Positions 1 through 64,000 of a DNA stretch of 64,000 nucleotides are shown here, one piece after another. The stretch is from Mayamaea pseudoterrestris (Eukaryota): contig BROI01000011.1 of NCBI GenBank assembly GCA_027923505.1, forward strand, positions 124,001 to 188,000. Direction: 5' to 3'. Each line of letters starts with the position of its first letter. Positions within the stretch are counted from its first letter, which is position 1. The translations under genes and the position numbers were made by a program. The notes beneath the pieces were generated by a model. That model was not told where the DNA came from and did no database searches. It saw only the letters and a program-made list of their open reading frames with translations.

Positions 1-330
1 TTTATTTTGTGCATGGGAGATGACATTTCGGACGAGAAGATGTTCACGTCAGTCTTTTCGTACATTGCCGAGCTGGGCGACAGTTTCCGAACTGCTGGAC
101 CTCCGGTTGTGCGAGACGATGGCACATTTGAACCTCCCGTTCCTGACAATTCCGTCGTTCCAGATCCCTTGTTTGCGTACACGGTTGCCGTTGGCAAGAA
201 GTCGAGCCATGCATCGACCTATGTCAATAGTGCCACGAACGTTGCGAATGCTCTCGTGTTGCTGGCAAGTGGACAAGCGCCAGATGAGGGAATTTGGGAT
301 CATCATACCACGGAACACTTGTTTGGTTGA
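1..330 (+). CDS. 3' end of a trehalose-6-phosphate synthase/phosphatase (HAD phosphatase domain); truncated by the window start
   Basis: GDDISDEKMF matches HAD motif IV of TPP domains; C-terminal TVAVGKKSSHASTYV is typical of the family. Confidence 0.75.
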   Translation, partial: FILCMGDDISDEKMFTSVFSYIAELGDSFRTAGPPVVRDDGTFEPPVPDNSVVPDPLFAYTVAVGKKSSHASTYVNSATNVANALVLLASGQAPDEGIWDHHTTEHLFG

Positions 331-859
331 CGAGTGGCGTATCGCTTGCGTCATTGATCTCCTACATTACCTAAGCCTTGATACCTAGTCTATGCATGAT
401 TAACCATTGTAGCTGTATACTCGTTTCACTGTCAATTCACGTAACATCATTGTAGACTGTATCCGACTTGAGTTTGAATCTATCCAGCGTGCTTATAGTA
501 TATATAGAAGGCTTACAGTTGACCGATGGTTTCGAATACGTAAACGTAGTACAGTTGCGTCACACTTTCAGTACCGCTACGACCACATGACAGTCAAAGG
601 CATTGACACGCACCATGAGTAGACTGCGAAATGCCGACGAGGAAAGGCGGCGTTTGTCCCTTCCTCTTTAGTCTGAACATCCCTTTCGTTTTGAAAACCG
701 ACTATCAGAAAACGATTTTCGCTGCTAGAGGAAAAGGGAGTTTGTGTATTTTTTCTTTGAGAGTTTTCGAGATTGAAAAGCATCGAGCAATCAGGCAAAC
801 GACGTTTCTGCATTTCGGCGTATCATTTCCTTTCCATAACTAAAACTTGGCAATCAATC

Positions 860-2821
860 ATGAAGCTTACAACGACGAGACTCTCATTCGGTCTGTTAGT
901 GACGGCGATTGCGTCATTTCTCTGCAGTTTGTATTTCAGCAGTCGACTGTCGCTTGGTGCAGTCCATGGAGGTGGAGCAGGAGTCATCGATGGGACGAGT
1001 CATGACGCGGCCATCGTTTTGAATCGCTTCGAGCACCACGCGGCAGCAGTCTACTCCAAGAAACTGAAAGAGCTATTGAATGAGAATCGAAAGTTACGTC
1101 TGGAACTACAAGGAAGCAAGCAGTCACATGCAGCAGTGATTAGCAACAAGACATTGGCAACGAGTATGACTGCTGGTGCTACTGTCAACGACGTTTGCGA
1201 CGCAGCCTTTGCCCAAACAACCAAAGATCAAACCCCCGGACTGTCTCCAGACTCCATTCGTCGCTCCCGAGCCAATTGGGGTCACTCATATCGACTGGAT
1301 CAGCTTGCTCAAACACTCACGCGTCGTCAGCGCCCGCTGCAAGTGGTTGCCTTTGGAGGCTCCATTACCGTGGCCCACGGCGTTGTGCGAAACTTGACCT
1401 ACGCTGGCTCTGATAGTTATACGGGTCATTTGGAACATTGGCTGAACGAACATTATCCTATTTTAAATGTCGGAAATAGCAAGGGCCAAAAGCAGCGGCA
1501 AACGAACGCATTGAAACGACACCGCGTCTACAACATGGCGCAGCATGGATCTGACTCTTGTGCACTGGCAAAGCGCATGACAAGCATGATCGAATTCTTG
1601 CGACGATCCCACGAAGCGTTTGAAGAACCAGACATGATACTGTTGGAGTATTCCGTCAATGATTATCAGGGGCAGGATCATGTGGATCACGCTGTTTCAA
1701 AGCTCGATGTATTCTTTCAAGGCTTTCAAGATATTGCCTTGTGTGCCGAGGCTGTCGTCTACAAACTCCTAACAGAATATCCAAACGCTGCAGTCGTTTT
1801 TGTTGAATTCCGGACCGCCATTCTGGAGCGCAAGACTGCACAAATGTTACACATGGGTGTCGCGCAGCACTATCAAATACCTGTCATTTCATATGGAGAC
1901 GCCGTCTTTCCCGAGTTCTTTGAACTAGTAAACGACAAGTTGAACATTAGTGACCGATATACAGTGCCCATCGGAGAGACACTGCTTCCATTTCCCTACG
2001 GTTGTCACGAGTGTAAACCCGAGCACATTATTGATCAATTTCGATACTCCTTCAATCCACAAGGCGTCAAAAAATGTCGAACCGTCTGCGACCTAATGAT
2101 GTACGCTGGCTATGATTGCGACTTTCAGGCGCTACCTCCTCCCGGTCGAGACTACTGCTATTCGCCTCTTTTCGCCGTCGATGCCGTTCATCCAAGTGCG
2201 CTTGGCCACCGTATTGCCAATGACTTGATTGTACATGCGCTTGCCACTGCCGTGAAAGAAAACTGTCAACGACAAAGACAAGGCATACAACAATCATCAT
2301 CTCTAGCGATTCGACCGCAAGTGCTGCCTCCCTCCGGCTGGTTGGGTACGCCCAAGGCCCTGCTCACGCGGAGCAACTTTGTCATGGTGCGAGATGCCGA
2401 CTGTTTGACCTACTTTTGTAACACGCTCCTTCCGGTGCAGCGCACGCCCGGCTTTACCTTGTATTCAGATTCCAGGGGATTTTTAAAGCTGGGATGGATT
2501 GCAACAAACAGTAGTGGTGGAGAAACTATTGACTTTGAAATCGATCTGCCGGAACGACCTTGTTACGTTGTTTACTTGGCGATTTTGCGGTCCTACTCGA
2601 GCGACATGGGCCAAATGCAAGTGACTGTTATAGACAAGACAACCGGCAATGGGACGAGTGCTCAATTGGACTCACTTTGGGAGCCCAAGATCTCCGTATG
2701 GTCCGATAACCAAATTACGAGTGACGAGACTCCAGCCTGCACTGGGCAGTGCATTTTGCGCGTTGAAACGTTGCCGCAACTAGCAGAGCGTACAGGAAAC
2801 AAGGTTAAAATCCTGACATAA
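860..2821 (+). CDS. SGNH/GDSL-like hydrolase or esterase with N-terminal membrane anchor
   Basis: Long ORF with hydrophobic N-terminus, block I FGGSIT, LEYSVND and catalytic DAVHP (DxxH). Confidence 0.75.
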   Translation: MKLTTTRLSFGLLVTAIASFLCSLYFSSRLSLGAVHGGGAGVIDGTSHDAAIVLNRFEHHAAAVYSKKLKELLNENRKLRLELQGSKQSHAAVISNKTLATSMTAGATVNDVCDAAFAQTTKDQTPGLSPDSIRRSRANWGHSYRLDQLAQTLTRRQRPLQVVAFGGSITVAHGVVRNLTYAGSDSYTGHLEHWLNEHYPILNVGNSKGQKQRQTNALKRHRVYNMAQHGSDSCALAKRMTSMIEFLRRSHEAFEEPDMILLEYSVNDYQGQDHVDHAVSKLDVFFQGFQDIALCAEAVVYKLLTEYPNAAVVFVEFRTAILERKTAQMLHMGVAQHYQIPVISYGDAVFPEFFELVNDKLNISDRYTVPIGETLLPFPYGCHECKPEHIIDQFRYSFNPQGVKKCRTVCDLMMYAGYDCDFQALPPPGRDYCYSPLFAVDAVHPSALGHRIANDLIVHALATAVKENCQRQRQGIQQSSSLAIRPQVLPPSGWLGTPKALLTRSNFVMVRDADCLTYFCNTLLPVQRTPGFTLYSDSRGFLKLGWIATNSSGGETIDFEIDLPERPCYVVYLAILRSYSSDMGQMQVTVIDKTTGNGTSAQLDSLWEPKISVWSDNQITSDETPACTGQCILRVETLPQLAERTGNKVKILT

Positions 2822-2900
2822 TCAGTTCGAGAATGCATCAAGCTATAATACTTTTGGGTGGTCATGTATGTTATACAAACGAGAGGTTTGAACGCAGCAA

Positions 2901-4451
2901 CTAATTACCAACCATCTCTGCCTGTGATTTGCAATGCGTTGCGCAAGAGCAGAGCAGTGCAGAATGGCAAGATACCACAATGTCGTTCAAGCGTCCAATG
3001 GATCTCAAGGCACACACTTCGTCTGGGAAAGTTCCATAAAAGTCGGTATCATAAATCATCAATTGCTCCAGCTCCGTTAATTTACCCATCTCGGTTGGAA
3101 TTGGACCTGCCAATCGAGTCTGCTGCAAGTGCAGCGTCCGTAAGTTTGTCAGACTTCCAATTTCGCTCGGTAGCGATCCTCCCAACTGATGATTTGTATT
3201 AAAATAGAGATGCTCAAGATGCTTTAAACCTGCAAGCTCCGTCGGAATCGAACCAGTGAGATTGGCATTGTTAAATATGAGCTGCGTAACCTGTTGATGA
3301 TCGTTACAGTGCACCCGACTCCAAGACTTGCAAATACCGGATACACCGTCAACCAAGTCCCAGTCGGCGAAGCCCAAATGGTGCCGGACCAGATACATGG
3401 CATAGCCAACACCAAACATTGAATCCCACGTTGGACAATCTGTCGACGCCACTTCAAGTTCGTCCTGCGATAAAAGCCAGTCAATCGCCTTGTACTCGGG
3501 CGAGTGGTGGTCGCTCATGTTGGCGGTTTTCAAACGCCCCTACAGCAAGCCATGAATACACCCAAATCACACCAGAATGATGCCAACATCATTATTCAGG
3601 CTGCGCAACAAGATGGCATGCTTGGCTGGGATCTCAGTAGACTGCAATGTGATTGGTGACAACTTGTCACCAGTCTCAGCCTGCAGATGCCTTGACATTC
3701 AAACGCCCCTACAGCAAGCCATGTATACACCCAAATCACACCAGAATGATGCCAACATCATTATTCAGGCTGCTCAACAAGATGGTATACTTGGATGGTG
3801 TCTCAGTAGACTGCAATGTGATTGGTGACAACTTGTCACCAGTCTCAGCCCCCAGATGCAGCTCCGAGCACACTTGATGAAGTAAGAGAATCGGTCCACC
3901 TGCGAATCGGATGGGCCGAGCATAAACTCATTCCACGCTTCATACACCATGACGGCTGCGCCAAGTACCAGCAACAGTAAACCAAGTTGTCGCGAATATT
4001 TTGCTGCAAATGAGCGAACCTTCTGCGCCGGCCCTTCGTCCTCAACGTCCATTGGCTGCATTGGATGAAACGGCACATTTCCATGGGTTCCTGCTCTCGT
4101 CGAGCGACGAAACGGGCGATGGGGGTATTCGTCACTCATGGGCGCATAGAATTCTTGTCGGACGCGGGAAAGAATTTCATCGCTGAGCTCACCTGCACTG
4201 TTTGTCAACGGGTCGTCCTGCCTTTCAATCAATGGCGCGATTGCATCGATAGCACCCTGCGATTCTGTATCTGCAAACTGAGAATTGGAGCTCATGGTTC
4301 GATAGAGCAATTCGCGATAAAGCTGCCTCAATAATCCTTGCTGCGACGGCGAAAGGCGAGGGTTTCGAATGATACGGGTGCGCTGGAAACGTTGGTTGGC
4401 ACGTTCCAGCAAAGCTTCGAGAAGCGGATCTTCCAATGGATCTTGGCTCAT
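2901..4451 (-). CDS. Membrane-anchored leucine-rich-repeat protein, interrupted by satellite at ~3529-3859 (possibly a pseudogene)
   Basis: 5' part has a TM helix (QLGLLLLVLGAAVMVY). 3' part has the SPEYKAIDWL motif, an LRR N-cap (CKSWSRVHC) and plant-type LRRs (LTGSIPTEL, LGGSLPSEI, LAGPIPTEM). Both ORFs are in the same frame (4451-3533=918). Confidence 0.75.
3529..3859 (-). repeat. Dispersed ~2-monomer copy of the 169-bp satellite, inverted relative to the main array
   Basis: Reverse complement of the array consensus, including two TGGTGACAA-N-TTGTCACCA palindromes. Confidence 0.97.
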
Positions 4452-4730
4452 GGTTCGTCCAAGTTTTGAAGAGTTGCTCGCGAGCGAAGAGACTTGGAGT
4501 TGCGATCCATTTCTAATTTCAGGTTTTCCTGTAAATTCGCAAGCTAGTTTTCACATTTTCATGACGTCTTTTCATGACACCTTTTCATGATGCGTCGAGG
4601 ACGCGCCATCACCCTTCGCACGCAAGGATCATCCCTGCTCCACAACAAACACAAGGAAGCCGACTGTTTCATTGATTGTAGATGTGCATCTATACTATAC
4701 TTGTGCGTCACCAAGAACCATAAATTAGGC

Positions 4731-6695
4731 ATGAGTGAATCGGCAAGCGAAGAGAAACGAGACAGAGAGACTTCTCGAAACGACGCTTCGTCAAGGCAGA
4801 ATCTTTCGAACGAGACTTTACCCAAATGGGTCTACCAAGCCAGCGAACGGCGACAAGAGAACGGCGAAGATATCATAACGATGCCTCCTCCATTGACGGG
4901 TGATTGCACACCCGATCTCGGGACGTACGTTCGCAAAAACGTCACGAATCTTGATTCCGATTCAACTGCTCGCGCCTACTTTGACCTTGGACTACGTCTA
5001 ATGTTTGCCTATCAGCATGAACTCGCTGCCAATTGTTTTATGGCCACCGTTCAATTGGCTCCATTTTGTGCACTCGCTCATGGTTTGATCGCGCTTTGCC
5101 ATGGTCCAAATTACAACTTCAAGGGCGAACCTTACTACGAGTCGAGCTTTCGACCAAATGAAGCTGGCGCGGATGACGCATCTTGCATTTTTCCGTCTCA
5201 GCATGTTGCAAGTCGTCATTCGAAAGCAGCGATGCAAGTGATTGACAGTAGTCGAGACACGCACCAACGTCAGCCTGATGAATCAGGAGCAGTTCGTCCA
5301 AACATGATTTCGGAGTCGGAGATGCAGTGGCTGCAAGCGATTCACATTCTCACGAGTCAACCTGGAGTGGATCCATTACAAGCGACACAAGTGGTCGGAC
5401 ATGGCTACGCAAACGCAATGCGCCTTGTGCATCAAGCATATCCAGATGACGCAGACATTGCCTTTTACTTTGCCGAAGCGCTCATGGTGCTAAACGCATG
5501 GCGCTTGTACGAGTATCCTTCGGGCGAGCCATTGAGCCCTGACGTTGATGAAATTCGAAACGTACTAGAAAACATGCTTGCTCGAAGTGAGCATGCCCAC
5601 CACGCTGGGTTGTGCCACTTGTACGTGCACTTGATGGAAATGTCGGCACAGCCAGAACTGGCGTTCCTTGCCAGCGCATCGCTCCGACACGAGTTCCCCG
5701 ACGCAGGTCACTTGGTGCACATGGGCACGCATATTGATGTGCTGGTGGGCGACTATGAGGCCTGCGTCAAGTTCAATCAAGCTGCCGTTATCGCGGACGA
5801 GCACGTTGCAACGTTTTCACCACAAACGAATGGACCACAATCATTCTACTTTAATTACGCTGTTCACAATTATCACATGCTTGTGTTTGGCGCCATTCTC
5901 GGTGGAATGGAGCAACAAGGCATGATTGCCGCTCGAAAGTTGAATGAAACTGTCAATGAATCATTCTTCGAGAAGCATCCAAACTTGGTCGCATATCTGG
6001 AGAGCTATTCGGCACTCGATGTTCACATCATGATTCGATTTGGTCGGTGGAAAGAAATTTTGGAACTAGAGCTGCCCAAAAATGAGCTCTTGATGCTATA
6101 TCGAGCGGGCAGTATGCACTCGGCGCGTGGATTGGCGCTGGCGACCATGGAGCGGACAGAGGAGGCACTGGAGGAAGCGAAGCAGCTGGACGCGCTGAGA
6201 CAGTTACCGGAAGCCAGTGCTCGCATACTCTACAACAACTCTGTCGATCGGCTACTGGACGTGGAGGCTGCCATGCTGCGTGGCGAAATTGCCTATCGAG
6301 TCGGGGATTACGAGTTGGCATTCTCGTTGCTTCGAGATGCCGTCAAGCTACAGGACGGACTGAACTACGATGAGCCTTGGGGCAAGATGCAGCCAATCAG
6401 GCACGCTCTTGGTGGGTTGCTATTGGAGCAAGGGCAGGTTGATGAAGCTGCAGAGGTGTTTCGCTTGGATCTCAAGTTACATCCAAAGAACCCATTTGCG
6501 ATGGTTGGACTCATTGCTTGTTTGAAGCGTATGGAAAGGGAATGTTGCGGGAGGAAAGGCAGCGGCGGCACCAGTAGTAATAGTATGGGCAGTGTAACCC
6601 TGAGTGAGCTTGAGTCGCTACTGAAGGAGCAGCGGGGCTTGCACTGGGCCGACTTCGACATCAGGGTTGCTTGTGAATGTTGCAAGCGATCGTGA
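4731..6695 (+). CDS. TPR-domain protein
   Basis: Intronless ORF with helical TPR-like repeats and motifs GPNYN, HAGLCHLYVHLME, AGHLVHM and YDEPW..P.RHALG. Confidence 0.8.
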   Translation: MSESASEEKRDRETSRNDASSRQNLSNETLPKWVYQASERRQENGEDIITMPPPLTGDCTPDLGTYVRKNVTNLDSDSTARAYFDLGLRLMFAYQHELAANCFMATVQLAPFCALAHGLIALCHGPNYNFKGEPYYESSFRPNEAGADDASCIFPSQHVASRHSKAAMQVIDSSRDTHQRQPDESGAVRPNMISESEMQWLQAIHILTSQPGVDPLQATQVVGHGYANAMRLVHQAYPDDADIAFYFAEALMVLNAWRLYEYPSGEPLSPDVDEIRNVLENMLARSEHAHHAGLCHLYVHLMEMSAQPELAFLASASLRHEFPDAGHLVHMGTHIDVLVGDYEACVKFNQAAVIADEHVATFSPQTNGPQSFYFNYAVHNYHMLVFGAILGGMEQQGMIAARKLNETVNESFFEKHPNLVAYLESYSALDVHIMIRFGRWKEILELELPKNELLMLYRAGSMHSARGLALATMERTEEALEEAKQLDALRQLPEASARILYNNSVDRLLDVEAAMLRGEIAYRVGDYELAFSLLRDAVKLQDGLNYDEPWGKMQPIRHALGGLLLEQGQVDEAAEVFRLDLKLHPKNPFAMVGLIACLKRMERECCGRKGSGGTSSNSMGSVTLSELESLLKEQRGLHWADFDIRVACECCKRS

Positions 6696-6815
6696 ACTTT
6701 TCCGGACGAGCAAGGTACATATTTACGGCTTGTTCTATTTGCATGTTACTGATATTCACTTATAGTTTATAAGATTTCAATCATTACGTATTATCTTATA
6801 TCAGCATTTTCGCTT

Positions 6816-9694
6816 TTACAAAGACGACCAAAAATCGGGCTTGGATAATTCGCTAGCCTGAAGAATGCCCAAAAACTTGGCATTCGAACGCATTCCCTCC
6901 AGCGTCTGCGATATCTTGCGTGCCGACGACGGCAACGTGTGGTCTTTAAAAAAAGCTTCGATCTCGTCCGCCTTTTCGTTCGAGCAAAAACCCGAGCAGC
7001 ACATGACAATGACGGCATCCATCAAAGAAGAACTAGCGTTTGCGACCATCGCCTTGATCGCTTCAAAGTTGTCCTGGAAATACTTCCAAGCAACTTGGCG
7101 TCCCGCACTGTTCGAGTGTCCGACGCTGCCCATCAGGTAAAAGAAGTCTTGCAATTTAATTTCGCCCGATGTTGACCACTCCATCGTCTTGAGCTTGAGT
7201 TTAGGATCAGAAATGAATCCCAGCGAGCCGAGCACATGCTTTCGCTCTGCATTGTCGGTGGCGTCGTAGTAGTACTTCTTAACTTCATCGTACTCCTTAG
7301 CCGTTCCATTCTTTAAATAAATCTTGAACACTGGGCTGCGAATATCGCTAGGAAGGCTTTGCACGTCGTCGTGATTCTCCAAAAAGGCTTTAAATCGCGT
7401 TGATGCTTCCGAAGCGACCGATTCGTCGTCATAGGCAAACGTGCCGAGCAGATTGACCAAAATACCACGCAACATCGAAGTCAATGGGTCGTCAGACTTG
7501 GAAGCCACCCACCCGACTTTTTGCATACCATTGACGACAATCGACCGAGCAAACGCATGAAAGTTGGCGTTGATAGCTTCGTCATCCGACAGTACAGTGT
7601 CGAGTCCGTTCAAAGCGCTCGAAATTGACTCCCATACTACGTAACTGTCCTCGTCTCTGTAACTGGCGAGCAGTCGCATCAAGGCTTCCGGTGCCATGTG
7701 ATTTGCCTTGACCAGAGCGTACGCATCCGTCAACAAACCAGCGCGGTCAATGCCGGACATAGACTTGTCTTGGATACCAGTCGCGAGACGCTTGAGCATC
7801 TCTTCGCTTGGCAAGACGCGCATAGGAACTTCCTGGCCGGCATTGAGTTTGACCCACTTTGATGCAGGAAGGGTCACCGTTGCCGTTTTCTGACGCATCA
7901 GCGTCATGTCCTCCTGCGGCCCATTTTCGTTGCACGTCATGATTGGAATTGTCCAGTGTTTGGCCAATCCTTCCTCGTCCAGTTCTGACCCATCCGCCAA
8001 AAACCAAACTTGCTCCAGTTGCAGCGTGACAGCATCAGCCTTCCAGTCCTCTCCGACGACCTTTAATAATGGAAATCCCATTTGCTCCGTCCAGCTCGTC
8101 ATCATTTCCGCAACAGGCATTTTGCTGACCTCTTCCCACGCATTCCACAAATCGAGAGTTTCCGTATTGCCGTACGCATACTTTTTCATGTAGTTGACAA
8201 GTCCAGTGCGGAAAAAGTTCATTCCCAGCACCGCCTTGATCATGCGAATCACCGACGCTCCTTTGCAGTAGCTAATCGCGTCAAAGACTTGCTCCACCTC
8301 CTTGGCGTCATGAATGGGCACCTGAATCGGATGACTGGATCGCAGCGCGTCGAGGCGGAGGGCCGACGCCAAGGCGCCCGTGGTGAATTGGTCCCACATT
8401 TTGAACTCTGGAAAGAGTTCGTTCGTCGCCCAATTCTCGCACCAACTGGCAAAGCCTTCGTTCAACCACAAGTCGTCCCACCACTGCATGGTGACCAAGT
8501 TTCCAAACCACTGGTGGGCCAGTTCGTGCGTGACAACCACCGCGACGCGCTGCTTTTGACTGGAGCTCGCCTTGATGGGGTCAATGAGCAAGTCGACTTC
8601 GCGGTACGTGACCAGTCCCCAGTTTTCCATGGCGCCAGCGGCGAACTCGGGAATGGCAACCTGCGTGGTGGAGAAATGTTACAATGAGAAAGTTGCTCGT
8701 CAAGAAAGACGGATGCCAACAAAATTTTTACTATTTACTTACCATGTCCAGTTTCAACAACGGATACGGCACTTCAAAGAACGCATTGTAGGCATCCAGC
8801 GCTCGCACGGCGCAGTCCAAGGCGTAGTGACCAGAGTCCGACTTGCCCGGCGGCGTGTACACCTTGACCAGGACACCTTCCTTGGAAACGGCTTGAACCG
8901 AGTCAAACTCGCCAACGATAAAGGCCAGCAAGTAGGGACTCATTTGGGGCGTGTCCATGAATGTGACGGATTTCTTCACTTTGGCAACACTGTTGTTGTT
9001 ACCATTCGACGCTCCACTCTTGATGGTTGCAATGGTTTTTTCCGGCATGTTGCTTAAACAGTCCAATTGCTGCGGCACAATCAAGGTCAACGCAAAGACT
9101 GCCTTGGCGGCTGGTTCGTCCACGCACGGAAAGGCTCGTCGCGCGTCAATGGATTCAAACTGCGTCGAAGCCATGATTTTCTTGTTGCCGTGTATATCGG
9201 TATATTGCGATCGATAGAATCCGCACATTTGATTGTTCAACATGCCCGAGTAGTCGACTTTCAACGAAAAACTACCCGACGATGGAAGCGCATCCGGTGC
9301 AAAAACAAACTCGACCGTTGTCGCGGCAAAATTCATGCGAATCTCGTCGACGGCAACTTTGGTTCCATCCTCCAATATAGCACGAGCCGACTGAAAGGCC
9401 AATTCCTTGGCGTGCAACGTAACGGAGCGATAGGGCTGCTGCTGCTGATTGTTGACTTTGAAGGAAATGTCGACATGTCCCTGAAACGTAAACGCCTCCA
9501 AGTCAGGTTCAATCGACAAGTCATATCTGCAATGAATGAAAATTTGTTGAGTGATTTATCAACTGAGCCATTTCTGCAAGAGCGAAGTTTACTTGCTCCT
9601 GAAAAATCTCAATCGAAGCCACGTACCGCGTCGGAACGACATGCGACGGCAAAATAACCCGGCCTTCCTTCTTGTCCAACAGTGTCACGAGCAT
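6816..9694 (-). CDS. M1 family (puromycin-sensitive-like) aminopeptidase; 3 exons, introns 9527-9626 and 8661-8742
   Basis: GAMENWG and HELAHQWFG...NEGFA (HEXXH-18-E) motifs; STQFE..DARRAFPC; GTACGT..CAG and GTAAGT..CAG introns join the exons in frame. Confidence 0.95.
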
Positions 9695-10240
9695 GATGAG
9701 TAGTACTGTAAACTATGCGAATATAGAATTCAATGCAATTGGATGATCTTGCTGCGGCCAAGATCCATGAATATCTTGCTGCGGATCGTCATGGAAGCCG
9801 TCGGATGGAGAGGGCCGTCACGCTTTATCGCAGCGTGAATGAAAGAATGTCAATGACACTCGTGACGAGGCATTGACATTGGGCAATTGTCTTCAGTGAC
9901 ATTCTGTGACTTTCAAACAATATTGCCTTTCCCTTGCCCATGGCCGATCAACGACCGATGGGAGGTCACCATGCGTCATGAAAATGGTGACGAGCCTTCG
10001 GCAACCCTTGCCACCACTTTGACCGTTCCAACAACGCAGACGGCGGTCATGGGAAGGCCTGCCTGCCACTCCCTTGAACGGCAGCGTCGTGTCGGGCAAA
10101 CTGCATCGTCTTTTTGACTCTCTCCTACCGGTAGTAGCTGACACTGCGGCATTCTCCTACTTGGCTGGACTGCTTAATTCTATCATCTCTTGGTGGTATA
10201 TTCATTTCAATTTCTTTTAGTCTCTACTACGTTTGCAATC

Positions 10241-10768
10241 ATGATGCAAGTGGATCCCATGGAAGCAGCAGCAGCTGCTACAGGCACCAACCAGACAATA
10301 CTGCACGCGCCTCCAGCTGCCTCCGACTCGTTTTCTCGGCCATCCTCGCCAGTCGTTCACTGCGACGAGCAGCAGCAGCCGTTTGCCGCAGCAGCATCAT
10401 CATCTTCATCTTCATCTCTGGAGCAGCAAGCTCCCAAGCAGCAGCAGCAAGCTCCCAAGCAGCATCGACTCGTCGCTACAAAGGACGCGGCGGCACTCTC
10501 CAGTACGCTCATTTCGAAGCAGACGCTGCAGCAAACCTTGTGCGATTCATTAACAATGGCCTACGAGTTGATGGAGGAGGAAGACGATTACGAGATTGCC
10601 AATTCCAAGTTTAAAGTGGTGCAAGGCATGCGTGCCAGCGTGTTCCGTTATGCAAACTCAGATGCAGTAGCGACGACGACGACGAATGCAGGAGCAATTT
10701 CTGCAGCATCCACGCAATCGTCTGCCAAGAGTCTGGCAGCATCAGCCGCCGCCAAGCGCAAGCGGTGA
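10241..10768 (+). CDS. Hypothetical low-complexity protein
   Basis: ORF with poly-S/Q/A tracts and a basic C-terminus (AKRKR); no recognised domain. Confidence 0.55.
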   Translation: MMQVDPMEAAAAATGTNQTILHAPPAASDSFSRPSSPVVHCDEQQQPFAAAASSSSSSSLEQQAPKQQQQAPKQHRLVATKDAAALSSTLISKQTLQQTLCDSLTMAYELMEEEDDYEIANSKFKVVQGMRASVFRYANSDAVATTTTNAGAISAASTQSSAKSLAASAAAKRKR

Positions 10769-11343
10769 ATGCATGTATCAAGTCGCCTCGTCGCCCTTTT
10801 GTTGCTTTCTCTGACTGTTGCCTACATGTATGTAATTAATACTAATAATAATAACTCAATGATTTACTATCTAGTACCTGTTAAACGTGACATATGCAGT
10901 CGTATCGCAGCAATAGGCAAATAATGTTGTTTTAGCTACATACTGTAGATGATGATGTGCTTCACCTGCTTGTTTTTTCCATCCAGGTTCACCTTGACGC
11001 TCCTCGGCCGCGGCCAATGCCTGCGATTGGATCAAACTTCCATTCTCAGCTGTTTTGACGCACGACTCGAGTGCGTCAGTCTGGCTGCAAGTGATGCTGC
11101 GACATCTCATCAACAGACTTTGGTTTGGCGCGATCTTCGTCGACCGCCTTGGAGTTCTTGAAGCAATCAAGGCGCGGCAACAGCGAAAGGCATCACTCAT
11201 GCATCGCCTTCACCATGACCTTTCCATGCGAGGCTGCAGCTGCAGCTAGTAGTACTACAAATGCTAAATGTACCGAATATAGTAGACGAATGAAACGACA
11301 AATATACCAGAACCAATCAAGGCCGCTGTCGCCGCTTCAAAGC

Positions 11344-14300
11344 ATGCCATTATCCAATATTCATTTCCTGTCGATAATGGTGACAGTCACTCTTGCTGCG
11401 TCGCTGTCGCTGCTACCGACTGCATCTTGCTTTACGTCCCATCCAGCAATTCACCATTCGCAAAGGAAGCATTTCGCTTCAAGTCAATTGCAAATGAGCA
11501 GTAACAAAAATAATCCATTCCAGTTTGAGCCGTCCCAAGACTTGGCGCGAGCGCTGGGCGTGGCGGATCCAGAACATCCGCATCCTCCCAGCGTTCCGCC
11601 GCCGGACGAGTTAATGATGACGACTACTAGTAGTCATATTTCAGCTGCTACTGAACATAATAATGTTGAAGGAGGAGGAGGAGTTCCATTCTTTGTGTTG
11701 AACCAAAATGATGTCGTCGCCGATTCAAACGATCACGACGAAACTAGCATGGAACATGAAGAGCACGACGACGAATTCATTCTCGACGTTTCGTCTCGCC
11801 GCGACGAGGACGACTCGTTCGCCTCGTGGACCGTCGTAAACTTAAAGGCCGAATGCCGACGACGCGGCCTGCCCGTCTCGGGCCGCAAGGCGCTACTGGT
11901 GGAGCGACTGGAAACGTCGCTGCAACAGCAAGTGACGCAAACGGTCGTTCCCTCCAGCACGAGCACGTCTACGGCAGCCACCAACGCGGCGTGGTCGCAG
12001 ATACTTGATCCGTGGATCAAGGCGCGACTGCAGCGCAACGTGCAGTCCGAAGCAATTCAGGGCGCCATTGTCGCCGGCACGGCCCTCACGGCGGTGGCCA
12101 GCAAGAGCGTTGCGGCGGCTGGTATTGTGGGCATTTTGGCAGCCTACACGGCCATTACGGAGGGACAGGCGGGGGAATGGACGCGGAACGTTGGTAAAGT
12201 GGTGTGGGATGCGGTAATGGCGGCCACGGAAGTGGCCAAACATGTCAAAAATGACGTGTCAGCAGCGCCCAAGCAGTCACTGCTGGGACAGTCGCTTTCG
12301 TTAATGGGAGATTTTGTCAACAAGACTATTAGTGGCGTTGAAAGTGGCATGGTGGCTGCGTCGCTGGCGCAGGAAGTGGAACATGCGCAAGAATCACGAG
12401 TGGAGCAGGGGCAGCTGGAGCGAAAGCAACAAGAGATGGAGACTGCGGAACAACAACGCTTAAAACAAGAACAGATGGAGCAGCAACGAGAGATGGAAAT
12501 TGCGGAACAGCAACGCTTAAAACAAGAACAAATGGAGCAAAAGCAACAAGAGATGGAAATTGCGGAACAGCATCGACTGGAGCAAGAGCAGTTGGAGAAA
12601 AAGCAGCGAGAGATGGAAATTGCGGAACAGCAACGACTGGAACAGGAACAATTGGAGAAAAAGCAACGAGAGACGGAAAGAGCCGAGCAACAACGCGTTA
12701 TGCAAGAACAGCTGGAGGAGAAGCAACGAGCTGAAGACGAGCGTAGGTCTGCTGAGATGAATGCTGCGATTTTGGCGACTCGAGCTCGACAAACTGCGTT
12801 TATGCGCAGCATGATGGTGCAGCGCTTTGCATACAATTCAGCAACTCGAACAAGACGCCAATTAGAAGCTGAAGAAGCGTCTCGATATGAAAGTCAAGCC
12901 AAGGAAGTAGCTCGACGCGAGGAGGCTGCTCGTATTGCCGAAGAAAACGATCGCTTTGAGCTCTCGCAAATGATTGAAGAGAGGACTCGCATGGAGGAAC
13001 AAGCCATGGCCGTTGCGGCAGAGGAAGCTTCGCGCATGGTCTCGGAAGCGGCACCGGAAATGGTGGACGAAAGCATTATTAGCGAAGAAGATTGGATGGA
13101 ATCTATTCGGGTTGCGCAAAAAAGTATAGAAGGCAAAATGGCTGGTTATCAAGACGTTGACGAAGAGTTGGATCAGGAAGAACTTGAAAGCTGGAACAAG
13201 GCGGAGCAGCTTGCCAAGCAACTGAGTCAAGAAACGGCGGAAGACGACTTGGATGATTTTGACTTGGATGACATTGACATGAGCACTGTTCGTGCTTCTG
13301 TCCAAAATTTTGATACGGTGCAAACTTCGGAGCCAAGTTTCGATGCGGCTGCGATAGATTCAACAGAGTGGGCGTCCCGAACCATTGCTGAACTTCGGAC
13401 TGAATGCAAAACTCGGGGATTGTTGACGTCTGGCAAAAAAGCCGATCTAATTGCCCGTTTGGAGCAACCTGTTGCCGACGACAAGTCTGCAGTTGACTAT
13501 GACGATGAGCTTAATGATTTCGATTTGGATAGCATTGATTTAAGTTTAGTTGGAGATGAAGCGCGAGCGGCAGTGGAAGAATACGAAAGAATGCGTGCGC
13601 CAGGGGCAGTCAATGGAGAGTTGGCGACTGCAGGAGTCAATGGTGATTTTGACGCACTCACCCTCGCGGAGCTGCGCGAGGAATGCTCTTTGCGAGGCCT
13701 CTCTTTGGACGGTAAGAAGGCAGACTTGATGGCGCGGCTACAATCTCCTCTTGTCGAGGATGAACTTGCGCTTGATGATGACGACAACGATCTTGACATT
13801 GACTTGGACGACTTTGACATAAGCTCCGTTGGCGACGCCGCCCGAGCGGCCGTTGAGGAGTATGAGCGCATGCGTGTGGTGAATGGCGCTACGAGAACAT
13901 TATCGACTGAACCATTGGAATGGGACATGCTCAGTTTGGCACAGCTCCGCGATGAGTGCCGAGACAGGGACCTGCCAACGAATGGAAAGAAAGTTGATCT
14001 TGTGGCGCGACTGGACGAGTTTGAATCTATTGGACTGTTTCCCAATGATGTGGATCGTTTGAATGATAGTGAGGTCTCGCTTGACTTGCCCACCATCGAC
14101 TGGAGTGAATTTTCCGTTAAGGAACTGCAACAAGAGTTACAGGATCGCAACCTGCCTACCACCGGGAAAAAGGCAGAACTTGTTGCCGCACTCGAAGCAT
14201 ATTCGTTAACAGAAAGCTACGTCGACGAAACAGACTTGGACGACGATTTGGAAGAGCTGGCTCTGCGATATGGAAGTGCTGCCAAGGCCAATGCAGAAGA

Positions 14301-14649
14301 AGATGACAGCGACGTGGCCGATGACGATCTTGAACTAGATTTTGACTCGATTGATCTGGATGCCATGGGCCAAGCCGCTCGACAAGCTGTCGATCTGTAC
14401 AGTATGGATCAGGTTGACGAGCCTTCAGACGAAGACTTGTGGGAGATTGAGGCCATGAACCTTCCCGATGCATTAATTGCTCCAGCAAGTACGAATATCG
14501 CCGTGGCTCCGTCCCTTGGCGATCCAATGTTTTACGCGAAAATGACCGTCACTGAGCTCAAGGACGAGCTTCGCGAGCGAGGTCTTGCCGTCACTGGCAA
14601 AAAGACGGAATTGATTGAGCGATTAATGATGTCGGACGTTGGTCGATAG
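11344..14649 (+). CDS. Multi-SAP-domain protein (6 SAP motifs) with probable bipartite plastid leader and coiled coil
   Basis: Six motifs of type TVxELKxECRxRGLPxSGKKAxLVxRL; signal peptide ending ASC-F; E/Q-rich repeat; acidic linkers. Start codon uncertain. Confidence 0.85.
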   Translation: MPLSNIHFLSIMVTVTLAASLSLLPTASCFTSHPAIHHSQRKHFASSQLQMSSNKNNPFQFEPSQDLARALGVADPEHPHPPSVPPPDELMMTTTSSHISAATEHNNVEGGGGVPFFVLNQNDVVADSNDHDETSMEHEEHDDEFILDVSSRRDEDDSFASWTVVNLKAECRRRGLPVSGRKALLVERLETSLQQQVTQTVVPSSTSTSTAATNAAWSQILDPWIKARLQRNVQSEAIQGAIVAGTALTAVASKSVAAAGIVGILAAYTAITEGQAGEWTRNVGKVVWDAVMAATEVAKHVKNDVSAAPKQSLLGQSLSLMGDFVNKTISGVESGMVAASLAQEVEHAQESRVEQGQLERKQQEMETAEQQRLKQEQMEQQREMEIAEQQRLKQEQMEQKQQEMEIAEQHRLEQEQLEKKQREMEIAEQQRLEQEQLEKKQRETERAEQQRVMQEQLEEKQRAEDERRSAEMNAAILATRARQTAFMRSMMVQRFAYNSATRTRRQLEAEEASRYESQAKEVARREEAARIAEENDRFELSQMIEERTRMEEQAMAVAAEEASRMVSEAAPEMVDESIISEEDWMESIRVAQKSIEGKMAGYQDVDEELDQEELESWNKAEQLAKQLSQETAEDDLDDFDLDDIDMSTVRASVQNFDTVQTSEPSFDAAAIDSTEWASRTIAELRTECKTRGLLTSGKKADLIARLEQPVADDKSAVDYDDELNDFDLDSIDLSLVGDEARAAVEEYERMRAPGAVNGELATAGVNGDFDALTLAELREECSLRGLSLDGKKADLMARLQSPLVEDELALDDDDNDLDIDLDDFDISSVGDAARAAVEEYERMRVVNGATRTLSTEPLEWDMLSLAQLRDECRDRDLPTNGKKVDLVARLDEFESIGLFPNDVDRLNDSEVSLDLPTIDWSEFSVKELQQELQDRNLPTTGKKAELVAALEAYSLTESYVDETDLDDDLEELALRYGSAAKANAEEDDSDVADDDLELDFDSIDLDAMGQAARQAVDLYSMDQVDEPSDEDLWEIEAMNLPDALIAPASTNIAVAPSLGDPMFYAKMTVTELKDELRERGLAVTGKKTELIERLMMSDVGR
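12409..12730 (+). repeat. Coding minisatellite, ~60-bp unit (QLEKKQREMEIAEQQRLEQE) x ~5
   Basis: Visible in both the DNA and the translation. Confidence 0.9.
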
Positions 14650-15180
14650 TGGTTGACAAGCTGACGAAGCAACACCCAGTCGTTGACAGACAGCGTCGCA
14701 AGCGCGCAAAGCGGCACACTTTACAAGTTACTTCGTGCTATCCCTACATACATATGCTATAGTGTAATCAATGTTTCTTATCAAGCCAAAATATTCAGTA
14801 GCTGCGACGGAGGAACGCGGCCAATAAGTAGATATGAGCAACTGTAAATTGGTTTGGTCAGTCCCTAATTCTGCTACTTGTATAATTGATAGCGCAATGG
14901 TCGAAACATGTAAACAAGCATGTTGTTTAACAATTAGAAAGCAGAGTGCAGAGCCTCAATGTAGAAGCATGACTTGAGCAACAATTCTCACGCACATGTT
15001 ACATAAAACGGATACACGATTACTGCATTGACCAGTAGGACTGCAGCTGGAGACGCGCGCGCGTAGGAAGGCTTGTCAGCATTGAGTACATCACATCTCA
15101 AGCTTTAGTAAACCAGAGTGCCTTGCATGCGCGAGGTCGTTTCGTCGAACTTGCATGCATCATCATATATTCACTGTCCG

Positions 15181-15590
15181 TTATTCGCTTAACGACCCTC
15201 GCAATCGATCTTGTTTGGAAATTACTGCATCATCTACATCAGGATCCATGTCTGTCAAGTTCTCAAAGTCCAAGTATTCGTAATGCTGGAGTGGGTGCGA
15301 CTCGTCAAAGCCATTCTGAACGTGCTTGACGCGATTCTGAACCCATGCCAGTTCCTTTTGCAGTATGATCTCGTCCGTCAAGTGAGCCGTTGTTGAATAA
15401 CATTCCAGTATCATCATTACAATCAATATTCTTGTTATTTTTACCGTTGTCATTGTTTGCAACTAGACTAATGTGATTATGAAGCAAGAGTTCGATCTGG
15501 CTCTCCGTTTCAGCAAGATCTTCTTCCGCGCGCGTGAATGTAGCTTTTCAGTCGCGCTTGCCCGCAATCACAAGATCGCCAGGGATCATC
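15181..15590 (-). pseudogene. Disrupted coding-like fragment abutting the left end of the 169-bp array
   Basis: Protein-like segments KATFTRAEEDLAETESQIELLL and TDEIILQKELAWVQNRVKHVQNG lie in different frames with a stop; no family recognised. Confidence 0.3.
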
Positions 15591-15591
15591 T

Positions 15592-18500
15592 ACTGCGGGC
15601 TGAGACTGGGGATAAGGTCTCATTGCAGTCAACTGAGACCAGCCAGGCATACCATCTTGTAGCACAGCTTAAAGTAATGATGTTGGCACCATTCTGTTGT
15701 AATTTGGGTGTATCCATGACTTCTAAAGAAAAGCATACCATCTTATTACGCAGCCTCAACAATGATGTTGGCATCATTCTGGTGTGATTTGGGTGTACAC
15801 ATGGCTTGCTGTATGGGCGTTTGAATGTCATGGCATCTGCGGGCTGAGACTGGTGACAAGTTGTCACCAATCACATTGCAGTCTTCTAAGACCCCAGCCA
15901 AGCATACCATCTTATTGCGCAGCCTGAATAATGATGTTGGCATCATTCTGGTGTGATTTGGGTGTACACATCACATGCTGTAGGGGCGTTTGAATGTCAA
16001 GGCATCTGCGGGCTGAGACTGGTGACAAGTTGTCACCAATATGATTGCAGTCTTCTGAGACACCATCCAAGCATACCAGCTTGTAGAGCAGCCTGAATAA
16101 TGATGTTGGCATCATTTTGGTGTGATTTGGGTGTATGCATGGCATGCTGTAGGGGCGTTTGAATATTAAGGCATCTGCGGGCTGAGACTGGTGACAAGTT
16201 GTCACCAATATCATTGCAGTCTACTGAGATCCCAGCCAAGCATACCATCTTGTAGCGCAGCCTGAATAATGATGTTGGCATCATTCTGGTGTGATTTGGG
16301 TGTATACATGGCTTGCTGTAGGGGCGTTTGAATGTCAAGGCATCTGCAGGCTCAGACTGGTGACAAGTTGTCACCAATATGATTGCAGTCTACTGAGACC
16401 CCAGCCAAGCATACCATCTTGTAGCGCAGCCTGAATAATGATGTTGGCATCATTCTGGTGTGATTTGGGTGTGCACATGGCTTGCTGTAGGGGCGTTTGA
16501 ATGTCATGGCATCTGCGGGCTGAGACTGGTGACAAGTTGTCACCAATCACATTGCAGTCTACTGAGACACCATCCTAGCATACCAGATTGTAGCGCAGCC
16601 TGAATAATGATGTTGGTATCATTCTGGTGTATTTGGGTGTATGCATGGCTTGCTGTAGGGGCGTTTGAATGTCAAGGCATCTGCAGGCTGAGACTGGTGA
16701 CAAGTTGTCACCAATCACATTGCAGTCTACTGAGACACCATCCAAGCATACCAGCTTGTAGCGCAGCCTGAATAATGATGTTGGCATCATTCTGGTGTGA
16801 TTTGGGTGTATACATGGCTTGCTGTAGGGGCGTTTGAATGTCAAGGCATCTGCAGGCTTAGACTGGCGACAAGTTGTCACCAATATGATTGCAGTCTTCT
16901 GAGACCCCAACCAAGCATACCATCTTATTGCGCAGCCTGAATAACGATGTTGGCATCATTCTGGTGTGATTTGGGTGAACACATGGCTTGCTGTAGGGGC
17001 GTTTGAATGTCATGGCATCTGCGGGCTGAGACTGGTGTCAAGTTGTCACCAATATGATTGCAGTCTACTGAGACACCATCCAAGCATACCAGCTTGTAGC
17101 GCAGCCTGAATAATGATGTTGGCAGCATTCTGGTGTGATTTGGGTGTATACATGGCTTGCTGTAGGGGCGTTTGAATGTCAAGGCTGCATCTGCAGGCTC
17201 AGACTGGTGTCAAGATGTCATTAATATGATTGCAGTCTTCTGAGACCCCAGCCAAGCATACCATCTTGTAGCGCAGCCTGAATAATGATGTTGGCATCAT
17301 TCTGGTGTGATTTGGGTGTATACATGGCTTGCTGTAGGGGCGTTTGAATGTCATGGCATCTGCGGGCTGAGACTGGTGACAAGTTGTCACCAATCACATT
17401 GCAGTCTTCTGAGACCCCAGCCAAGCATACCATCTTATTGCGCAGCCTGAATAATGATGTTGGCATCATTCTGGTGTGATTTGGGTGTACACATGGCTTG
17501 CTGTAGGGGCGTTTGAATGTCAAGGCATCTGCGGGCTGAGACTGGTGACAAGTTGTCACCAATCACATTGCAGTCTACTGAGACACCATCCAAGCATACC
17601 AGCTTGTAGAGCAGCCTGAATAATGATGTTGGCATCATTCTGGTGTGATTTGGGTGTATACATGGCTTGCTGTAGGGGCGTTTGAATGTCAAGGCATCTG
17701 CGGGCTGAGACTGGTGACAAGTTGTCACCAATCACATTGCAGTCTACTGAGACCCCAGCCAAGCATACCATCTTGTAGCGCAGCCTGAATAATGATGTTG
17801 GCATCATTCTGGTGTGATTTGGGTGTATGCATGGCTTGCTGTAGGGGCGTTTGAATGTCAAGGCATCTGCGGGCTGAGACTGGTGACAAGTTGTCACCAA
17901 TCACATTGCAGTCTACTGAGACACCATCCAAGCATACCAGCTTGTAGCGCAGCCTGAATAATGATGTTGGCATCATTCTGGTGTGATTTGGGTGTATACA
18001 TGGCTTGCTGTAGGGGCGTTTGAATGTCAAGGCATCTGCAGGCTGAGACTGGTGACAAGTTGTCACCAATCACATTGCAGTCTACTGAGACACCATCCAA
18101 GCATACCAGCTTGTAGCGCAGCCTGAATAATGATGTTGGCATCATTCTGGTGTGATTTGGGTGTATACATGGCTTGCTGTAGGGGCGTTTGAATGTCAAG
18201 GCATCTGCAGGCTGAGACTGGTGACAAGTTGTCACCAATATCATTGCAGTCTTCTGAGACCCCAGCCAAGCATACCATCTTGTAGCGCAGCCTGAATAAT
18301 GATGTTGGCATCATTCTGGTGTGATTTGGGTGTACACATGGCTTGCTGTAGGGGCGTTTGAATGTCATGGCATCTGCAGGCTGAGACTGGTGACAAGTTG
18401 TCACCAATCACATTGCAGTCTACTGAGACACCAGCCAAGCATACCAGCTTGTAGCGCAGCCTGAATAATGATGTTGGCATCATTCTGGTGTGATTTGGGT

Positions 18501-21500
18501 GTATACATGGCTTGCTGTAGGGGCGTTTGAATGTCAAGGCATCTGCGGGCTGAGACTGGTGACAAGTTGTCACCAATCACATTGCAGTCTACTGAGACAC
18601 CATCCAAGCATACCAGCTTGTAGCGCAGCCTGAATAATGATGTTGGCATCATTCTGGTGTGATTTGGGTGTATACATGGCTTGCTGTAGGGGCGTTTGAA
18701 TGTCAAGGCATCTGCGGGCTGAGACTGGTGACAAGTTGTCACCAATATCATTGCAGTCTTCTGAGACCCCAGCCAAGCATACCAGCTTGTAGAGCAGCCT
18801 GAATAATGATGTTGGCATCATTCTGGTGTGATTTGGGTGTATACATGGCTTGCTGTAGGGGCGTTTGAATGTCAAGGCATCTGCGGGCTGAGACTGGTGA
18901 CAAGTTGTCACCAATATCATTGCAGTCTTCTGAGACACCAGCCAACCATACCAGCTTGTAGCGCAGCCTGAATAATGATGTTGGCATCATTCTGGTGTGA
19001 TTTGGGTGTATACATGGCTTGCTGTAGGGGCGTTTGAATGTCAAGGCTGCATCTGCAGGCTGAGACTGGTGTCAAGTTGTCACCAATATGATTGCAGTCT
19101 TCTGAGACCCCAGCCAAGCATACCATCTTGTTGCGCAGCCTGAATAATGATGTTGGCATCATTCTGGTGTGATTTGGGTGTATACATGGCTTGCTGTAGG
19201 GGCGTTTGAATGTCAAGGCATCTGCGGGCTGAGACTGGTGACAAGTTGTCACCAATATGATTGCAGTCTTCTGAGACCCCAGCCAAGCATACCATCTTGT
19301 TGCGCAGCCTGAATAATGATGTTGGCATCATTCTGGTGTGATTTGGGTGTATACATGGCTTGCTGTAGGGGCGTTTGAATGTCATGGCATCTGCGGGCTG
19401 AGACTGGTGACAAGTTGTCACCAATATCATTGCAGTCTTCTGAGACACCATCCAAGCATACCATCTTGTTGCGCAGCCTGAATAATGATGTTGGCATCAT
19501 TCTGGTGTGATTTGGGTGTATACATGGCTTGCTGTAGGGGCGTTTGAATGTCAAGGCATCTGCGGGCTGAGACTGGTGACAAGTTGTCACCAATAATATT
19601 GCAGTCTTCTGAGACCCCGCCCAAGCATACCATCTTGTAGAGCAGCCTGAATAATGATGTTGGCATCATTCTGGTGTGATTTGGGTGTATACATGGCTTG
19701 CTGTAGGGGCGTTTGAATGTCAAGGCATCTGCGGGCTGAGACTGGTGACAAGTTGTCACCAATATCATTGCAGTCTACTGAGACCCCAGCCAAGCATACC
19801 AGCTTGTAGCGCAGCCTGAATAATGATGTTGGCATCATTCTGGTGTGATTTGGGTGTATACATGGCTTGCTGTAGGGGCGTTTGAATGTCAAGGCATCTG
19901 CGGGCTGAGACTGGTGACAAGTTGTCACCAATATCATTGCAGTCTACTGAGACACACCCTAGCCATGCATACCAGCTTGTAGCGCAGCCTGAATAATGAT
20001 GTTGGCATCATTCTGGTGTGATTTGGGTGTATACATGGCTTGCTGTAGGGGCGTTTGAATGTCAAGGCATCTGCAGGCTGAGACTGGTGACAAGTTGTCA
20101 CCAATATCATTGCAGTCTACTGAGACACCATCCAAGCATACCAGCTTGTAGCGCAGCCTGAATAATGATGTTGGCATCATTCTGGTGTGATTTGGGTGTA
20201 TACATGGCTTGCTGTAGGGGCGTTTGAATGTCAAGGCATCTGCGGGCTGAGACTGGTGACAAGTTGTCACCAATATGATTGCAGTCTTCTGAGACCCCAG
20301 CCAAGCATACCAGCTTGTAGCGCAGCCTGAATAATGATGTTGGCATCATTCTGGTGTGATTTGGGTGTATACATGGCTTGCTGTAGGGGCGTTTGAATGT
20401 CAAGGCATCTGCGGGCTGAGACTGGTGACAAGTTGTCACCAATATCATTGCAGTCTTCTGAGACCCCAGCCAAGCATACCAGCTTGTAGCGCAGCCTGAA
20501 TAATGATGTTGGCATCATTCTGGTGTGATTTGGGTGTATACATGGCTTGCTGTAGGGGCGTTTGAATGTCAAGGCATCTGCAGGCTGAGACTGGTGACAA
20601 GTTGTCACCAATATCATTGCAGTCTACTGAGACACCATCCAAGCATACCATCTTGTAGCGCAGCCTGAATAATGATGTTGGCATCATTCTGGTGTGATTT
20701 GGGTGTATACATGGCTTGCTGTAGGGGCGTTTGAATGTCAACGCATCTGCAGGCTGAGACTGGTGACAAGTTGTCACCAATATCATTGCAGTCTTCTGAG
20801 ACCCCAGCCAAGCATACCATCTTGTAGCGCAGCCTGAATAATGATGTTGGCATCATTCTGGTGTGATTTGGGTGTATACATGGCTTGCTGTAGGGGCGTT
20901 TGAATGTCAAGGCATCTGCGGGCTGAGACTGGTGACAAGTTGTCACCAATATCATGGCAGTCTACTCAGACCCCAGCCAAGCATACCATCTTATTACGCA
21001 GCCTCAACAATGATGTTGGCATCATTCTGGTGTGATTTGGGTGTACACATGGCTTGCTGTATGGGCGTTTGAATGTCATGGCATCTGCGGGCTGAGACTG
21101 GTGACAAGTTGTCACCAATCACATTGCAGTCTTCTAAGACCCCAGCCAAGCATACCATCTTATTGCGCAGCCTGAATAATGATGTTGGCATCATTCTGGT
21201 GTGATTTGGGTGTACACATCACATGCTGTAGGGGCGTTTGAATGTCAAGGCATCTGCGGGCTGAGACTGGTGACAAGTTGTCACCAATATGATTGCAGTC
21301 TTCTGAGACACCATCCAAGCATACCAGCTTGTAGAGCAGCCTGAATAATGATGTTGGCATCATTTTGGTGTGATTTGGGTGTATGCATGGCATGCTGTAG
21401 GGGCGTTTGAATATTAAGGCATCTGCGGGCTGAGACTGGTGACAAGTTGTCACCAATATCATTGCAGTCTACTGAGATCCCAGCCAAGCATACCATCTTG

Positions 21501-24500
21501 TAGCGCAGCCTGAATAATGATGTTGGCATCATTCTGGTGTGATTTGGGTGTATACATGGCTTGCTGTAGGGGCGTTTGAATGTCAAGGCATCTGCAGGCT
21601 CAGACTGGTGACAAGTTGTCACCAATATGATTGCAGTCTACTGAGACCCCAGCCAAGCATACCATCTTGTAGCGCAGCCTGAATAATGATGTTGGCATCA
21701 TTCTGGTGTGATTTGGGTGTGCACATGGCTTGCTGTAGGGGCGTTTGAATGTCATGGCATCTGCGGGCTGAGACTGGTGACAAGTTGTCACCAATCACAT
21801 TGCAGTCTACTGAGACACCATCCTAGCATACCAGATTGTAGCGCAGCCTGAATAATGATGTTGGTATCATTCTGGTGTATTTGGGTGTATGCATGGCTTG
21901 CTGTAGGGGCGTTTGAATGTCAAGGCATCTGCAGGCTGAGACTGGTGACAAGTTGTCACCAATCACATTGCAGTCTACTGAGACACCATCCAAGCATACC
22001 AGCTTGTAGCGCAGCCTGAATAATGATGTTGGCATCATTCTGGTGTGATTTGGGTGTATACATGGCTTGCTGTAGGGGCGTTTGAATGTCAAGGCATCTG
22101 CAGGCTTAGACTGGCGACAAGTTGTCACCAATATGATTGCAGTCTTCTGAGACCCCAACCAAGCATACCATCTTATTGCGCAGCCTGAATAACGATGTTG
22201 GCATCATTCTGGTGTGATTTGGGTGAACACATGGCTTGCTGTAGGGGCGTTTGAATGTCATGGCATCTGCGGGCTGAGACTGGTGTCAAGTTGTCACCAA
22301 TATGATTGCAGTCTACTGAGACACCATCCAAGCATACCAGCTTGTAGCGCAGCCTGAATAATGATGTTGGCAGCATTCTGGTGTGATTTGGGTGTATACA
22401 TGGCTTGCTGTAGGGGCGTTTGAATGTCAAGGCTGCATCTGCAGGCTCAGACTGGTGTCAAGATGTCATTAATATGATTGCAGTCTTCTGAGACCCCAGC
22501 CAAGCATACCATCTTGTAGCGCAGCCTGAATAATGATGTTGGCATCATTCTGGTGTGATTTGGGTGTATACATGGCTTGCTGTAGGGGCGTTTGAATGTC
22601 ATGGCATCTGCGGGCTGAGACTGGTGACAAGTTGTCACCAATCACATTGCAGTCTTCTGAGACCCCAGCCAAGCATACCATCTTATTGCGCAGCCTGAAT
22701 AATGATGTTGGCATCATTCTGGTGTGATTTGGGTGTACACATGGCTTGCTGTAGGGGCGTTTGAATGTCAAGGCATCTGCGGGCTGAGACTGGTGACAAG
22801 TTGTCACCAATCACATTGCAGTCTACTGAGACACCATCCAAGCATACCAGCTTGTAGAGCAGCCTGAATAATGATGTTGGCATCATTCTGGTGTGATTTG
22901 GGTGTATACATGGCTTGCTGTAGGGGCGTTTGAATGTCAAGGCATCTGCGGGCTGAGACTGGTGACAAGTTGTCACCAATCACATTGCAGTCTACTGAGA
23001 CCCCAGCCAAGCATACCATCTTGTAGCGCAGCCTGAATAATGATGTTGGCATCATTCTGGTGTGATTTGGGTGTATGCATGGCTTGCTGTAGGGGCGTTT
23101 GAATGTCAAGGCATCTGCGGGCTGAGACTGGTGACAAGTTGTCACCAATCACATTGCAGTCTACTGAGACACCATCCAAGCATACCAGCTTGTAGCGCAG
23201 CCTGAATAATGATGTTGGCATCATTCTGGTGTGATTTGGGTGTATACATGGCTTGCTGTAGGGGCGTTTGAATGTCAAGGCATCTGCAGGCTGAGACTGG
23301 TGACAAGTTGTCACCAATCACATTGCAGTCTACTGAGACACCATCCAAGCATACCAGCTTGTAGCGCAGCCTGAATAATGATGTTGGCATCATTCTGGTG
23401 TGATTTGGGTGTATACATGGCTTGCTGTAGGGGCGTTTGAATGTCAAGGCATCTGCAGGCTGAGACTGGTGACAAGTTGTCACCAATATCATTGCAGTCT
23501 TCTGAGACCCCAGCCAAGCATACCATCTTGTAGCGCAGCCTGAATAATGATGTTGGCATCATTCTGGTGTGATTTGGGTGTACACATGGCTTGCTGTAGG
23601 GGCGTTTGAATGTCATGGCATCTGCAGGCTGAGACTGGTGACAAGTTGTCACCAATCACATTGCAGTCTACTGAGACACCAGCCAAGCATACCAGCTTGT
23701 AGCGCAGCCTGAATAATGATGTTGGCATCATTCTGGTGTGATTTGGGTGTATACATGGCTTGCTGTAGGGGCGTTTGAATGTCAAGGCATCTGCGGGCTG
23801 AGACTGGTGACAAGTTGTCACCAATCACATTGCAGTCTACTGAGACACCATCCAAGCATACCAGCTTGTAGCGCAGCCTGAATAATGATGTTGGCATCAT
23901 TCTGGTGTGATTTGGGTGTATACATGGCTTGCTGTAGGGGCGTTTGAATGTCAAGGCATCTGCGGGCTGAGACTGGTGACAAGTTGTCACCAATATCATT
24001 GCAGTCTTCTGAGACCCCAGCCAAGCATACCAGCTTGTAGAGCAGCCTGAATAATGATGTTGGCATCATTCTGGTGTGATTTGGGTGTATACATGGCTTG
24101 CTGTAGGGGCGTTTGAATGTCAAGGCATCTGCGGGCTGAGACTGGTGACAAGTTGTCACCAATATCATTGCAGTCTTCTGAGACACCAGCCAACCATACC
24201 AGCTTGTAGCGCAGCCTGAATAATGATGTTGGCATCATTCTGGTGTGATTTGGGTGTATACATGGCTTGCTGTAGGGGCGTTTGAATGTCAAGGCTGCAT
24301 CTGCAGGCTGAGACTGGTGTCAAGTTGTCACCAATATGATTGCAGTCTTCTGAGACCCCAGCCAAGCATACCATCTTGTTGCGCAGCCTGAATAATGATG
24401 TTGGCATCATTCTGGTGTGATTTGGGTGTATACATGGCTTGCTGTAGGGGCGTTTGAATGTCAAGGCATCTGCGGGCTGAGACTGGTGACAAGTTGTCAC

Positions 24501-27500
24501 CAATATGATTGCAGTCTTCTGAGACCCCAGCCAAGCATACCATCTTGTTGCGCAGCCTGAATAATGATGTTGGCATCATTCTGGTGTGATTTGGGTGTAT
24601 ACATGGCTTGCTGTAGGGGCGTTTGAATGTCATGGCATCTGCGGGCTGAGACTGGTGACAAGTTGTCACCAATATCATTGCAGTCTTCTGAGACACCATC
24701 CAAGCATACCATCTTGTTGCGCAGCCTGAATAATGATGTTGGCATCATTCTGGTGTGATTTGGGTGTATACATGGCTTGCTGTAGGGGCGTTTGAATGTC
24801 AAGGCATCTGCGGGCTGAGACTGGTGACAAGTTGTCACCAATAATATTGCAGTCTTCTGAGACCCCGCCCAAGCATACCATCTTGTAGAGCAGCCTGAAT
24901 AATGATGTTGGCATCATTCTGGTGTGATTTGGGTGTATACATGGCTTGCTGTAGGGGCGTTTGAATGTCAAGGCATCTGCGGGCTGAGACTGGTGACAAG
25001 TTGTCACCAATATCATTGCAGTCTACTGAGACCCCAGCCAAGCATACCAGCTTGTAGCGCAGCCTGAATAATGATGTTGGCATCATTCTGGTGTGATTTG
25101 GGTGTATACATGGCTTGCTGTAGGGGCGTTTGAATGTCAAGGCATCTGCGGGCTGAGACTGGTGACAAGTTGTCACCAATATCATTGCAGTCTACTGAGA
25201 CACACCCTAGCCATGCATACCAGCTTGTAGCGCAGCCTGAATAATGATGTTGGCATCATTCTGGTGTGATTTGGGTGTATACATGGCTTGCTGTAGGGGC
25301 GTTTGAATGTCAAGGCATCTGCAGGCTGAGACTGGTGACAAGTTGTCACCAATATCATTGCAGTCTACTGAGACACCATCCAAGCATACCAGCTTGTAGC
25401 GCAGCCTGAATAATGATGTTGGCATCATTCTGGTGTGATTTGGGTGTATACATGGCTTGCTGTAGGGGCGTTTGAATGTCAAGGCATCTGCGGGCTGAGA
25501 CTGGTGACAAGTTGTCACCAATATGATTGCAGTCTTCTGAGACCCCAGCCAAGCATACCAGCTTGTAGCGCAGCCTGAATAATGATGTTGGCATCATTCT
25601 GGTGTGATTTGGGTGTATACATGGCTTGCTGTAGGGGCGTTTGAATGTCAAGGCATCTGCGGGCTGAGACTGGTGACAAGTTGTCACCAATATCATTGCA
25701 GTCTTCTGAGACCCCAGCCAAGCATACCAGCTTGTAGCGCAGCCTGAATAATGATGTTGGCATCATTCTGGTGTGATTTGGGTGTATACATGGCTTGCTG
25801 TAGGGGCGTTTGAATGTCAAGGCATCTGCAGGCTGAGACTGGTGACAAGTTGTCACCAATATCATTGCAGTCTACTGAGACACCATCCAAGCATACCATC
25901 TTGTAGCGCAGCCTGAATAATGATGTTGGCATCATTCTGGTGTGATTTGGGTGTATACATGGCTTGCTGTAGGGGCGTTTGAATGTCAACGCATCTGCAG
26001 GCTGAGACTGGTGACAAGTTGTCACCAATATCATTGCAGTCTTCTGAGACCCCAGCCAAGCATACCATCTTGTAGCGCAGCCTGAATAATGATGTTGGCA
26101 TCATTCTGGTGTGATTTGGGTGTATACATGGCTTGCTGTAGGGGCGTTTGAATGTCAAGGCATCTGCGGGCTGAGACTGGTGACAAGTTGTCACCAATAT
26201 CATTGCAGTCTTCTGAGACCCCAGCCAAGCATACCATCTTGTTGCGCAGCCTGAATAATGATGTTGGCATCATTCTGGTGTGATTTGGGTGTATACATGG
26301 CTTGCTGTAGGGGCGTTTGAATGTCAAGGCATCTGCGGGCTGAGACTGGTGACAAGTTGTCACCAATATCATTGCAGTCTTCTGAGACACCATCCAAGCA
26401 TACCATCTTGTTGCGCAGCCTGAATAATGATGTTGGCATCATTCTGGTGTGATTTGGGTGTATACATGGCTTGCTGTAGGGGCGTTTGAATGTCAAGGCT
26501 GCATCTGCAGGCTGAGACTGGTGTCAAGTTGTCACCAATATCATTGCAGTCTTCTGAGACACCCGCCAAGCATACCAGCTTGTAGAGAAGCCTAAATAAT
26601 GATGTTGGCATCATTCTGGTGTGATTTGGGTGTATACATGGCTTGCTGTAGGGGCGTTTGAATGTCAAGGCATCTGCGGGCTGAGACTGGTGACAAGTTG
26701 TCACCAATATCATTGCAGTCTACTGAGACACCATCCAAGCATACCATTTGTAGAGCAGCCTGAATAATGATGTTGGCATCATTCTGGTGTGATTTGGGTG
26801 TATACATGGCTTGCTGTAGGGGCGTTTGAATGTCAAGGCATCTGCGGGCTGAGACTGGTGACAAGTTGTCACCAATATGATTGCAGTCTACTGAGACACC
26901 ATCCAAGCATACCATCTTGTAGCGCAGCCTGAATAATGATGTTGGCATCATTCTGGTGTGATTTGGGTGTATACATGGCTTGCTGTAGGGGCGTTTGAAT
27001 GTCAAGGCATCTGCGGGCTGAGACTGGTGACAAGTTGTCACCAATATCATTGCAGTCTTCTGAGACACCATCCAAGCATACCATCTTGTAGCGCAGCCTG
27101 AATAATGATGTTGGCATCATTCTGGTGTGATTTGGGTGTATACATGGCTTGCTGTAGGGGCGTTTGAATGTCAAGGCATCTGCGGGCTGAGACTGGTGAC
27201 AAGTTGTCACCAATATGATTGCAGTCTACTGAGACCCCAGCCAAGCATACCATCTTGTAGCGCAGCCTGAATAATGATGTTGGCATCATTCTGGTGTGAT
27301 TTGGGTGTATACATGGCTTGCTGTAGGGGCGTTTGAATGTCAAGGCATCTGCGGGCTGAGACTGGTGACAAGTTGTCACCAATATCATTGCAGTCTTCTG
27401 AGACCCCAGCCAAGCATACCATCTTGTTGCGCAGCCTGAATAATGATGTTGGCATCATTCTGGTGTGATTTGGGTGTATACATGGCTTGCTGTAGGGGCG

Positions 27501-30500
27501 TTTGAATGTCAAGGCATCTGCGGGCTGAGACTGGTGACAAGTTGTCACCAATATGATTGCAGTCTACTGAGACACCATCCAAGCATACCAGCTTGTAGAG
27601 CAGCCTGAATAATGATGTTGGCATCATTCTGGTGTGATTTGGGTGTATACATGGCTTGCTGTAGGGGCGTTTGAATGTCAAGGCATCTGCAGGCTGAGAC
27701 TGGTGACAAGTTGTCACCAATATCATTGCAGTCTTCTGAGACCCCAGCCAAGCATACCATCTTGTAGCGCAGCCTGAATAATGATGTTGGCATCATTCTG
27801 GTGTGATTTGGGTGTATACATGGCTTGCTGTAGGGGCGTTTGAATGTCAAGGCATCTGCGGGCTGAGACTGGTGACAAGTTGTCACCAATATCATTGCAG
27901 TCTTCTGAGACCCCAGCCAAGCATACCATCTTGTAGCGCAGCCTGAATAATGATGTTGGCATCATTCTGGTGTGATTTGGGTGTATACATGGCTTGCTGT
28001 AGGGGCGTTTGAATGTCAAGGCATCTGCGGGCTGAGACTGGTGACAAGTTGTCACCAATATCATTGCAGTCTTCTGAGACACCATCCAAGCATACCAGCT
28101 TGTAGCGCAGCCTGAATAATGATGTTGGCATCATTCTGGTGTGATTTGGGTGTATACATGGCTTGCTGTAGGGGCGTTTGAATGTCAAGGCATCTGCGGG
28201 CTGAGACTGGTGACAAGTTGTCACCAATATCATTGCAGTCTTCTGAGACCCCAGCCAAGCATACCAGCTTGTAGCGCAGCCTGAATAATGATGTTGGCAT
28301 CATTCTGGTGTGATTTGGGTGTATACATGGCTTGCTGTAGGGGCGTTTGAATGTCAAGGCATCTGCGGGCTGAGACTGGTGACAAGTTGTCACCAATATG
28401 ATTGCAGTCTACTGAGACACCATCCAAGCATACCAGCTTGTAGCGCAGCCTGAATAATGATGTTGGCATCATTCTGGTGTGATTTGGGTGTATACATGGC
28501 TTGCTGTAGGGGCGTTTGAATGTCAAGGCATCTGCGGGCTGAGACTGGTGACAAGTTGTCACCAATATCATTGCAGTCTACTGAGACACCATCCAAGCAT
28601 ACCATCTTGTAGCGCAGCCTGAATAATGATGTTGGCATCATTCTGGTGTGATTTGGGTGTATACATGGCTTGCTGTAGGGGCGTTTGAATGTCAAGGCAT
28701 CTGCGGGCTGAGACTGGTGACAAGTTGTCACCAATATCATTGCCGTCTTCTAAGACACCAGCCAAGCATTCCAGCTTGTAGAGCAGCCTGAATAATGATG
28801 TTGGCATCATTCTGGTGTGATTTGGGTGTATGCATGGCTTGCTGTAGGGCGTTTGAATGTCAAGGCATCTGCAGGCTGAGACTGGTGACAAGTTGTCACC
28901 AATATCGATGTCTGCGCAGCCTGAATAATGATGTTGGCATCATTCTGGTGTGATTTGGGTGTATACATGGCTTGCTGTAGGGGCATTTGAATGTCAAGGC
29001 ACCTGCAAGCTGAGACTGGTGACAAGTTGTCACCAATATCATTGCAGTCTTCTGAGACACCAGCCAAGCATACCAGCTTGTAGAGCAGCCTCAAGAATGA
29101 TGTTGGCATCATTCTGGTGTGATTTGGTTGTATTCATGGCTTGCTGTAGGGGCGTTTCAATGTCAAGGCATCTGCAGGCTGAGACTGGTGACAAGTTGTC
29201 ACCAATATCATTGCAGTCTGCTGAGACACCATCCAATCATACCAGCTTGTAGAGCAGCCTGAATAATGATGTTGGCATCATTCTGGTGTGATTTGGGTGT
29301 ATACATGGCTTGCTGTAGGGGCGTTTGAATGTCAAGGCATCTGCGGGCTGAGACTGGTGACAAGTTGTCACCAATATCATTGCAGTCTTCTGAGACCATA
29401 GCCTAGCATACCAGCTTGTTGCTTAGCCACAATAATGATTTTGGCATCATTCTGGTGTGACTTGGGTGTATACATGGCTTGCTGTAGGGGCATTTGAATG
29501 TCAAGGCATCTGCGGGCTGAGACTGGTGACAAGTTGTCACCAATCACATTGCAGTCAACTGACACACTATCCAAGCATACCAGCTTGTAGAGCAGCCTGA
29601 TTAATGATGTTGGCATCATTTTGGTGTGATTTGGGTGTATAAATGGCTTGCTGTAGGGGCGTTTGAATGTAAAGGCATCTGCAGGCTGAGACTGGTGACA
29701 AGTTGTCACCAATATCATTGCAGTCTTCTGAGACCTTGGCCAAGCATACCATCTTGTTGCGCAGCCTGAATGATGATGTTGGCATCATTCTGGTGTGATT
29801 TGGGTGTATACATGGCTTGCTGTAGGGGCGTTTGAATGTCAAGGCATCTGCGGGCTGAGACTGGTGACAAGTTGTCACCAATCACATTGCAGTCTACTGA
29901 GACACCATCCAAGCATACCAGCTTGTAGAGCAGCCTGAATAATGATGTTGGCATCATACTGGTGTGATTTGGGTGTATACATGGCTTGCTGTAGGGGCAT
30001 TTGAAAGTCAAGGCATCTGCGGGCTGAGACTGGTGACAAGTTGTCACCAATATCATTGCAGTCTTTTGAGACACCCACCAAGCATACCAGCTTGTAGTGC
30101 AGCCTGAATAATGATGTTGGCATCATTCTGGTGTGATTTGGGTGTATACATGGCTTGCTGTAGGGGCGTTTGAATGTCAAGGCATCTGCGGGCTGAGACT
30201 GGTGACAAGTTGTCACCAATATCATTGCAGTCTTCTGAGACCCCGGCCAAGCATACCATCTTGTTGCGCAGCCTGAATAATGATGTTGGCATCATTCTGG
30301 TGTGATTTGGGTGTATACATGGCTTGCTGTAGGGGCGTTTGAATGTCAAGGCATCTGCGGGCTGAGACTGGTGACAAGTTGTCACCAATATCATTGCAGT
30401 CTTCTGAAACACCCACCAATCATAACAGCTTGTAGCGCAGCCTGAATAATGATGTTGGCATCATTCTGGTGTGATTTGGGTGTATACATGGCTTGCTGTA

Positions 30501-31600
30501 GGGGCATTTGAATGTCAAGGCATCTGCGGGCTGAGACTGGTGACAAGTTGTCACCAATATCATTGCAGTCTTCTGAGACACCTGCCAAGCATACCAGCTT
30601 GTAGATCAGCCTGAATAATGATGTTGGCATCATTCTGGTGTGATTTGGGTGTATACATGACTTGCTGTAGGGGTGTTGGAATGTCAAGGCATCTGCGGGC
30701 TGAGACTGGTGACAAGTTGTCACCAATATCATTGCAGTCTTCTGAGACCCCGGCCAAGCATACCATCTTGTTGCGCTGCCTGAATAATGATGTTGGCATC
30801 ATTCTGGTGTGATTTGGGTGTATACATGGCTTGCTATAGGGGCGTTTGAATGTCAAGGCATCTGCGGGCTGAGACTGGTGACAAGTTGTCACCAATCACA
30901 TTGCAGTCTACTGAGACACCAGCCAAGCATACCAGCTTGTTGCTTAGCCTCAATAATGATTTTGGCATCATTCTGGTGTGATTTGGGTGTATACATGGCT
31001 TGCTGTAGGGGCATTTGAATGTCAAGGGATCTGTGGGTTGAGACTGGTGACAAGTTGTCACCAATAACATTGCAGTCTACTGAGACACCAGCCAAGTATA
31101 CTATCTTGTTGCGCAGCCTCAATAATGATGTTGGGACCATTCTGGTGTGATTTGGGTGTATACATGGCTTGCTGTAAGTGCGTTTGAATGTTTGCCAAGG
31201 CATTTGCAGGCTGAGACTGGTGACAAGTTGTCACCAATATCATTGCAGTATTCTGAGACACCAGCCAAGCACACCATCTTCTTGCGCAGCCTCAAGAATG
31301 ATGTTGGCATCATTCTGGTGTGATTTGGGTGTATACGTGGCTTGCTGTAGGGGTGTTTGAATGTCAAGGCATCTGCGGGCTGAGACTGGTGACAAGTTGT
31401 CACCAATCACATTGCAGTCTTCTGAGACACCAGTCAAGCATACCATCTTGTAGAGTAGCCTCAATAATGATGTTGGCATCATTCTGGTGTGATTTGGGTG
31501 TATAAATGGCTTGCTGTAGGGGCGTTTAAATGTCAAGGCATCTGCGGGCTGAGACTGGTGACAAGTTGTCACCAGTCACATTAGCCACTGAGACACCAGT
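15592..31600 (+). repeat. Satellite array A: 169-bp monomer, ~95 copies
   Basis: Head-to-tail recurrence every 169 bp; homogeneous core with diverged edges. Confidence 0.99.
15731..26203 (+). repeat. 5248-bp (31-monomer) tandem block duplication inside array A
   Basis: 15731-20955 recurs at 20979-26203 with the same rare variants; the ORF track is identical at offset 5248. Confidence 0.93.
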
Positions 31601-31610
31601 AAAAAATTCA

Positions 31611-31694
31611 TTTCTTAAGCCATGTATATACCCAAGGGACACAAGAATGGTGCCAACATGGTATGCCTATACCCAGATGGTGTCTCGTTAGACT
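31611..31694 (-). repeat. Inverted, internally deleted copy of the 169-bp monomer closing array A (TIR-like)
   Basis: AAGCCATGTATATACCCAA..AGAATGGTGCCAACATGGTATGCCT..GATGGTGTCTC is the reverse complement of the monomer. Confidence 0.85.
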
Positions 31695-31954
31695 ATCCTA
31701 CCGACTCTCTGTCAGGTGATTTGGAAACCGATGCGACTAGCCCAGCCCGCCACATCGATGAGCTTTTCACCATGACGACCACGAGGAGAATCACGGAGAT
31801 GCTTGATTTTTAACATTCCGAAGCGATATATATATACAAATCTCGTGGCAATTATAAACTATTCTTGTTCCATTGACGCCACTCTATTGTCAAATGCTTA
31901 CATTTCTGCTGCTTCGAAACAAGTCCGACAGTCAAGATTTGACTGACCACCACG

Positions 31955-32572
31955 ATGCATGCCCTCTGCCTCCCTCATCATTGCGTCGTTTCCAAGACTC
32001 TTCTGATTAATTTAATTGAGATCATCAAGTTGAAGTCATCAAATGACTCTATCAGTGATGTAATATTTGCACTACGCTCAAGACTCGAGCAAGAGAATGA
32101 GCAAGCAACATTCATGTTCTACATTCTACACATCCATCAATCATGCGTCACGGCAAGAAATGCAGTTCGTCGCGGCACCTATGGGGAGAATTTATGCCGA
32201 CAATTTGCAAGTGATCGAATGGAGCAACGGGTGCTTTCAACCGCGTCATGTTACAACTGCCGTCGTACCATTGACAGCCGCCAATCCTTTTTCCTGGCGG
32301 ATATAGCCTGTCGCGCTCGCGCTCCTACGAAGAAATGTTATTGGTGTCACCTTGATAAGAAAGATACAACATCGCTTCGACCTGGATTGACTGGTTCCGA
32401 AATTGCATCTGCGGCATATCCATTCAGTCTCAACATCTTGGAGCGCGCAAGGCTGGCGGCGGAAGAAGGCGCAGTAGCAGCAATTGATCGACTCTATGGA
32501 TCGATGGCCGGGACAAAGCAAGCGTATCTATACGTATATGCGGCCTATAAAAGAAGCATCGGCCACATATAA
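31955..32572 (+). CDS. Hypothetical ORF with two CxxC pairs; may be degraded
   Basis: 205-aa ORF with CYNC and CYWC; no family recognised. Confidence 0.3.
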   Translation: MHALCLPHHCVVSKTLLINLIEIIKLKSSNDSISDVIFALRSRLEQENEQATFMFYILHIHQSCVTARNAVRRGTYGENLCRQFASDRMEQRVLSTASCYNCRRTIDSRQSFFLADIACRARAPTKKCYWCHLDKKDTTSLRPGLTGSEIASAAYPFSLNILERARLAAEEGAVAAIDRLYGSMAGTKQAYLYVYAAYKRSIGHI

Positions 32573-33020
32573 ACATTACTTAAAATCTGCATCGAGAATG
32601 ACGAGGCGGGCAACAGTTCGGACGCAGGCCGATATGGTTTGTCGACAAGTATCAAGCGAGGTTCATCTCGACTGCGAATTTGCCATTTCTACTCGAAAGC
32701 GTTTCTCCCGGCGACGCTAACAAAGACTCACCTGCCAATGACGCCTCTTCTACTCGCAAGAAATGGTGTTAGCGATTGTTTGGTGACGGTTCTTGAGTGA
32801 GAGGCGCGACGAAGCTACATTTATGCAAGTCAAGCACCACCGAACACATTATCACTAGATCCTTTCCAAGGCAGCTGCTTTATCGTAATGTAAATACTCA
32901 TGATCATTACAAAATGCTTATTACTCTAATCATATTGTATGACATCCATCGTTTCCTCAAGGACCAAGCGCAGCATACGGTCGACATTTTCTTCGATGTA
33001 ATAGCGAGCATGCCAATGTA

Positions 33021-33452
33021 CTATTCCTCCATTCCCCTCGTCATGCAGCTAACCAAGAATGTAAACACTGCATTCCAAGAGTCTCTTTCCGCATTAGTTA
33101 GTCGAATATCCAAACATTCTTCTATGCCGTATAGTATTCCTTCCTGCATAATTGGCAAGTGTTCCGGTCGCACCCCCATACTCTTGTGCCGCAAGCCCAA
33201 ATCCTTCAAGTCGTCCTGAATAAACTCCAAGTCGGGTCCCAGAAAAGAGACTGCACAATCCACCATTTCCACAAGCGCCTTGGCATGTCGTCCATAGGTG
33301 GCGTGGCTGCTTGGATCCTGGTCCATTGGCAGTCGATAGACGGCTCGCATGCTTGGGTCGCGCTTCAAAACATGGTCCAATACAATGTCACCAACGACCG
33401 TCTGATAATTGCCAAGCTTTTTGACTCGCTCCCATGTCATAATGACGTTCAT
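33021..33452 (-). CDS. Single-domain globin (3/3 fold, neuroglobin-like)
   Basis: A-helix TWERV, C2 Pro (RDPSM), distal His (GRHAK), proximal His (LGLRHKSMGV), H-helix DSW. A polypyrimidine-CAG just before the ATG suggests a possible upstream exon. Confidence 0.88.
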   Translation of the reverse strand: MNVIMTWERVKKLGNYQTVVGDIVLDHVLKRDPSMRAVYRLPMDQDPSSHATYGRHAKALVEMVDCAVSFLGPDLEFIQDDLKDLGLRHKSMGVRPEHLPIMQEGILYGIEECLDIRLTNAERDSWNAVFTFLVSCMTRGMEE

Positions 33453-34129
33453 CTGAATGAAAAATTAAAGAAAGAAGGACGTAGATGAATGAGCGACTCG
33501 ACGACGAACAACATGAAGGCATGAACATACTCCTATAATGGCAACGAAGCGACAAGCGACCTTGGTCGAGCAAGCAGCATTCAGATACGCATATCAATTG
33601 TCGCCACTCAATGGCTTTGTAGTGTATACGCAAATCCTCTCAGCCTTGATCCGATTGGAAATCGGACCTGTATGACCTGCACGGAAGAGTTGTCGTATCA
33701 GATATGTATATAAACGTACAGTCGTTGCATAGCTAATATCATCAGCGCTCATTATTAAGGCTGTAAGTTATGTTTAGGTATGAATAAAGATGCAAGTGGA
33801 TAGTAGACGCAGCAAGACGGAAAAGGAGTCAATTCTGTGATGGTTGATGGTTGATGGAGTGGATGCCTCGTTGAGCTTCAGCGGCGCGGCGGTCACAAGA
33901 TCGTGGCGTGACAAGCACAAAATGTCCCAAATGACCGCATGGCGTCATATAATATTGCCTCGGAAACACGACCAACGACAACTTCAACTTGGAACGTCTT
34001 CGCGTTCCCGCGACGGTATCGTTAACCGTCACAAATACTCCTACCATAGCCAGCGTCACCTGCCACAGTATTATAACTATCGAATGCCATGGTTGCGCAC
34101 CACCAAACTATGGTAACCTAGTAGTGTAC

Positions 34130-37100
34130 CAATTTAAAAGTGGACTATGTGCCACATAGAAAGGAAGCTCTGCTATGAATCCCAACCAATCAAACTATGG
34201 CCCTGATTGTCTCTTTATCCATTGCTACCTTTAGAAAAGTTATAATTGAGGTGCTATGACACATACAATTTTAATCAACTCATGCTTTTTAAGCAAAACA
34301 GAAGTAAATAGGCTGTATTGCCATGCAACTGTATGCCGTGCAGTAGCAGCGGCAGCACACCAAGAACCTTGGACAACTCCATCATTTACAGCATTGCCAC
34401 CTTCAACCAAGGTATTGGTAAGGTTACACAACTTTACAGATTTGGCGGTCATGCATATCCTTCAAGTGTTGGGAATAGATTTGCTAGCTTCCACATAGCT
34501 AAGGAGCATGCTGCCACACCATGCCACACCATACCCAGCGGCCCGACAAACCACAGAGCTGTGGGAGTAGATGTGCTACTCGGCAAGGAAGCTCTGCTTA
34601 CAAGTCCAAACCAATCAAAAGAAGGCCCTGATTGTCTTGGTAGCCATTTCCACCTCTAGTAAGGGTATAAGTGAGGTACTATGACACATTCAATTTAGGT
34701 CAACTCATGTTTTTAAAGCAAAACAGGAGTAGATAGGCTGTATTGCCATGCAACTGTATGTCATGCAGCAGCAGCAGCGGCAGCGCACCAAGAATGTTGG
34801 CCATCTCCATCATTTGAAGCATTGCCACCTTCAACCCAGCTACTAATGCGGTGAAATGACCTTTACATATTTGGCGGTCATGCATATACGTCAAGTGTTG
34901 GGAATAGATCTGCTAGCTTCCACATAGCTAAGTAGCATGCTGCCACACCACAAAACACCACACCTAGTTGCTCTGGACATCCCCATCAAATATAAGCATT
35001 GCCACCATGGGCCAAACTATCAATGAAGCCTACAAAACCAAACAAACCTGGCAAGCTCAAGTTTTGGGAAAGCTGTGGGAGTAGATGGGCCAAATAGAAC
35101 AACAGCGCAGTCTATGAATCCAAACCAAACAAACTATGGCTCTGATTGTCATTTTAGCCAATGCCACCATTCAACAAGGTATACGTGAGCTACTATGACA
35201 CATGCATTGTTGGACAATTCATGTGTGCCTGGCAAAACAGGAGTAGATACACTGTATTTTGTGCGACTGTATGTCACACAGCAGCAGCGGCAGCACCCGC
35301 AAAACTTTGGCCATCCCCATCATGTGAAGCATTCCCACCTTTCAAAAAGCTTTTGGTATGGTCAGTCAACCTCTACAACCTTGGCGGTCATGCAAATCCT
35401 TCAAGTTTTGGGAGTAGACATGCTAGCTTCCACATAGCTAAGTATCCCATATGTCGCCACACCACACCACGCCACCAGGTATGCTGGGCATCCCCATCAA
35501 TAACCAACATAGCCACCATGGGCCAAACTATCAATAAGGCCAACTAAACCAAACAAACCTGGCAAGCTCAAGTTTTGGGAAAGCCGTGGGAGTAGATGGG
35601 CCAGATAGAACAACAGCGCAGTCAATGAATCCAAACCAATCAAACTATGGCTCTGATTGTCATTTTAGCCATTGCCACCTTTTGACAAGATATACATGAA
35701 GTACTATGACACATTCAATGTTGGACAACTCATGTGTTCCTGGCAAAATAGGAGTAGATACGCTGTATTTTGTGCGACTGTATGTCACGCAGCAGCAATC
35801 GCAGCAGCAATGGCAGCACCCGCAAACTTTGGCCATCCCCATCATGTGAAGCATTCCCACCTTTCAAAAAGCCTTTGGAATGGTCAATCAACCTTTACAA
35901 CCTTGGCGGTCTTGCAAATCCTTTAAGTTTTGTGAGTAGACATGCGAGCTTCCACATAGCTAAGCATCCCATACGTCGCCACACCACACCACACCACCAG
36001 CTCCGCTGGGCATCCCCATCAATTACCAACATTGCCACCATGGGCCAAACTATCAATGAGGCCTACAAAACCAAACAAACCTGGCAAGCTCAAGTTTTGG
36101 GAAAGCTGTGGGAGTAGATGGGCCAAATAGAACAACAGCACAGTCTGTGAATCCAAACCAATCAAACTTTCGCTCTGATTGTCATTTTAGCCAATGCCAC
36201 CTTTCAACAAGGTATACGTGAGCTACTATGACACTTTCAATGTTGGACAACACATGTGTTCCTGGCAAAACAGGAGTAGATACGCTGTATTTTGTGCGAC
36301 GGTATGTCACACACAACAGCAGCGGCAGCACCCGCAAAACTTTGGCCATCCCCATCATGTGAAGCATTCACACCTTTCAAAAAGCTTTTGGTATGGTCAA
36401 TCCACCTCTACAACCTTGGCGGTCATGCAAATCCTTCAAGTTTTGGGGTTAGACATGCAAGCTTCCACATAGCTAAGTATCCCATATGTCGCCACACCAC
36501 ACCTTGCTACCAGGTCTGCTGGGCATCCCCATCCATTACCAACATTGCCACCATGAGCCAAACTATCAATGAGACCAACAAAACCAAACAAACCTGGCAA
36601 GCTCAAGTTTTGGGAAAGCTGAGGGAGTAGATGGGCCAAATAGAACAACAGCGCAGTCTATGAATCCAAACCAATCAAACTATGGCTCTGATTGTCATTT
36701 TAGCCATTGCCACCTTTTGACAAGATATACATGAAGTACTATGACACATTCAATGTTGGACAACTCATGTGTTCCTGGCAAAACAGGAGTAGATACGCTG
36801 TCTTTTGTGCGACTGTATGTCACACAGCAGCAGCGGCAGCACCCGCAAAACTTTGGCCATCCCCATCATGTGAAGCATTCCCACCTTTCAATAAGCTTTT
36901 GGTATGGTCAATCAACTTCTACAACCTTGGCGGTCATGCAAATCCTTCAAGTTTTGGGAGTAGACATGCTGGCTTCCACATAGCTAAGTATCCCGTATGT
37001 CGCCACACCACACCACCAGGTCCGCTGGGCATCCCCATCAATTACCAACATTGCCACCATGGGCCAAACTATCAATGAGGCCTACAAAACCAAACAAACC

Positions 37101-40100
37101 TGGCAAGCTCAAGTTTTGGGAAAGCTGAGGGAGTAGATGGGCCAAATAGAACAACAGCGCAGTCTATGAATCCAAACCAATCAAACTATGGCTCTGATTG
37201 TCATTTCAGCCAGTGCCACCATTCAACAAGGTATACGTGAGCTACTATGACACATTCAATGTCAGACAACTCATGTGTTCCTGGCAAAACAGGAGTAGAT
37301 ACGCTGTATTTTGTGCAACTGTATGTCACACAGCAGCAGCGGCAGCACCCGCAAAACTTTGGCCATCCCCATCATGTGAAGCATTCCCACCTTTCAAAAA
37401 GCTTTTGGTAAGGTCAATCAACCTCTACAACCTTGGCGGTCATGCAAATCCTTCAAGATTTGGGAGTAGACATGCTTGCTTCCACATAGCTAAGTATCCC
37501 ATACGTCACCACACTACACCACCAGGTCTGCTAGGCATCCCCATCAAATATAATCATTGCCACCATGGGCCAAACTATTGATGAGACCAACAAAACCAAA
37601 CAAACCTGGCAAGCTCAAGTTTTGGGAAAGCTGTGGGAGTAATTGGGCCAAATAGACCAACAGCGCAGTCTATGAATCCAAACCAATCAAAGTATGTATC
37701 TTTTTGTTATTTTTGCCAATGCCACCTTTCAAAAAGGTATACCTGAGGTACTATGACACATTCAATGTTGGACAACTCATGTGTTCCTGGCAAAACAGGA
37801 GTAGATACGCTGTATTTTGTGCGACTGTATGTCACGCAGCAGCAATCGCAGCAGCAATGGCAGCACCCGCAAACTTTGGCCATCCCCATCATGTGAAGCA
37901 TTCACACCTTTCAAAAAGCTTTTGGTATGGTCAATCCACCTCTACAACCTTGGCGGTCATGCAAATCCTTCAAGTTTTGGGAGTAGACATGCGAGCTTCC
38001 ACATAGCTAAGCATCCCATACGTCGCCACACCACACCACACCACCAGCTCCGCTGGGCATCCCCATCAATTACCAACATTGCCACATTGGGCCAAACTAT
38101 CAATGAGGCCTACAAAACCAAACAAACCTGGCAAGCTCAAGTTTTGGGAAAGCTGTGGGAGTAGATGGGCCAAATAGAACAACAGCGCAGTCTATGAATC
38201 CAAACCAATCAAACTATGGCTCTGATTGTCATTTTAGCCAATGCCACCTTTCAACAAGGTATACGTGAGCTACTTTGACACATTCAATGTTGGACAACTC
38301 ATGTGTTCCTGGCAAAACAGGAGTAGATACGCTGTATTCCATGTGACTGTATGTCACACAGCAGCAGCGGCAGCATCCACAGAACTTTGGCCATCCCCAT
38401 CATGTGAAGCATTCCCACCTTTCAAAAAGCTTTTGGTAAGGTCAATCAACCTCTACAACCTTGGCGGTCATGCAAATCCTTCAAGTTTTGGGGTTAGACA
38501 TGCAAGCTTCCACATAGCTAAGTATCCCGTACATTGCCACACCACACCTTGCCACCAGGTCCGTTGGGCATCCCCATCAATCACCAACATAGCAACCATG
38601 GGCCAAACTATCAATGAGGCCTACAAAACCAAACAAACCTGGCAAGCTCAAGTTTTGGGAAAGCTGTGGGAGTAGATGGGCCAAATAGAACAACAGCGCA
38701 GTCTATGAATCCAAACCAAACAAACTATGGCTCTGATTGTCATTTCAGCCAGTGCCACCATTCAACAAGGTATACGTGAGCTACTATGACACATTCAATG
38801 TCAGACAACTCATGTGTTCCTGGCAAAACAGGAGTAGATACGCTGTATTTTGTGCAACTGTATGTCACACAGCAGCAGCAACAGCATCCACAAAACTTTG
38901 GCCATCCCCATCATGTGAAGCATTCCCACCTTTCAAAAAGCTTTTGCTATGGTCAATCAATTTCTACAACCTTGGCGGTCATGCAAATCCTTCAAGTTTT
39001 GGGAGTAGACATGCTAGCTTCCACATAGCTAAGTATCCCATACGTCGCCACACCACACCACACCACCAGGTCCGCTGGGCATCTCCATCAATTACCAACA
39101 TAGCCACCATGGGCCAAACTATCAATGAGACCAACAAAACCAAACAAACCTGGCAAGCTTAAGTTTTGGGAAAGCTGTGGGAGTAGATGGGCCAAATAGA
39201 CCAACAGCGCAGTCTATGAATCCAAACCAATCAAAGTATGTATCTTTTTGTTATTTTTGCCAATGCCACCTTTCAAAAAGGTATACCTGAGGTACTGTGA
39301 CACATTCAATGTTGGACAACTCATGTGTTCCTGGCAAAACAGGAGTAGATACGCTGTATTCCATGTGACTGTATGTCATACAGCAGCAAAGGCAGCACCC
39401 GCAAAACTTTGGCCATCCCCATCATGTGAAGCATTCCCACCTTTCAAAAAGCTTTTGCTATGGTCAATCCACCTCTACAAACTTGGTGGTCATGCAAATC
39501 CTTCAAGTTTTGGGAGTAGACGTGCTAGCTTCCACATAGCTAAGTATCCCATACGTCGCCACACCACACCACACCACCAGGGCCGCTGGGCATCCCCATC
39601 CATTACCAACATTGCCACCATGGGCCAAACTATCAATGAGACCAACAAAACCAAACAAACCTGGCAAGCTTAAGTTTTGGGAAAGCCGTGGGAGTAGATG
39701 GGCCAAATAGAACAACAGCGCAGTCTATGAATCCAAACCAATCAAAGTATGTATCTTTTTGTTATTTTTGCCAATGCCACCTTTCAACAAAGTATACCTG
39801 AGGTACTGTGACACATTCAATGTTGGACAACTTATGTGTTCCTGGCAAAACAGGAGTAGATACGCTGTATTCCATGTGACTGTATGTCATACAGCAGCAG
39901 CAACAGCACCCACAAAACTTTGGCCATCCCCATCATGTGAAGCATTCCCACCTTTCAAAAAGCTTTTGCTATGGTCAATCCACCTCTACAACCTTGGCGG
40001 TCATGCAAATCCTTCAAGTCTTGGGGTTAGACATGCTAGCTTCCATATAGCTAAGTATCCCATAAGTCGCCACACCACACCTTGCTACCAGGTCTGCTGG

Positions 40101-43100
40101 GCATCCCCATCCATTACCAACATTGCCACCATGGGCCAAACTATCAATGAGGCCTACAAAACCAAACAAACCTGGCAAGCTTAAGTTTTGGGAAAGCCGT
40201 GGGAGTAGATGGGCCAAATAGACCAACAGCGCAGTCTATGAATCCAAACCAATCAAAGTATGTATCTTTTTGTTATTTTTGCCAATGCCACCTTTTAACA
40301 AAGTATACCTGAGGTACTGTGACACATTCAATGTTGGACAACTTATGTGTTCCTGGCAAACCAGGAGTAGATACGCTGTATTCCATGTGACTGTATGTCA
40401 TACAGCAGCAGCAACAGCACCCACAAAACTTTGGCCATCCCCATCATGTGAAGCATTCCCACCTTTCAAAAAGCTTTTGCTATGGTCAATCCACCTCTAC
40501 AACCTTGGCGGTCATGCAAATCCTTCAAGTTTTGGGGTTAGACATGCTAGCTTCCACATAGCTAAGTATCCCATACGTCGCCACACCACACCACACCACC
40601 AGGGCCGCTGGGCATCCCCATCCATTACCAACATTGCCACCATGGGCCAAACTATCAATGAAGCCTACAAAACCAAACAAACCTGGCAAGCATAAGTTTT
40701 GGGAAAGCCGTGGGAGTAGATGGGCCAAATAGAACAACAGCGCAGTCTATGAATTTAAACCAATCAAAGTATGTATCTTTTTGTTATTTTTGCCAATGCC
40801 ACCTTTTAACAAGGTATACCTGAGGTACTGTGACACATTCAATGTTCGACAACTCATGTGTTCCTGGCAAAACAGGAGTAGATACGCTGTATTCCATGTG
40901 ACTATGTGTCACGCAGCAGCAGCGGCAGCACCCGCAAAACTTTGGCCATCCCCATGATGTGAAGCATTCCCACCTTTCAAAAAGCTTTTGGTATGGTCGA
41001 TCAACCTCTACAACCTTGGCAGTCATGCAAATCCTTTAAGTTTTGTGAGTAGACATGCTAGCTTCCACATAGCTAAGCATCCCATACGTCGCCACACCAC
41101 ACCACACCACCAGCTCCGCTGGGCATCCCCATCAATTACCAACATTGCCACATTGGGCCAAACTATCAATGAGGCCTACAAAACCAAACAAACCTGGCAA
41201 GCTCAAGTTTTGGGAAAGCTGTGGGAGTAGATGGGCCAAATAGAACAACAGCACAGTCTGTGAATCCAAACCAATCAAACTTTCGCTCTGATTGTCATTT
41301 TAGCCAATGCCACCTTTCAACAAGGTATACGTGAGCTACTATGACACTTTCAATGTTGGACAACACATGTGTTCCTGGCAAAACAGGAGTAGATACGCTG
41401 TATTTTGTGCGACTGTATGTCACGCAGCAGCAGCAGCACCCGCAAAACGTTGGCCATCCCCATCATGTGAAGCATTTTCACCTTTCAATAAGCTTTTGGT
41501 ATGGTCCATCACCCTCTACATCCTTGGTGGGCATGCAAATCCTTCAAGTTTTGGGAGTAGACATGCTAGCTTCCACATAACTAAGTATCCCATACGTCGC
41601 CACACCACACCTCGCCACCAGGTCTGCTGGGCATCCCCATCAATTACCAACATAGCCACCATGGGCCAAACTATCAATGAGGCCTACAAAAACAAACAAA
41701 CCTGGCAAACTCAAGTTTTGGGAAAGCTGTGGGAGTAGATGGGCCAAATAGACCAACAGCGCAGTCTATGAATCCAAACTAAACAAACTATGGCTTTGAT
41801 TGTCATTTTAGCCAATGCCACCTTTTGACAAGATATACGTGAAGTACTATGATACATTCAATGTCGGACAACTCATGTGTTCCTGGCAAAACAGGAGTAG
41901 ATACGCTGTATTCCATGTGACTGTATGTCACGCAGCAGCAGCAGCAACAGCATCCACAGAACTTTGGCCATCCCCATCATGTGAAGCATTCCCACCTTTC
42001 AAAAAGCTTTTGGTATGGTCAATCAACCTCTACAACCTTGGTGGTCGTGCAAATCCTTCAAGTTTTGGGAGTAGACATGCTAGCTTCCACATAGCTAAGT
42101 ATCCCGTACATTGCCACACCACACCACCAGGTCCGCGGGGCATCCCCATCAAATAAAAACAATGCCACCATGGGCCAAACTATCAATGAGACCAACAAAA
42201 CCAAACAAACCTGGCAAGCTCAAGTTTTAGGAAAGCCGTGGGAGTAGATGGGCCAAATAGAACAACAGCGAAGTATATAAATCCAAACCAATCAAACTAT
42301 GGCTCTGATTGTCATTATAGCCGTTGCCACCTTTTGACAAGATATACGTAAAGTACTATGACACATTCAATGTTGGACAACTCATGTGTTCCTGGCAAAA
42401 CAGGAGTAGATACGCTGTATTCCATGTGACTGTATGTCATACAGCAGCAGCAACAGCAGCCACAAAACTTTGGCCATCCCCATCATGTGAAGCGTTCCCA
42501 CCTTTCAAAAAGCTTTTGCTATGGTCAATCAACCTCTACAACCTTGGCGGTCATGCAAATCCTTCAAGTTTTGGGAGTAGACATGCTAGCTTCCACATAG
42601 CTAAGTATCCCGTACGTCGCCACACCACACCTCGCCACCAGGTCTGCTGGGCATCCCCATCAATTACCAACATAGCCACCATGGGCCAAACTATCAATGA
42701 GGCCTACAAAAACAAACAAACCTGGCAAACTCAAGTTTTGGGAAAGCTGTGGGATGGGAGTAGATGGGCCAAATAGAACAACAGCGCAGTCTATGAATCC
42801 AAACCAAACAAACTATGGCTCTGATTGTCATTTTAGCCTATGCAACCTTTCAACAAGGTAAGCGTGAGCTACCATGACACATACAATGTTGGACAACTCA
42901 TGTGTTCCTGGCAAAACAGGAGTAGATACTCTGTATTCCATACAACTGCATCTGTATGTCACGCAGCAGCAGCGGCAGCACCTGCAGAACTTAGGCCCTC
43001 CCCATCATGTGAAGCATTCCCACCTTTCAAAAAGCTTTTGGTACGGTCAATCAACCTCTACAACCTTGGTGGTCATGCAAATCCTTCAAGTTTTGGGAGT

Positions 43101-44210
43101 AGACATGCTAGCTTCCACATAGCTAAGTATCCCGTACATTGCCACACCACACCTTGCCACCAGGTCCGTTGGGCATCCCCATCAATCACCAACATAGCAA
43201 CCATGGGCCAAACTATCAATGAGGCCTACAAAACCAAACAAACCTGGCAAGCTCAAGTTTTGGGAAAGCTGTGGGAGTAGATGGGCCAAATAGAACAACA
43301 GCGCAGTCTATGAATTTAAACCACTCAAACTATGGCTCTGATTGTCAATTTAGCCAATGCCACCATTCAACAAGGTAAGCGTGAGCTACCATGACACATA
43401 CAATGTTGGACAACTCATGTGTACCTGGCAAAACAGGAGTAGATACGCTGTATTTTGTGCGACTGTATGTCACGCAGCAGCAGCGGCAGCACCCGCAAAA
43501 CTTTGGCCATCCCCATCATGTGAAGCATTCCCACCTTTCAATAAGCTTTTGGTATGGTCCATCACCCTCTACAACCTTGGTGGGCATGCAAATCCTTGAA
43601 GTTTTGGAAATAGACATGCTAGCTTCCACATAGCTAAGTATCCCATACGTTGCCACACCACACCTCACCACCAGGTCCGCTGGGCATCCCCATCAATTAC
43701 CAACATAGCCACCATGGGCCAAACTATCAATGACGCCTACAAAACTAAACAAACCTCGCAAGCTCAGGTTTTGGGAAAGCTGTGGGAGTAGATGGGCCAA
43801 ATAGAACAACAGCACAGTTGATGAATCCAAACCAATCAAACTTTGGCTCTGATTGTCATTTTAGCTGATTGTCATTTTAGCCAACACCACCTTTCAACAA
43901 GGTATACATGAGGTACTTTGACCCATACAATGATGGACAACTCATGTGATCCTGGCAAAACAGGAGTAGATACGCTGTATTTTGTGCAACTGTATGTCAC
44001 AGAGCAGCAGTGGCTTCACCCACAAAACTTTGGCCATCCCTATCATGTGAAGCATTCCCACCTTTCAAAATGCTTTTGGTATGGTCAATCAACCACTACA
44101 ACCTTGGCGGCCATGCAAATCCTTCAAGTTTTGGGAGTAGACATGCTAGCTTCCACATAGCTAAGTATCCCGTACACCGCCACACCACACCACCAGGTTC
44201 GCTGGGCATC
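34130..44210 (+). repeat. Satellite array B: ~511-bp unit, ~18 full copies plus ~2 degenerate 5' copies
   Basis: GGAGTAGATGGGCCA recurs at ~511-bp spacing (35078, 35589...); units are more diverged than in array A. Confidence 0.98.
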
Positions 44211-44510
44211 AGACAGTCCTATTGGCAGGACTTGGAGACTAGATAGGCTAGTGATGAATGCATTGCACGTTCTACATTATGAGACAATACCTGTTAACTG
44301 ACAGCTATCAACTTGCACCTCTCTGGCCGTTGGAGTGGGTTATGGCAGCCTGCTACTGTGGACAAGCCCGGGGCCATGGAATTCAGGCAGTCCCTGTGGC
44401 AGAACTTGAGACTAGATGGGCTAGTAATCAGCGCATTGTACTTTCTGTATCATGAAACAATGCCGGTCAACTGCCAGCTTTCAATCTATACCTCTCTGGC
44501 CATTGGAGTG
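44210..44510 (+). repeat. Diverged ~174-bp dimer fused to the right end of array B
   Basis: CAGTCC at 44214/44388 and CCTCTCTGGCC at 44318/44491, collinear in between. Confidence 0.8.
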
Positions 44511-44652
44511 ATGGGCGACCGTAGGGCAATCGAACGAAAGTCGCAATATCGTACCGTGACTCGCTTTTAGTCATTCGCCACGCAAAAATGGCACGGGCGA
44601 AGAACGACCATGGCGACCATACCGATTATTCTGCCGACGACAATCACCCAAT

Positions 44653-45537
44653 ATGAGCGACCCTAGAGCTTCGATGCATCATTCACATACAGATACAACT
44701 GCATTTAATACAAGCAGAGATGTAGCTACTGTGTCATGTAGTCCGCTGACGAGCGCATCGAGTACCCAAGCCGTCTCACCAAGAGCAGCACCTACATCAT
44801 TCATATTCGCCTACGGCTCGCTCATTTGTCCTCATAGTCGCGCCTTGACAGCTCCATCCATGGCGAACGTGCAAGCCATTCCAGTCCGCGTCTCTCACTT
44901 GGAGCGCCATTTCAGCATGCCGACTGGATCATGGACCGCCATGGGCGTCAGGTATCGACGCCACGCCACCTGCGTTGGCGTTTTGCTCGCAGTGACCAAG
45001 CAGGAGCTCCGACGGTTCGACAAGCGCGAGCTTGGTTATGATCGCAATCTACTTCCGCCGGAGCATGTCGAGTATTTGGAAAATGATGGTAATGTTCAGC
45101 AGCAGCATATGGATGCAGAATCTGCACCGCCCAAACTAATTTGGGTCTACATTCAGCAACGGCACGTTCCGCCGTCAATACGAAACCCCATTGCGCAAAG
45201 CTACGTTGACATTATACTGCGCGGGTGTTTGACCATTTCCGAAGATTTCGCCAAGGAATTCATCTTGACGACGGGTGGATGGTACATTGCTAGTGGCGAT
45301 GCGGCTACATATAAGATTTTCGATGCGAAACAACCTGCAACTGCTACATTCGACCGAGCCACGGCAAACGGCGAGCGGCAGCAGATGCAAGTACATTGGG
45401 TGAATGATCGGCACGATCCTCTCTACATTCGGGCCGACGCTGAGTATTCGATGCAAGCCGCTCGCGTTTTGGATGCATTGCTGCAGCTGCTCGTACCGCT
45501 GGCCATGGAGCGCCGAAAAGTGTATGGAAAATCTTGA
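44653..45537 (+). CDS. Gamma-glutamylcyclotransferase-like (GGCT/ChaC fold) protein
   Basis: FAYGSL motif, FDKRELGYDR, and QSYVDIILRGC. Confidence 0.75.
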   Translation: MSDPRASMHHSHTDTTAFNTSRDVATVSCSPLTSASSTQAVSPRAAPTSFIFAYGSLICPHSRALTAPSMANVQAIPVRVSHLERHFSMPTGSWTAMGVRYRRHATCVGVLLAVTKQELRRFDKRELGYDRNLLPPEHVEYLENDGNVQQQHMDAESAPPKLIWVYIQQRHVPPSIRNPIAQSYVDIILRGCLTISEDFAKEFILTTGGWYIASGDAATYKIFDAKQPATATFDRATANGERQQMQVHWVNDRHDPLYIRADAEYSMQAARVLDALLQLLVPLAMERRKVYGKS

Positions 45538-45956
45538 CTATGACGCTATCATGCATTTGACAACGGTTATACAACTTGACAGCATGATTTTGTGCTTTTT
45601 GACGCAGCGCAGGCATCTATCATTTGTGACAATGACTGCACAAGATCTTGCTTCAGCTTCATCTGACGCAATGGCACCGCGATTGTTAGCGCTGACTATC
45701 TAAATTAAACAATTTATGTTCGCGTACACACAATGTATAATTTGGTATTGGAAGCCCTTGATGTTTGTACGCGTAGCTCCTTTGAACAGCAGTGAATAAT
45801 CAATCAAGTACCGGTCCGTCATTAATATCGATACGACATATTTCCGACGTGTTGGAACGACATCCATCACTCCTTTTTCTTGCCGACATTTCATCACATC
45901 CATCGCACCTTTATACAAATTCTTCAGCTCCAGTCAGGCCACTGATATATTTCATC

Positions 45957-47306
45957 ATGACAGCGAACAAAGTGGGTTTGGATCAAAGCAGTGAACCCAT
46001 CCGAGCAGTAGTAGTCACTGACGCCAGTGCCGAAGAACAATCGTCGTCACACACGGACGATGCAGGTCAAGCTGCTGCTGCCGATGACGACGACAAGGTA
46101 GAAGCTTCGTTCCAAAACGAAAATGAGTGGGAAGATTCCTTCCTAGACTTTGCGCAAAGCAAACATCCTGTCACTGGAAAGTTTGTCATGACGATGGAGC
46201 GGCTACTCTGGCTGCAAAGGCAAGAAGCTGCGTATGCACATCGTCAGCATGCCTTGTCGGACGATCGATTGCGAAAGCTTCAAAGTCTCGGGTTCTTTGC
46301 GAAGGACAAGTCTCTATCACCGTCATCGCCTGTAATGACGACTAAAACAGCGTCTTTGGCCGGAGCTACACCAGTGCTGTCAACGACAGCGCCATCCATT
46401 CACCATGCTTCGACAAGCAAGAAAGTGACAGATGACATGAAGAAAGTGACAGATGACATGAAGAGTGGTCACAATGCTACTGTGCAGAGTATGAAACGAG
46501 TGCGTTCGGAATCTGATGCTGACGGCCAAGCTCGCCCATCAAAAGCTGCCTGTTTGGCTCTTGACACTAGCGAGAAAGACGCGGGAAAGCCACTAAATGT
46601 CTCAAATGATTTCACCTCGGTGATGGCTAAATCTGCTACAACCTTAGTTTTGACTCCGGAAATACAGCGTCTCATAAAGCTACAGCAGCTAGTTACGAGC
46701 TTTGCTGCGTCCGCTAGACCTGGTGACAAAGCGTATGTTGGGATTGGTCTCACCAACCTTGAACGCCATTTCGTCAGGGATGAATTGAAAAAATACGGTT
46801 CTGACTTTTGCGTGAATCTGAAAGGTAATCTTGTTGAGATTGCATTAAATGCTTCATTGAACGAGGGACCAGGCTTGGTGACTTGTCCGACACAATCGGA
46901 CTCGTCATCCCATACCTTATCGCGAACAGGCAATGGTGCCCAAATTTGGGTTGTAAACAGTCAATATAAAAAACGATTCCACAAGTACCAATCCATGCCC
47001 AAGCCATCCAGTATTGGAGCTATGCCCTCGGTTGAGCGCAACGGGCAAAAACGGCCAATGTGCATCTCCTATCATGTCCGAGGCCAATGTAGCGCCAGTT
47101 GTAAACGGAGCTACGATCATAAACTCCACTCTTTGGAGGAGGACGAGCAATTGGCGAGCTGGTGTGCGCAAGCATTTACTTTCAAGCATGTTGTGATGGC
47201 TCCGGTCAGGTCGAGCACGCAACCAGTCAAAGATTTTGCCACGTTGCTCGACGAGCTTGCCGCAAAAAGCGCTGGCGAACACAGTGAGAAAGAATCGTGC
47301 AGTTAA
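45957..47306 (+). CDS. Hypothetical protein with helicase-associated (HA)-like, R3H-like and CCCH-like segments
   Basis: WLQRQ..LSDDRLRKLQSLGF (HA-like); LTNLERHFV (R3H-like); CISYHVRGQCSASCKRSYDH (zinc finger-like). Confidence 0.6.
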   Translation: MTANKVGLDQSSEPIRAVVVTDASAEEQSSSHTDDAGQAAAADDDDKVEASFQNENEWEDSFLDFAQSKHPVTGKFVMTMERLLWLQRQEAAYAHRQHALSDDRLRKLQSLGFFAKDKSLSPSSPVMTTKTASLAGATPVLSTTAPSIHHASTSKKVTDDMKKVTDDMKSGHNATVQSMKRVRSESDADGQARPSKAACLALDTSEKDAGKPLNVSNDFTSVMAKSATTLVLTPEIQRLIKLQQLVTSFAASARPGDKAYVGIGLTNLERHFVRDELKKYGSDFCVNLKGNLVEIALNASLNEGPGLVTCPTQSDSSSHTLSRTGNGAQIWVVNSQYKKRFHKYQSMPKPSSIGAMPSVERNGQKRPMCISYHVRGQCSASCKRSYDHKLHSLEEDEQLASWCAQAFTFKHVVMAPVRSSTQPVKDFATLLDELAAKSAGEHSEKESCS

Positions 47307-47566
47307 TTTACTACAAATTTACGGCTCCGTCTTCTCGCGTAGTATTGGCACTATTAGCGAAGTTGAAAGCAATACAACACAAACCATAGTCGCTGATATT
47401 GCACCTACCGTACTATACGTTATGTTGTGTGGATTTCATAACCGCAGCGACAGATGAGATCGATCGCCAAAAAGCGACGTGAGGTTCGGAGTTGCTCCGC
47501 AAATCGCAAACAGCAAACATCCACCATCGTTTCAACACGCATAGTAAGCAACACACTAGTCCTATC

Positions 47567-48199
47567 ATGTCATGGTTCAGCAGTTTTAACAATAGTCATC
47601 ATGACGAAGAAGCAGCAATGGCGTATCAGAGTGCAAATCACGACAATATTCCAGTGGCGCATGCCGTCGTCATGACTCCCTCCGACTGTCAAGACCAAGC
47701 TCGACCGCCTCCCATGAATCCTTCGCTGGCGCAACCCTATCGAGCAACAGCTGAAGTCACTTCTTCTAATCCTGGACCTTTTGCATCATCTCTCGATACG
47801 CCGAAACAGCAGTCGCAGCAGCCAGTCAAGGGAAAGGTAATCACCACGAGAACGTACACGATACCAGCCGGAGCTCCATCACCGCACCCCCACACCAACC
47901 AATACATGCCGCAGCAAGCAGCAACATGTGCCAATCTGATTGAATTCACTCGCAATCCGCAAGTACTGGCGCAATGTCCACAATGCAGCGCCTGGAACGC
48001 TCGCACTCGCGTTCGCACCTATCCAAATTGGATGACGTGGGTAGCTTGCGTCTTGCTCGTTTTCATCTTTTGGCCGCTATGCTGGATTCCATTGGCGGTG
48101 GATGCGTTGAAAAGGACGGATCACTACTGCTTGGCGTGCGGCAAGCTGGTTGGAAGCGTTCCTCCCTTTCGCAACATGTGCGTCAAGTCGAGTGTTTGA
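47567..48199 (+). CDS. LITAF-like zinc-ribbon protein
   Basis: Pro-rich N-terminus, then CPQC, a hydrophobic stretch (WPLCWIP) and HYCLAC. Confidence 0.9.
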   Translation: MSWFSSFNNSHHDEEAAMAYQSANHDNIPVAHAVVMTPSDCQDQARPPPMNPSLAQPYRATAEVTSSNPGPFASSLDTPKQQSQQPVKGKVITTRTYTIPAGAPSPHPHTNQYMPQQAATCANLIEFTRNPQVLAQCPQCSAWNARTRVRTYPNWMTWVACVLLVFIFWPLCWIPLAVDALKRTDHYCLACGKLVGSVPPFRNMCVKSSV

Positions 48200-48539
48200 A
48201 AAATATGAACAACGGCACTGTGCTGAGGCATCCTTGTATCGAGGACGCCAGAGCTCTGAAATCGAAAATAAACGGTAGATGGGCAATTAAAATAATCACT
48301 TTTATAGTCGATGATTGCTATCTTAATACAACTTGACAGTCAACGAATGACCGGCAGGATGGCAGGTTCTAACTGTTGCTCGACTAGCAGTACGCTATGT
48401 GTTGATAGCTTTATACTACGACAAAACGATCAAATTCATACCATTGCATGATTTTGGTGATGTAATACTCCAAAACCAGTTAAGTTGTCCTTCTGCAAAA
48501 TATGCAACTGCGTGGACTGGTAAAGTCACGTTTTGCAAT

Positions 48540-49190
48540 CTATTCATCCTCTGGCTCGCTCGACTGCGGCTGCTGCAACAGTAGCGCCTTTTCCCATTCG
48601 GTAAATGTCCTCGTCACTACCAATTCCTCAATGTGTAGTGTTTCCGGATTCACCAAAAACCTCGTCTGTCCCTCCACTGCCATTGGTTCATGGCTGGGAG
48701 TAAGGTTGCAACTGCTACCCGACCACGTTCCCGTTTCGTACCAGTGCGCCACCACCCAGTGCGGTGCGGTCCGTCCGCACTCGGGCCCGTAGTAAAAGTT
48801 GACGCAGCAGTCGGGATGCGCCGCCACAAAGTCCATGCAGCGACTCACCAATGCAGTCGATGGAAACAGTGTGCCGCGACCGTGGCTGCCATTGCTGCTT
48901 GATGCTTTGTCTTGATCGTCTTGCCGCAGTGCGCAAACGTCGTAGATTTTGGCTGAATCGCCAAAGCAGCTGGCAATCATGGACGGATCTTTTTCGTTGA
49001 CTCCTTGAAAGTAGCGTCGCACAGTTTCCTCCATTTGTTGTAGTTTCGCAATGTCCATTGTTGATGACGACGACATTGCTGAAGCGGAGAAAGCAGCGGC
49101 TAGTCGAGTCGTTGCCATGGTGATGCACAATAAAACAACGACACACTTAACATTAAAAGGAAGTAAAGCCCTTGGACCAATCGCCAGCAT
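48540..49190 (-). CDS. SnoaL/NTF2-like domain protein, probably plastid-targeted
   Basis: VRRYFQGVNEKD..CF and AHPD motifs; signal peptide ending AAA-F. Confidence 0.7.
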   Translation of the reverse strand: MLAIGPRALLPFNVKCVVVLLCITMATTRLAAAFSASAMSSSSTMDIAKLQQMEETVRRYFQGVNEKDPSMIASCFGDSAKIYDVCALRQDDQDKASSSNGSHGRGTLFPSTALVSRCMDFVAAHPDCCVNFYYGPECGRTAPHWVVAHWYETGTWSGSSCNLTPSHEPMAVEGQTRFLVNPETLHIEELVVTRTFTEWEKALLLQQPQSSEPEDE

Positions 49191-49491
49191 GGTTGCTACC
49201 GGTAGAAAGAAAAAACTACAAGGAAAGGTAAGGCTGATGGTGATGAAGTCGTCAATTTTTCATGGTGCCGCGAGTGTCAATGTCGAAATCTTCAAAACGT
49301 CACCCACGTCATTCGGTACACTTTCTTCTATTGTGACGTCATTTATATACCAATGCGACACAGCGTGACAGTCGGAAACGGATCGACGATCCATCATCGT
49401 CCACAACTCGCTCCGATCGAATCCAAAGGAAAGATCGCATCGCGCATCCCACCGATTCTCTTGCCTGACTCACAATCATTCGAATTCTTGC

Positions 49492-50568
49492 ATGATGCTC
49501 CTACTCGTTCATTCACGTCATAAACCCTCTCATTTACTCGCCAAGCTTTCCTTCCTCATGACGGCTGCTCCCTTTTCCTCCTCGACTGCATCATCATCAT
49601 CTCCGCATTCACCATCATCGGTTGCTGCTCACGCGTTCAGCAACAGCAAAGGCGCCAGCATGGACGGATTAAAGCAACAAACTCATGACGATCAGCTCCC
49701 ATCGACACTCCAAGGAGCCGCCGTTCGCGCCCTCGTGGAACCAGGAAGATGCCAGTTTGACTCCAACCCGAAACCGGCGCGTCTCATGTCACGCACCCGA
49801 GTGTCTCCCACCTCTTTCCTGCTGCGGTTCGCACTGCCCGATCAAAGTCAGCCGCTCCAGCTAACCACGTGCGCCTGCATTTTAGCGCACATGACTCAAG
49901 ACAATGAACAAGTCGTGCGTCCCTACACGCCCGTCAGCACCAATGCGCAAGTTGGCAGCTTCGACTTGCTCATCAAGGATTACTCCGAGTTTGGTGGAAT
50001 CATGAGTCACTACTTGTGCAAGGTCATTCAGCCGTCATCATCAAGTAGCAGCAGCTCCGAACAAGGCGACGACGGCGACTGCGTTACCTTTACGCATTCG
50101 GACAAGAATGTCAAAATATCGGCACACGATTTAATCGCCAAGCGCCACGTTGTCATGATTGCCGGCGGCACTGGCATTAACCCCATGCTGCAGGCGTTGC
50201 ACGCAATGCTGGGCGGCAGCGACGGACCAAGTCGCGTGACGCTGCTGTATGGCAGCAAGAACGTCAAGGACATTTTGGCCAAGGAGCTGCTCGACGACTG
50301 GGCCAAGATTCATGCAAATCGATTCAAGGTGGAGTACGTGTTGAGCGATGAACCGGGGCAGTCAGAGTGGCAAGGGCGACGAGGTTTCGTCGACAAGGAC
50401 TTGTTGAAGGAGCATTTGCCGGAGCAGCCAAGCAACGACATAAAAGTGTTGGTTTGTGGACCGCCGCCCATGTACGATGCCATTTGCGGTCCGCGCGAGG
50501 AAGCCGACAGTGTCAAGGGTGTTTTGGCAGAGCTTGGCTACAAGGCGGAACATGTTTACAAGTTTTAA
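49492..50568 (+). CDS. NADH-cytochrome b5 reductase-like flavoprotein
   Basis: RPYTPVS, GIMS, IAGGTGINPM, CGPPPM and C-terminal YKF. Confidence 0.93.
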   Translation: MMLLLVHSRHKPSHLLAKLSFLMTAAPFSSSTASSSSPHSPSSVAAHAFSNSKGASMDGLKQQTHDDQLPSTLQGAAVRALVEPGRCQFDSNPKPARLMSRTRVSPTSFLLRFALPDQSQPLQLTTCACILAHMTQDNEQVVRPYTPVSTNAQVGSFDLLIKDYSEFGGIMSHYLCKVIQPSSSSSSSSEQGDDGDCVTFTHSDKNVKISAHDLIAKRHVVMIAGGTGINPMLQALHAMLGGSDGPSRVTLLYGSKNVKDILAKELLDDWAKIHANRFKVEYVLSDEPGQSEWQGRRGFVDKDLLKEHLPEQPSNDIKVLVCGPPPMYDAICGPREEADSVKGVLAELGYKAEHVYKF

Positions 50569-50751
50569 GATGATTACTGCATTAGAATGTTTATAAATTA
50601 CATGCTAGGATAGTACATAGCATAGCGATATCTTTTTACGCCATGGTTTGGACGCCTAGTTGTTACTCACTCCCAACTCTACCAAAAGGCATCCAAAAGG
50701 CATTGAGCTGAAGGCACGTATTAAAAGCATTTGTAATGTAACCTTCTAGTA

Positions 50752-53034
50752 TTAACCCGTTCGCTTCTTTCGTGCAGGAACGCCCTTGCGGCGAATAACT
50801 TCCACGCAACACTTTGGAACACGATAGTCACTATTCTGAGCGCCGCCATGCGAGGTTAAGCTAGCGTCACCGGTTAGCAGCGCTTCCAGCTCCTCCGCAA
50901 GATTGCCTTGGAACTGTAATTCAACATGATCCTTCTTCAGCGCCTCTGATGGTTCCTCTTCAATGGCGCCACTGCAGGCAAATCGCCGCGAAACGTCCGT
51001 GCAAAAGCTTGCCGCGTGAATCCCATAGTCTTCCATTCCTCGGACGCGCGTGACAAATTTCCGGTTTTGCCGGCACGTGACAGTTATGCGCACGTTGGGC
51101 GGTTTGCCTCGCGCCAGTGTCAGTACGCGATTGCCTGGCACTTGCACCAAGGCGTAGGCGGGTTCCAGTTTTGATAGCCATCGAGTCGTCAGCTCCGGTC
51201 GCGAAAGAATCGTCGGTGCATCCTGCTTTTTTTGCTTGCCATAAAGAACGTCGAGCAAGGGGCCATCCATGTTGGCATAGCCAGGACGATCCGACGTGAT
51301 TAGGTTTTCGCGCTGAAGATACTCGTCAAGAATTGCTCGAGCCTCCTTCATGGTAAGCATGCCAGTGTTTCGACGCTCGTCACTCGTCGCATCAGCCGCC
51401 TTGACCACGTCGGGGTCCAGCCGCAGTAATTTGACAATGGGAGGTGGAACCATGTACAAGTCAGAAACTACCACTTTCAATGTCGTGTTTGTTGATGCGT
51501 TATCTATACCAGGCAACTTGGCTTGCTGGCGATATGACTTGATCGATGTATCTTGACTCGCATCAAATCCCACTAGCATGGCCATGGGATCCTTCTTGGA
51601 CGCATCTGGACCAACCATTAGCAAGCCTTCCGTCACTTGTTCCTTGACGTAGGCACCAAATTTTTTCCATTTGGTTTGCTTCAGTTCAATGTGCGATCCT
51701 TCGGGGCGATTGGGCAAAACGTGCTGTGAGTAAAACTTGGCCATGGTCATGGGCAAGTCGCGCTTTGCTTGAAGCGTTGAGAGCGCCTTGCAGACTGCAG
51801 CATGCAAGACATCGTCGGGAGGTAGTGTCGGCGTAGCAGTTTCATCGTTGCTGACGCTCATGGAGCTGCCGTGGTGTGGCGAAGCCTGATTTGTAGCCAC
51901 CTGATGCAACGGCTGCACATTGTCGAACTCATTGACGCTTGCTTCTATTCGAGTATGATCGAGAACACTCTCCACTTCACTCGTATCTACTGCATCGCCC
52001 TGCACGCCTTGACTCAGTGGCTCATCGCTCAGCAGGCCTGCACTCGGTGGATCATCCTCTACTTCGCTATTATTGTCCTCGGCATTGCTCTCGTCGCTTT
52101 GCTCATTGACCAAGATTGGAACCACAAACTTGCCGTCACAAAATCCTGCATTACCATAATGGCCGTCATTATATGGAGCCCCGCCGCCGAGCAAGTCATT
52201 TTTCGGTCCATTGGTTGCTAGTGAGGAACTCGCGCCAATGCTCGTATTAGTAGAATTACCAAAACTTTGCTGCTTCCATATATCGTCACCGTAGCAGGAA
52301 ACAATGTGCACGCCAACACCAGCGTTGGCTTGCTGCGCCTCGGTCATTTCCATCAAAAGTCCAACCGCCATTGGTTGTGGATTGTTTCTAACGTATATTA
52401 AGACTGCCATGGAATCAAGCAAGTCTTGCGGCGATGTCAATAGTCGCATACCAGCCCGCATCAAGTGAGCGCCTCGACAAAGGTATTCGGAGACGGAGGC
52501 GTTGTTCAACAATACTTGACCAAATTGGATATAAGGTGAAGGTAAAACACTCAGCAGTGCCAATGCTGGTAGTTGATGAATCATGGTTTGCGATTTGCGT
52601 TGCAAATCTTGCTCCAGCACTTGAATCCATACGCATTGAGCATGCTTCGTATACGGCCAAATAGCTGTTAGTGCATCTTTGCGTTGATTGTCTTGTTCTC
52701 CAATATCAGGACTCCGATAGTATAACGTGCAAGTCTTGTAGTAATGATGGACTGATGATGAAGATGACGAAATTGCAGGTGGAGGCAATTCAATCGTTCG
52801 CGATACAAGCGTCCCTTGCAGAAAGACGTGGTCCAGTAGCTGACTAATCAAAGGAACCGATTGTTTCATCGGTTCACTGTTATTGCCGTCTTGATTGTCT
52901 AGTCTCTGCAACTCATCCGTCAGAAAGCAGTCTCCCACTAGCCGTCGAAGAATTCTACGATCCGACTTTCGGAGCGGAACATCCTTGCACTTTTTCCCTC
53001 GCGAGTGAGTACTGGAATGAGGCTTTTGGAACAT
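50752..53034 (-). CDS. eIF2D: Translation initiation factor 2D (ligatin)-like
   Basis: N-terminal MFQKP..LRKSDRR, PUA-like GAHLMRAG, SWIB-like segment and C-terminal SUI1 domain (RQNRKFVTRVRGME..RFACS..QFQGN). Confidence 0.85.
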   Translation of the reverse strand: MFQKPHSSTHSRGKKCKDVPLRKSDRRILRRLVGDCFLTDELQRLDNQDGNNSEPMKQSVPLISQLLDHVFLQGTLVSRTIELPPPAISSSSSSVHHYYKTCTLYYRSPDIGEQDNQRKDALTAIWPYTKHAQCVWIQVLEQDLQRKSQTMIHQLPALALLSVLPSPYIQFGQVLLNNASVSEYLCRGAHLMRAGMRLLTSPQDLLDSMAVLIYVRNNPQPMAVGLLMEMTEAQQANAGVGVHIVSCYGDDIWKQQSFGNSTNTSIGASSSLATNGPKNDLLGGGAPYNDGHYGNAGFCDGKFVVPILVNEQSDESNAEDNNSEVEDDPPSAGLLSDEPLSQGVQGDAVDTSEVESVLDHTRIEASVNEFDNVQPLHQVATNQASPHHGSSMSVSNDETATPTLPPDDVLHAAVCKALSTLQAKRDLPMTMAKFYSQHVLPNRPEGSHIELKQTKWKKFGAYVKEQVTEGLLMVGPDASKKDPMAMLVGFDASQDTSIKSYRQQAKLPGIDNASTNTTLKVVVSDLYMVPPPIVKLLRLDPDVVKAADATSDERRNTGMLTMKEARAILDEYLQRENLITSDRPGYANMDGPLLDVLYGKQKKQDAPTILSRPELTTRWLSKLEPAYALVQVPGNRVLTLARGKPPNVRITVTCRQNRKFVTRVRGMEDYGIHAASFCTDVSRRFACSGAIEEEPSEALKKDHVELQFQGNLAEELEALLTGDASLTSHGGAQNSDYRVPKCCVEVIRRKGVPARKKRTG

Positions 53035-53716
53035 GCTATAAATTAATTAAACAGGTGGTGACTCTTTGAAACGATCCGACGAAGAAAGAGAAGGGCGGAG
53101 TGACTTGCTTTGTCAAGTTTGCTCGACGTCCGCCATGGTGTTTTTGGTGGAAACGTCGATGAGTACCGCTCAGATCCCTTTCATTACCGCTACGACACTT
53201 GCATCTCTCCGTTCAACGGACTCAACCGCTGCAGGGCCATAATGAAAACTCGCGGTTACTTAGGATTTGGACATGTTCGTGCGTTTCACTACCAAGGCTA
53301 CGCAACGAGCATCCGTTTTTCCATCGAGGTGCCTTGGAAAAGGTGATCATCGTTTGGTCTTGTCGTTCATGATATCAAGTGCAACCTCAATTGATCCTCT
53401 CATCTATATTTTATCCGTGTCTATTAATTTTGATATATCAAAACTGCAACAGCCATTAGAAAGTACGTCGAGAACCCAAGGCATTATCCCTTTCGACATT
53501 TTCCACCAAATTTGTCCGAACCTCCGTCGTTTCATCGAACAACAAAATGGCATCTCCTCGAGTCGCCGGAACGATACGGAGCAAGAATCCGCTCAAGGGA
53601 GCGGTCGAAATATTGCCGGTGAGTATAGTCGTAAGAGGCAAATACTGGAAGTGAAGCGATATTGTTTCCACGGAGATGGAGCTGCCGCCATTTACAGCAA
53701 GGCACGTCCCTCTTCA

Positions 53717-55555
53717 ATGGATCACGACGAAATTTCTCCGCATTGGAATCCAAAAGCAAAAGAGACGATTTATTTGATAAGTCGATCATGACTAATTACC
53801 ATGGCCGAGACGGCGGCATGCATCGATAGCCATTGGCGAGCAGACTCGTATCGATTCTGCAAACATGCCGACGATTTTATTGGTTATTTTGCAATCACTG
53901 ATACTCACCGCTTCCCTTTACATATTTTATTCCATCAGGAGCGACTCTACTATGCTTCATTAAAGGCTCCGCCTCCGAGCCACAATATTCTTGCCAGCAC
54001 GCCCAAGCGCGACGATCCACAGCAACTCCATCACAATCATCATACGCAACAACCAACAGCCACCAAGCTCAAGAAACAAATTCACTTTTTCAACATTGAC
54101 AATGAACTCGTCTACTGGAACTTCTTTTTAGATTTTGGTCCTCTCAACTTGGGACAATTGGCGCGATTTTGCAACAAGCTGCACGACAAGCTACGCAAGT
54201 TTCCAGTGGTTTGCTACTACAGCAACACGGTTCCGGCCAAGCGAGCGAACGCCATCTTTTTGATTTGTGCCTGGCAGTTGCTTTATTTGAATCGATCGCC
54301 CGAGCAGGCCATGGCGGGCTTCGATAAATCCTTGTTTGAGGAAATGGAAGCGAGGCAGCAGCAGGCGAGTGCAAGTTCAAGTAGCAGACGCCACCAGCAG
54401 CAAGTGCACACTTCATCCAATCATGACCACAGCAACGGCCACACTAGCCCACCCATTTCGCAAAGCCTTGGCAGCGTGACGCTGGCGGACCTTCCGCCCT
54501 TTCACGACGCGAGTCCGTGCGTCTGCACCTACGAACTCACCGTGTTGGATTGTCTCAAGGGCATGGCCAAGGCGCGGCTGCATGGTTTCTACGACCACGA
54601 GTCCTTTGACGTGGATGAGTATGAGCACTTTGAGCAAGTGGAGGTGAGTTGATGAAATGTGGAGTGTCGTGGAAGTGGATTTGGATAAATATTCTAACTT
54701 ACCTCATCACACTCAAATTGTATCGCTCTCTTTCTATCGCAGAACGGCGACTTGAACTGGATTGTCAAAGGCAAGATTTTAGCCTTTGCCGGTCCATCCT
54801 ACGAGCGTCACGTTTCTCCGGAGGGCTACTGCACGCTGTCTCCGTCCGACTACCTTCCATACTTTCAGCGCAAAAATGTTGGCTTGGTGATTCGACTCAA
54901 CAAGAAATGCTACAATGAACAAGACTTTATCGAGGGAGGCATTGATCACTGCGATGCCTTTTTCCTCGATGGCTCTTGCCCGCCAACCAAGATTCTGCAA
55001 AAGGTCATTACCGCCATGGAGGCCTTGCCAGCCGACAAGGCCATTGCCATTCACTGCAAGGCTGGATTGGGCCGCACGGGTACCTGCATTGGCGCTTATC
55101 TGATGAAGCACTATCGATTCACAGCTTCCGAAGCGATTGGCTGGATGAGAATATGTCGGCCCGGCATGGTGATTGGACCGCAGCAACACTTTTTGCATCA
55201 AATTGAACAAAGCATGTGGCAGGAAGGTGACTTGGCTGGAGTTGTCAAGCGGCCATTGGGAACGGCGGCGTCTTATGACAACGAGGATGAGGATGAAGTG
55301 GCTGGTCGATCGTCAGGCATGGATGGCGTGAACAAGGATGAAGCAGTCAGAGGGAGGGAAGGTCAAGCAGCTGCCCTGTTGGCTGCTCGTGGACGGCGTC
55401 CTGCTCAGGTTGAAACGACACTTGCATCATCTACCCCTCGAACGAATCGCGAGTCTGCCTCCTCACCAGAAATGACCGTCAAGGAGAGTCCTGTTCCGGT
55501 AACGCCGGAGACGCCGTCGGCGGTATCGCAGCTATGGTGCGGCGGCGGTTTGTAG
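53717..55555 (+). CDS. CDC14: Cdc14 dual-specificity phosphatase; intron 54644-54742; 5' exon structure unresolved
   Basis: FFLDFGPLNLGQ, FHDAS, EQVE|NGDLNWI joined by GTGAGT..CAG, and catalytic HCKAGLGRT. Confidence 0.93.
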
Positions 55556-55927
55556 TTTTTGGGCAAAACACGTTGCCAAGAAAGTGGGTAAAGCTGCTTG
55601 CGGTTGTCGCAACTACAAGCACCAATCAGTCCTTTTACTCCACACTGTACACTAGCAAATCAAATAAGCCAGTTAACTTTGCACTATCTAGGTTACGTAG
55701 AATGCGGAGACAAACAACGAGAGATATGTAATAGCGAAATCAAGCAACCGTTTACAAGGTATTGAAAACGGTGCGACACGTCGAACCGCTTCACTCGGCC
55801 GCCGCCATGACCAAAAACACATTACTCGCTCCCTCTCTCCTTTTTAAGTTTCACTTCATTTCATCTCTCTCAATTGCTAAATTATTGTAAACGACAGAAG
55901 ACCTGTATATTTATAGTTAGATTTGGC

Positions 55928-57448
55928 ATGAGCTCGTTCAATAATGATCATAACGGAGCAAACCATACCGACGACTCCTTGATTCCATCGAGACGCTCCT
56001 CGTCGTCACTGAAACTCCGCATCAAGACGACATACTCGAGCAGCAACCATAAGAATCAAAACCAAGACTTTATACTACATGTAACAGCTTCTCAGTCAGT
56101 TTCCGAGTTAAAGCAGCAAGTTTTGGAACATTTGCAGTTGGAAGCGACGCGCTACGTGCGACTCGTATGTCACGGCCGACTGCTGGCTCCGGACGCGGCA
56201 TCGCTCGCCACCTTTGACGTGTTGATGAAGCAACATGCAACGGACGAGGAGCAAGCTAGTCACTATGTCGTCGTTCACGCCGTCATTGCGGCCGTTGGAC
56301 AAGCGGTAGGCGTGCAAGCCGTGCTGCAGAAACACGCTCAATACCAGAGCGAGCTGCAGGAGAGTCTGTTTCGTGCGGAACGATCCAATCACGATAACAA
56401 TAATGCATCAGCAGCGTCACCATTTTTCGCATCGACAAGTCTCGGTCGATTGTCGGAAGGATTGCTGCGAGGAGCCGGAATCGGAACGGACGGAAGGTTG
56501 ATAAGGGCGTCGTCTCCTCATGACAGCGATGATGAAAGTATTAACGGCGACGAAAGCGACGAGGATGATGATGAGGAGGAAGTAGATTCGCTTGTACGCT
56601 TTTACAACATTCACGACCATACTGGCGACGCGGAAGTAGACATTGAGCTTGGAATAACTAGACCACCAACGATTGCATCCATTCCTAGCGTGACTGCGTC
56701 AAGTGGCCGCCAACGACGCCGTCGGCGCCAGTCTGGAAACGCTCACTTGACCCAAAGCAGTCGTCGCTCCAGTGCCGTTGGCTTTGATCGACTGCGGCTT
56801 GCGCCGTGGAGCTTGTCGAACAGTCAGGTGCAGGCCATTCGCTCCTACTTTTCGCCGCACGTTGACACCTGGTTGCAGCAACTGGCGCCGGAGCGACGCG
56901 AGCAAGTTGTTTCGGAAGCGGCTGCGACGGCAGCAAATGCGAGTACTAGTAACGCTCGCATCGAATCACCTAATGATGATGACAACAATGACGATTCATT
57001 GCATCGCCGCCACTTGCAGGAGGAAGCTTGGATGCAGGCGCAAGGAACGGTGAGCGAGTTTTGGTTGAACCTTGGCATGGCCGGACGACTTCGGGAGCGA
57101 GCCGCAACGCAAGGAGCCAGCACTACCTCGCTCACGTCCATCATGCAGGCGGCCGTTGCGGCGAATCGACGGAACGGTAGTGCTGGAGCAATCACTACTG
57201 CCAACAATATATCGTCCACACCTGGATCTGACCGAGACTTTACCTGGGGCTTTCTCATGGGATTTTTCGTTGGCTTTATTATGCTGGCTTGGGTTTGGAT
57301 GCCCACAGTGCCGCACAAGCAAAAGCTTGGCATTTTGTCAGGCATTACAGTCCAGTTGGCCTTGACCATGCTGCAAAAGGGCAATGGCGATGAGTTTGCC
57401 CATGACGAGGGCGACTTTGACGATGTTGGTTTGTTGAGAGAGTACTAG
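55928..57448 (+). CDS. DSC E3 ligase complex subunit 3-like (DUF2407) protein
   Basis: N-terminal ubiquitin-like domain (RLVCHGRLL), GFDRL..IRSYF..EEAWM, and two C-terminal TM segments. Confidence 0.8.
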   Translation: MSSFNNDHNGANHTDDSLIPSRRSSSSLKLRIKTTYSSSNHKNQNQDFILHVTASQSVSELKQQVLEHLQLEATRYVRLVCHGRLLAPDAASLATFDVLMKQHATDEEQASHYVVVHAVIAAVGQAVGVQAVLQKHAQYQSELQESLFRAERSNHDNNNASAASPFFASTSLGRLSEGLLRGAGIGTDGRLIRASSPHDSDDESINGDESDEDDDEEEVDSLVRFYNIHDHTGDAEVDIELGITRPPTIASIPSVTASSGRQRRRRRQSGNAHLTQSSRRSSAVGFDRLRLAPWSLSNSQVQAIRSYFSPHVDTWLQQLAPERREQVVSEAAATAANASTSNARIESPNDDDNNDDSLHRRHLQEEAWMQAQGTVSEFWLNLGMAGRLRERAATQGASTTSLTSIMQAAVAANRRNGSAGAITTANNISSTPGSDRDFTWGFLMGFFVGFIMLAWVWMPTVPHKQKLGILSGITVQLALTMLQKGNGDEFAHDEGDFDDVGLLREY

Positions 57449-57797
57449 CGCGTTTGTATCGATGGCAATAGTAGGACAGCAAATATAGCAACCACGCCTT
57501 GGTCAACAATACAAGTTTTAACTTGGTCTAACGGTGATCGGCAGATGAGGGTTGATGATTAATAAATGTGTTATCACGCCACTCAGTTCCGGTATCTCGT
57601 ATTACACCTTTCTCCGCATACAACATGCTAAGATAAAAACGCCGGAATAATTGAGCGCTGGCTTCACCGGCTACTGCTGTCAAGACAGTATCCACAACTT
57701 GTTTGTTTAGTCTATCCTATTCTATGGAATCTGAACCTGATAAGCTAAACACTAAAACTAAACAACTACATGGTACAGCACTTGGAATCAAGAGACA

Positions 57798-59624
57798 TTA
57801 CGACTCCATGACCTTGCGCCGCTCTTGCTCCATTCTCACCTCGCAAAACTGCAGCGCCTGCTTGACTTGTTTGTTGTGTGGCTCCAACTTGTGCGCCTTG
57901 GCCAAGACTGGAAGGGCTGCCAAGTACTTACCCATAGCGTGCAACGCTAATCCATGACGAAAAATGGCCTTAATATTGTCTGGATTGACGTCAAGCGCCT
58001 TTCGAGCATCCTCCTCTGCCTTTTCGTGCTGACCCAGCTTCAGAAAGCAAGCCGCTCGGTTCGAATACAATACGTCGCGCGGATATAGCTTCACGTCAGG
58101 CAATTCGTCAGCCTTGTCAAGTGCCAAGCTGTACAGCAAAATGGCTTGCGCATACTCGCCAGCGCCAAATGCTTCGTTGCCACGAATCTTATTGTGGTCG
58201 CATTCGTCAACGACAAGTTTAATCTGTTCCTTGGACATGGTATAAATTTCCTCGTCAACAGCATCATCATCATCATCAGTTTCCGAAACAGTATTTTCCT
58301 GCTCCACCTTCTTTGCCAAAACATTACCATGCTTATCTCGAATCTGTATCATGTCTTCGGCCATGTTGATTGCTAGCTCGGCCGCTCGCTCACGCCGCTT
58401 GTTTTCCTCCTCCACTTCGCGTGGCGTCATGGCCCGCACATTCTTACCCGTCGTATTTCCCGCTCGCACCACCTCCTCCGTCACGAGCTTGCCGCTGTGA
58501 ACCGACGTGATGAACTGAAACTCTTCGGGCGTGGCATTGCCAATGGACTTGGCGCCGTCGTTCATGTAGTCGCAGTCAATCTCCGATTCCATAAAATCGT
58601 CCCTGTAGATGCGAACCTTCATTCTCTTGACGCCAGCGTGAAAAATGCGATCGTCCTTGTCCTCGCCCCAATACTGCGAATGGAAGAAAAAAGTCGGGGC
58701 GAAGCGGAGTCAGTGTTTGCATGCATCTCTTATTCTTGCATGAACTACTCAAAGCCAGCATGCAAACCAAGAGAGATTATTGACACTTACAATCTTTGGC
58801 TGACCGGGCGTTCCAGGATTCTTCCCCGACGGCGCATCGCGAAAATCAATCTGCAAGTTTCGACTCAAGTCGACTTGAATAGTTGCCACGGTCGCTTCAT
58901 TTTGAACGACAAGATGAACGTTACTGCAATTGTGCATCTCCAGCGTGCCCGAAATGATTTTGCACTTGATCAATATGGTGCAATTGTGAACATTGGAAAT
59001 GAAGCATTTGATGATTCCGTAAATGCGTCGCTCGCGAGGCTCTTCAGGGACCGCATTCTCCGCGTCGCTGCCAGGAAAGCTCTTGGCCTGGGCGTTGACC
59101 ATCATTTTGGACTCCAAGTTGCTCAAGTCCTGCGTCAAAATAATCTGGTCCCTCAGAGAATGACCACTCGTGTCGGTAATGGAAACGACCCGCTTGCCGG
59201 CGTCCAATTGGTCGCGAGTGATTCGAATTGTTGTAGAGTCAGTCGATTTCTCTTCTTGGCATGCTACTAGTCGTTTCGTCTTGTATTCGTCGGCGTCATT
59301 ATCAGCAACGACTGGACCAAGCAGCGATTTAAACTCCTGCACACTCTCCGTCTCTCGCTGCTTGTACTTTTCGAGTTGCGTTTTCACCTTGAGCACATTC
59401 GCAAGCTTTTGTTTCTCAGCAGCTTCCGCCTCGCTGCGCGAATACTTGTTGCCGTCCAATCCGAGTGCCTGCTGCGACGCGATTAATTCCTCCTTGGTTT
59501 CCTGCTCGACTTGCTCGACGAGTGTCTTGGTTTTCTTGTCCCAGTCGCTGTAGTTGGTTCTTCCAGCGACACCTGGTGTAGAAGAAGATGATGATGGTAT
59601 TGGAACTGGAGCAGGCGAGGTCAT
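57798..59624 (-). CDS. Protein with C-CAP/cofactor-C-like beta-helix and C-terminal TPR domain; intron 58674-58790
   Basis: GTAAGT..CAG intron joins two ORFs in frame; TNYSDWD; ISNVHNCTI..MHNCSNV..TIQVD; TPR clamp motifs KIRGNEAF, SNRAAC and KAIFR. Confidence 0.8.
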
Positions 59625-59867
59625 GGTGTGATGCAAGGCTATCAAGGAACATCGATAGAGTGAATGGAACGAATATTCAAACCGACGGATCGAAGGGTCA
59701 CAGATCGCTTTCTTGCCAAGACCCATGTGCTCTTGCGTTCCGAACCAAGGTTTAAAAACGATCAAAACTTCGAAATCGAGCGCCGATGAGCAGACTCAGT
59801 CGTGCTACGACATGAAACTGTGGCACGACCGCGCCGTCGCGCCTAAATACGCTAGCTACAAACGTTG

Positions 59868-61349
59868 CTATAGTATTTTCCACGTGACGTATATTCCCTG
59901 CCCGCAGGAGCACTGAAAATCCCCTCCACATGGACTGTAATTGACCAGTCGAATGGATGCATAGCCAGTTTGTCCGCAGCGCCGACAATGGGATCGTTCC
60001 ATGGCGTGTTCCCGGACGCTCAGTATGCTGACTGGAAGCGGAGGATTGTATCGCCTCGTTGCATCATCTTGCTTTTGTCGCACCACTTGATCCAGCGCAC
60101 GTTGTCGCTCCATGAATGGCAAGCTTGGATGCCAGTAGCGAATGAGCAAGACGACGCGTATGCTGTCCGTGGTGTTTTCCACCTCATGCTCGTAGGCATC
60201 GTCAAAGACGAGTACCTTGCCTTGATGCCACTCGTGCCAAGTGTTTTTGACGCGAATCCGACACTTGCCTAAATTACCATTGTCAGTGGCCGTCGTTGAC
60301 GAAACTGGCACTATGATTCCCAAGTGAGCCGTCAATCGAAGGTTGGTTGACGCACAGTGAGGCGCAATCTTTGTTCCCGGAGCCAACAAGCTAAAAATGA
60401 CTTCGCCGCCGCCACTCCGCGCCAAAGAGACAGCTTCGGGAATGTGTCTGGCGATCAGCTCGCACGTTTGCGGCACCAAGTGCGATGATTCGCGCTCGCC
60501 GCTTCCAAATAGGACCACTTCGGTCCACCTGCCACTGGAAACGACGGAACCATCCATGGCACCAGCTCCCTCCCGATGGTCGCCTGCTCCGACCGACTGA
60601 AAGCAGTCGGCGTCTATTAAATTCAAGCATTCCTCTCGAATCATGTCAAAGTTGGTAGGATCTTCGAGAATGTGTTCGCACCAACTTGGTCGTTCCTCAT
60701 TGCCAGAGTAGAATGGTTGCGTGGATGAAACGTTTGGATACATGTAGGCGGGTCGCAAATGTGGATCGCTCCAGTGCTGCCTCACGCGACGAGGCAAATG
60801 CTTGCATGTTTGAACAGCTTGAATGACTCGACGCGAAAAACTGGCATGTTCGGCTGCGGAAACGGATTGCTCCTCCTGCCAGGACGCCATGTACTCTTGA
60901 ATGGCTCGTATGCAGACGGCATCGTCATCGTCACTATCAACAGCAGACCCTTCCATGAGCTCAGTACCTCCAAATTCATTGTTGCTGCTGCTGCCTCGTT
61001 TGCTGCTGCATATATACTCCCGTAGACAAGCTCGTAGACTCCATCGAGCGTCGGCGTGTCGACCGGCATCCAGCAAGCAGCCTCCGAGAAACAGCCACAG
61101 ACGAAGAGCTCGCGGATGACTCAACGAGGAAGCTTCAATTGTTTCGCCTTCTAATGCTTCTTCAAACTCCTTGATGAAATGGTTGGAATCCATGTCGCTT
61201 TGCATTGCATGTTTTGGATGTATGCGCCGAAGTGAATTCTCCCAAACGCTCATGGCTGCCGCGTAGTCTTGCTCATTGTACCACAGCGCCAAACCCTTCC
61301 ACCACTCTAATACGAACAAGTCATGTTCGTTATATCGATTGCTTGGCAT
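59868..61349 (-). CDS. Aspartyl/asparaginyl beta-hydroxylase domain protein
   Basis: FSLLAPGTKIAPHCASTNLRLTAHLG and FDDAYEHEV.N..R motifs. Confidence 0.88.
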   Translation of the reverse strand: MPSNRYNEHDLFVLEWWKGLALWYNEQDYAAAMSVWENSLRRIHPKHAMQSDMDSNHFIKEFEEALEGETIEASSLSHPRALRLWLFLGGCLLDAGRHADARWSLRACLREYICSSKRGSSSNNEFGGTELMEGSAVDSDDDDAVCIRAIQEYMASWQEEQSVSAAEHASFSRRVIQAVQTCKHLPRRVRQHWSDPHLRPAYMYPNVSSTQPFYSGNEERPSWCEHILEDPTNFDMIREECLNLIDADCFQSVGAGDHREGAGAMDGSVVSSGRWTEVVLFGSGERESSHLVPQTCELIARHIPEAVSLARSGGGEVIFSLLAPGTKIAPHCASTNLRLTAHLGIIVPVSSTTATDNGNLGKCRIRVKNTWHEWHQGKVLVFDDAYEHEVENTTDSIRVVLLIRYWHPSLPFMERQRALDQVVRQKQDDATRRYNPPLPVSILSVREHAMERSHCRRCGQTGYASIRLVNYSPCGGDFQCSCGQGIYVTWKIL

Positions 61350-61569
61350 GGTATGATAAGAAGAGTTAAACTGGGCGATCAATGGAACGAATTGAGCACA
61401 AATGCACGGGTTGATGATGAGGGGAGCCTGCCACACTTTGTCTGACCGCCACTAAGCAATGGTCTGACCGGGACTGTTCGTCGTTCATTGTCATTGCTGG
61501 AGCGTTTAAAGCATTCATCACTGCGCAAAAGAGTGTCGCACCAAGCAGCCTTCGACAAGTATTGTTTCA

Positions 61570-62360
61570 AATGCTAAAGAGCATGCATGGGATTCTTGCT
61601 GAAGCAGGCAAGTTGTACAAAGTCATTTCCTTGTTGCTAAATACTCATAAACTTATTCCCAGAAAAAGTAGCCTTGAGGCCTGTCAAACAACAGCTCTGA
61701 GCTTGACTATGGGAAATTTTTGTGGAGAGCATGAACATCTTGCACGAGAACCATGATAGAGCAGCTATGTCTTGCAAGATCACTTCCTTGTTGCATGAGA
61801 CTGGCTCTTTGATTCCCGGAATGAGTGTCTGTAGCCTTGGAGCCAACAACCCACTGCTCGGAGCTTGACCATATTTCAACTTTGTGGAGCACATTAAGAG
61901 CATGCTTGAGATCCTTGTTGGAGCAGCAAAGTTTTTGCAAGGTCACTTTCATGTTGCATGAGACTGATTTTTTGACTCCCGGAATGAGTGTCTGTGGCCT
62001 TGGAGCCTGCCAGACCACTGCGCTGAGCTTGATCATAGATCAACTTTGTGGAGCACATTACATCATGCATGAGAACCATGATAAAGCAGCTATATCTTGC
62101 AAGGACACTTCCTTGTTGCATGAGACTGACTTGTTGATTCCTGGAATGAGTGTCTGTAGCCTTGGAACCTGCCAGACCACTGTGCTGAGCTTGATCATGG
62201 ATTAACATTGTGGAGCGCATTTACCGCATGCGTGTGATTCTTGTTACAGCAGCCAAGTCTTGTAAGGTCACATTCATGTTGCATGAGACAGATCTTTTCA
62301 TTCCCAGAATTGTTGTCTGTAGCCTTGGAGCCAGCCATGCCATGGCGCTGAGCTTTATCA
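61570..62360 (+). repeat. Diverged satellite C: ~163-bp monomer (alternating A/B, ~325-bp dimer), ~4.5 copies
   Basis: TTGCATGAGAC at 61791, 61954, 62116 and 62279. Confidence 0.9.
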
Positions 62361-62361
62361 T

Positions 62362-64000
62362 AACTCCGCACATTCAACAAGTGGTTGAATGTGCCAGCGT
62401 TGCACCCTTTTTGGCTACAAGAACCAGCAGTGTTGCCAGTTGTGCCCTCCCATCCATTTCAGTTCATGTTTGGTATCATGATGGGTCAATGTTTATGTCA
62501 GTTGCACCCATTCCAGTCTCCACCACCATGTATGCCATGGTGAGACTCAGCAGGTTGTTGGATCTGCTAGCAGTGCACCTCAAGTGGCACTTCAGACTGC
62601 CAGAATGACTTGACAAATCTGGAATACAAAGAGAATACGTTTTTCATATTGATTGGGACCCACAGACTTGTCAGTTTGGGTGTGGAAGCCAACACTTTGC
62701 CCTGAGATTCCACACATTCAACAAGTGGTTGAATGTGCCAGCGGTGCACCCTTTTTGGCCACAAGAACCATCAGTGTTGCCAGTTGAGCCCTCCAATCCA
62801 TTTCAATTCATGTTTGGTGTCATGATGGGCCAATGCTTAGGTCAGTTGCATCCATTCCAGTCTCCACCACCATGTATGCCATGGTGAGACTCAGCAGGTT
62901 GTTGGATCTGCTAGCAGTGCACCTCAAGTGGCACTTCAGACTGCCAGAATGGCCTGACAACTCTGGAATACAAAGAAAAACGTTTTTATATTGATTGAGA
63001 CTCATAGACTTGTCAGTTTGGGTGTGGAAACCAACACTTTGCCCTGAGACTCCGCACATTCAACAAGTGGTTGAATGTGCCAGTGGTGCACCCTTTTTGG
63101 CCACAAGAACCAACAGTGTTGCCAGTTGAGCCCTCCAATTCATTTTATTTCATGTTTGGTGTCATGATGGGCCAATGCTTAGGTCAGTCACACCCATTCC
63201 AGTCTCCACCACCATGTATGCCATTGTGAGACTCAGCAGGTTGTTGGATCTGCTAGCAGTGCACCTCAAGTGGCACTTCAGACTGCCAGAATGGCCTGCC
63301 AATTTTGGAATACAAAGAGAATACGTTTTTATATTGATTGGGACTCATAGACTTGTCAGTTTGGGTGTGGAAGCCAACTTTTTGCCCTGAGACTCCGCAC
63401 ATTCAACAAGTGGTTGAATGTGCCAGCGGTGCACCCTTTTTGGCCACAAGAACCATCAGTGTTGCCAGATGAGCCCTCCAATCCATTTCTTTTGATGTTT
63501 GGTGTCATGATGGGCCAATGCTTAGATCAGTTGCATCCATTCCAGTCTCCACCACCATGTATGCCATGGTGAGACTCTGCAGGTTGTTGGATCTGCTAGC
63601 AGTGCACCTCATGTGGCACTTCAGACTGCCAGAATGGCCTGCCAAATCTGGAATACAAAGAGAATACGTTTTTTATATTGATTGGGACCCACAGACTTGT
63701 CAGTTTGGGTGTGGAAGCCAACACTTTGCCCTGAGATTCCACACATTCAACAAGTGGTTGAATGTGCCAGCGGTGCACCCTTTTTGGCCACAAGAACCAT
63801 CAGTGTTGCCAGTTGAGCCCTCCAATCCATTTCAATTCATGTTTGGTGTCATGATGGGCCAATGCTTAGGTCAGTTGCATCCATTCCAGTCTCCACCACC
63901 ATGTATGCCATGGTGAGACTCAGCAGGTTGTTGGATCTGCTAGCAGTGCACCTCAAGTGGCACTTCAGACTGCCAGAATGGCCTGACAACTCTGGAATAC
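62362..64000 (+). repeat. Satellite array D: ~343-bp unit, at least 4.7 copies, runs off the window
   Basis: CATTCAACAAGTGG at 62371, 62715, 63057, 63400 and 63744. Confidence 0.97.

Follow-up and report, generated by a model that had tools for sequence, protein, structure and literature searches.

How did a piece of satellite DNA come to lie inside a protein-coding gene, and does the cell remove it from the message as an intron? The question arises at a membrane-anchored leucine-rich repeat (LRR) gene in the window (the whole stretch of DNA analysed, 64,000 nucleotides), which lies on contig C11 of an assembly (G000) of 30.6 Mb in 41 contigs that represents one haplotype.

A satellite dimer inside an LRR gene

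The gene and its insert comprise the following features (window coordinates).

4451-2901, minus strand: host gene, 1551 bases (a multiple of three), with a stop at its 3' end (translation)
3861-4451, minus strand: 5' half of the host gene, 197 codons, a low-complexity N-terminal part followed by a membrane segment (translation)
3930-3986, minus strand: predicted membrane-spanning segment, residues 156-174, the best 19-residue Kyte-Doolittle window (1.72)
3860, minus strand: left junction base, matching neither the array nor the empty allele; an added base or a haplotype difference (by eye)
3529-3859, minus strand: satellite insert, 331 bases, i.e., two 169-bp units minus 7 (1.96 units), in the same sense as the gene (BLAST; TRF, 2.0 copies)
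3817-3847, minus strand: palindrome of the satellite unit, 15-bp arms (87%), containing the proposed splice donor GTGACA at 3839-3834
3774-3776, minus strand: first stop within the insert, codon 226; an unspliced message would give 225 residues, keeping the membrane segment and lacking the LRR
3525-3528, minus strand: right junction; 3525-3527 is a Thr codon common to the empty allele, with one silent difference, and 3528 is an added base or a haplotype difference (by eye)
2901-3527, minus strand: 3' half of the host gene, with linker, cap, leucine-rich repeats (about 2973-3293), Cys-rich end, and stop

TRF, BLAST, and translation agreed on the architecture described in the first-pass annotation, with about two satellite monomers between the membrane segment and the LRR domain that add stops while keeping the frame. 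The insert carries five in-frame stops (at 3776, 3767, 3701, 3569, and 3542), and the gene halves on either side share one frame. The 3' half matched Pfam PF23598, PF12799, and PF00560, with the LRR matches all lying 3' of the insert, and the 5' half matched no Pfam family. The gene is present in one copy in the assembly, the next best LRR matches (paralogues) being 32-41% alike, and the 5' half found its own locus as its sole match there. When the LRR half was searched against longer proteins for orthologues, the best 120 of 256 matches were generic LRR proteins of bacteria, plants, and diatoms, which gave no information on an empty site. The diatom matches among these LRR relatives, together with the general look of the genes, are why the genome is described here as diatom-like. 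An Rfam search of 3300-4100 returned no matches up to E = 1, and none of the 15 inverted pairs found placed terminal inverted repeats at the insert ends.

The other allele lacks the insert

Four public runs (X1-X4) were compared over 2300-9700 as contigs with depths. X1 and X3 were typed as DNA-like, being free of intron joints and having satellite-bin depths of 491,547 and 5.2 million, respectively, and X2 and X4 as RNA-like, on the basis of joints at a neighboring gene's introns together with low satellite-bin depths (20 and 17) rather than from the run record. A contig of X1 covering 2300-3570 bridged the right junction, reaching 42 letters into the satellite with 1 differing letter in 1,270; this was the only junction bridged by the listed contigs, and X1 may itself be the source of the assembly.

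An empty allele, with a joint 3524>3861, was found in both X3 and X4. In it, 12 other letters replace 336, a net difference of 324 bases or 108 codons, and the reading ARS-LTP-TANMSD runs unbroken in the frame of the gene (by eye). Its depth in X3 (study P2) was 69.5, about half of the 126-143 recorded for bins 2300-2793. In X4 (study P1), it was represented by one 446-nt contig, for which the number of intervening letters was inferred from the piece table, the letters themselves being seen for X3 only. Because the skipped form occurs in DNA, it is an allele rather than a splice product. The neighboring genes were also present in two forms (37 differences in 449 bases at 5942-6390), which, together with the halved depth in X3, points to a heterozygous diploid of which the assembly is one haplotype. 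It was thus borne out that a short satellite oligomer had inserted into a gene whose empty state keeps the frame, and the empty site expected on the other haplotype was found in one DNA-like and one RNA-like run.

Compared with the empty allele, the insert allele has lost 7-9 target bases and gained 0-2, with none duplicated and at most 1 base of homology, figures that are uncertain by 1-2 bases because the alleles differ at 27 of the 291 bases just 5' of the site. An alternative proposal, excision of 312 nt at a GGGGC microhomology to give IWG-RLK, did not hold: both IWG and RLK are satellite-coded, the left GGGGC depends on a G at 3852 where 89 of 89 array dimers have C, and the empty allele actually observed reads differently.

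Local donor monomers and probable capture at a break

The likely source of the insert lies in the same window.

15593-31659, plus strand: local array of the 169-bp satellite, some 94 units, decayed at its ends and oriented opposite to the insert
17525-17855, plus strand: best donor, two adjacent monomers (17525 and 17694), 9 mismatches in 331 (97.3%)
22773-23103, plus strand: equally good twin of the donor, monomers 22773 and 22942, 5,248 bases further on

BLAST of the insert against the array at 15.7-31.6 kb gave up to 97.3% identity over 331 bases, with both insert units matching adjacent array monomers in array order, 14-19 kb from the insert. Other arrays reached at most 95.8% (28 loci in four arrays) or at most 94.3% (25 further loci with a full-length match). 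An exact 21-mer of the subfamily occurs 167 times in the assembly, which indicates that the subfamily is small; as 100 of the 167 were listed, the local donor is the best among the copies compared. Circular permutation of the donor brought no improvement, with 9 mismatches either way. The array itself contains a higher-order duplication of 5,248 bases (17525-23103), and 58 of its 86 dimers have an identical twin.

Two letters of the insert, at 3617 and 3631, are rare in the local array, where 87 of 89 and 86 of 89 dimers, respectively, differ. The 18-mer around 3617 occurs at 6 exact places in the assembly, including the insert, and the five others are arrays in which every unit with C at 3617 has G at 3631. 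These holders of the rare letters were considered as better donors and rejected, as their units are only 79-88% alike to the insert. The description of the insertion as fresh was likewise set aside: the insert differs from the best donor at 9 positions, and that 5 of these letters should be rare in an array where so many dimers have an identical twin indicates that it is not brand new.

We propose that one allele would have suffered a double-strand break in the linker that joins the membrane segment to the LRR domain, and that repair would have closed it with 331 bases of 169-bp satellite sequence, the source being the array that lies 14-19 kb from the site on the same contig; 7-9 target bases would have been lost in the process and none duplicated. 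The other allele would have stayed without an insert and open across the site. The insert allele would be transcribed with the satellite retained, would stop at codon 226, and would probably be null, sheltered by the other allele, and the kept frame would be a one-in-three chance. A heterozygous, probably null allele created by local satellite capture at a break is, in our assessment, likely the correct explanation; break repair as the route and loss of function of the insert allele are both probable readings of the sequence.

Compatible with this explanation is a variant in which the carrier was a two-unit, 338-base circle that looped out of the local array, opened, was trimmed by 7 bases, and was joined into the break. 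The insert is 7 bases short of two units, and a random length would fall this near a whole number in about 9% of cases (15 of 169); circles have also been proposed as carriers of dispersed satellites in the accessible parts of PMC7719264 and PMC7403614. Against this, the units match adjacent monomers in array order and permutation gains nothing, although a crossover within the final 80 bases would leave no trace, and three other short blocks of the satellite measure about 2.1, 1.2, and 1.6-1.8 units. We regard a circular carrier as possible but rather doubtful. The near-whole length leans slightly toward a circle, and the straight order and nearness lean toward a templated copy, and both routes of capture are plausible.

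Evidence that the satellite is retained in the transcript

The first-pass annotation had also suggested that the satellite supplies its own splice sites.

3540-3839, minus strand: candidate 300-nt intron, CTG/GTGACA (3839) to TAG/GGG (3540), restoring the frame on paper; not seen as a joint

Computation showed that this pair does take out 300 nt and restore the frame, as stated, and that it is the only frame-restoring pair with both sites inside the insert. Its excision would leave 11 satellite-coded residues where the empty allele has 3, making the linker 8 residues longer. Another GT..AG pair that restores the frame has both of its sites in the flanks (3514-3873, 360 nt); its use would also remove 12 native codons, and it was not seen as a joint either.

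The RNA-like runs did not show the predicted splicing. X2 and X4 join the CT..AC introns of the neighboring gene (8658>8741 in both, and near 9526>9627 in each), and neither shows a joint 3539/3840 in the contigs listed, which have a gene depth of 3-9 and drop rare forms. X2 carries the insert haplotype on both flanks (depth 9.29 at 3470 and 4.83 from 3946), and at 3617 and 3631 it showed the letters of the window only, at a depth of 7.85; 98% of X1 depth differs at 3617. At 3692, the window letter accounted for 5.1 of a depth of 29.1. Genomic carry-over does not explain the insert letters in X2, given its satellite-bin depth of 20 against 491,547 in X1 and 5.2 million in X3. Read-through in X2 was pieced together from letters and depths, no listed RNA contig having been seen to bridge an insert junction. 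Several other RNA contigs of X2 and X4 join satellite to unique sequence, with loose ends at 3664, 3733, 3738, and 3774, the last being a unique-looking end in X4; of the three others, sought in the assembly, one was found (L052, a decayed block), and some of these joins may be insertions on the unassembled haplotype.

The splice pair itself is no better than chance. Among 169 length-matched pieces of the array, one per phase, 72 gave a frame-restoring internal GT..AG pair removing at least 85%; the corresponding figures were 47 of 169 for the opposite strand and 82 of 200 for shuffled sequences. The only two confirmed introns of the neighbor have the donors GTAAGT and GTACGT, lengths of 82 and 100, and pyrimidine-rich acceptors; GTGACA lacks the +5 G of both donors and is predicted to be paired in an 8-bp stem in the MFE and centroid structures, with a whole fold that is modeled as not unusual (z of -1.37). 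An ab initio donor spectrum from the sampled DNA yielded only 9 candidate donors and was too noisy for any conclusion to be drawn.

These observations bear on a reading in which the insert is a new, imperfect intron: a substantial part of the messages from the insert allele would be spliced, with GTGACA (3839) as donor and TAG (3540) as acceptor, and the resulting receptor would be longer by 8 residues. In favor of this reading are the existence of the frame-restoring pair, the net in-frame length of the insert, and its persistence for long enough to accumulate 9 differences from its donor; intron gain during break repair is also a named mechanism in the accessible text of PMC3443670. The missing joint in X2 and X4 despite their other introns, the insert letters at flank depth in X2, the weak, stem-bound donor, and the ease with which control pieces yield such a pair all weigh against it, and we consider this reading improbable. 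The same low standing applies to its fuller form, a satellite-born intron caught at birth, in which a heterozygous capture would be spliced at cryptic GT and AG sites in part of the messages; the frame would be kept, the linker would contain 11 satellite-coded residues, and the same cell would carry an allele free of the intron. Overall, removal of the satellite as an intron was not supported; the RNA data show transcripts of the insert allele that retain the satellite, and a low-level spliced form may exist at a depth of 3-9.

Divergence between the two forms

Divergence between the two forms is uneven, amounting to 27 of 291 bases 5' of the site and only 3 of 254 bases 3' of it, on the LRR side. 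Around the membrane segment (3891-4031), some 140 bases contain 23 listed differences, of which 15 affect codon positions 1 or 2, and at 3927/3929 a one-base loss and a one-base gain compensate each other. The divergence 5' of the site and its codon positions would fit an "empty" form that is a close paralogue rather than an allele. Such a paralogue is absent from assembly G000, however; the near identity 3' of the site, an X3 depth of about half that of the shared flank, and neighboring genes that likewise occur in two forms all favor alleles, making a paralogue very unlikely.

Distribution of the satellite in the assembly

The first-pass annotation had inferred that short oligomers of the satellite are mobile and may be spliced out like introners. 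A first sample of 61 stretches of 10 kb (60 spaced over contigs C1-C20 and one beside the window) contained 41,102 bases of satellite in 610,000, in 8 blocks of at least 10 units; eight further 10-kb stretches contained one decayed block of 4.8 units. Stand-alone blocks of at most 3 units numbered zero in all 69 stretches (690 kb, 2.3% of the assembly, 28 of 41 contigs), and by the rule of three, such blocks are capped at about 130 in the assembly. Screening of 19 LRR paralogue loci found no satellite in any of them. Introner-like mobility was not borne out by these samples, and the one genic case has neither a target-site duplication nor terminal inverted repeats.

A targeted look identified three other short blocks: one of about 2.1 units on C2, one of 1.2 units on C3 close to an array, and, on C9, a third of 1.6-1.8 units that is decayed and that an X2 contig connects to unique sequence. 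No long frame is split by any of the three, and they do not share the same ends; the start and end unit positions of the short blocks (1/162, 10/22, 8/38, and 39/125) show that the termini are not constant. Helitron- and Helentron-borne tandem repeats have fixed element ends around the repeat block. The flanks of 11 satellite blocks, viewed by eye, showed no shared element end. Among satellite blocks more generally, ends were noted at unit positions 38-46, just after the palindrome, in L055, L066, L071, L056, L058, and L086, and starts at unit positions 1-10 in the window insert, L054, L055, L067, and L107; these clusters may be real break or copy points or mere stops of the local alignment.

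That the unit is a mobile introner-like element with genic insertion biased in orientation and frame therefore seems highly improbable: the one genic case in sense orientation, the palindromes of the unit, and the three other short blocks would fit such an element, but no stand-alone block of at most 3 units appeared in the 69 stretches and none in the 19 paralogue loci, terminal inverted repeats are lacking, target bases were lost rather than duplicated, and the short blocks vary in ends and length, with the other three splitting no long frame. Least credible of all is an assembly artefact in which satellite reads were mis-joined into the gene, since, for all the abundance of the satellite and the bridging of only one junction by a listed contig, the insert's own rare letters recur in the RNA-type run X2 and an X1 contig that differs at 1 of 1,270 letters spans the right junction.

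Other tandem repeats were encountered in the same survey. The window holds a second satellite at 34147-44210, in which a unit of about 511 bases is repeated some 19 times at about 90% identity and which the tandem finder missed due to its period, as well as two abutting tandem families, one with a decayed unit of 163 bp (61577-62362) and one whose 344-bp unit contains a palindrome (62363-64000). On C6, the edge of another tandem block carries one nearly complete, circularly shifted unit of the 344-bp family, which starts at position 193 and ends at 191 (L100:6301-6624). On C11, an array opens with a short stretch of its own unit in inverted orientation, forming a fold-back end (L133:2370-2464), and a 181-bp tandem family with 99% identity occurs in L107, where it adjoins a 169-bp block, and in L118.

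Comparison with known systems

Satellite capture is a known kind of event, and the locus can be placed among published cases as far as the accessible portions of the reports describe them. Single repeats of human alpha satellite are dispersed in euchromatin as about 1-2.4 monomers, with circles proposed as the carrier (PMC7719264). As in those dispersals, the insert described here is a one-off short piece away from the arrays, with its own ends and no sign of transposition. The human cases in that account are intronic or intergenic and mostly show duplications of 2-10 bp, whereas the present insert is in coding sequence with 7-9 bases lost, its empty allele is still present, and its likely donor is 14-19 kb away. 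Of the features of dispersed euchromatic satellites, we found the bulk of the repeat in long arrays and a unique site with a known empty state; a short duplication or homology at the junctions was not found (at most 1 base, with 1-2 bases uncertain).

The Rsp-like satellite on the X of Drosophila simulans and Drosophila mauritiana forms repair-seeded clusters, some of whose junctions have target deletions of 2 and 36 bp, with template switching, gene conversion, or circles as candidate routes, according to the available part of PMC7403614. A satellite placed at a new site through repair, with a small target deletion, is common to both systems. In the same portion of that report, the Rsp-like repeats enter 1.688 arrays via reused, shared microhomologies of 4-7 bp; here, in contrast, the target is unique coding DNA with at most 1 base of homology. 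Capture of filler DNA or numts by end joining, as outlined in the accessible text of PMC2567098, similarly involves foreign DNA sealed in a break with added bases or small deletions; our case differs in that the filler is a nuclear satellite contributed by an array close by, and in that the genome is diatom-like.

The insert resembles introners, as characterized in the accessible sections of PMC12130899, in being a repeated sequence in a gene with GT and AG near its ends, but differs from them in being without a genic copy family, consistent termini, target-site duplication, or shown splicing; the same sections state that candidates whose likeness came from satellites were removed from the introner survey. 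With regard to intron gain during break repair, as far as the available text of PMC3443670 goes, the origin fits (a repair scar and an allele without the insert), while the outcome so far does not, efficient splicing not having been seen at the low depth available. In the literature searched, whose coverage leaves most subscription journals outside, we found no published satellite piece in a diatom exon or exonic satellite insertion; a paper devoted to diatom satellites was not found in the literature searched.

Significance

The locus does not represent a new mobile system. It offers a natural record of a satellite seeding a new site, in coding sequence, with the empty allele, both junctions, and the likely donor monomers all visible. 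Because both alleles are expressed in the same runs, the splicing of such captures is cheap to test. Should partial splicing be demonstrated, the insert would be a rare case of break repair turning a satellite into an intron.

Follow-up and report, generated by a model that had tools for sequence, protein, structure and literature searches.

Satellite families of different sequence share a nucleosome-like unit length in a diatom-type genome

The genome of Mayamaea pseudoterrestris contains eleven satellite families with units of 162–188 bp, which form at least nine groups that cannot be aligned with one another, and above 100 bp it holds nearly no other tandem DNA. The first-pass annotation of the window (the whole stretch of 64,000 nucleotides analysed here) had proposed that length, not sequence, is conserved in these repeats; the eleven families support this genome-wide. 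A 174-bp G+C rhythm in satellite-free DNA coincides with the mean unit length of the families (174 bp).

Satellite arrays in the window

Arrays were located by TRF, lag scans and BLAST. The description of five arrays lying between genes and filling about 45% of the window was confirmed, the measured share being 45.5%. Satellite is overrepresented in the window, compared with a share of 1.5% in the adjoining 60 kb and of 17% in the genome. Family A (15592..31599, + strand) has a 169-bp unit in about 94 copies that are 91–95% alike. A block of 31 monomers inside it (~5.25 kb; 15764..26260, + strand, right end approximate) has recently been duplicated in tandem, with 30 monomer pairs at a lag of 31 being at least 99% alike; this duplication may be real, or may be a mis-join in the assembly. 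Just past the right end of the array lies a short, diverged and inverted A fragment (31617..31659, − strand). A terminal-inverted-repeat element around A was considered and rejected, as the inverted piece at 31617 does not recur as a flank elsewhere. An A dimer (3529..3859, − strand), outside the span covered by the first-pass annotation, interrupts an LRR gene within its coding sequence.

Family B (34147..44210, + strand) has a 511-bp unit in about 19 copies and is followed by family E (44216..44510, strand not assigned), whose unit of ~174 bp is present in fewer than two copies here and forms long arrays on many other contigs. Family C (61580..62362, + strand) comprises about five diverged copies of 162–163 bp. 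Nested in it is family D (62363..64000, + strand), with a unit of 342–344 bp; the D array extends beyond the window to 64279, after which C resumes (64312–64760).

The longer units are old multimers. Internal similarity in B at lags of 171/340 and 162/349 resolves the unit into a trimer of 171+178+162 bp, and lags of 173/170 in D reveal a dimer of 173+170 bp, in agreement with the composition first read from the window (162+171+178 and ~173+170). In a split test, which by itself leaves the number of sub-units unfixed, B (z 10.4) and D (z 8.3) beat 200 of 200 shuffles, and no internal repeat was found in six monomer families; the lags fix the number. At about 60% identity, the B and D sub-units have moved far apart in sequence, yet they have kept a length of 162–187 bp.

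Unit lengths across the genome

An even 60-point sample of the genome (60 × 7 kb) puts the satellite share at 17% (95% range 9–26%), in about 700 scattered islands over 30.6 Mb, that is ~24 per Mb or about one per 40 kb. By period, 14.95% of bases fall at 160–185 bp, 1.09% at 320–372 bp and 0.29% at 100–149 bp, with none at 150–159 bp or above 372 bp; these base-weighted counts are driven mainly by family A, the dominant satellite (11.6% of the even sample), which is present on most contigs. A blind sample (40 × 6 kb) gave a similar distribution, so the genome-wide histogram of periods, proposed as a check on the first reading, is flat in neither sample. The units are non-coding, with a G+C content of 45–49%, and are arranged head to tail at many loci, as in satellite DNA. 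Arrays sit at many places per contig, some contigs end inside arrays, and one telomere was found. Density is uneven, at 7.8% on C1–C8 compared with 24.7% on the smaller contigs.

Counted without two error-rich stretches (L125 and L133), 21 unit lengths average 175.6 ± 7.1 bp, and the 11 family means average 174.4 ± 6.7 bp. The claim of one ~170-bp period is thereby refined: units are nucleosome-sized throughout, but they spread over 162–188 bp, D measuring 356 bp at most other loci and H having units of 183 bp, and there is no exact single period. Among 747 intervals in A, each of 25 off-size units occurs singly and variants of 166–173 bp recur; this is only moderate evidence for a length rule, because most sequence variants in arrays are rare anyway.

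Possible kinship among the families

The five families of the window had been described as mutually unalignable, and this held: no pair among A–E reached z 2 in calibrated local alignment, and none gave a profile match above reversed controls. Across all eleven families, faint links appeared between E and H (12.6 bits by profile comparison), between F and J (z 5.0 by alignment; p 0.003 for the 9-mers in common, over 55 pairs) and between A and F (p 0.013 for the 9-mers), the background for 9-mers being dinucleotide shuffles. This suggests that some families may be old relatives. At one locus an A-like piece has taken the place of a segment of an F unit, keeping its register. Homology of A and F read from motif order was rejected, since the alignment was not significant (z 1.0–1.6).

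A G+C rhythm in satellite-free DNA

The G+C spectrum of 222 clean sampling windows (of 260) peaks at 173.9 bp, 1.60 times background (bootstrap 172–178 bp), with no harmonic at 85–88 bp. The peak persists at 173.9 bp (1.52) in 172 windows drawn from satellite-free loci and lies at 175.8 bp (1.35) in long ORFs, where third codon positions are strongest. The controls were negative ones, bacterial windows and shuffles: 661 bacterial windows, chosen through a chance 17-mer match, gave 1.01, with a maximum of 1.20 over 500 subsamples, and ten block shuffles gave at most 1.23. A G+C profile anchored on the start codons of 168 ORFs is weak and peaks nearer 200 bp. Such a rhythm has a precedent in Tetrahymena genes, where G+C oscillates at ~200 bp and the nucleosome repeat length is 199 bp (PMC4617968), and a repeat length of 178 bp is on record for a stramenopile (PMC12744764). 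By this precedent, the 174-bp rhythm probably reads out nucleosome spacing. Its occurrence in satellite-free diatom DNA, genes included, is new here.

Signals of phasing were looked for in the units themselves. Ten-base-pair dinucleotide periodicity was at chance level (3–4 of 60 tests with p < 0.05), and a one-cycle G+C profile was absent in 15 of 15 units. Array ends were read by hand, omitting stretch edges and counting a thrice-copied junction once; simulation showed no BLAST end bias. The 5′ ends of A arrays in a first batch clustered just before an internal palindrome (n = 14, R 0.66, p ~0.002), but an independent batch did not replicate this (n = 17, R 0.15, p 0.69), and the pooled breakpoint-phase p of 0.025 takes in the ends that prompted the idea. 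Cutting at a fixed linker position is therefore not supported, the 17 independent ends showing no clustering. Of the nucleosome-phased system first proposed, the link to spacing thus gains backing from the 174-bp rhythm, a proxy, whereas the phasing signals sought in the units were not found.

CpG loss and the spread of islands

The ratio of observed to expected CpG is 0.12–0.32 in arrays, compared with 1.08–1.16, and 21 transitions were counted at 6 CpG sites, whereas 76 other C/G sites had 33. This loss points to heterochromatin. The genome has a DNMT5-like ORF, and we infer from these sequence features that the arrays are probably methylated by an enzyme of the DNMT5 type.

The LRR gene broken by the A dimer (2901..4550, − strand) is of a diatom-type transmembrane kind, and on the other, empty haplotype it forms one continuous frame. 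The dimer is two units less 7 bp long; 12 bp were replaced, and there is no target-site duplication. An insertion of this kind, seen in one case, is what is expected of Helentron (HINE) elements; break repair predicts the same. A 1-kb array elsewhere measures six units plus 6 bp, and the other arrays differ in start and end phase.

Satellite copies travel in blocks that take junctions and flanking sequence along. A block running from inside B through E into the next genes (43985..46591, + strand) is copied from G000:C23:485931 onward, at 90.8% identity over 2630 bp, a stretch that stops short of the far end. This B–E–gene block occurs at two loci, and an A–telomere-motif–F junction is identical at three. 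Of 51 flanks of islands, eight resemble a second one, through LTR-like repeats (four flanks share such a repeat) or as segmental copies; no conserved family-specific flank with subterminal inverted repeats was found among the 51. Helitron-like ORFs occur at four loci, with a known family within 10 kb at one. Carriage by Helitrons is not supported: this proximity is about that expected by chance at one island per 40 kb, and the families have no conserved flanks of their own.

Origin of the common length

We favour, at a probability of about 0.55, a reading in which methylated islands spread by repair-type copying and amplification is filtered to the nucleosome register. The 174-bp rhythm would correspond to the nucleosome repeat length. 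New islands would arise at breaks whose repair uses an array already present as its template, or takes in a piece cut out of one. Arrays would lengthen through out-of-register exchange or replication restart, most efficiently if the slip is one nucleosome step long. Only units about one step long would be amplified, whatever their sequence, and methylation would be carried out by a DNMT5-type enzyme. The length rule would then be a chromatin-mechanics filter on otherwise selfish DNA, with no need for a centromere function.

A doubtful alternative is that most families inherited their length, under weak constraint, from one or a few ancient ~175-bp units, perhaps the internal repeat of a Helitron-type element, and drifted beyond recognition. 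The internal repeats of B and D, whose similarity is by now barely detectable, the marginal E–H, F–J and A–F links, the in-register A-like piece and the four Helitron-like loci are all in keeping with it, as are oyster families of 140–180 bp carried in Helentron elements (PMC7492417). However, divergence beyond alignment would be expected to widen the lengths, through indels, past the SD of 7 bp; the flank and proximity counts argue against carriage, and the match of the units to the rhythm of unique DNA is left unexplained. Length could instead be fixed at birth, if linker-cut fragments of nucleosome size were circularised, amplified by rolling circle and reinserted, a proposed route (PMC8122249). 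The near-integral sizes of the LRR insertion and the 1-kb array favour this origin, which can operate together with the filter that we prefer. We consider it unlikely as the explanation itself, since the phases of other arrays differ and their ends do not cluster reproducibly, and since the dimers and trimers are diverged repeats of a monomer rather than unique pieces two or three nucleosomes long. That the arrays stem from misassembly or from contaminating plant or animal DNA is hardly credible. The near-perfect 5.25-kb duplication in A and two stretches that look error-rich would allow for it, but in short-read contigs from two studies the satellite, very deeply covered, is accompanied by its flanking unique DNA, one contig of run X2 spans a gene–satellite junction, and diatom-type genes directly adjoin the arrays. 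Runs X4 and X5 contain the satellite without its flanks. The initial view of the genome as diatom-like is supported, and the artefact reading is largely refuted.

Selection for a centromere function is a similarly doubtful reading: one or more families may carry CENH3 nucleosomes, either with the largest arrays as regional centromeres and the small islands as spill-over, or with islands ~40 kb apart acting as holocentromere units in the manner of Tyba in Rhynchospora. The genome has one candidate CENH3 gene at G000:C2:130344, a divergent H3 whose features we take to be typical of CENH3 and whose best matches among solved structures are ordinary H3. No Phaeodactylum-type cluster of 100-bp windows at or below 32% G+C occurs in 121 stretches (a weak point in favour, covering ~3% of the genome). 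Tyba units are of similar length, at 172 and 182 bp (10.64898/2026.01.17.700053), and contigs that end inside arrays may hide long ones. Against this stand eleven families at 45–49% G+C, nested at random and spread over some 24 islands per Mb, the selfish behaviour of a dimer inserted in a gene, and CpG loss that points to heterochromatin; Tyba is a single family with a spacing of at least 247 kb, and each Phaeodactylum chromosome has its CENH3 on a single short region of low G+C (10.1101/096016). Most arrays, lying at many sites per contig, do not suit a centromere role; the largest may still have one, since it is within satellites that contigs break off. A bolder version, that the islands are CENH3-loaded modules of dispersed (holocentric or polycentric) repeat centromeres that replaced the short AT-rich Phaeodactylum type, we regard as quite improbable; if true, nucleosome length and not sequence would be the shared centromere identity of a dozen unrelated families.

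Comparison with known systems

The question why satellite units so often have the length of one nucleosome is old and unsettled, and arguments on it have usually drawn on a single family in each species. In the small genome of this culturable diatom the rule is followed by about a dozen families. The genes of the same genome provide a separate estimate of nucleosome spacing, in agreement with the unit length, so that the genome is well suited for telling apart chromatin mechanics, centromere selection and inheritance. About one-sixth of a diatom genome can consist of satellite, which here disrupts genes and gives rise to duplications that carry genes along. The G+C spectrum may allow nucleosome spacing to be read from a diatom assembly alone.

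The oyster Cg_HINE families (PMC7492417) are likewise many, partly unrelated, mostly 160–180 bp long and dispersed without target-site duplication. Oyster arrays, however, are mostly of five units or fewer, make up 0.85% of the assembly and lie between conserved Helentron flanks, whereas the diatom arrays reach tens of kilobases, fill 17% of the 30.6-Mb genome and share no family flanks. Tyba of Rhynchospora (10.64898/2026.01.17.700053), with units of 172 and 182 bp, also forms many discrete arrays among genes along the chromosomes, but it is one conserved family, proven to bind CENH3, with arrays 247 kb to 1.4 Mb apart; here there are eleven families about 40 kb apart, described from sequence. 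Nucleosome-length (peri)centromeric satellites of plants and animals (PMC8122249) show the same unit length, higher-order dimers and trimers, block duplication and methylation scars, in a few very large blocks rather than in hundreds of interstitial islands of a gene-dense protist genome. The centromeres of Phaeodactylum and Fistulifera (10.1101/096016; 10.1101/2021.11.10.468027), diatoms too, are short, non-repetitive and low in G+C, one per chromosome, unlike the repetitive arrays of 45–49% G+C found here. Tetrahymena (PMC4617968) shares a nucleosome-like compositional rhythm in coding DNA, third codon positions included; there, 199 bp was confirmed by MNase-seq, whereas here a spacing of 174 bp is suggested by the rhythm and stands beside the satellite unit lengths.

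Satellite arrays of the window

The five satellite arrays of the first-pass annotation were confirmed at their reported positions and cover 45.5% of the window (claimed, ~45%). Satellite A (169-bp unit) occupies 15592–31599, B (511 bp) 34147–44210, E (~174 bp) 44216–44510 and C (162–163 bp) 61580–62362; D (342–344 bp), from 62363 past the window end, is nested within C, which picks up again beyond that end. Of 94 units measured in A, 81 are 169 bp long, and a 31-unit block is repeated at at least 99%. The proposed composition of B (162+171+178) holds, in that two motifs repeat at spacings of 171, 178 and 162 bp; its sub-units align at ~60% over 68–107 bp, making it an old trimer. D, described as ~173+170, is likewise an old dimer, with lags of 173 and 170 bp. 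Both B and D exceed 200 of 200 shuffles in an internal-repeat test, which six monomer families did not. Every A unit contains an internal palindrome with 8-bp arms (15843–15871), and the D unit has a weaker one.

Compact genes of eukaryotic type lie between the arrays; family matches were obtained for 15 of 20 scanned ORFs (aminopeptidase, SAP-domain, TPR, LITAF, eIF2D-like, phosphatase and oxidoreductase). The two Atlas clusters nearest to the leucine-rich repeat (LRR) protein are mostly Bacillariophyta. Among named homologues of the oxidoreductase, the closest (92%) comes from the pennate diatom Mayamaea pseudoterrestris, and the source of the window is taken here to be a pennate diatom. An ORF adjoining array A (11095–14649; 1184 aa) has several SAP domains and a 57–60 bp coding repeat. 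The assembly comprises 30.63 Mb in 41 contigs, and the window covers positions 124001–188000 of contig C11; the telomere tract at the start of C11 was the sole one returned by a pattern search, and C11 terminates within a B array.

A single length class across the genome

The satellites are real and genome-wide. In an even sample of 60 regularly spaced 7-kb stretches, tandem repeats with a period of 160–185 bp account for 14.95% of bases, so that the genome-wide period histogram is not flat; periods of 320–372, 186–319 and 100–149 bp hold 1.09%, 0.13% and 0.29%, and periods of 150–159 and above 372 bp hold none. A blind sample (40 stretches of 6 kb, picked regardless of repeats) gave 13.3% at 160–185 and 2.2% at 320–372 bp. 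Measured with the family library, satellite makes up 17.1% of the even sample (bootstrap 9–26%), probably a floor because contigs end in arrays, and touches 19 of its 60 stretches; the 20 island edges correspond to ~24 islands (array loci) per Mb, or ~700 genome-wide. The eight largest contigs are poorer in satellite (7.8%) than the remainder (24.7%).

Clustering of the samples and the window yielded ten families, and targeted stretches an eleventh. Their 21 units and sub-units span 162–188 bp (mean 175.6; family means 174.4 ± 6.7). The exceptions seen to this class are coding repeats, a 359–382 bp repeat and an 8-bp microsatellite; the last, with up to 115 copies, lies between or beside A arrays (L134:2251–3185 and L135:6678–7146; L-numbers denote other fetched stretches) and once separates two A arrays of opposite orientation. 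The 359–382 bp repeat, in three copies beside a Helitron-like ORF on C25, fits two units in length; no internal repeat was detected within it.

Cross-family BLASTN gave no match. Among 78 pairs aligned with calibration, E–H scored highest outside a family (z 4.3); in a profile search it reached 12.6 bits, where reversed controls stayed at 7.7 or less. A variant of F matched J at z 5.0, and shared 9-mers over 55 pairs favoured F–J (p 0.003) and A–F (p 0.013). At L131:1948–2298, a ~90-bp A-like segment substitutes for a portion of an F unit, approximately in register, forming a chimeric unit. No pair among the five window families is detectably related, in line with their earlier description as sequence-distinct.

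CpG decay

The CpG observed/expected ratio is 0.12–0.32 in the five arrays versus 1.08–1.16 in gene regions, and is back to normal at ~300 bp or less from an array edge. In 55 units of A, duplicates excluded, 21 transitions fall on 6 CpG sites versus 33 on 76 other C/G sites. The genome has three C5-methylase matches; a DNMT5-like methyltransferase ORF (L260:829–3327) matches PDB 7r76, which we take to be Cryptococcus DNMT5, and three sister entries (E 5e-40). In Phaeodactylum, according to the part of the source available, CG methylation is lost upon DNMT5 loss (PMC9998398). A positioning signal within the units was sought and not found, and the suggested nucleosome phasing of the satellites stays a conjecture.

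Spread of the arrays

An A dimer interrupts the coding sequence of the LRR gene (2901–4550) on one haplotype. In a contig from sequencing run X1, at half single-copy depth, 3524 is joined to 3861 via 12 other letters, and this empty form keeps a single frame with no stop within the 12 letters; a contig from run X2, of another study, extends from the LRR gene 41 bp into satellite. Because 27 of ~290 letters differ from the window, the empty contig is a haplotype that has diverged, or perhaps a paralogue. With the insertion, a few bases were replaced and no target was duplicated, as happens in break repair.

A junction of A, a telomere-like 20-mer and F is identical at three interstitial loci on two contigs (L016:2249, L127:5561 and L137:1467), which looks like the copying of a healed break. 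A segmental duplication (window 43985–46591; L136) begins within B and crosses E into adjoining genes, and this block recurs on C23 at 90.8% over at least 2.6 kb. An E array with both flanks is also duplicated between C2 and C12 (96–98%; L058, L268). Matches between flanks are few: of 51 island flanks, only 8 resemble another, and four of these share a repeat with an LTR-like end near reverse transcriptase (RT) matches; Copia-type RT matches are numerous (150 scored of 308 candidates). Helitron-like ORFs of 1823–2373 aa occur at four loci; two of them are CpG-depleted, and two other matches are not (L261, L262, L265–L268). Off-size units (85–380 bp) arise often, given 25 of 747 intervals, and none occurs twice in succession; variants of 166–173 bp do recur. 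A fixed cutting phase of array ends failed to replicate.

A G+C rhythm in satellite-free DNA

Satellites and other tandem repeats were masked before G+C power spectra were computed; 222 of 260 2-kb windows passed the filters (normal CpG, no repeats of short words). Their power is highest at 173.9 bp, where it reaches 1.60 times the fitted background (bootstrap 172–178 bp, 1.43–1.77). No harmonic is present at 85–88 bp, which hidden repeats would produce. The maximum is at 175.8 bp (1.35) in 188 long-ORF windows, at 173.9 bp (1.52) in 172 windows from loci without satellite and at 166.7 bp (1.45) in 28 fresh windows; it persists in the median spectrum and without the strongest tenth of windows. 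By codon position, long ORFs give 1.19 (third), 1.12 (first) and 0.99 (second). The controls, all of them negative ones, were block shuffles and bacterial loci: no ratio above 1.23 was seen in ten 60-bp block shuffles, and 661 bacterial windows from 80 loci, put through the identical pipeline, yielded 1.01 (maximum of 1.20 among 500 subsamples; 1.04 for 87 windows of matched G+C).

In the available parts of the sources, Tetrahymena coding G+C oscillates at ~200 bp with a repeat length of 199 bp (PMC4617968), and the stramenopile Nannochloropsis has a nucleosome repeat of 178 bp (PMC12744764); for diatoms, our literature search gave no measured figure. By analogy with Tetrahymena, the rhythm may reflect the nucleosome repeat, and nucleosome spacing in diatoms might be readable from the G+C spectrum of an assembly. 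The profile anchored at 168 presumed start codons, weak and with its maximum nearer 200 bp, counts against.

Possible origins of the length class

It is directly established that there are many families of a single length class, that unique DNA has a matching rhythm, that CpG has decayed and that copying is block-wise. We favour, at a probability of roughly 0.55, a combined reading: nucleosome spacing would filter which units amplify in out-of-register repair or replication restart, the islands would be silenced by DNMT5 and new ones would be seeded by break repair. Excised circles might set the length at birth, a proposal compatible with this combination and in our judgement quite improbable. 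The length could also be inherited from ancestral units, which is unlikely but credible. By sequence, at least nine groups do not align to one another; old kinship may nonetheless underlie them, because the B and D sub-units already lie near the detection limit. The earlier proposal that length rather than sequence is kept survives, at 162–188 bp, whether the families are independent or old relatives.

Selection for centromere function in some form is a doubtful explanation, and its holocentric form a very improbable one. A divergent H3, the candidate CENH3, lies at C2:130344 (L111:1453–1782); it shows features that we presume to be CENH3-like, and its solved-structure matches are ordinary H3. 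Since this gene is present, a centromere test is feasible. That the pattern is an artefact is hardly credible.

Comparison with known systems

The accessible part of the M. pseudoterrestris genome paper assigns repeats mainly to Copia, and 'satellite', 'tandem' and 'centromer' never occur in its main text as available (PMC9724779), nor do such words in a 49-genome annotation paper (PMC12159174). A search of literature on diatom satellites and holocentric diatoms, with subscription papers mostly outside its scope, found no such report. The following comparisons draw on sources available in part. Phaeodactylum CENH3 peaks span 2.4–5.6 kb of low G+C, mostly one per chromosome (10.1101/096016), and Fistulifera centromere candidates are without high-copy repeats (10.1101/2021.11.10.468027). 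Ectocarpus has retrotransposon centromeres, along with a subtelomeric satellite of 98 bp (PMC11541908). According to a review, satellite units are mostly either nucleosome-sized or 5–10 bp long (PMC8122249). The two nearest parallels are the oyster arrays borne by HINE, a Helentron-borne element (PMC7492417), and Tyba (10.64898/2026.01.17.700053).
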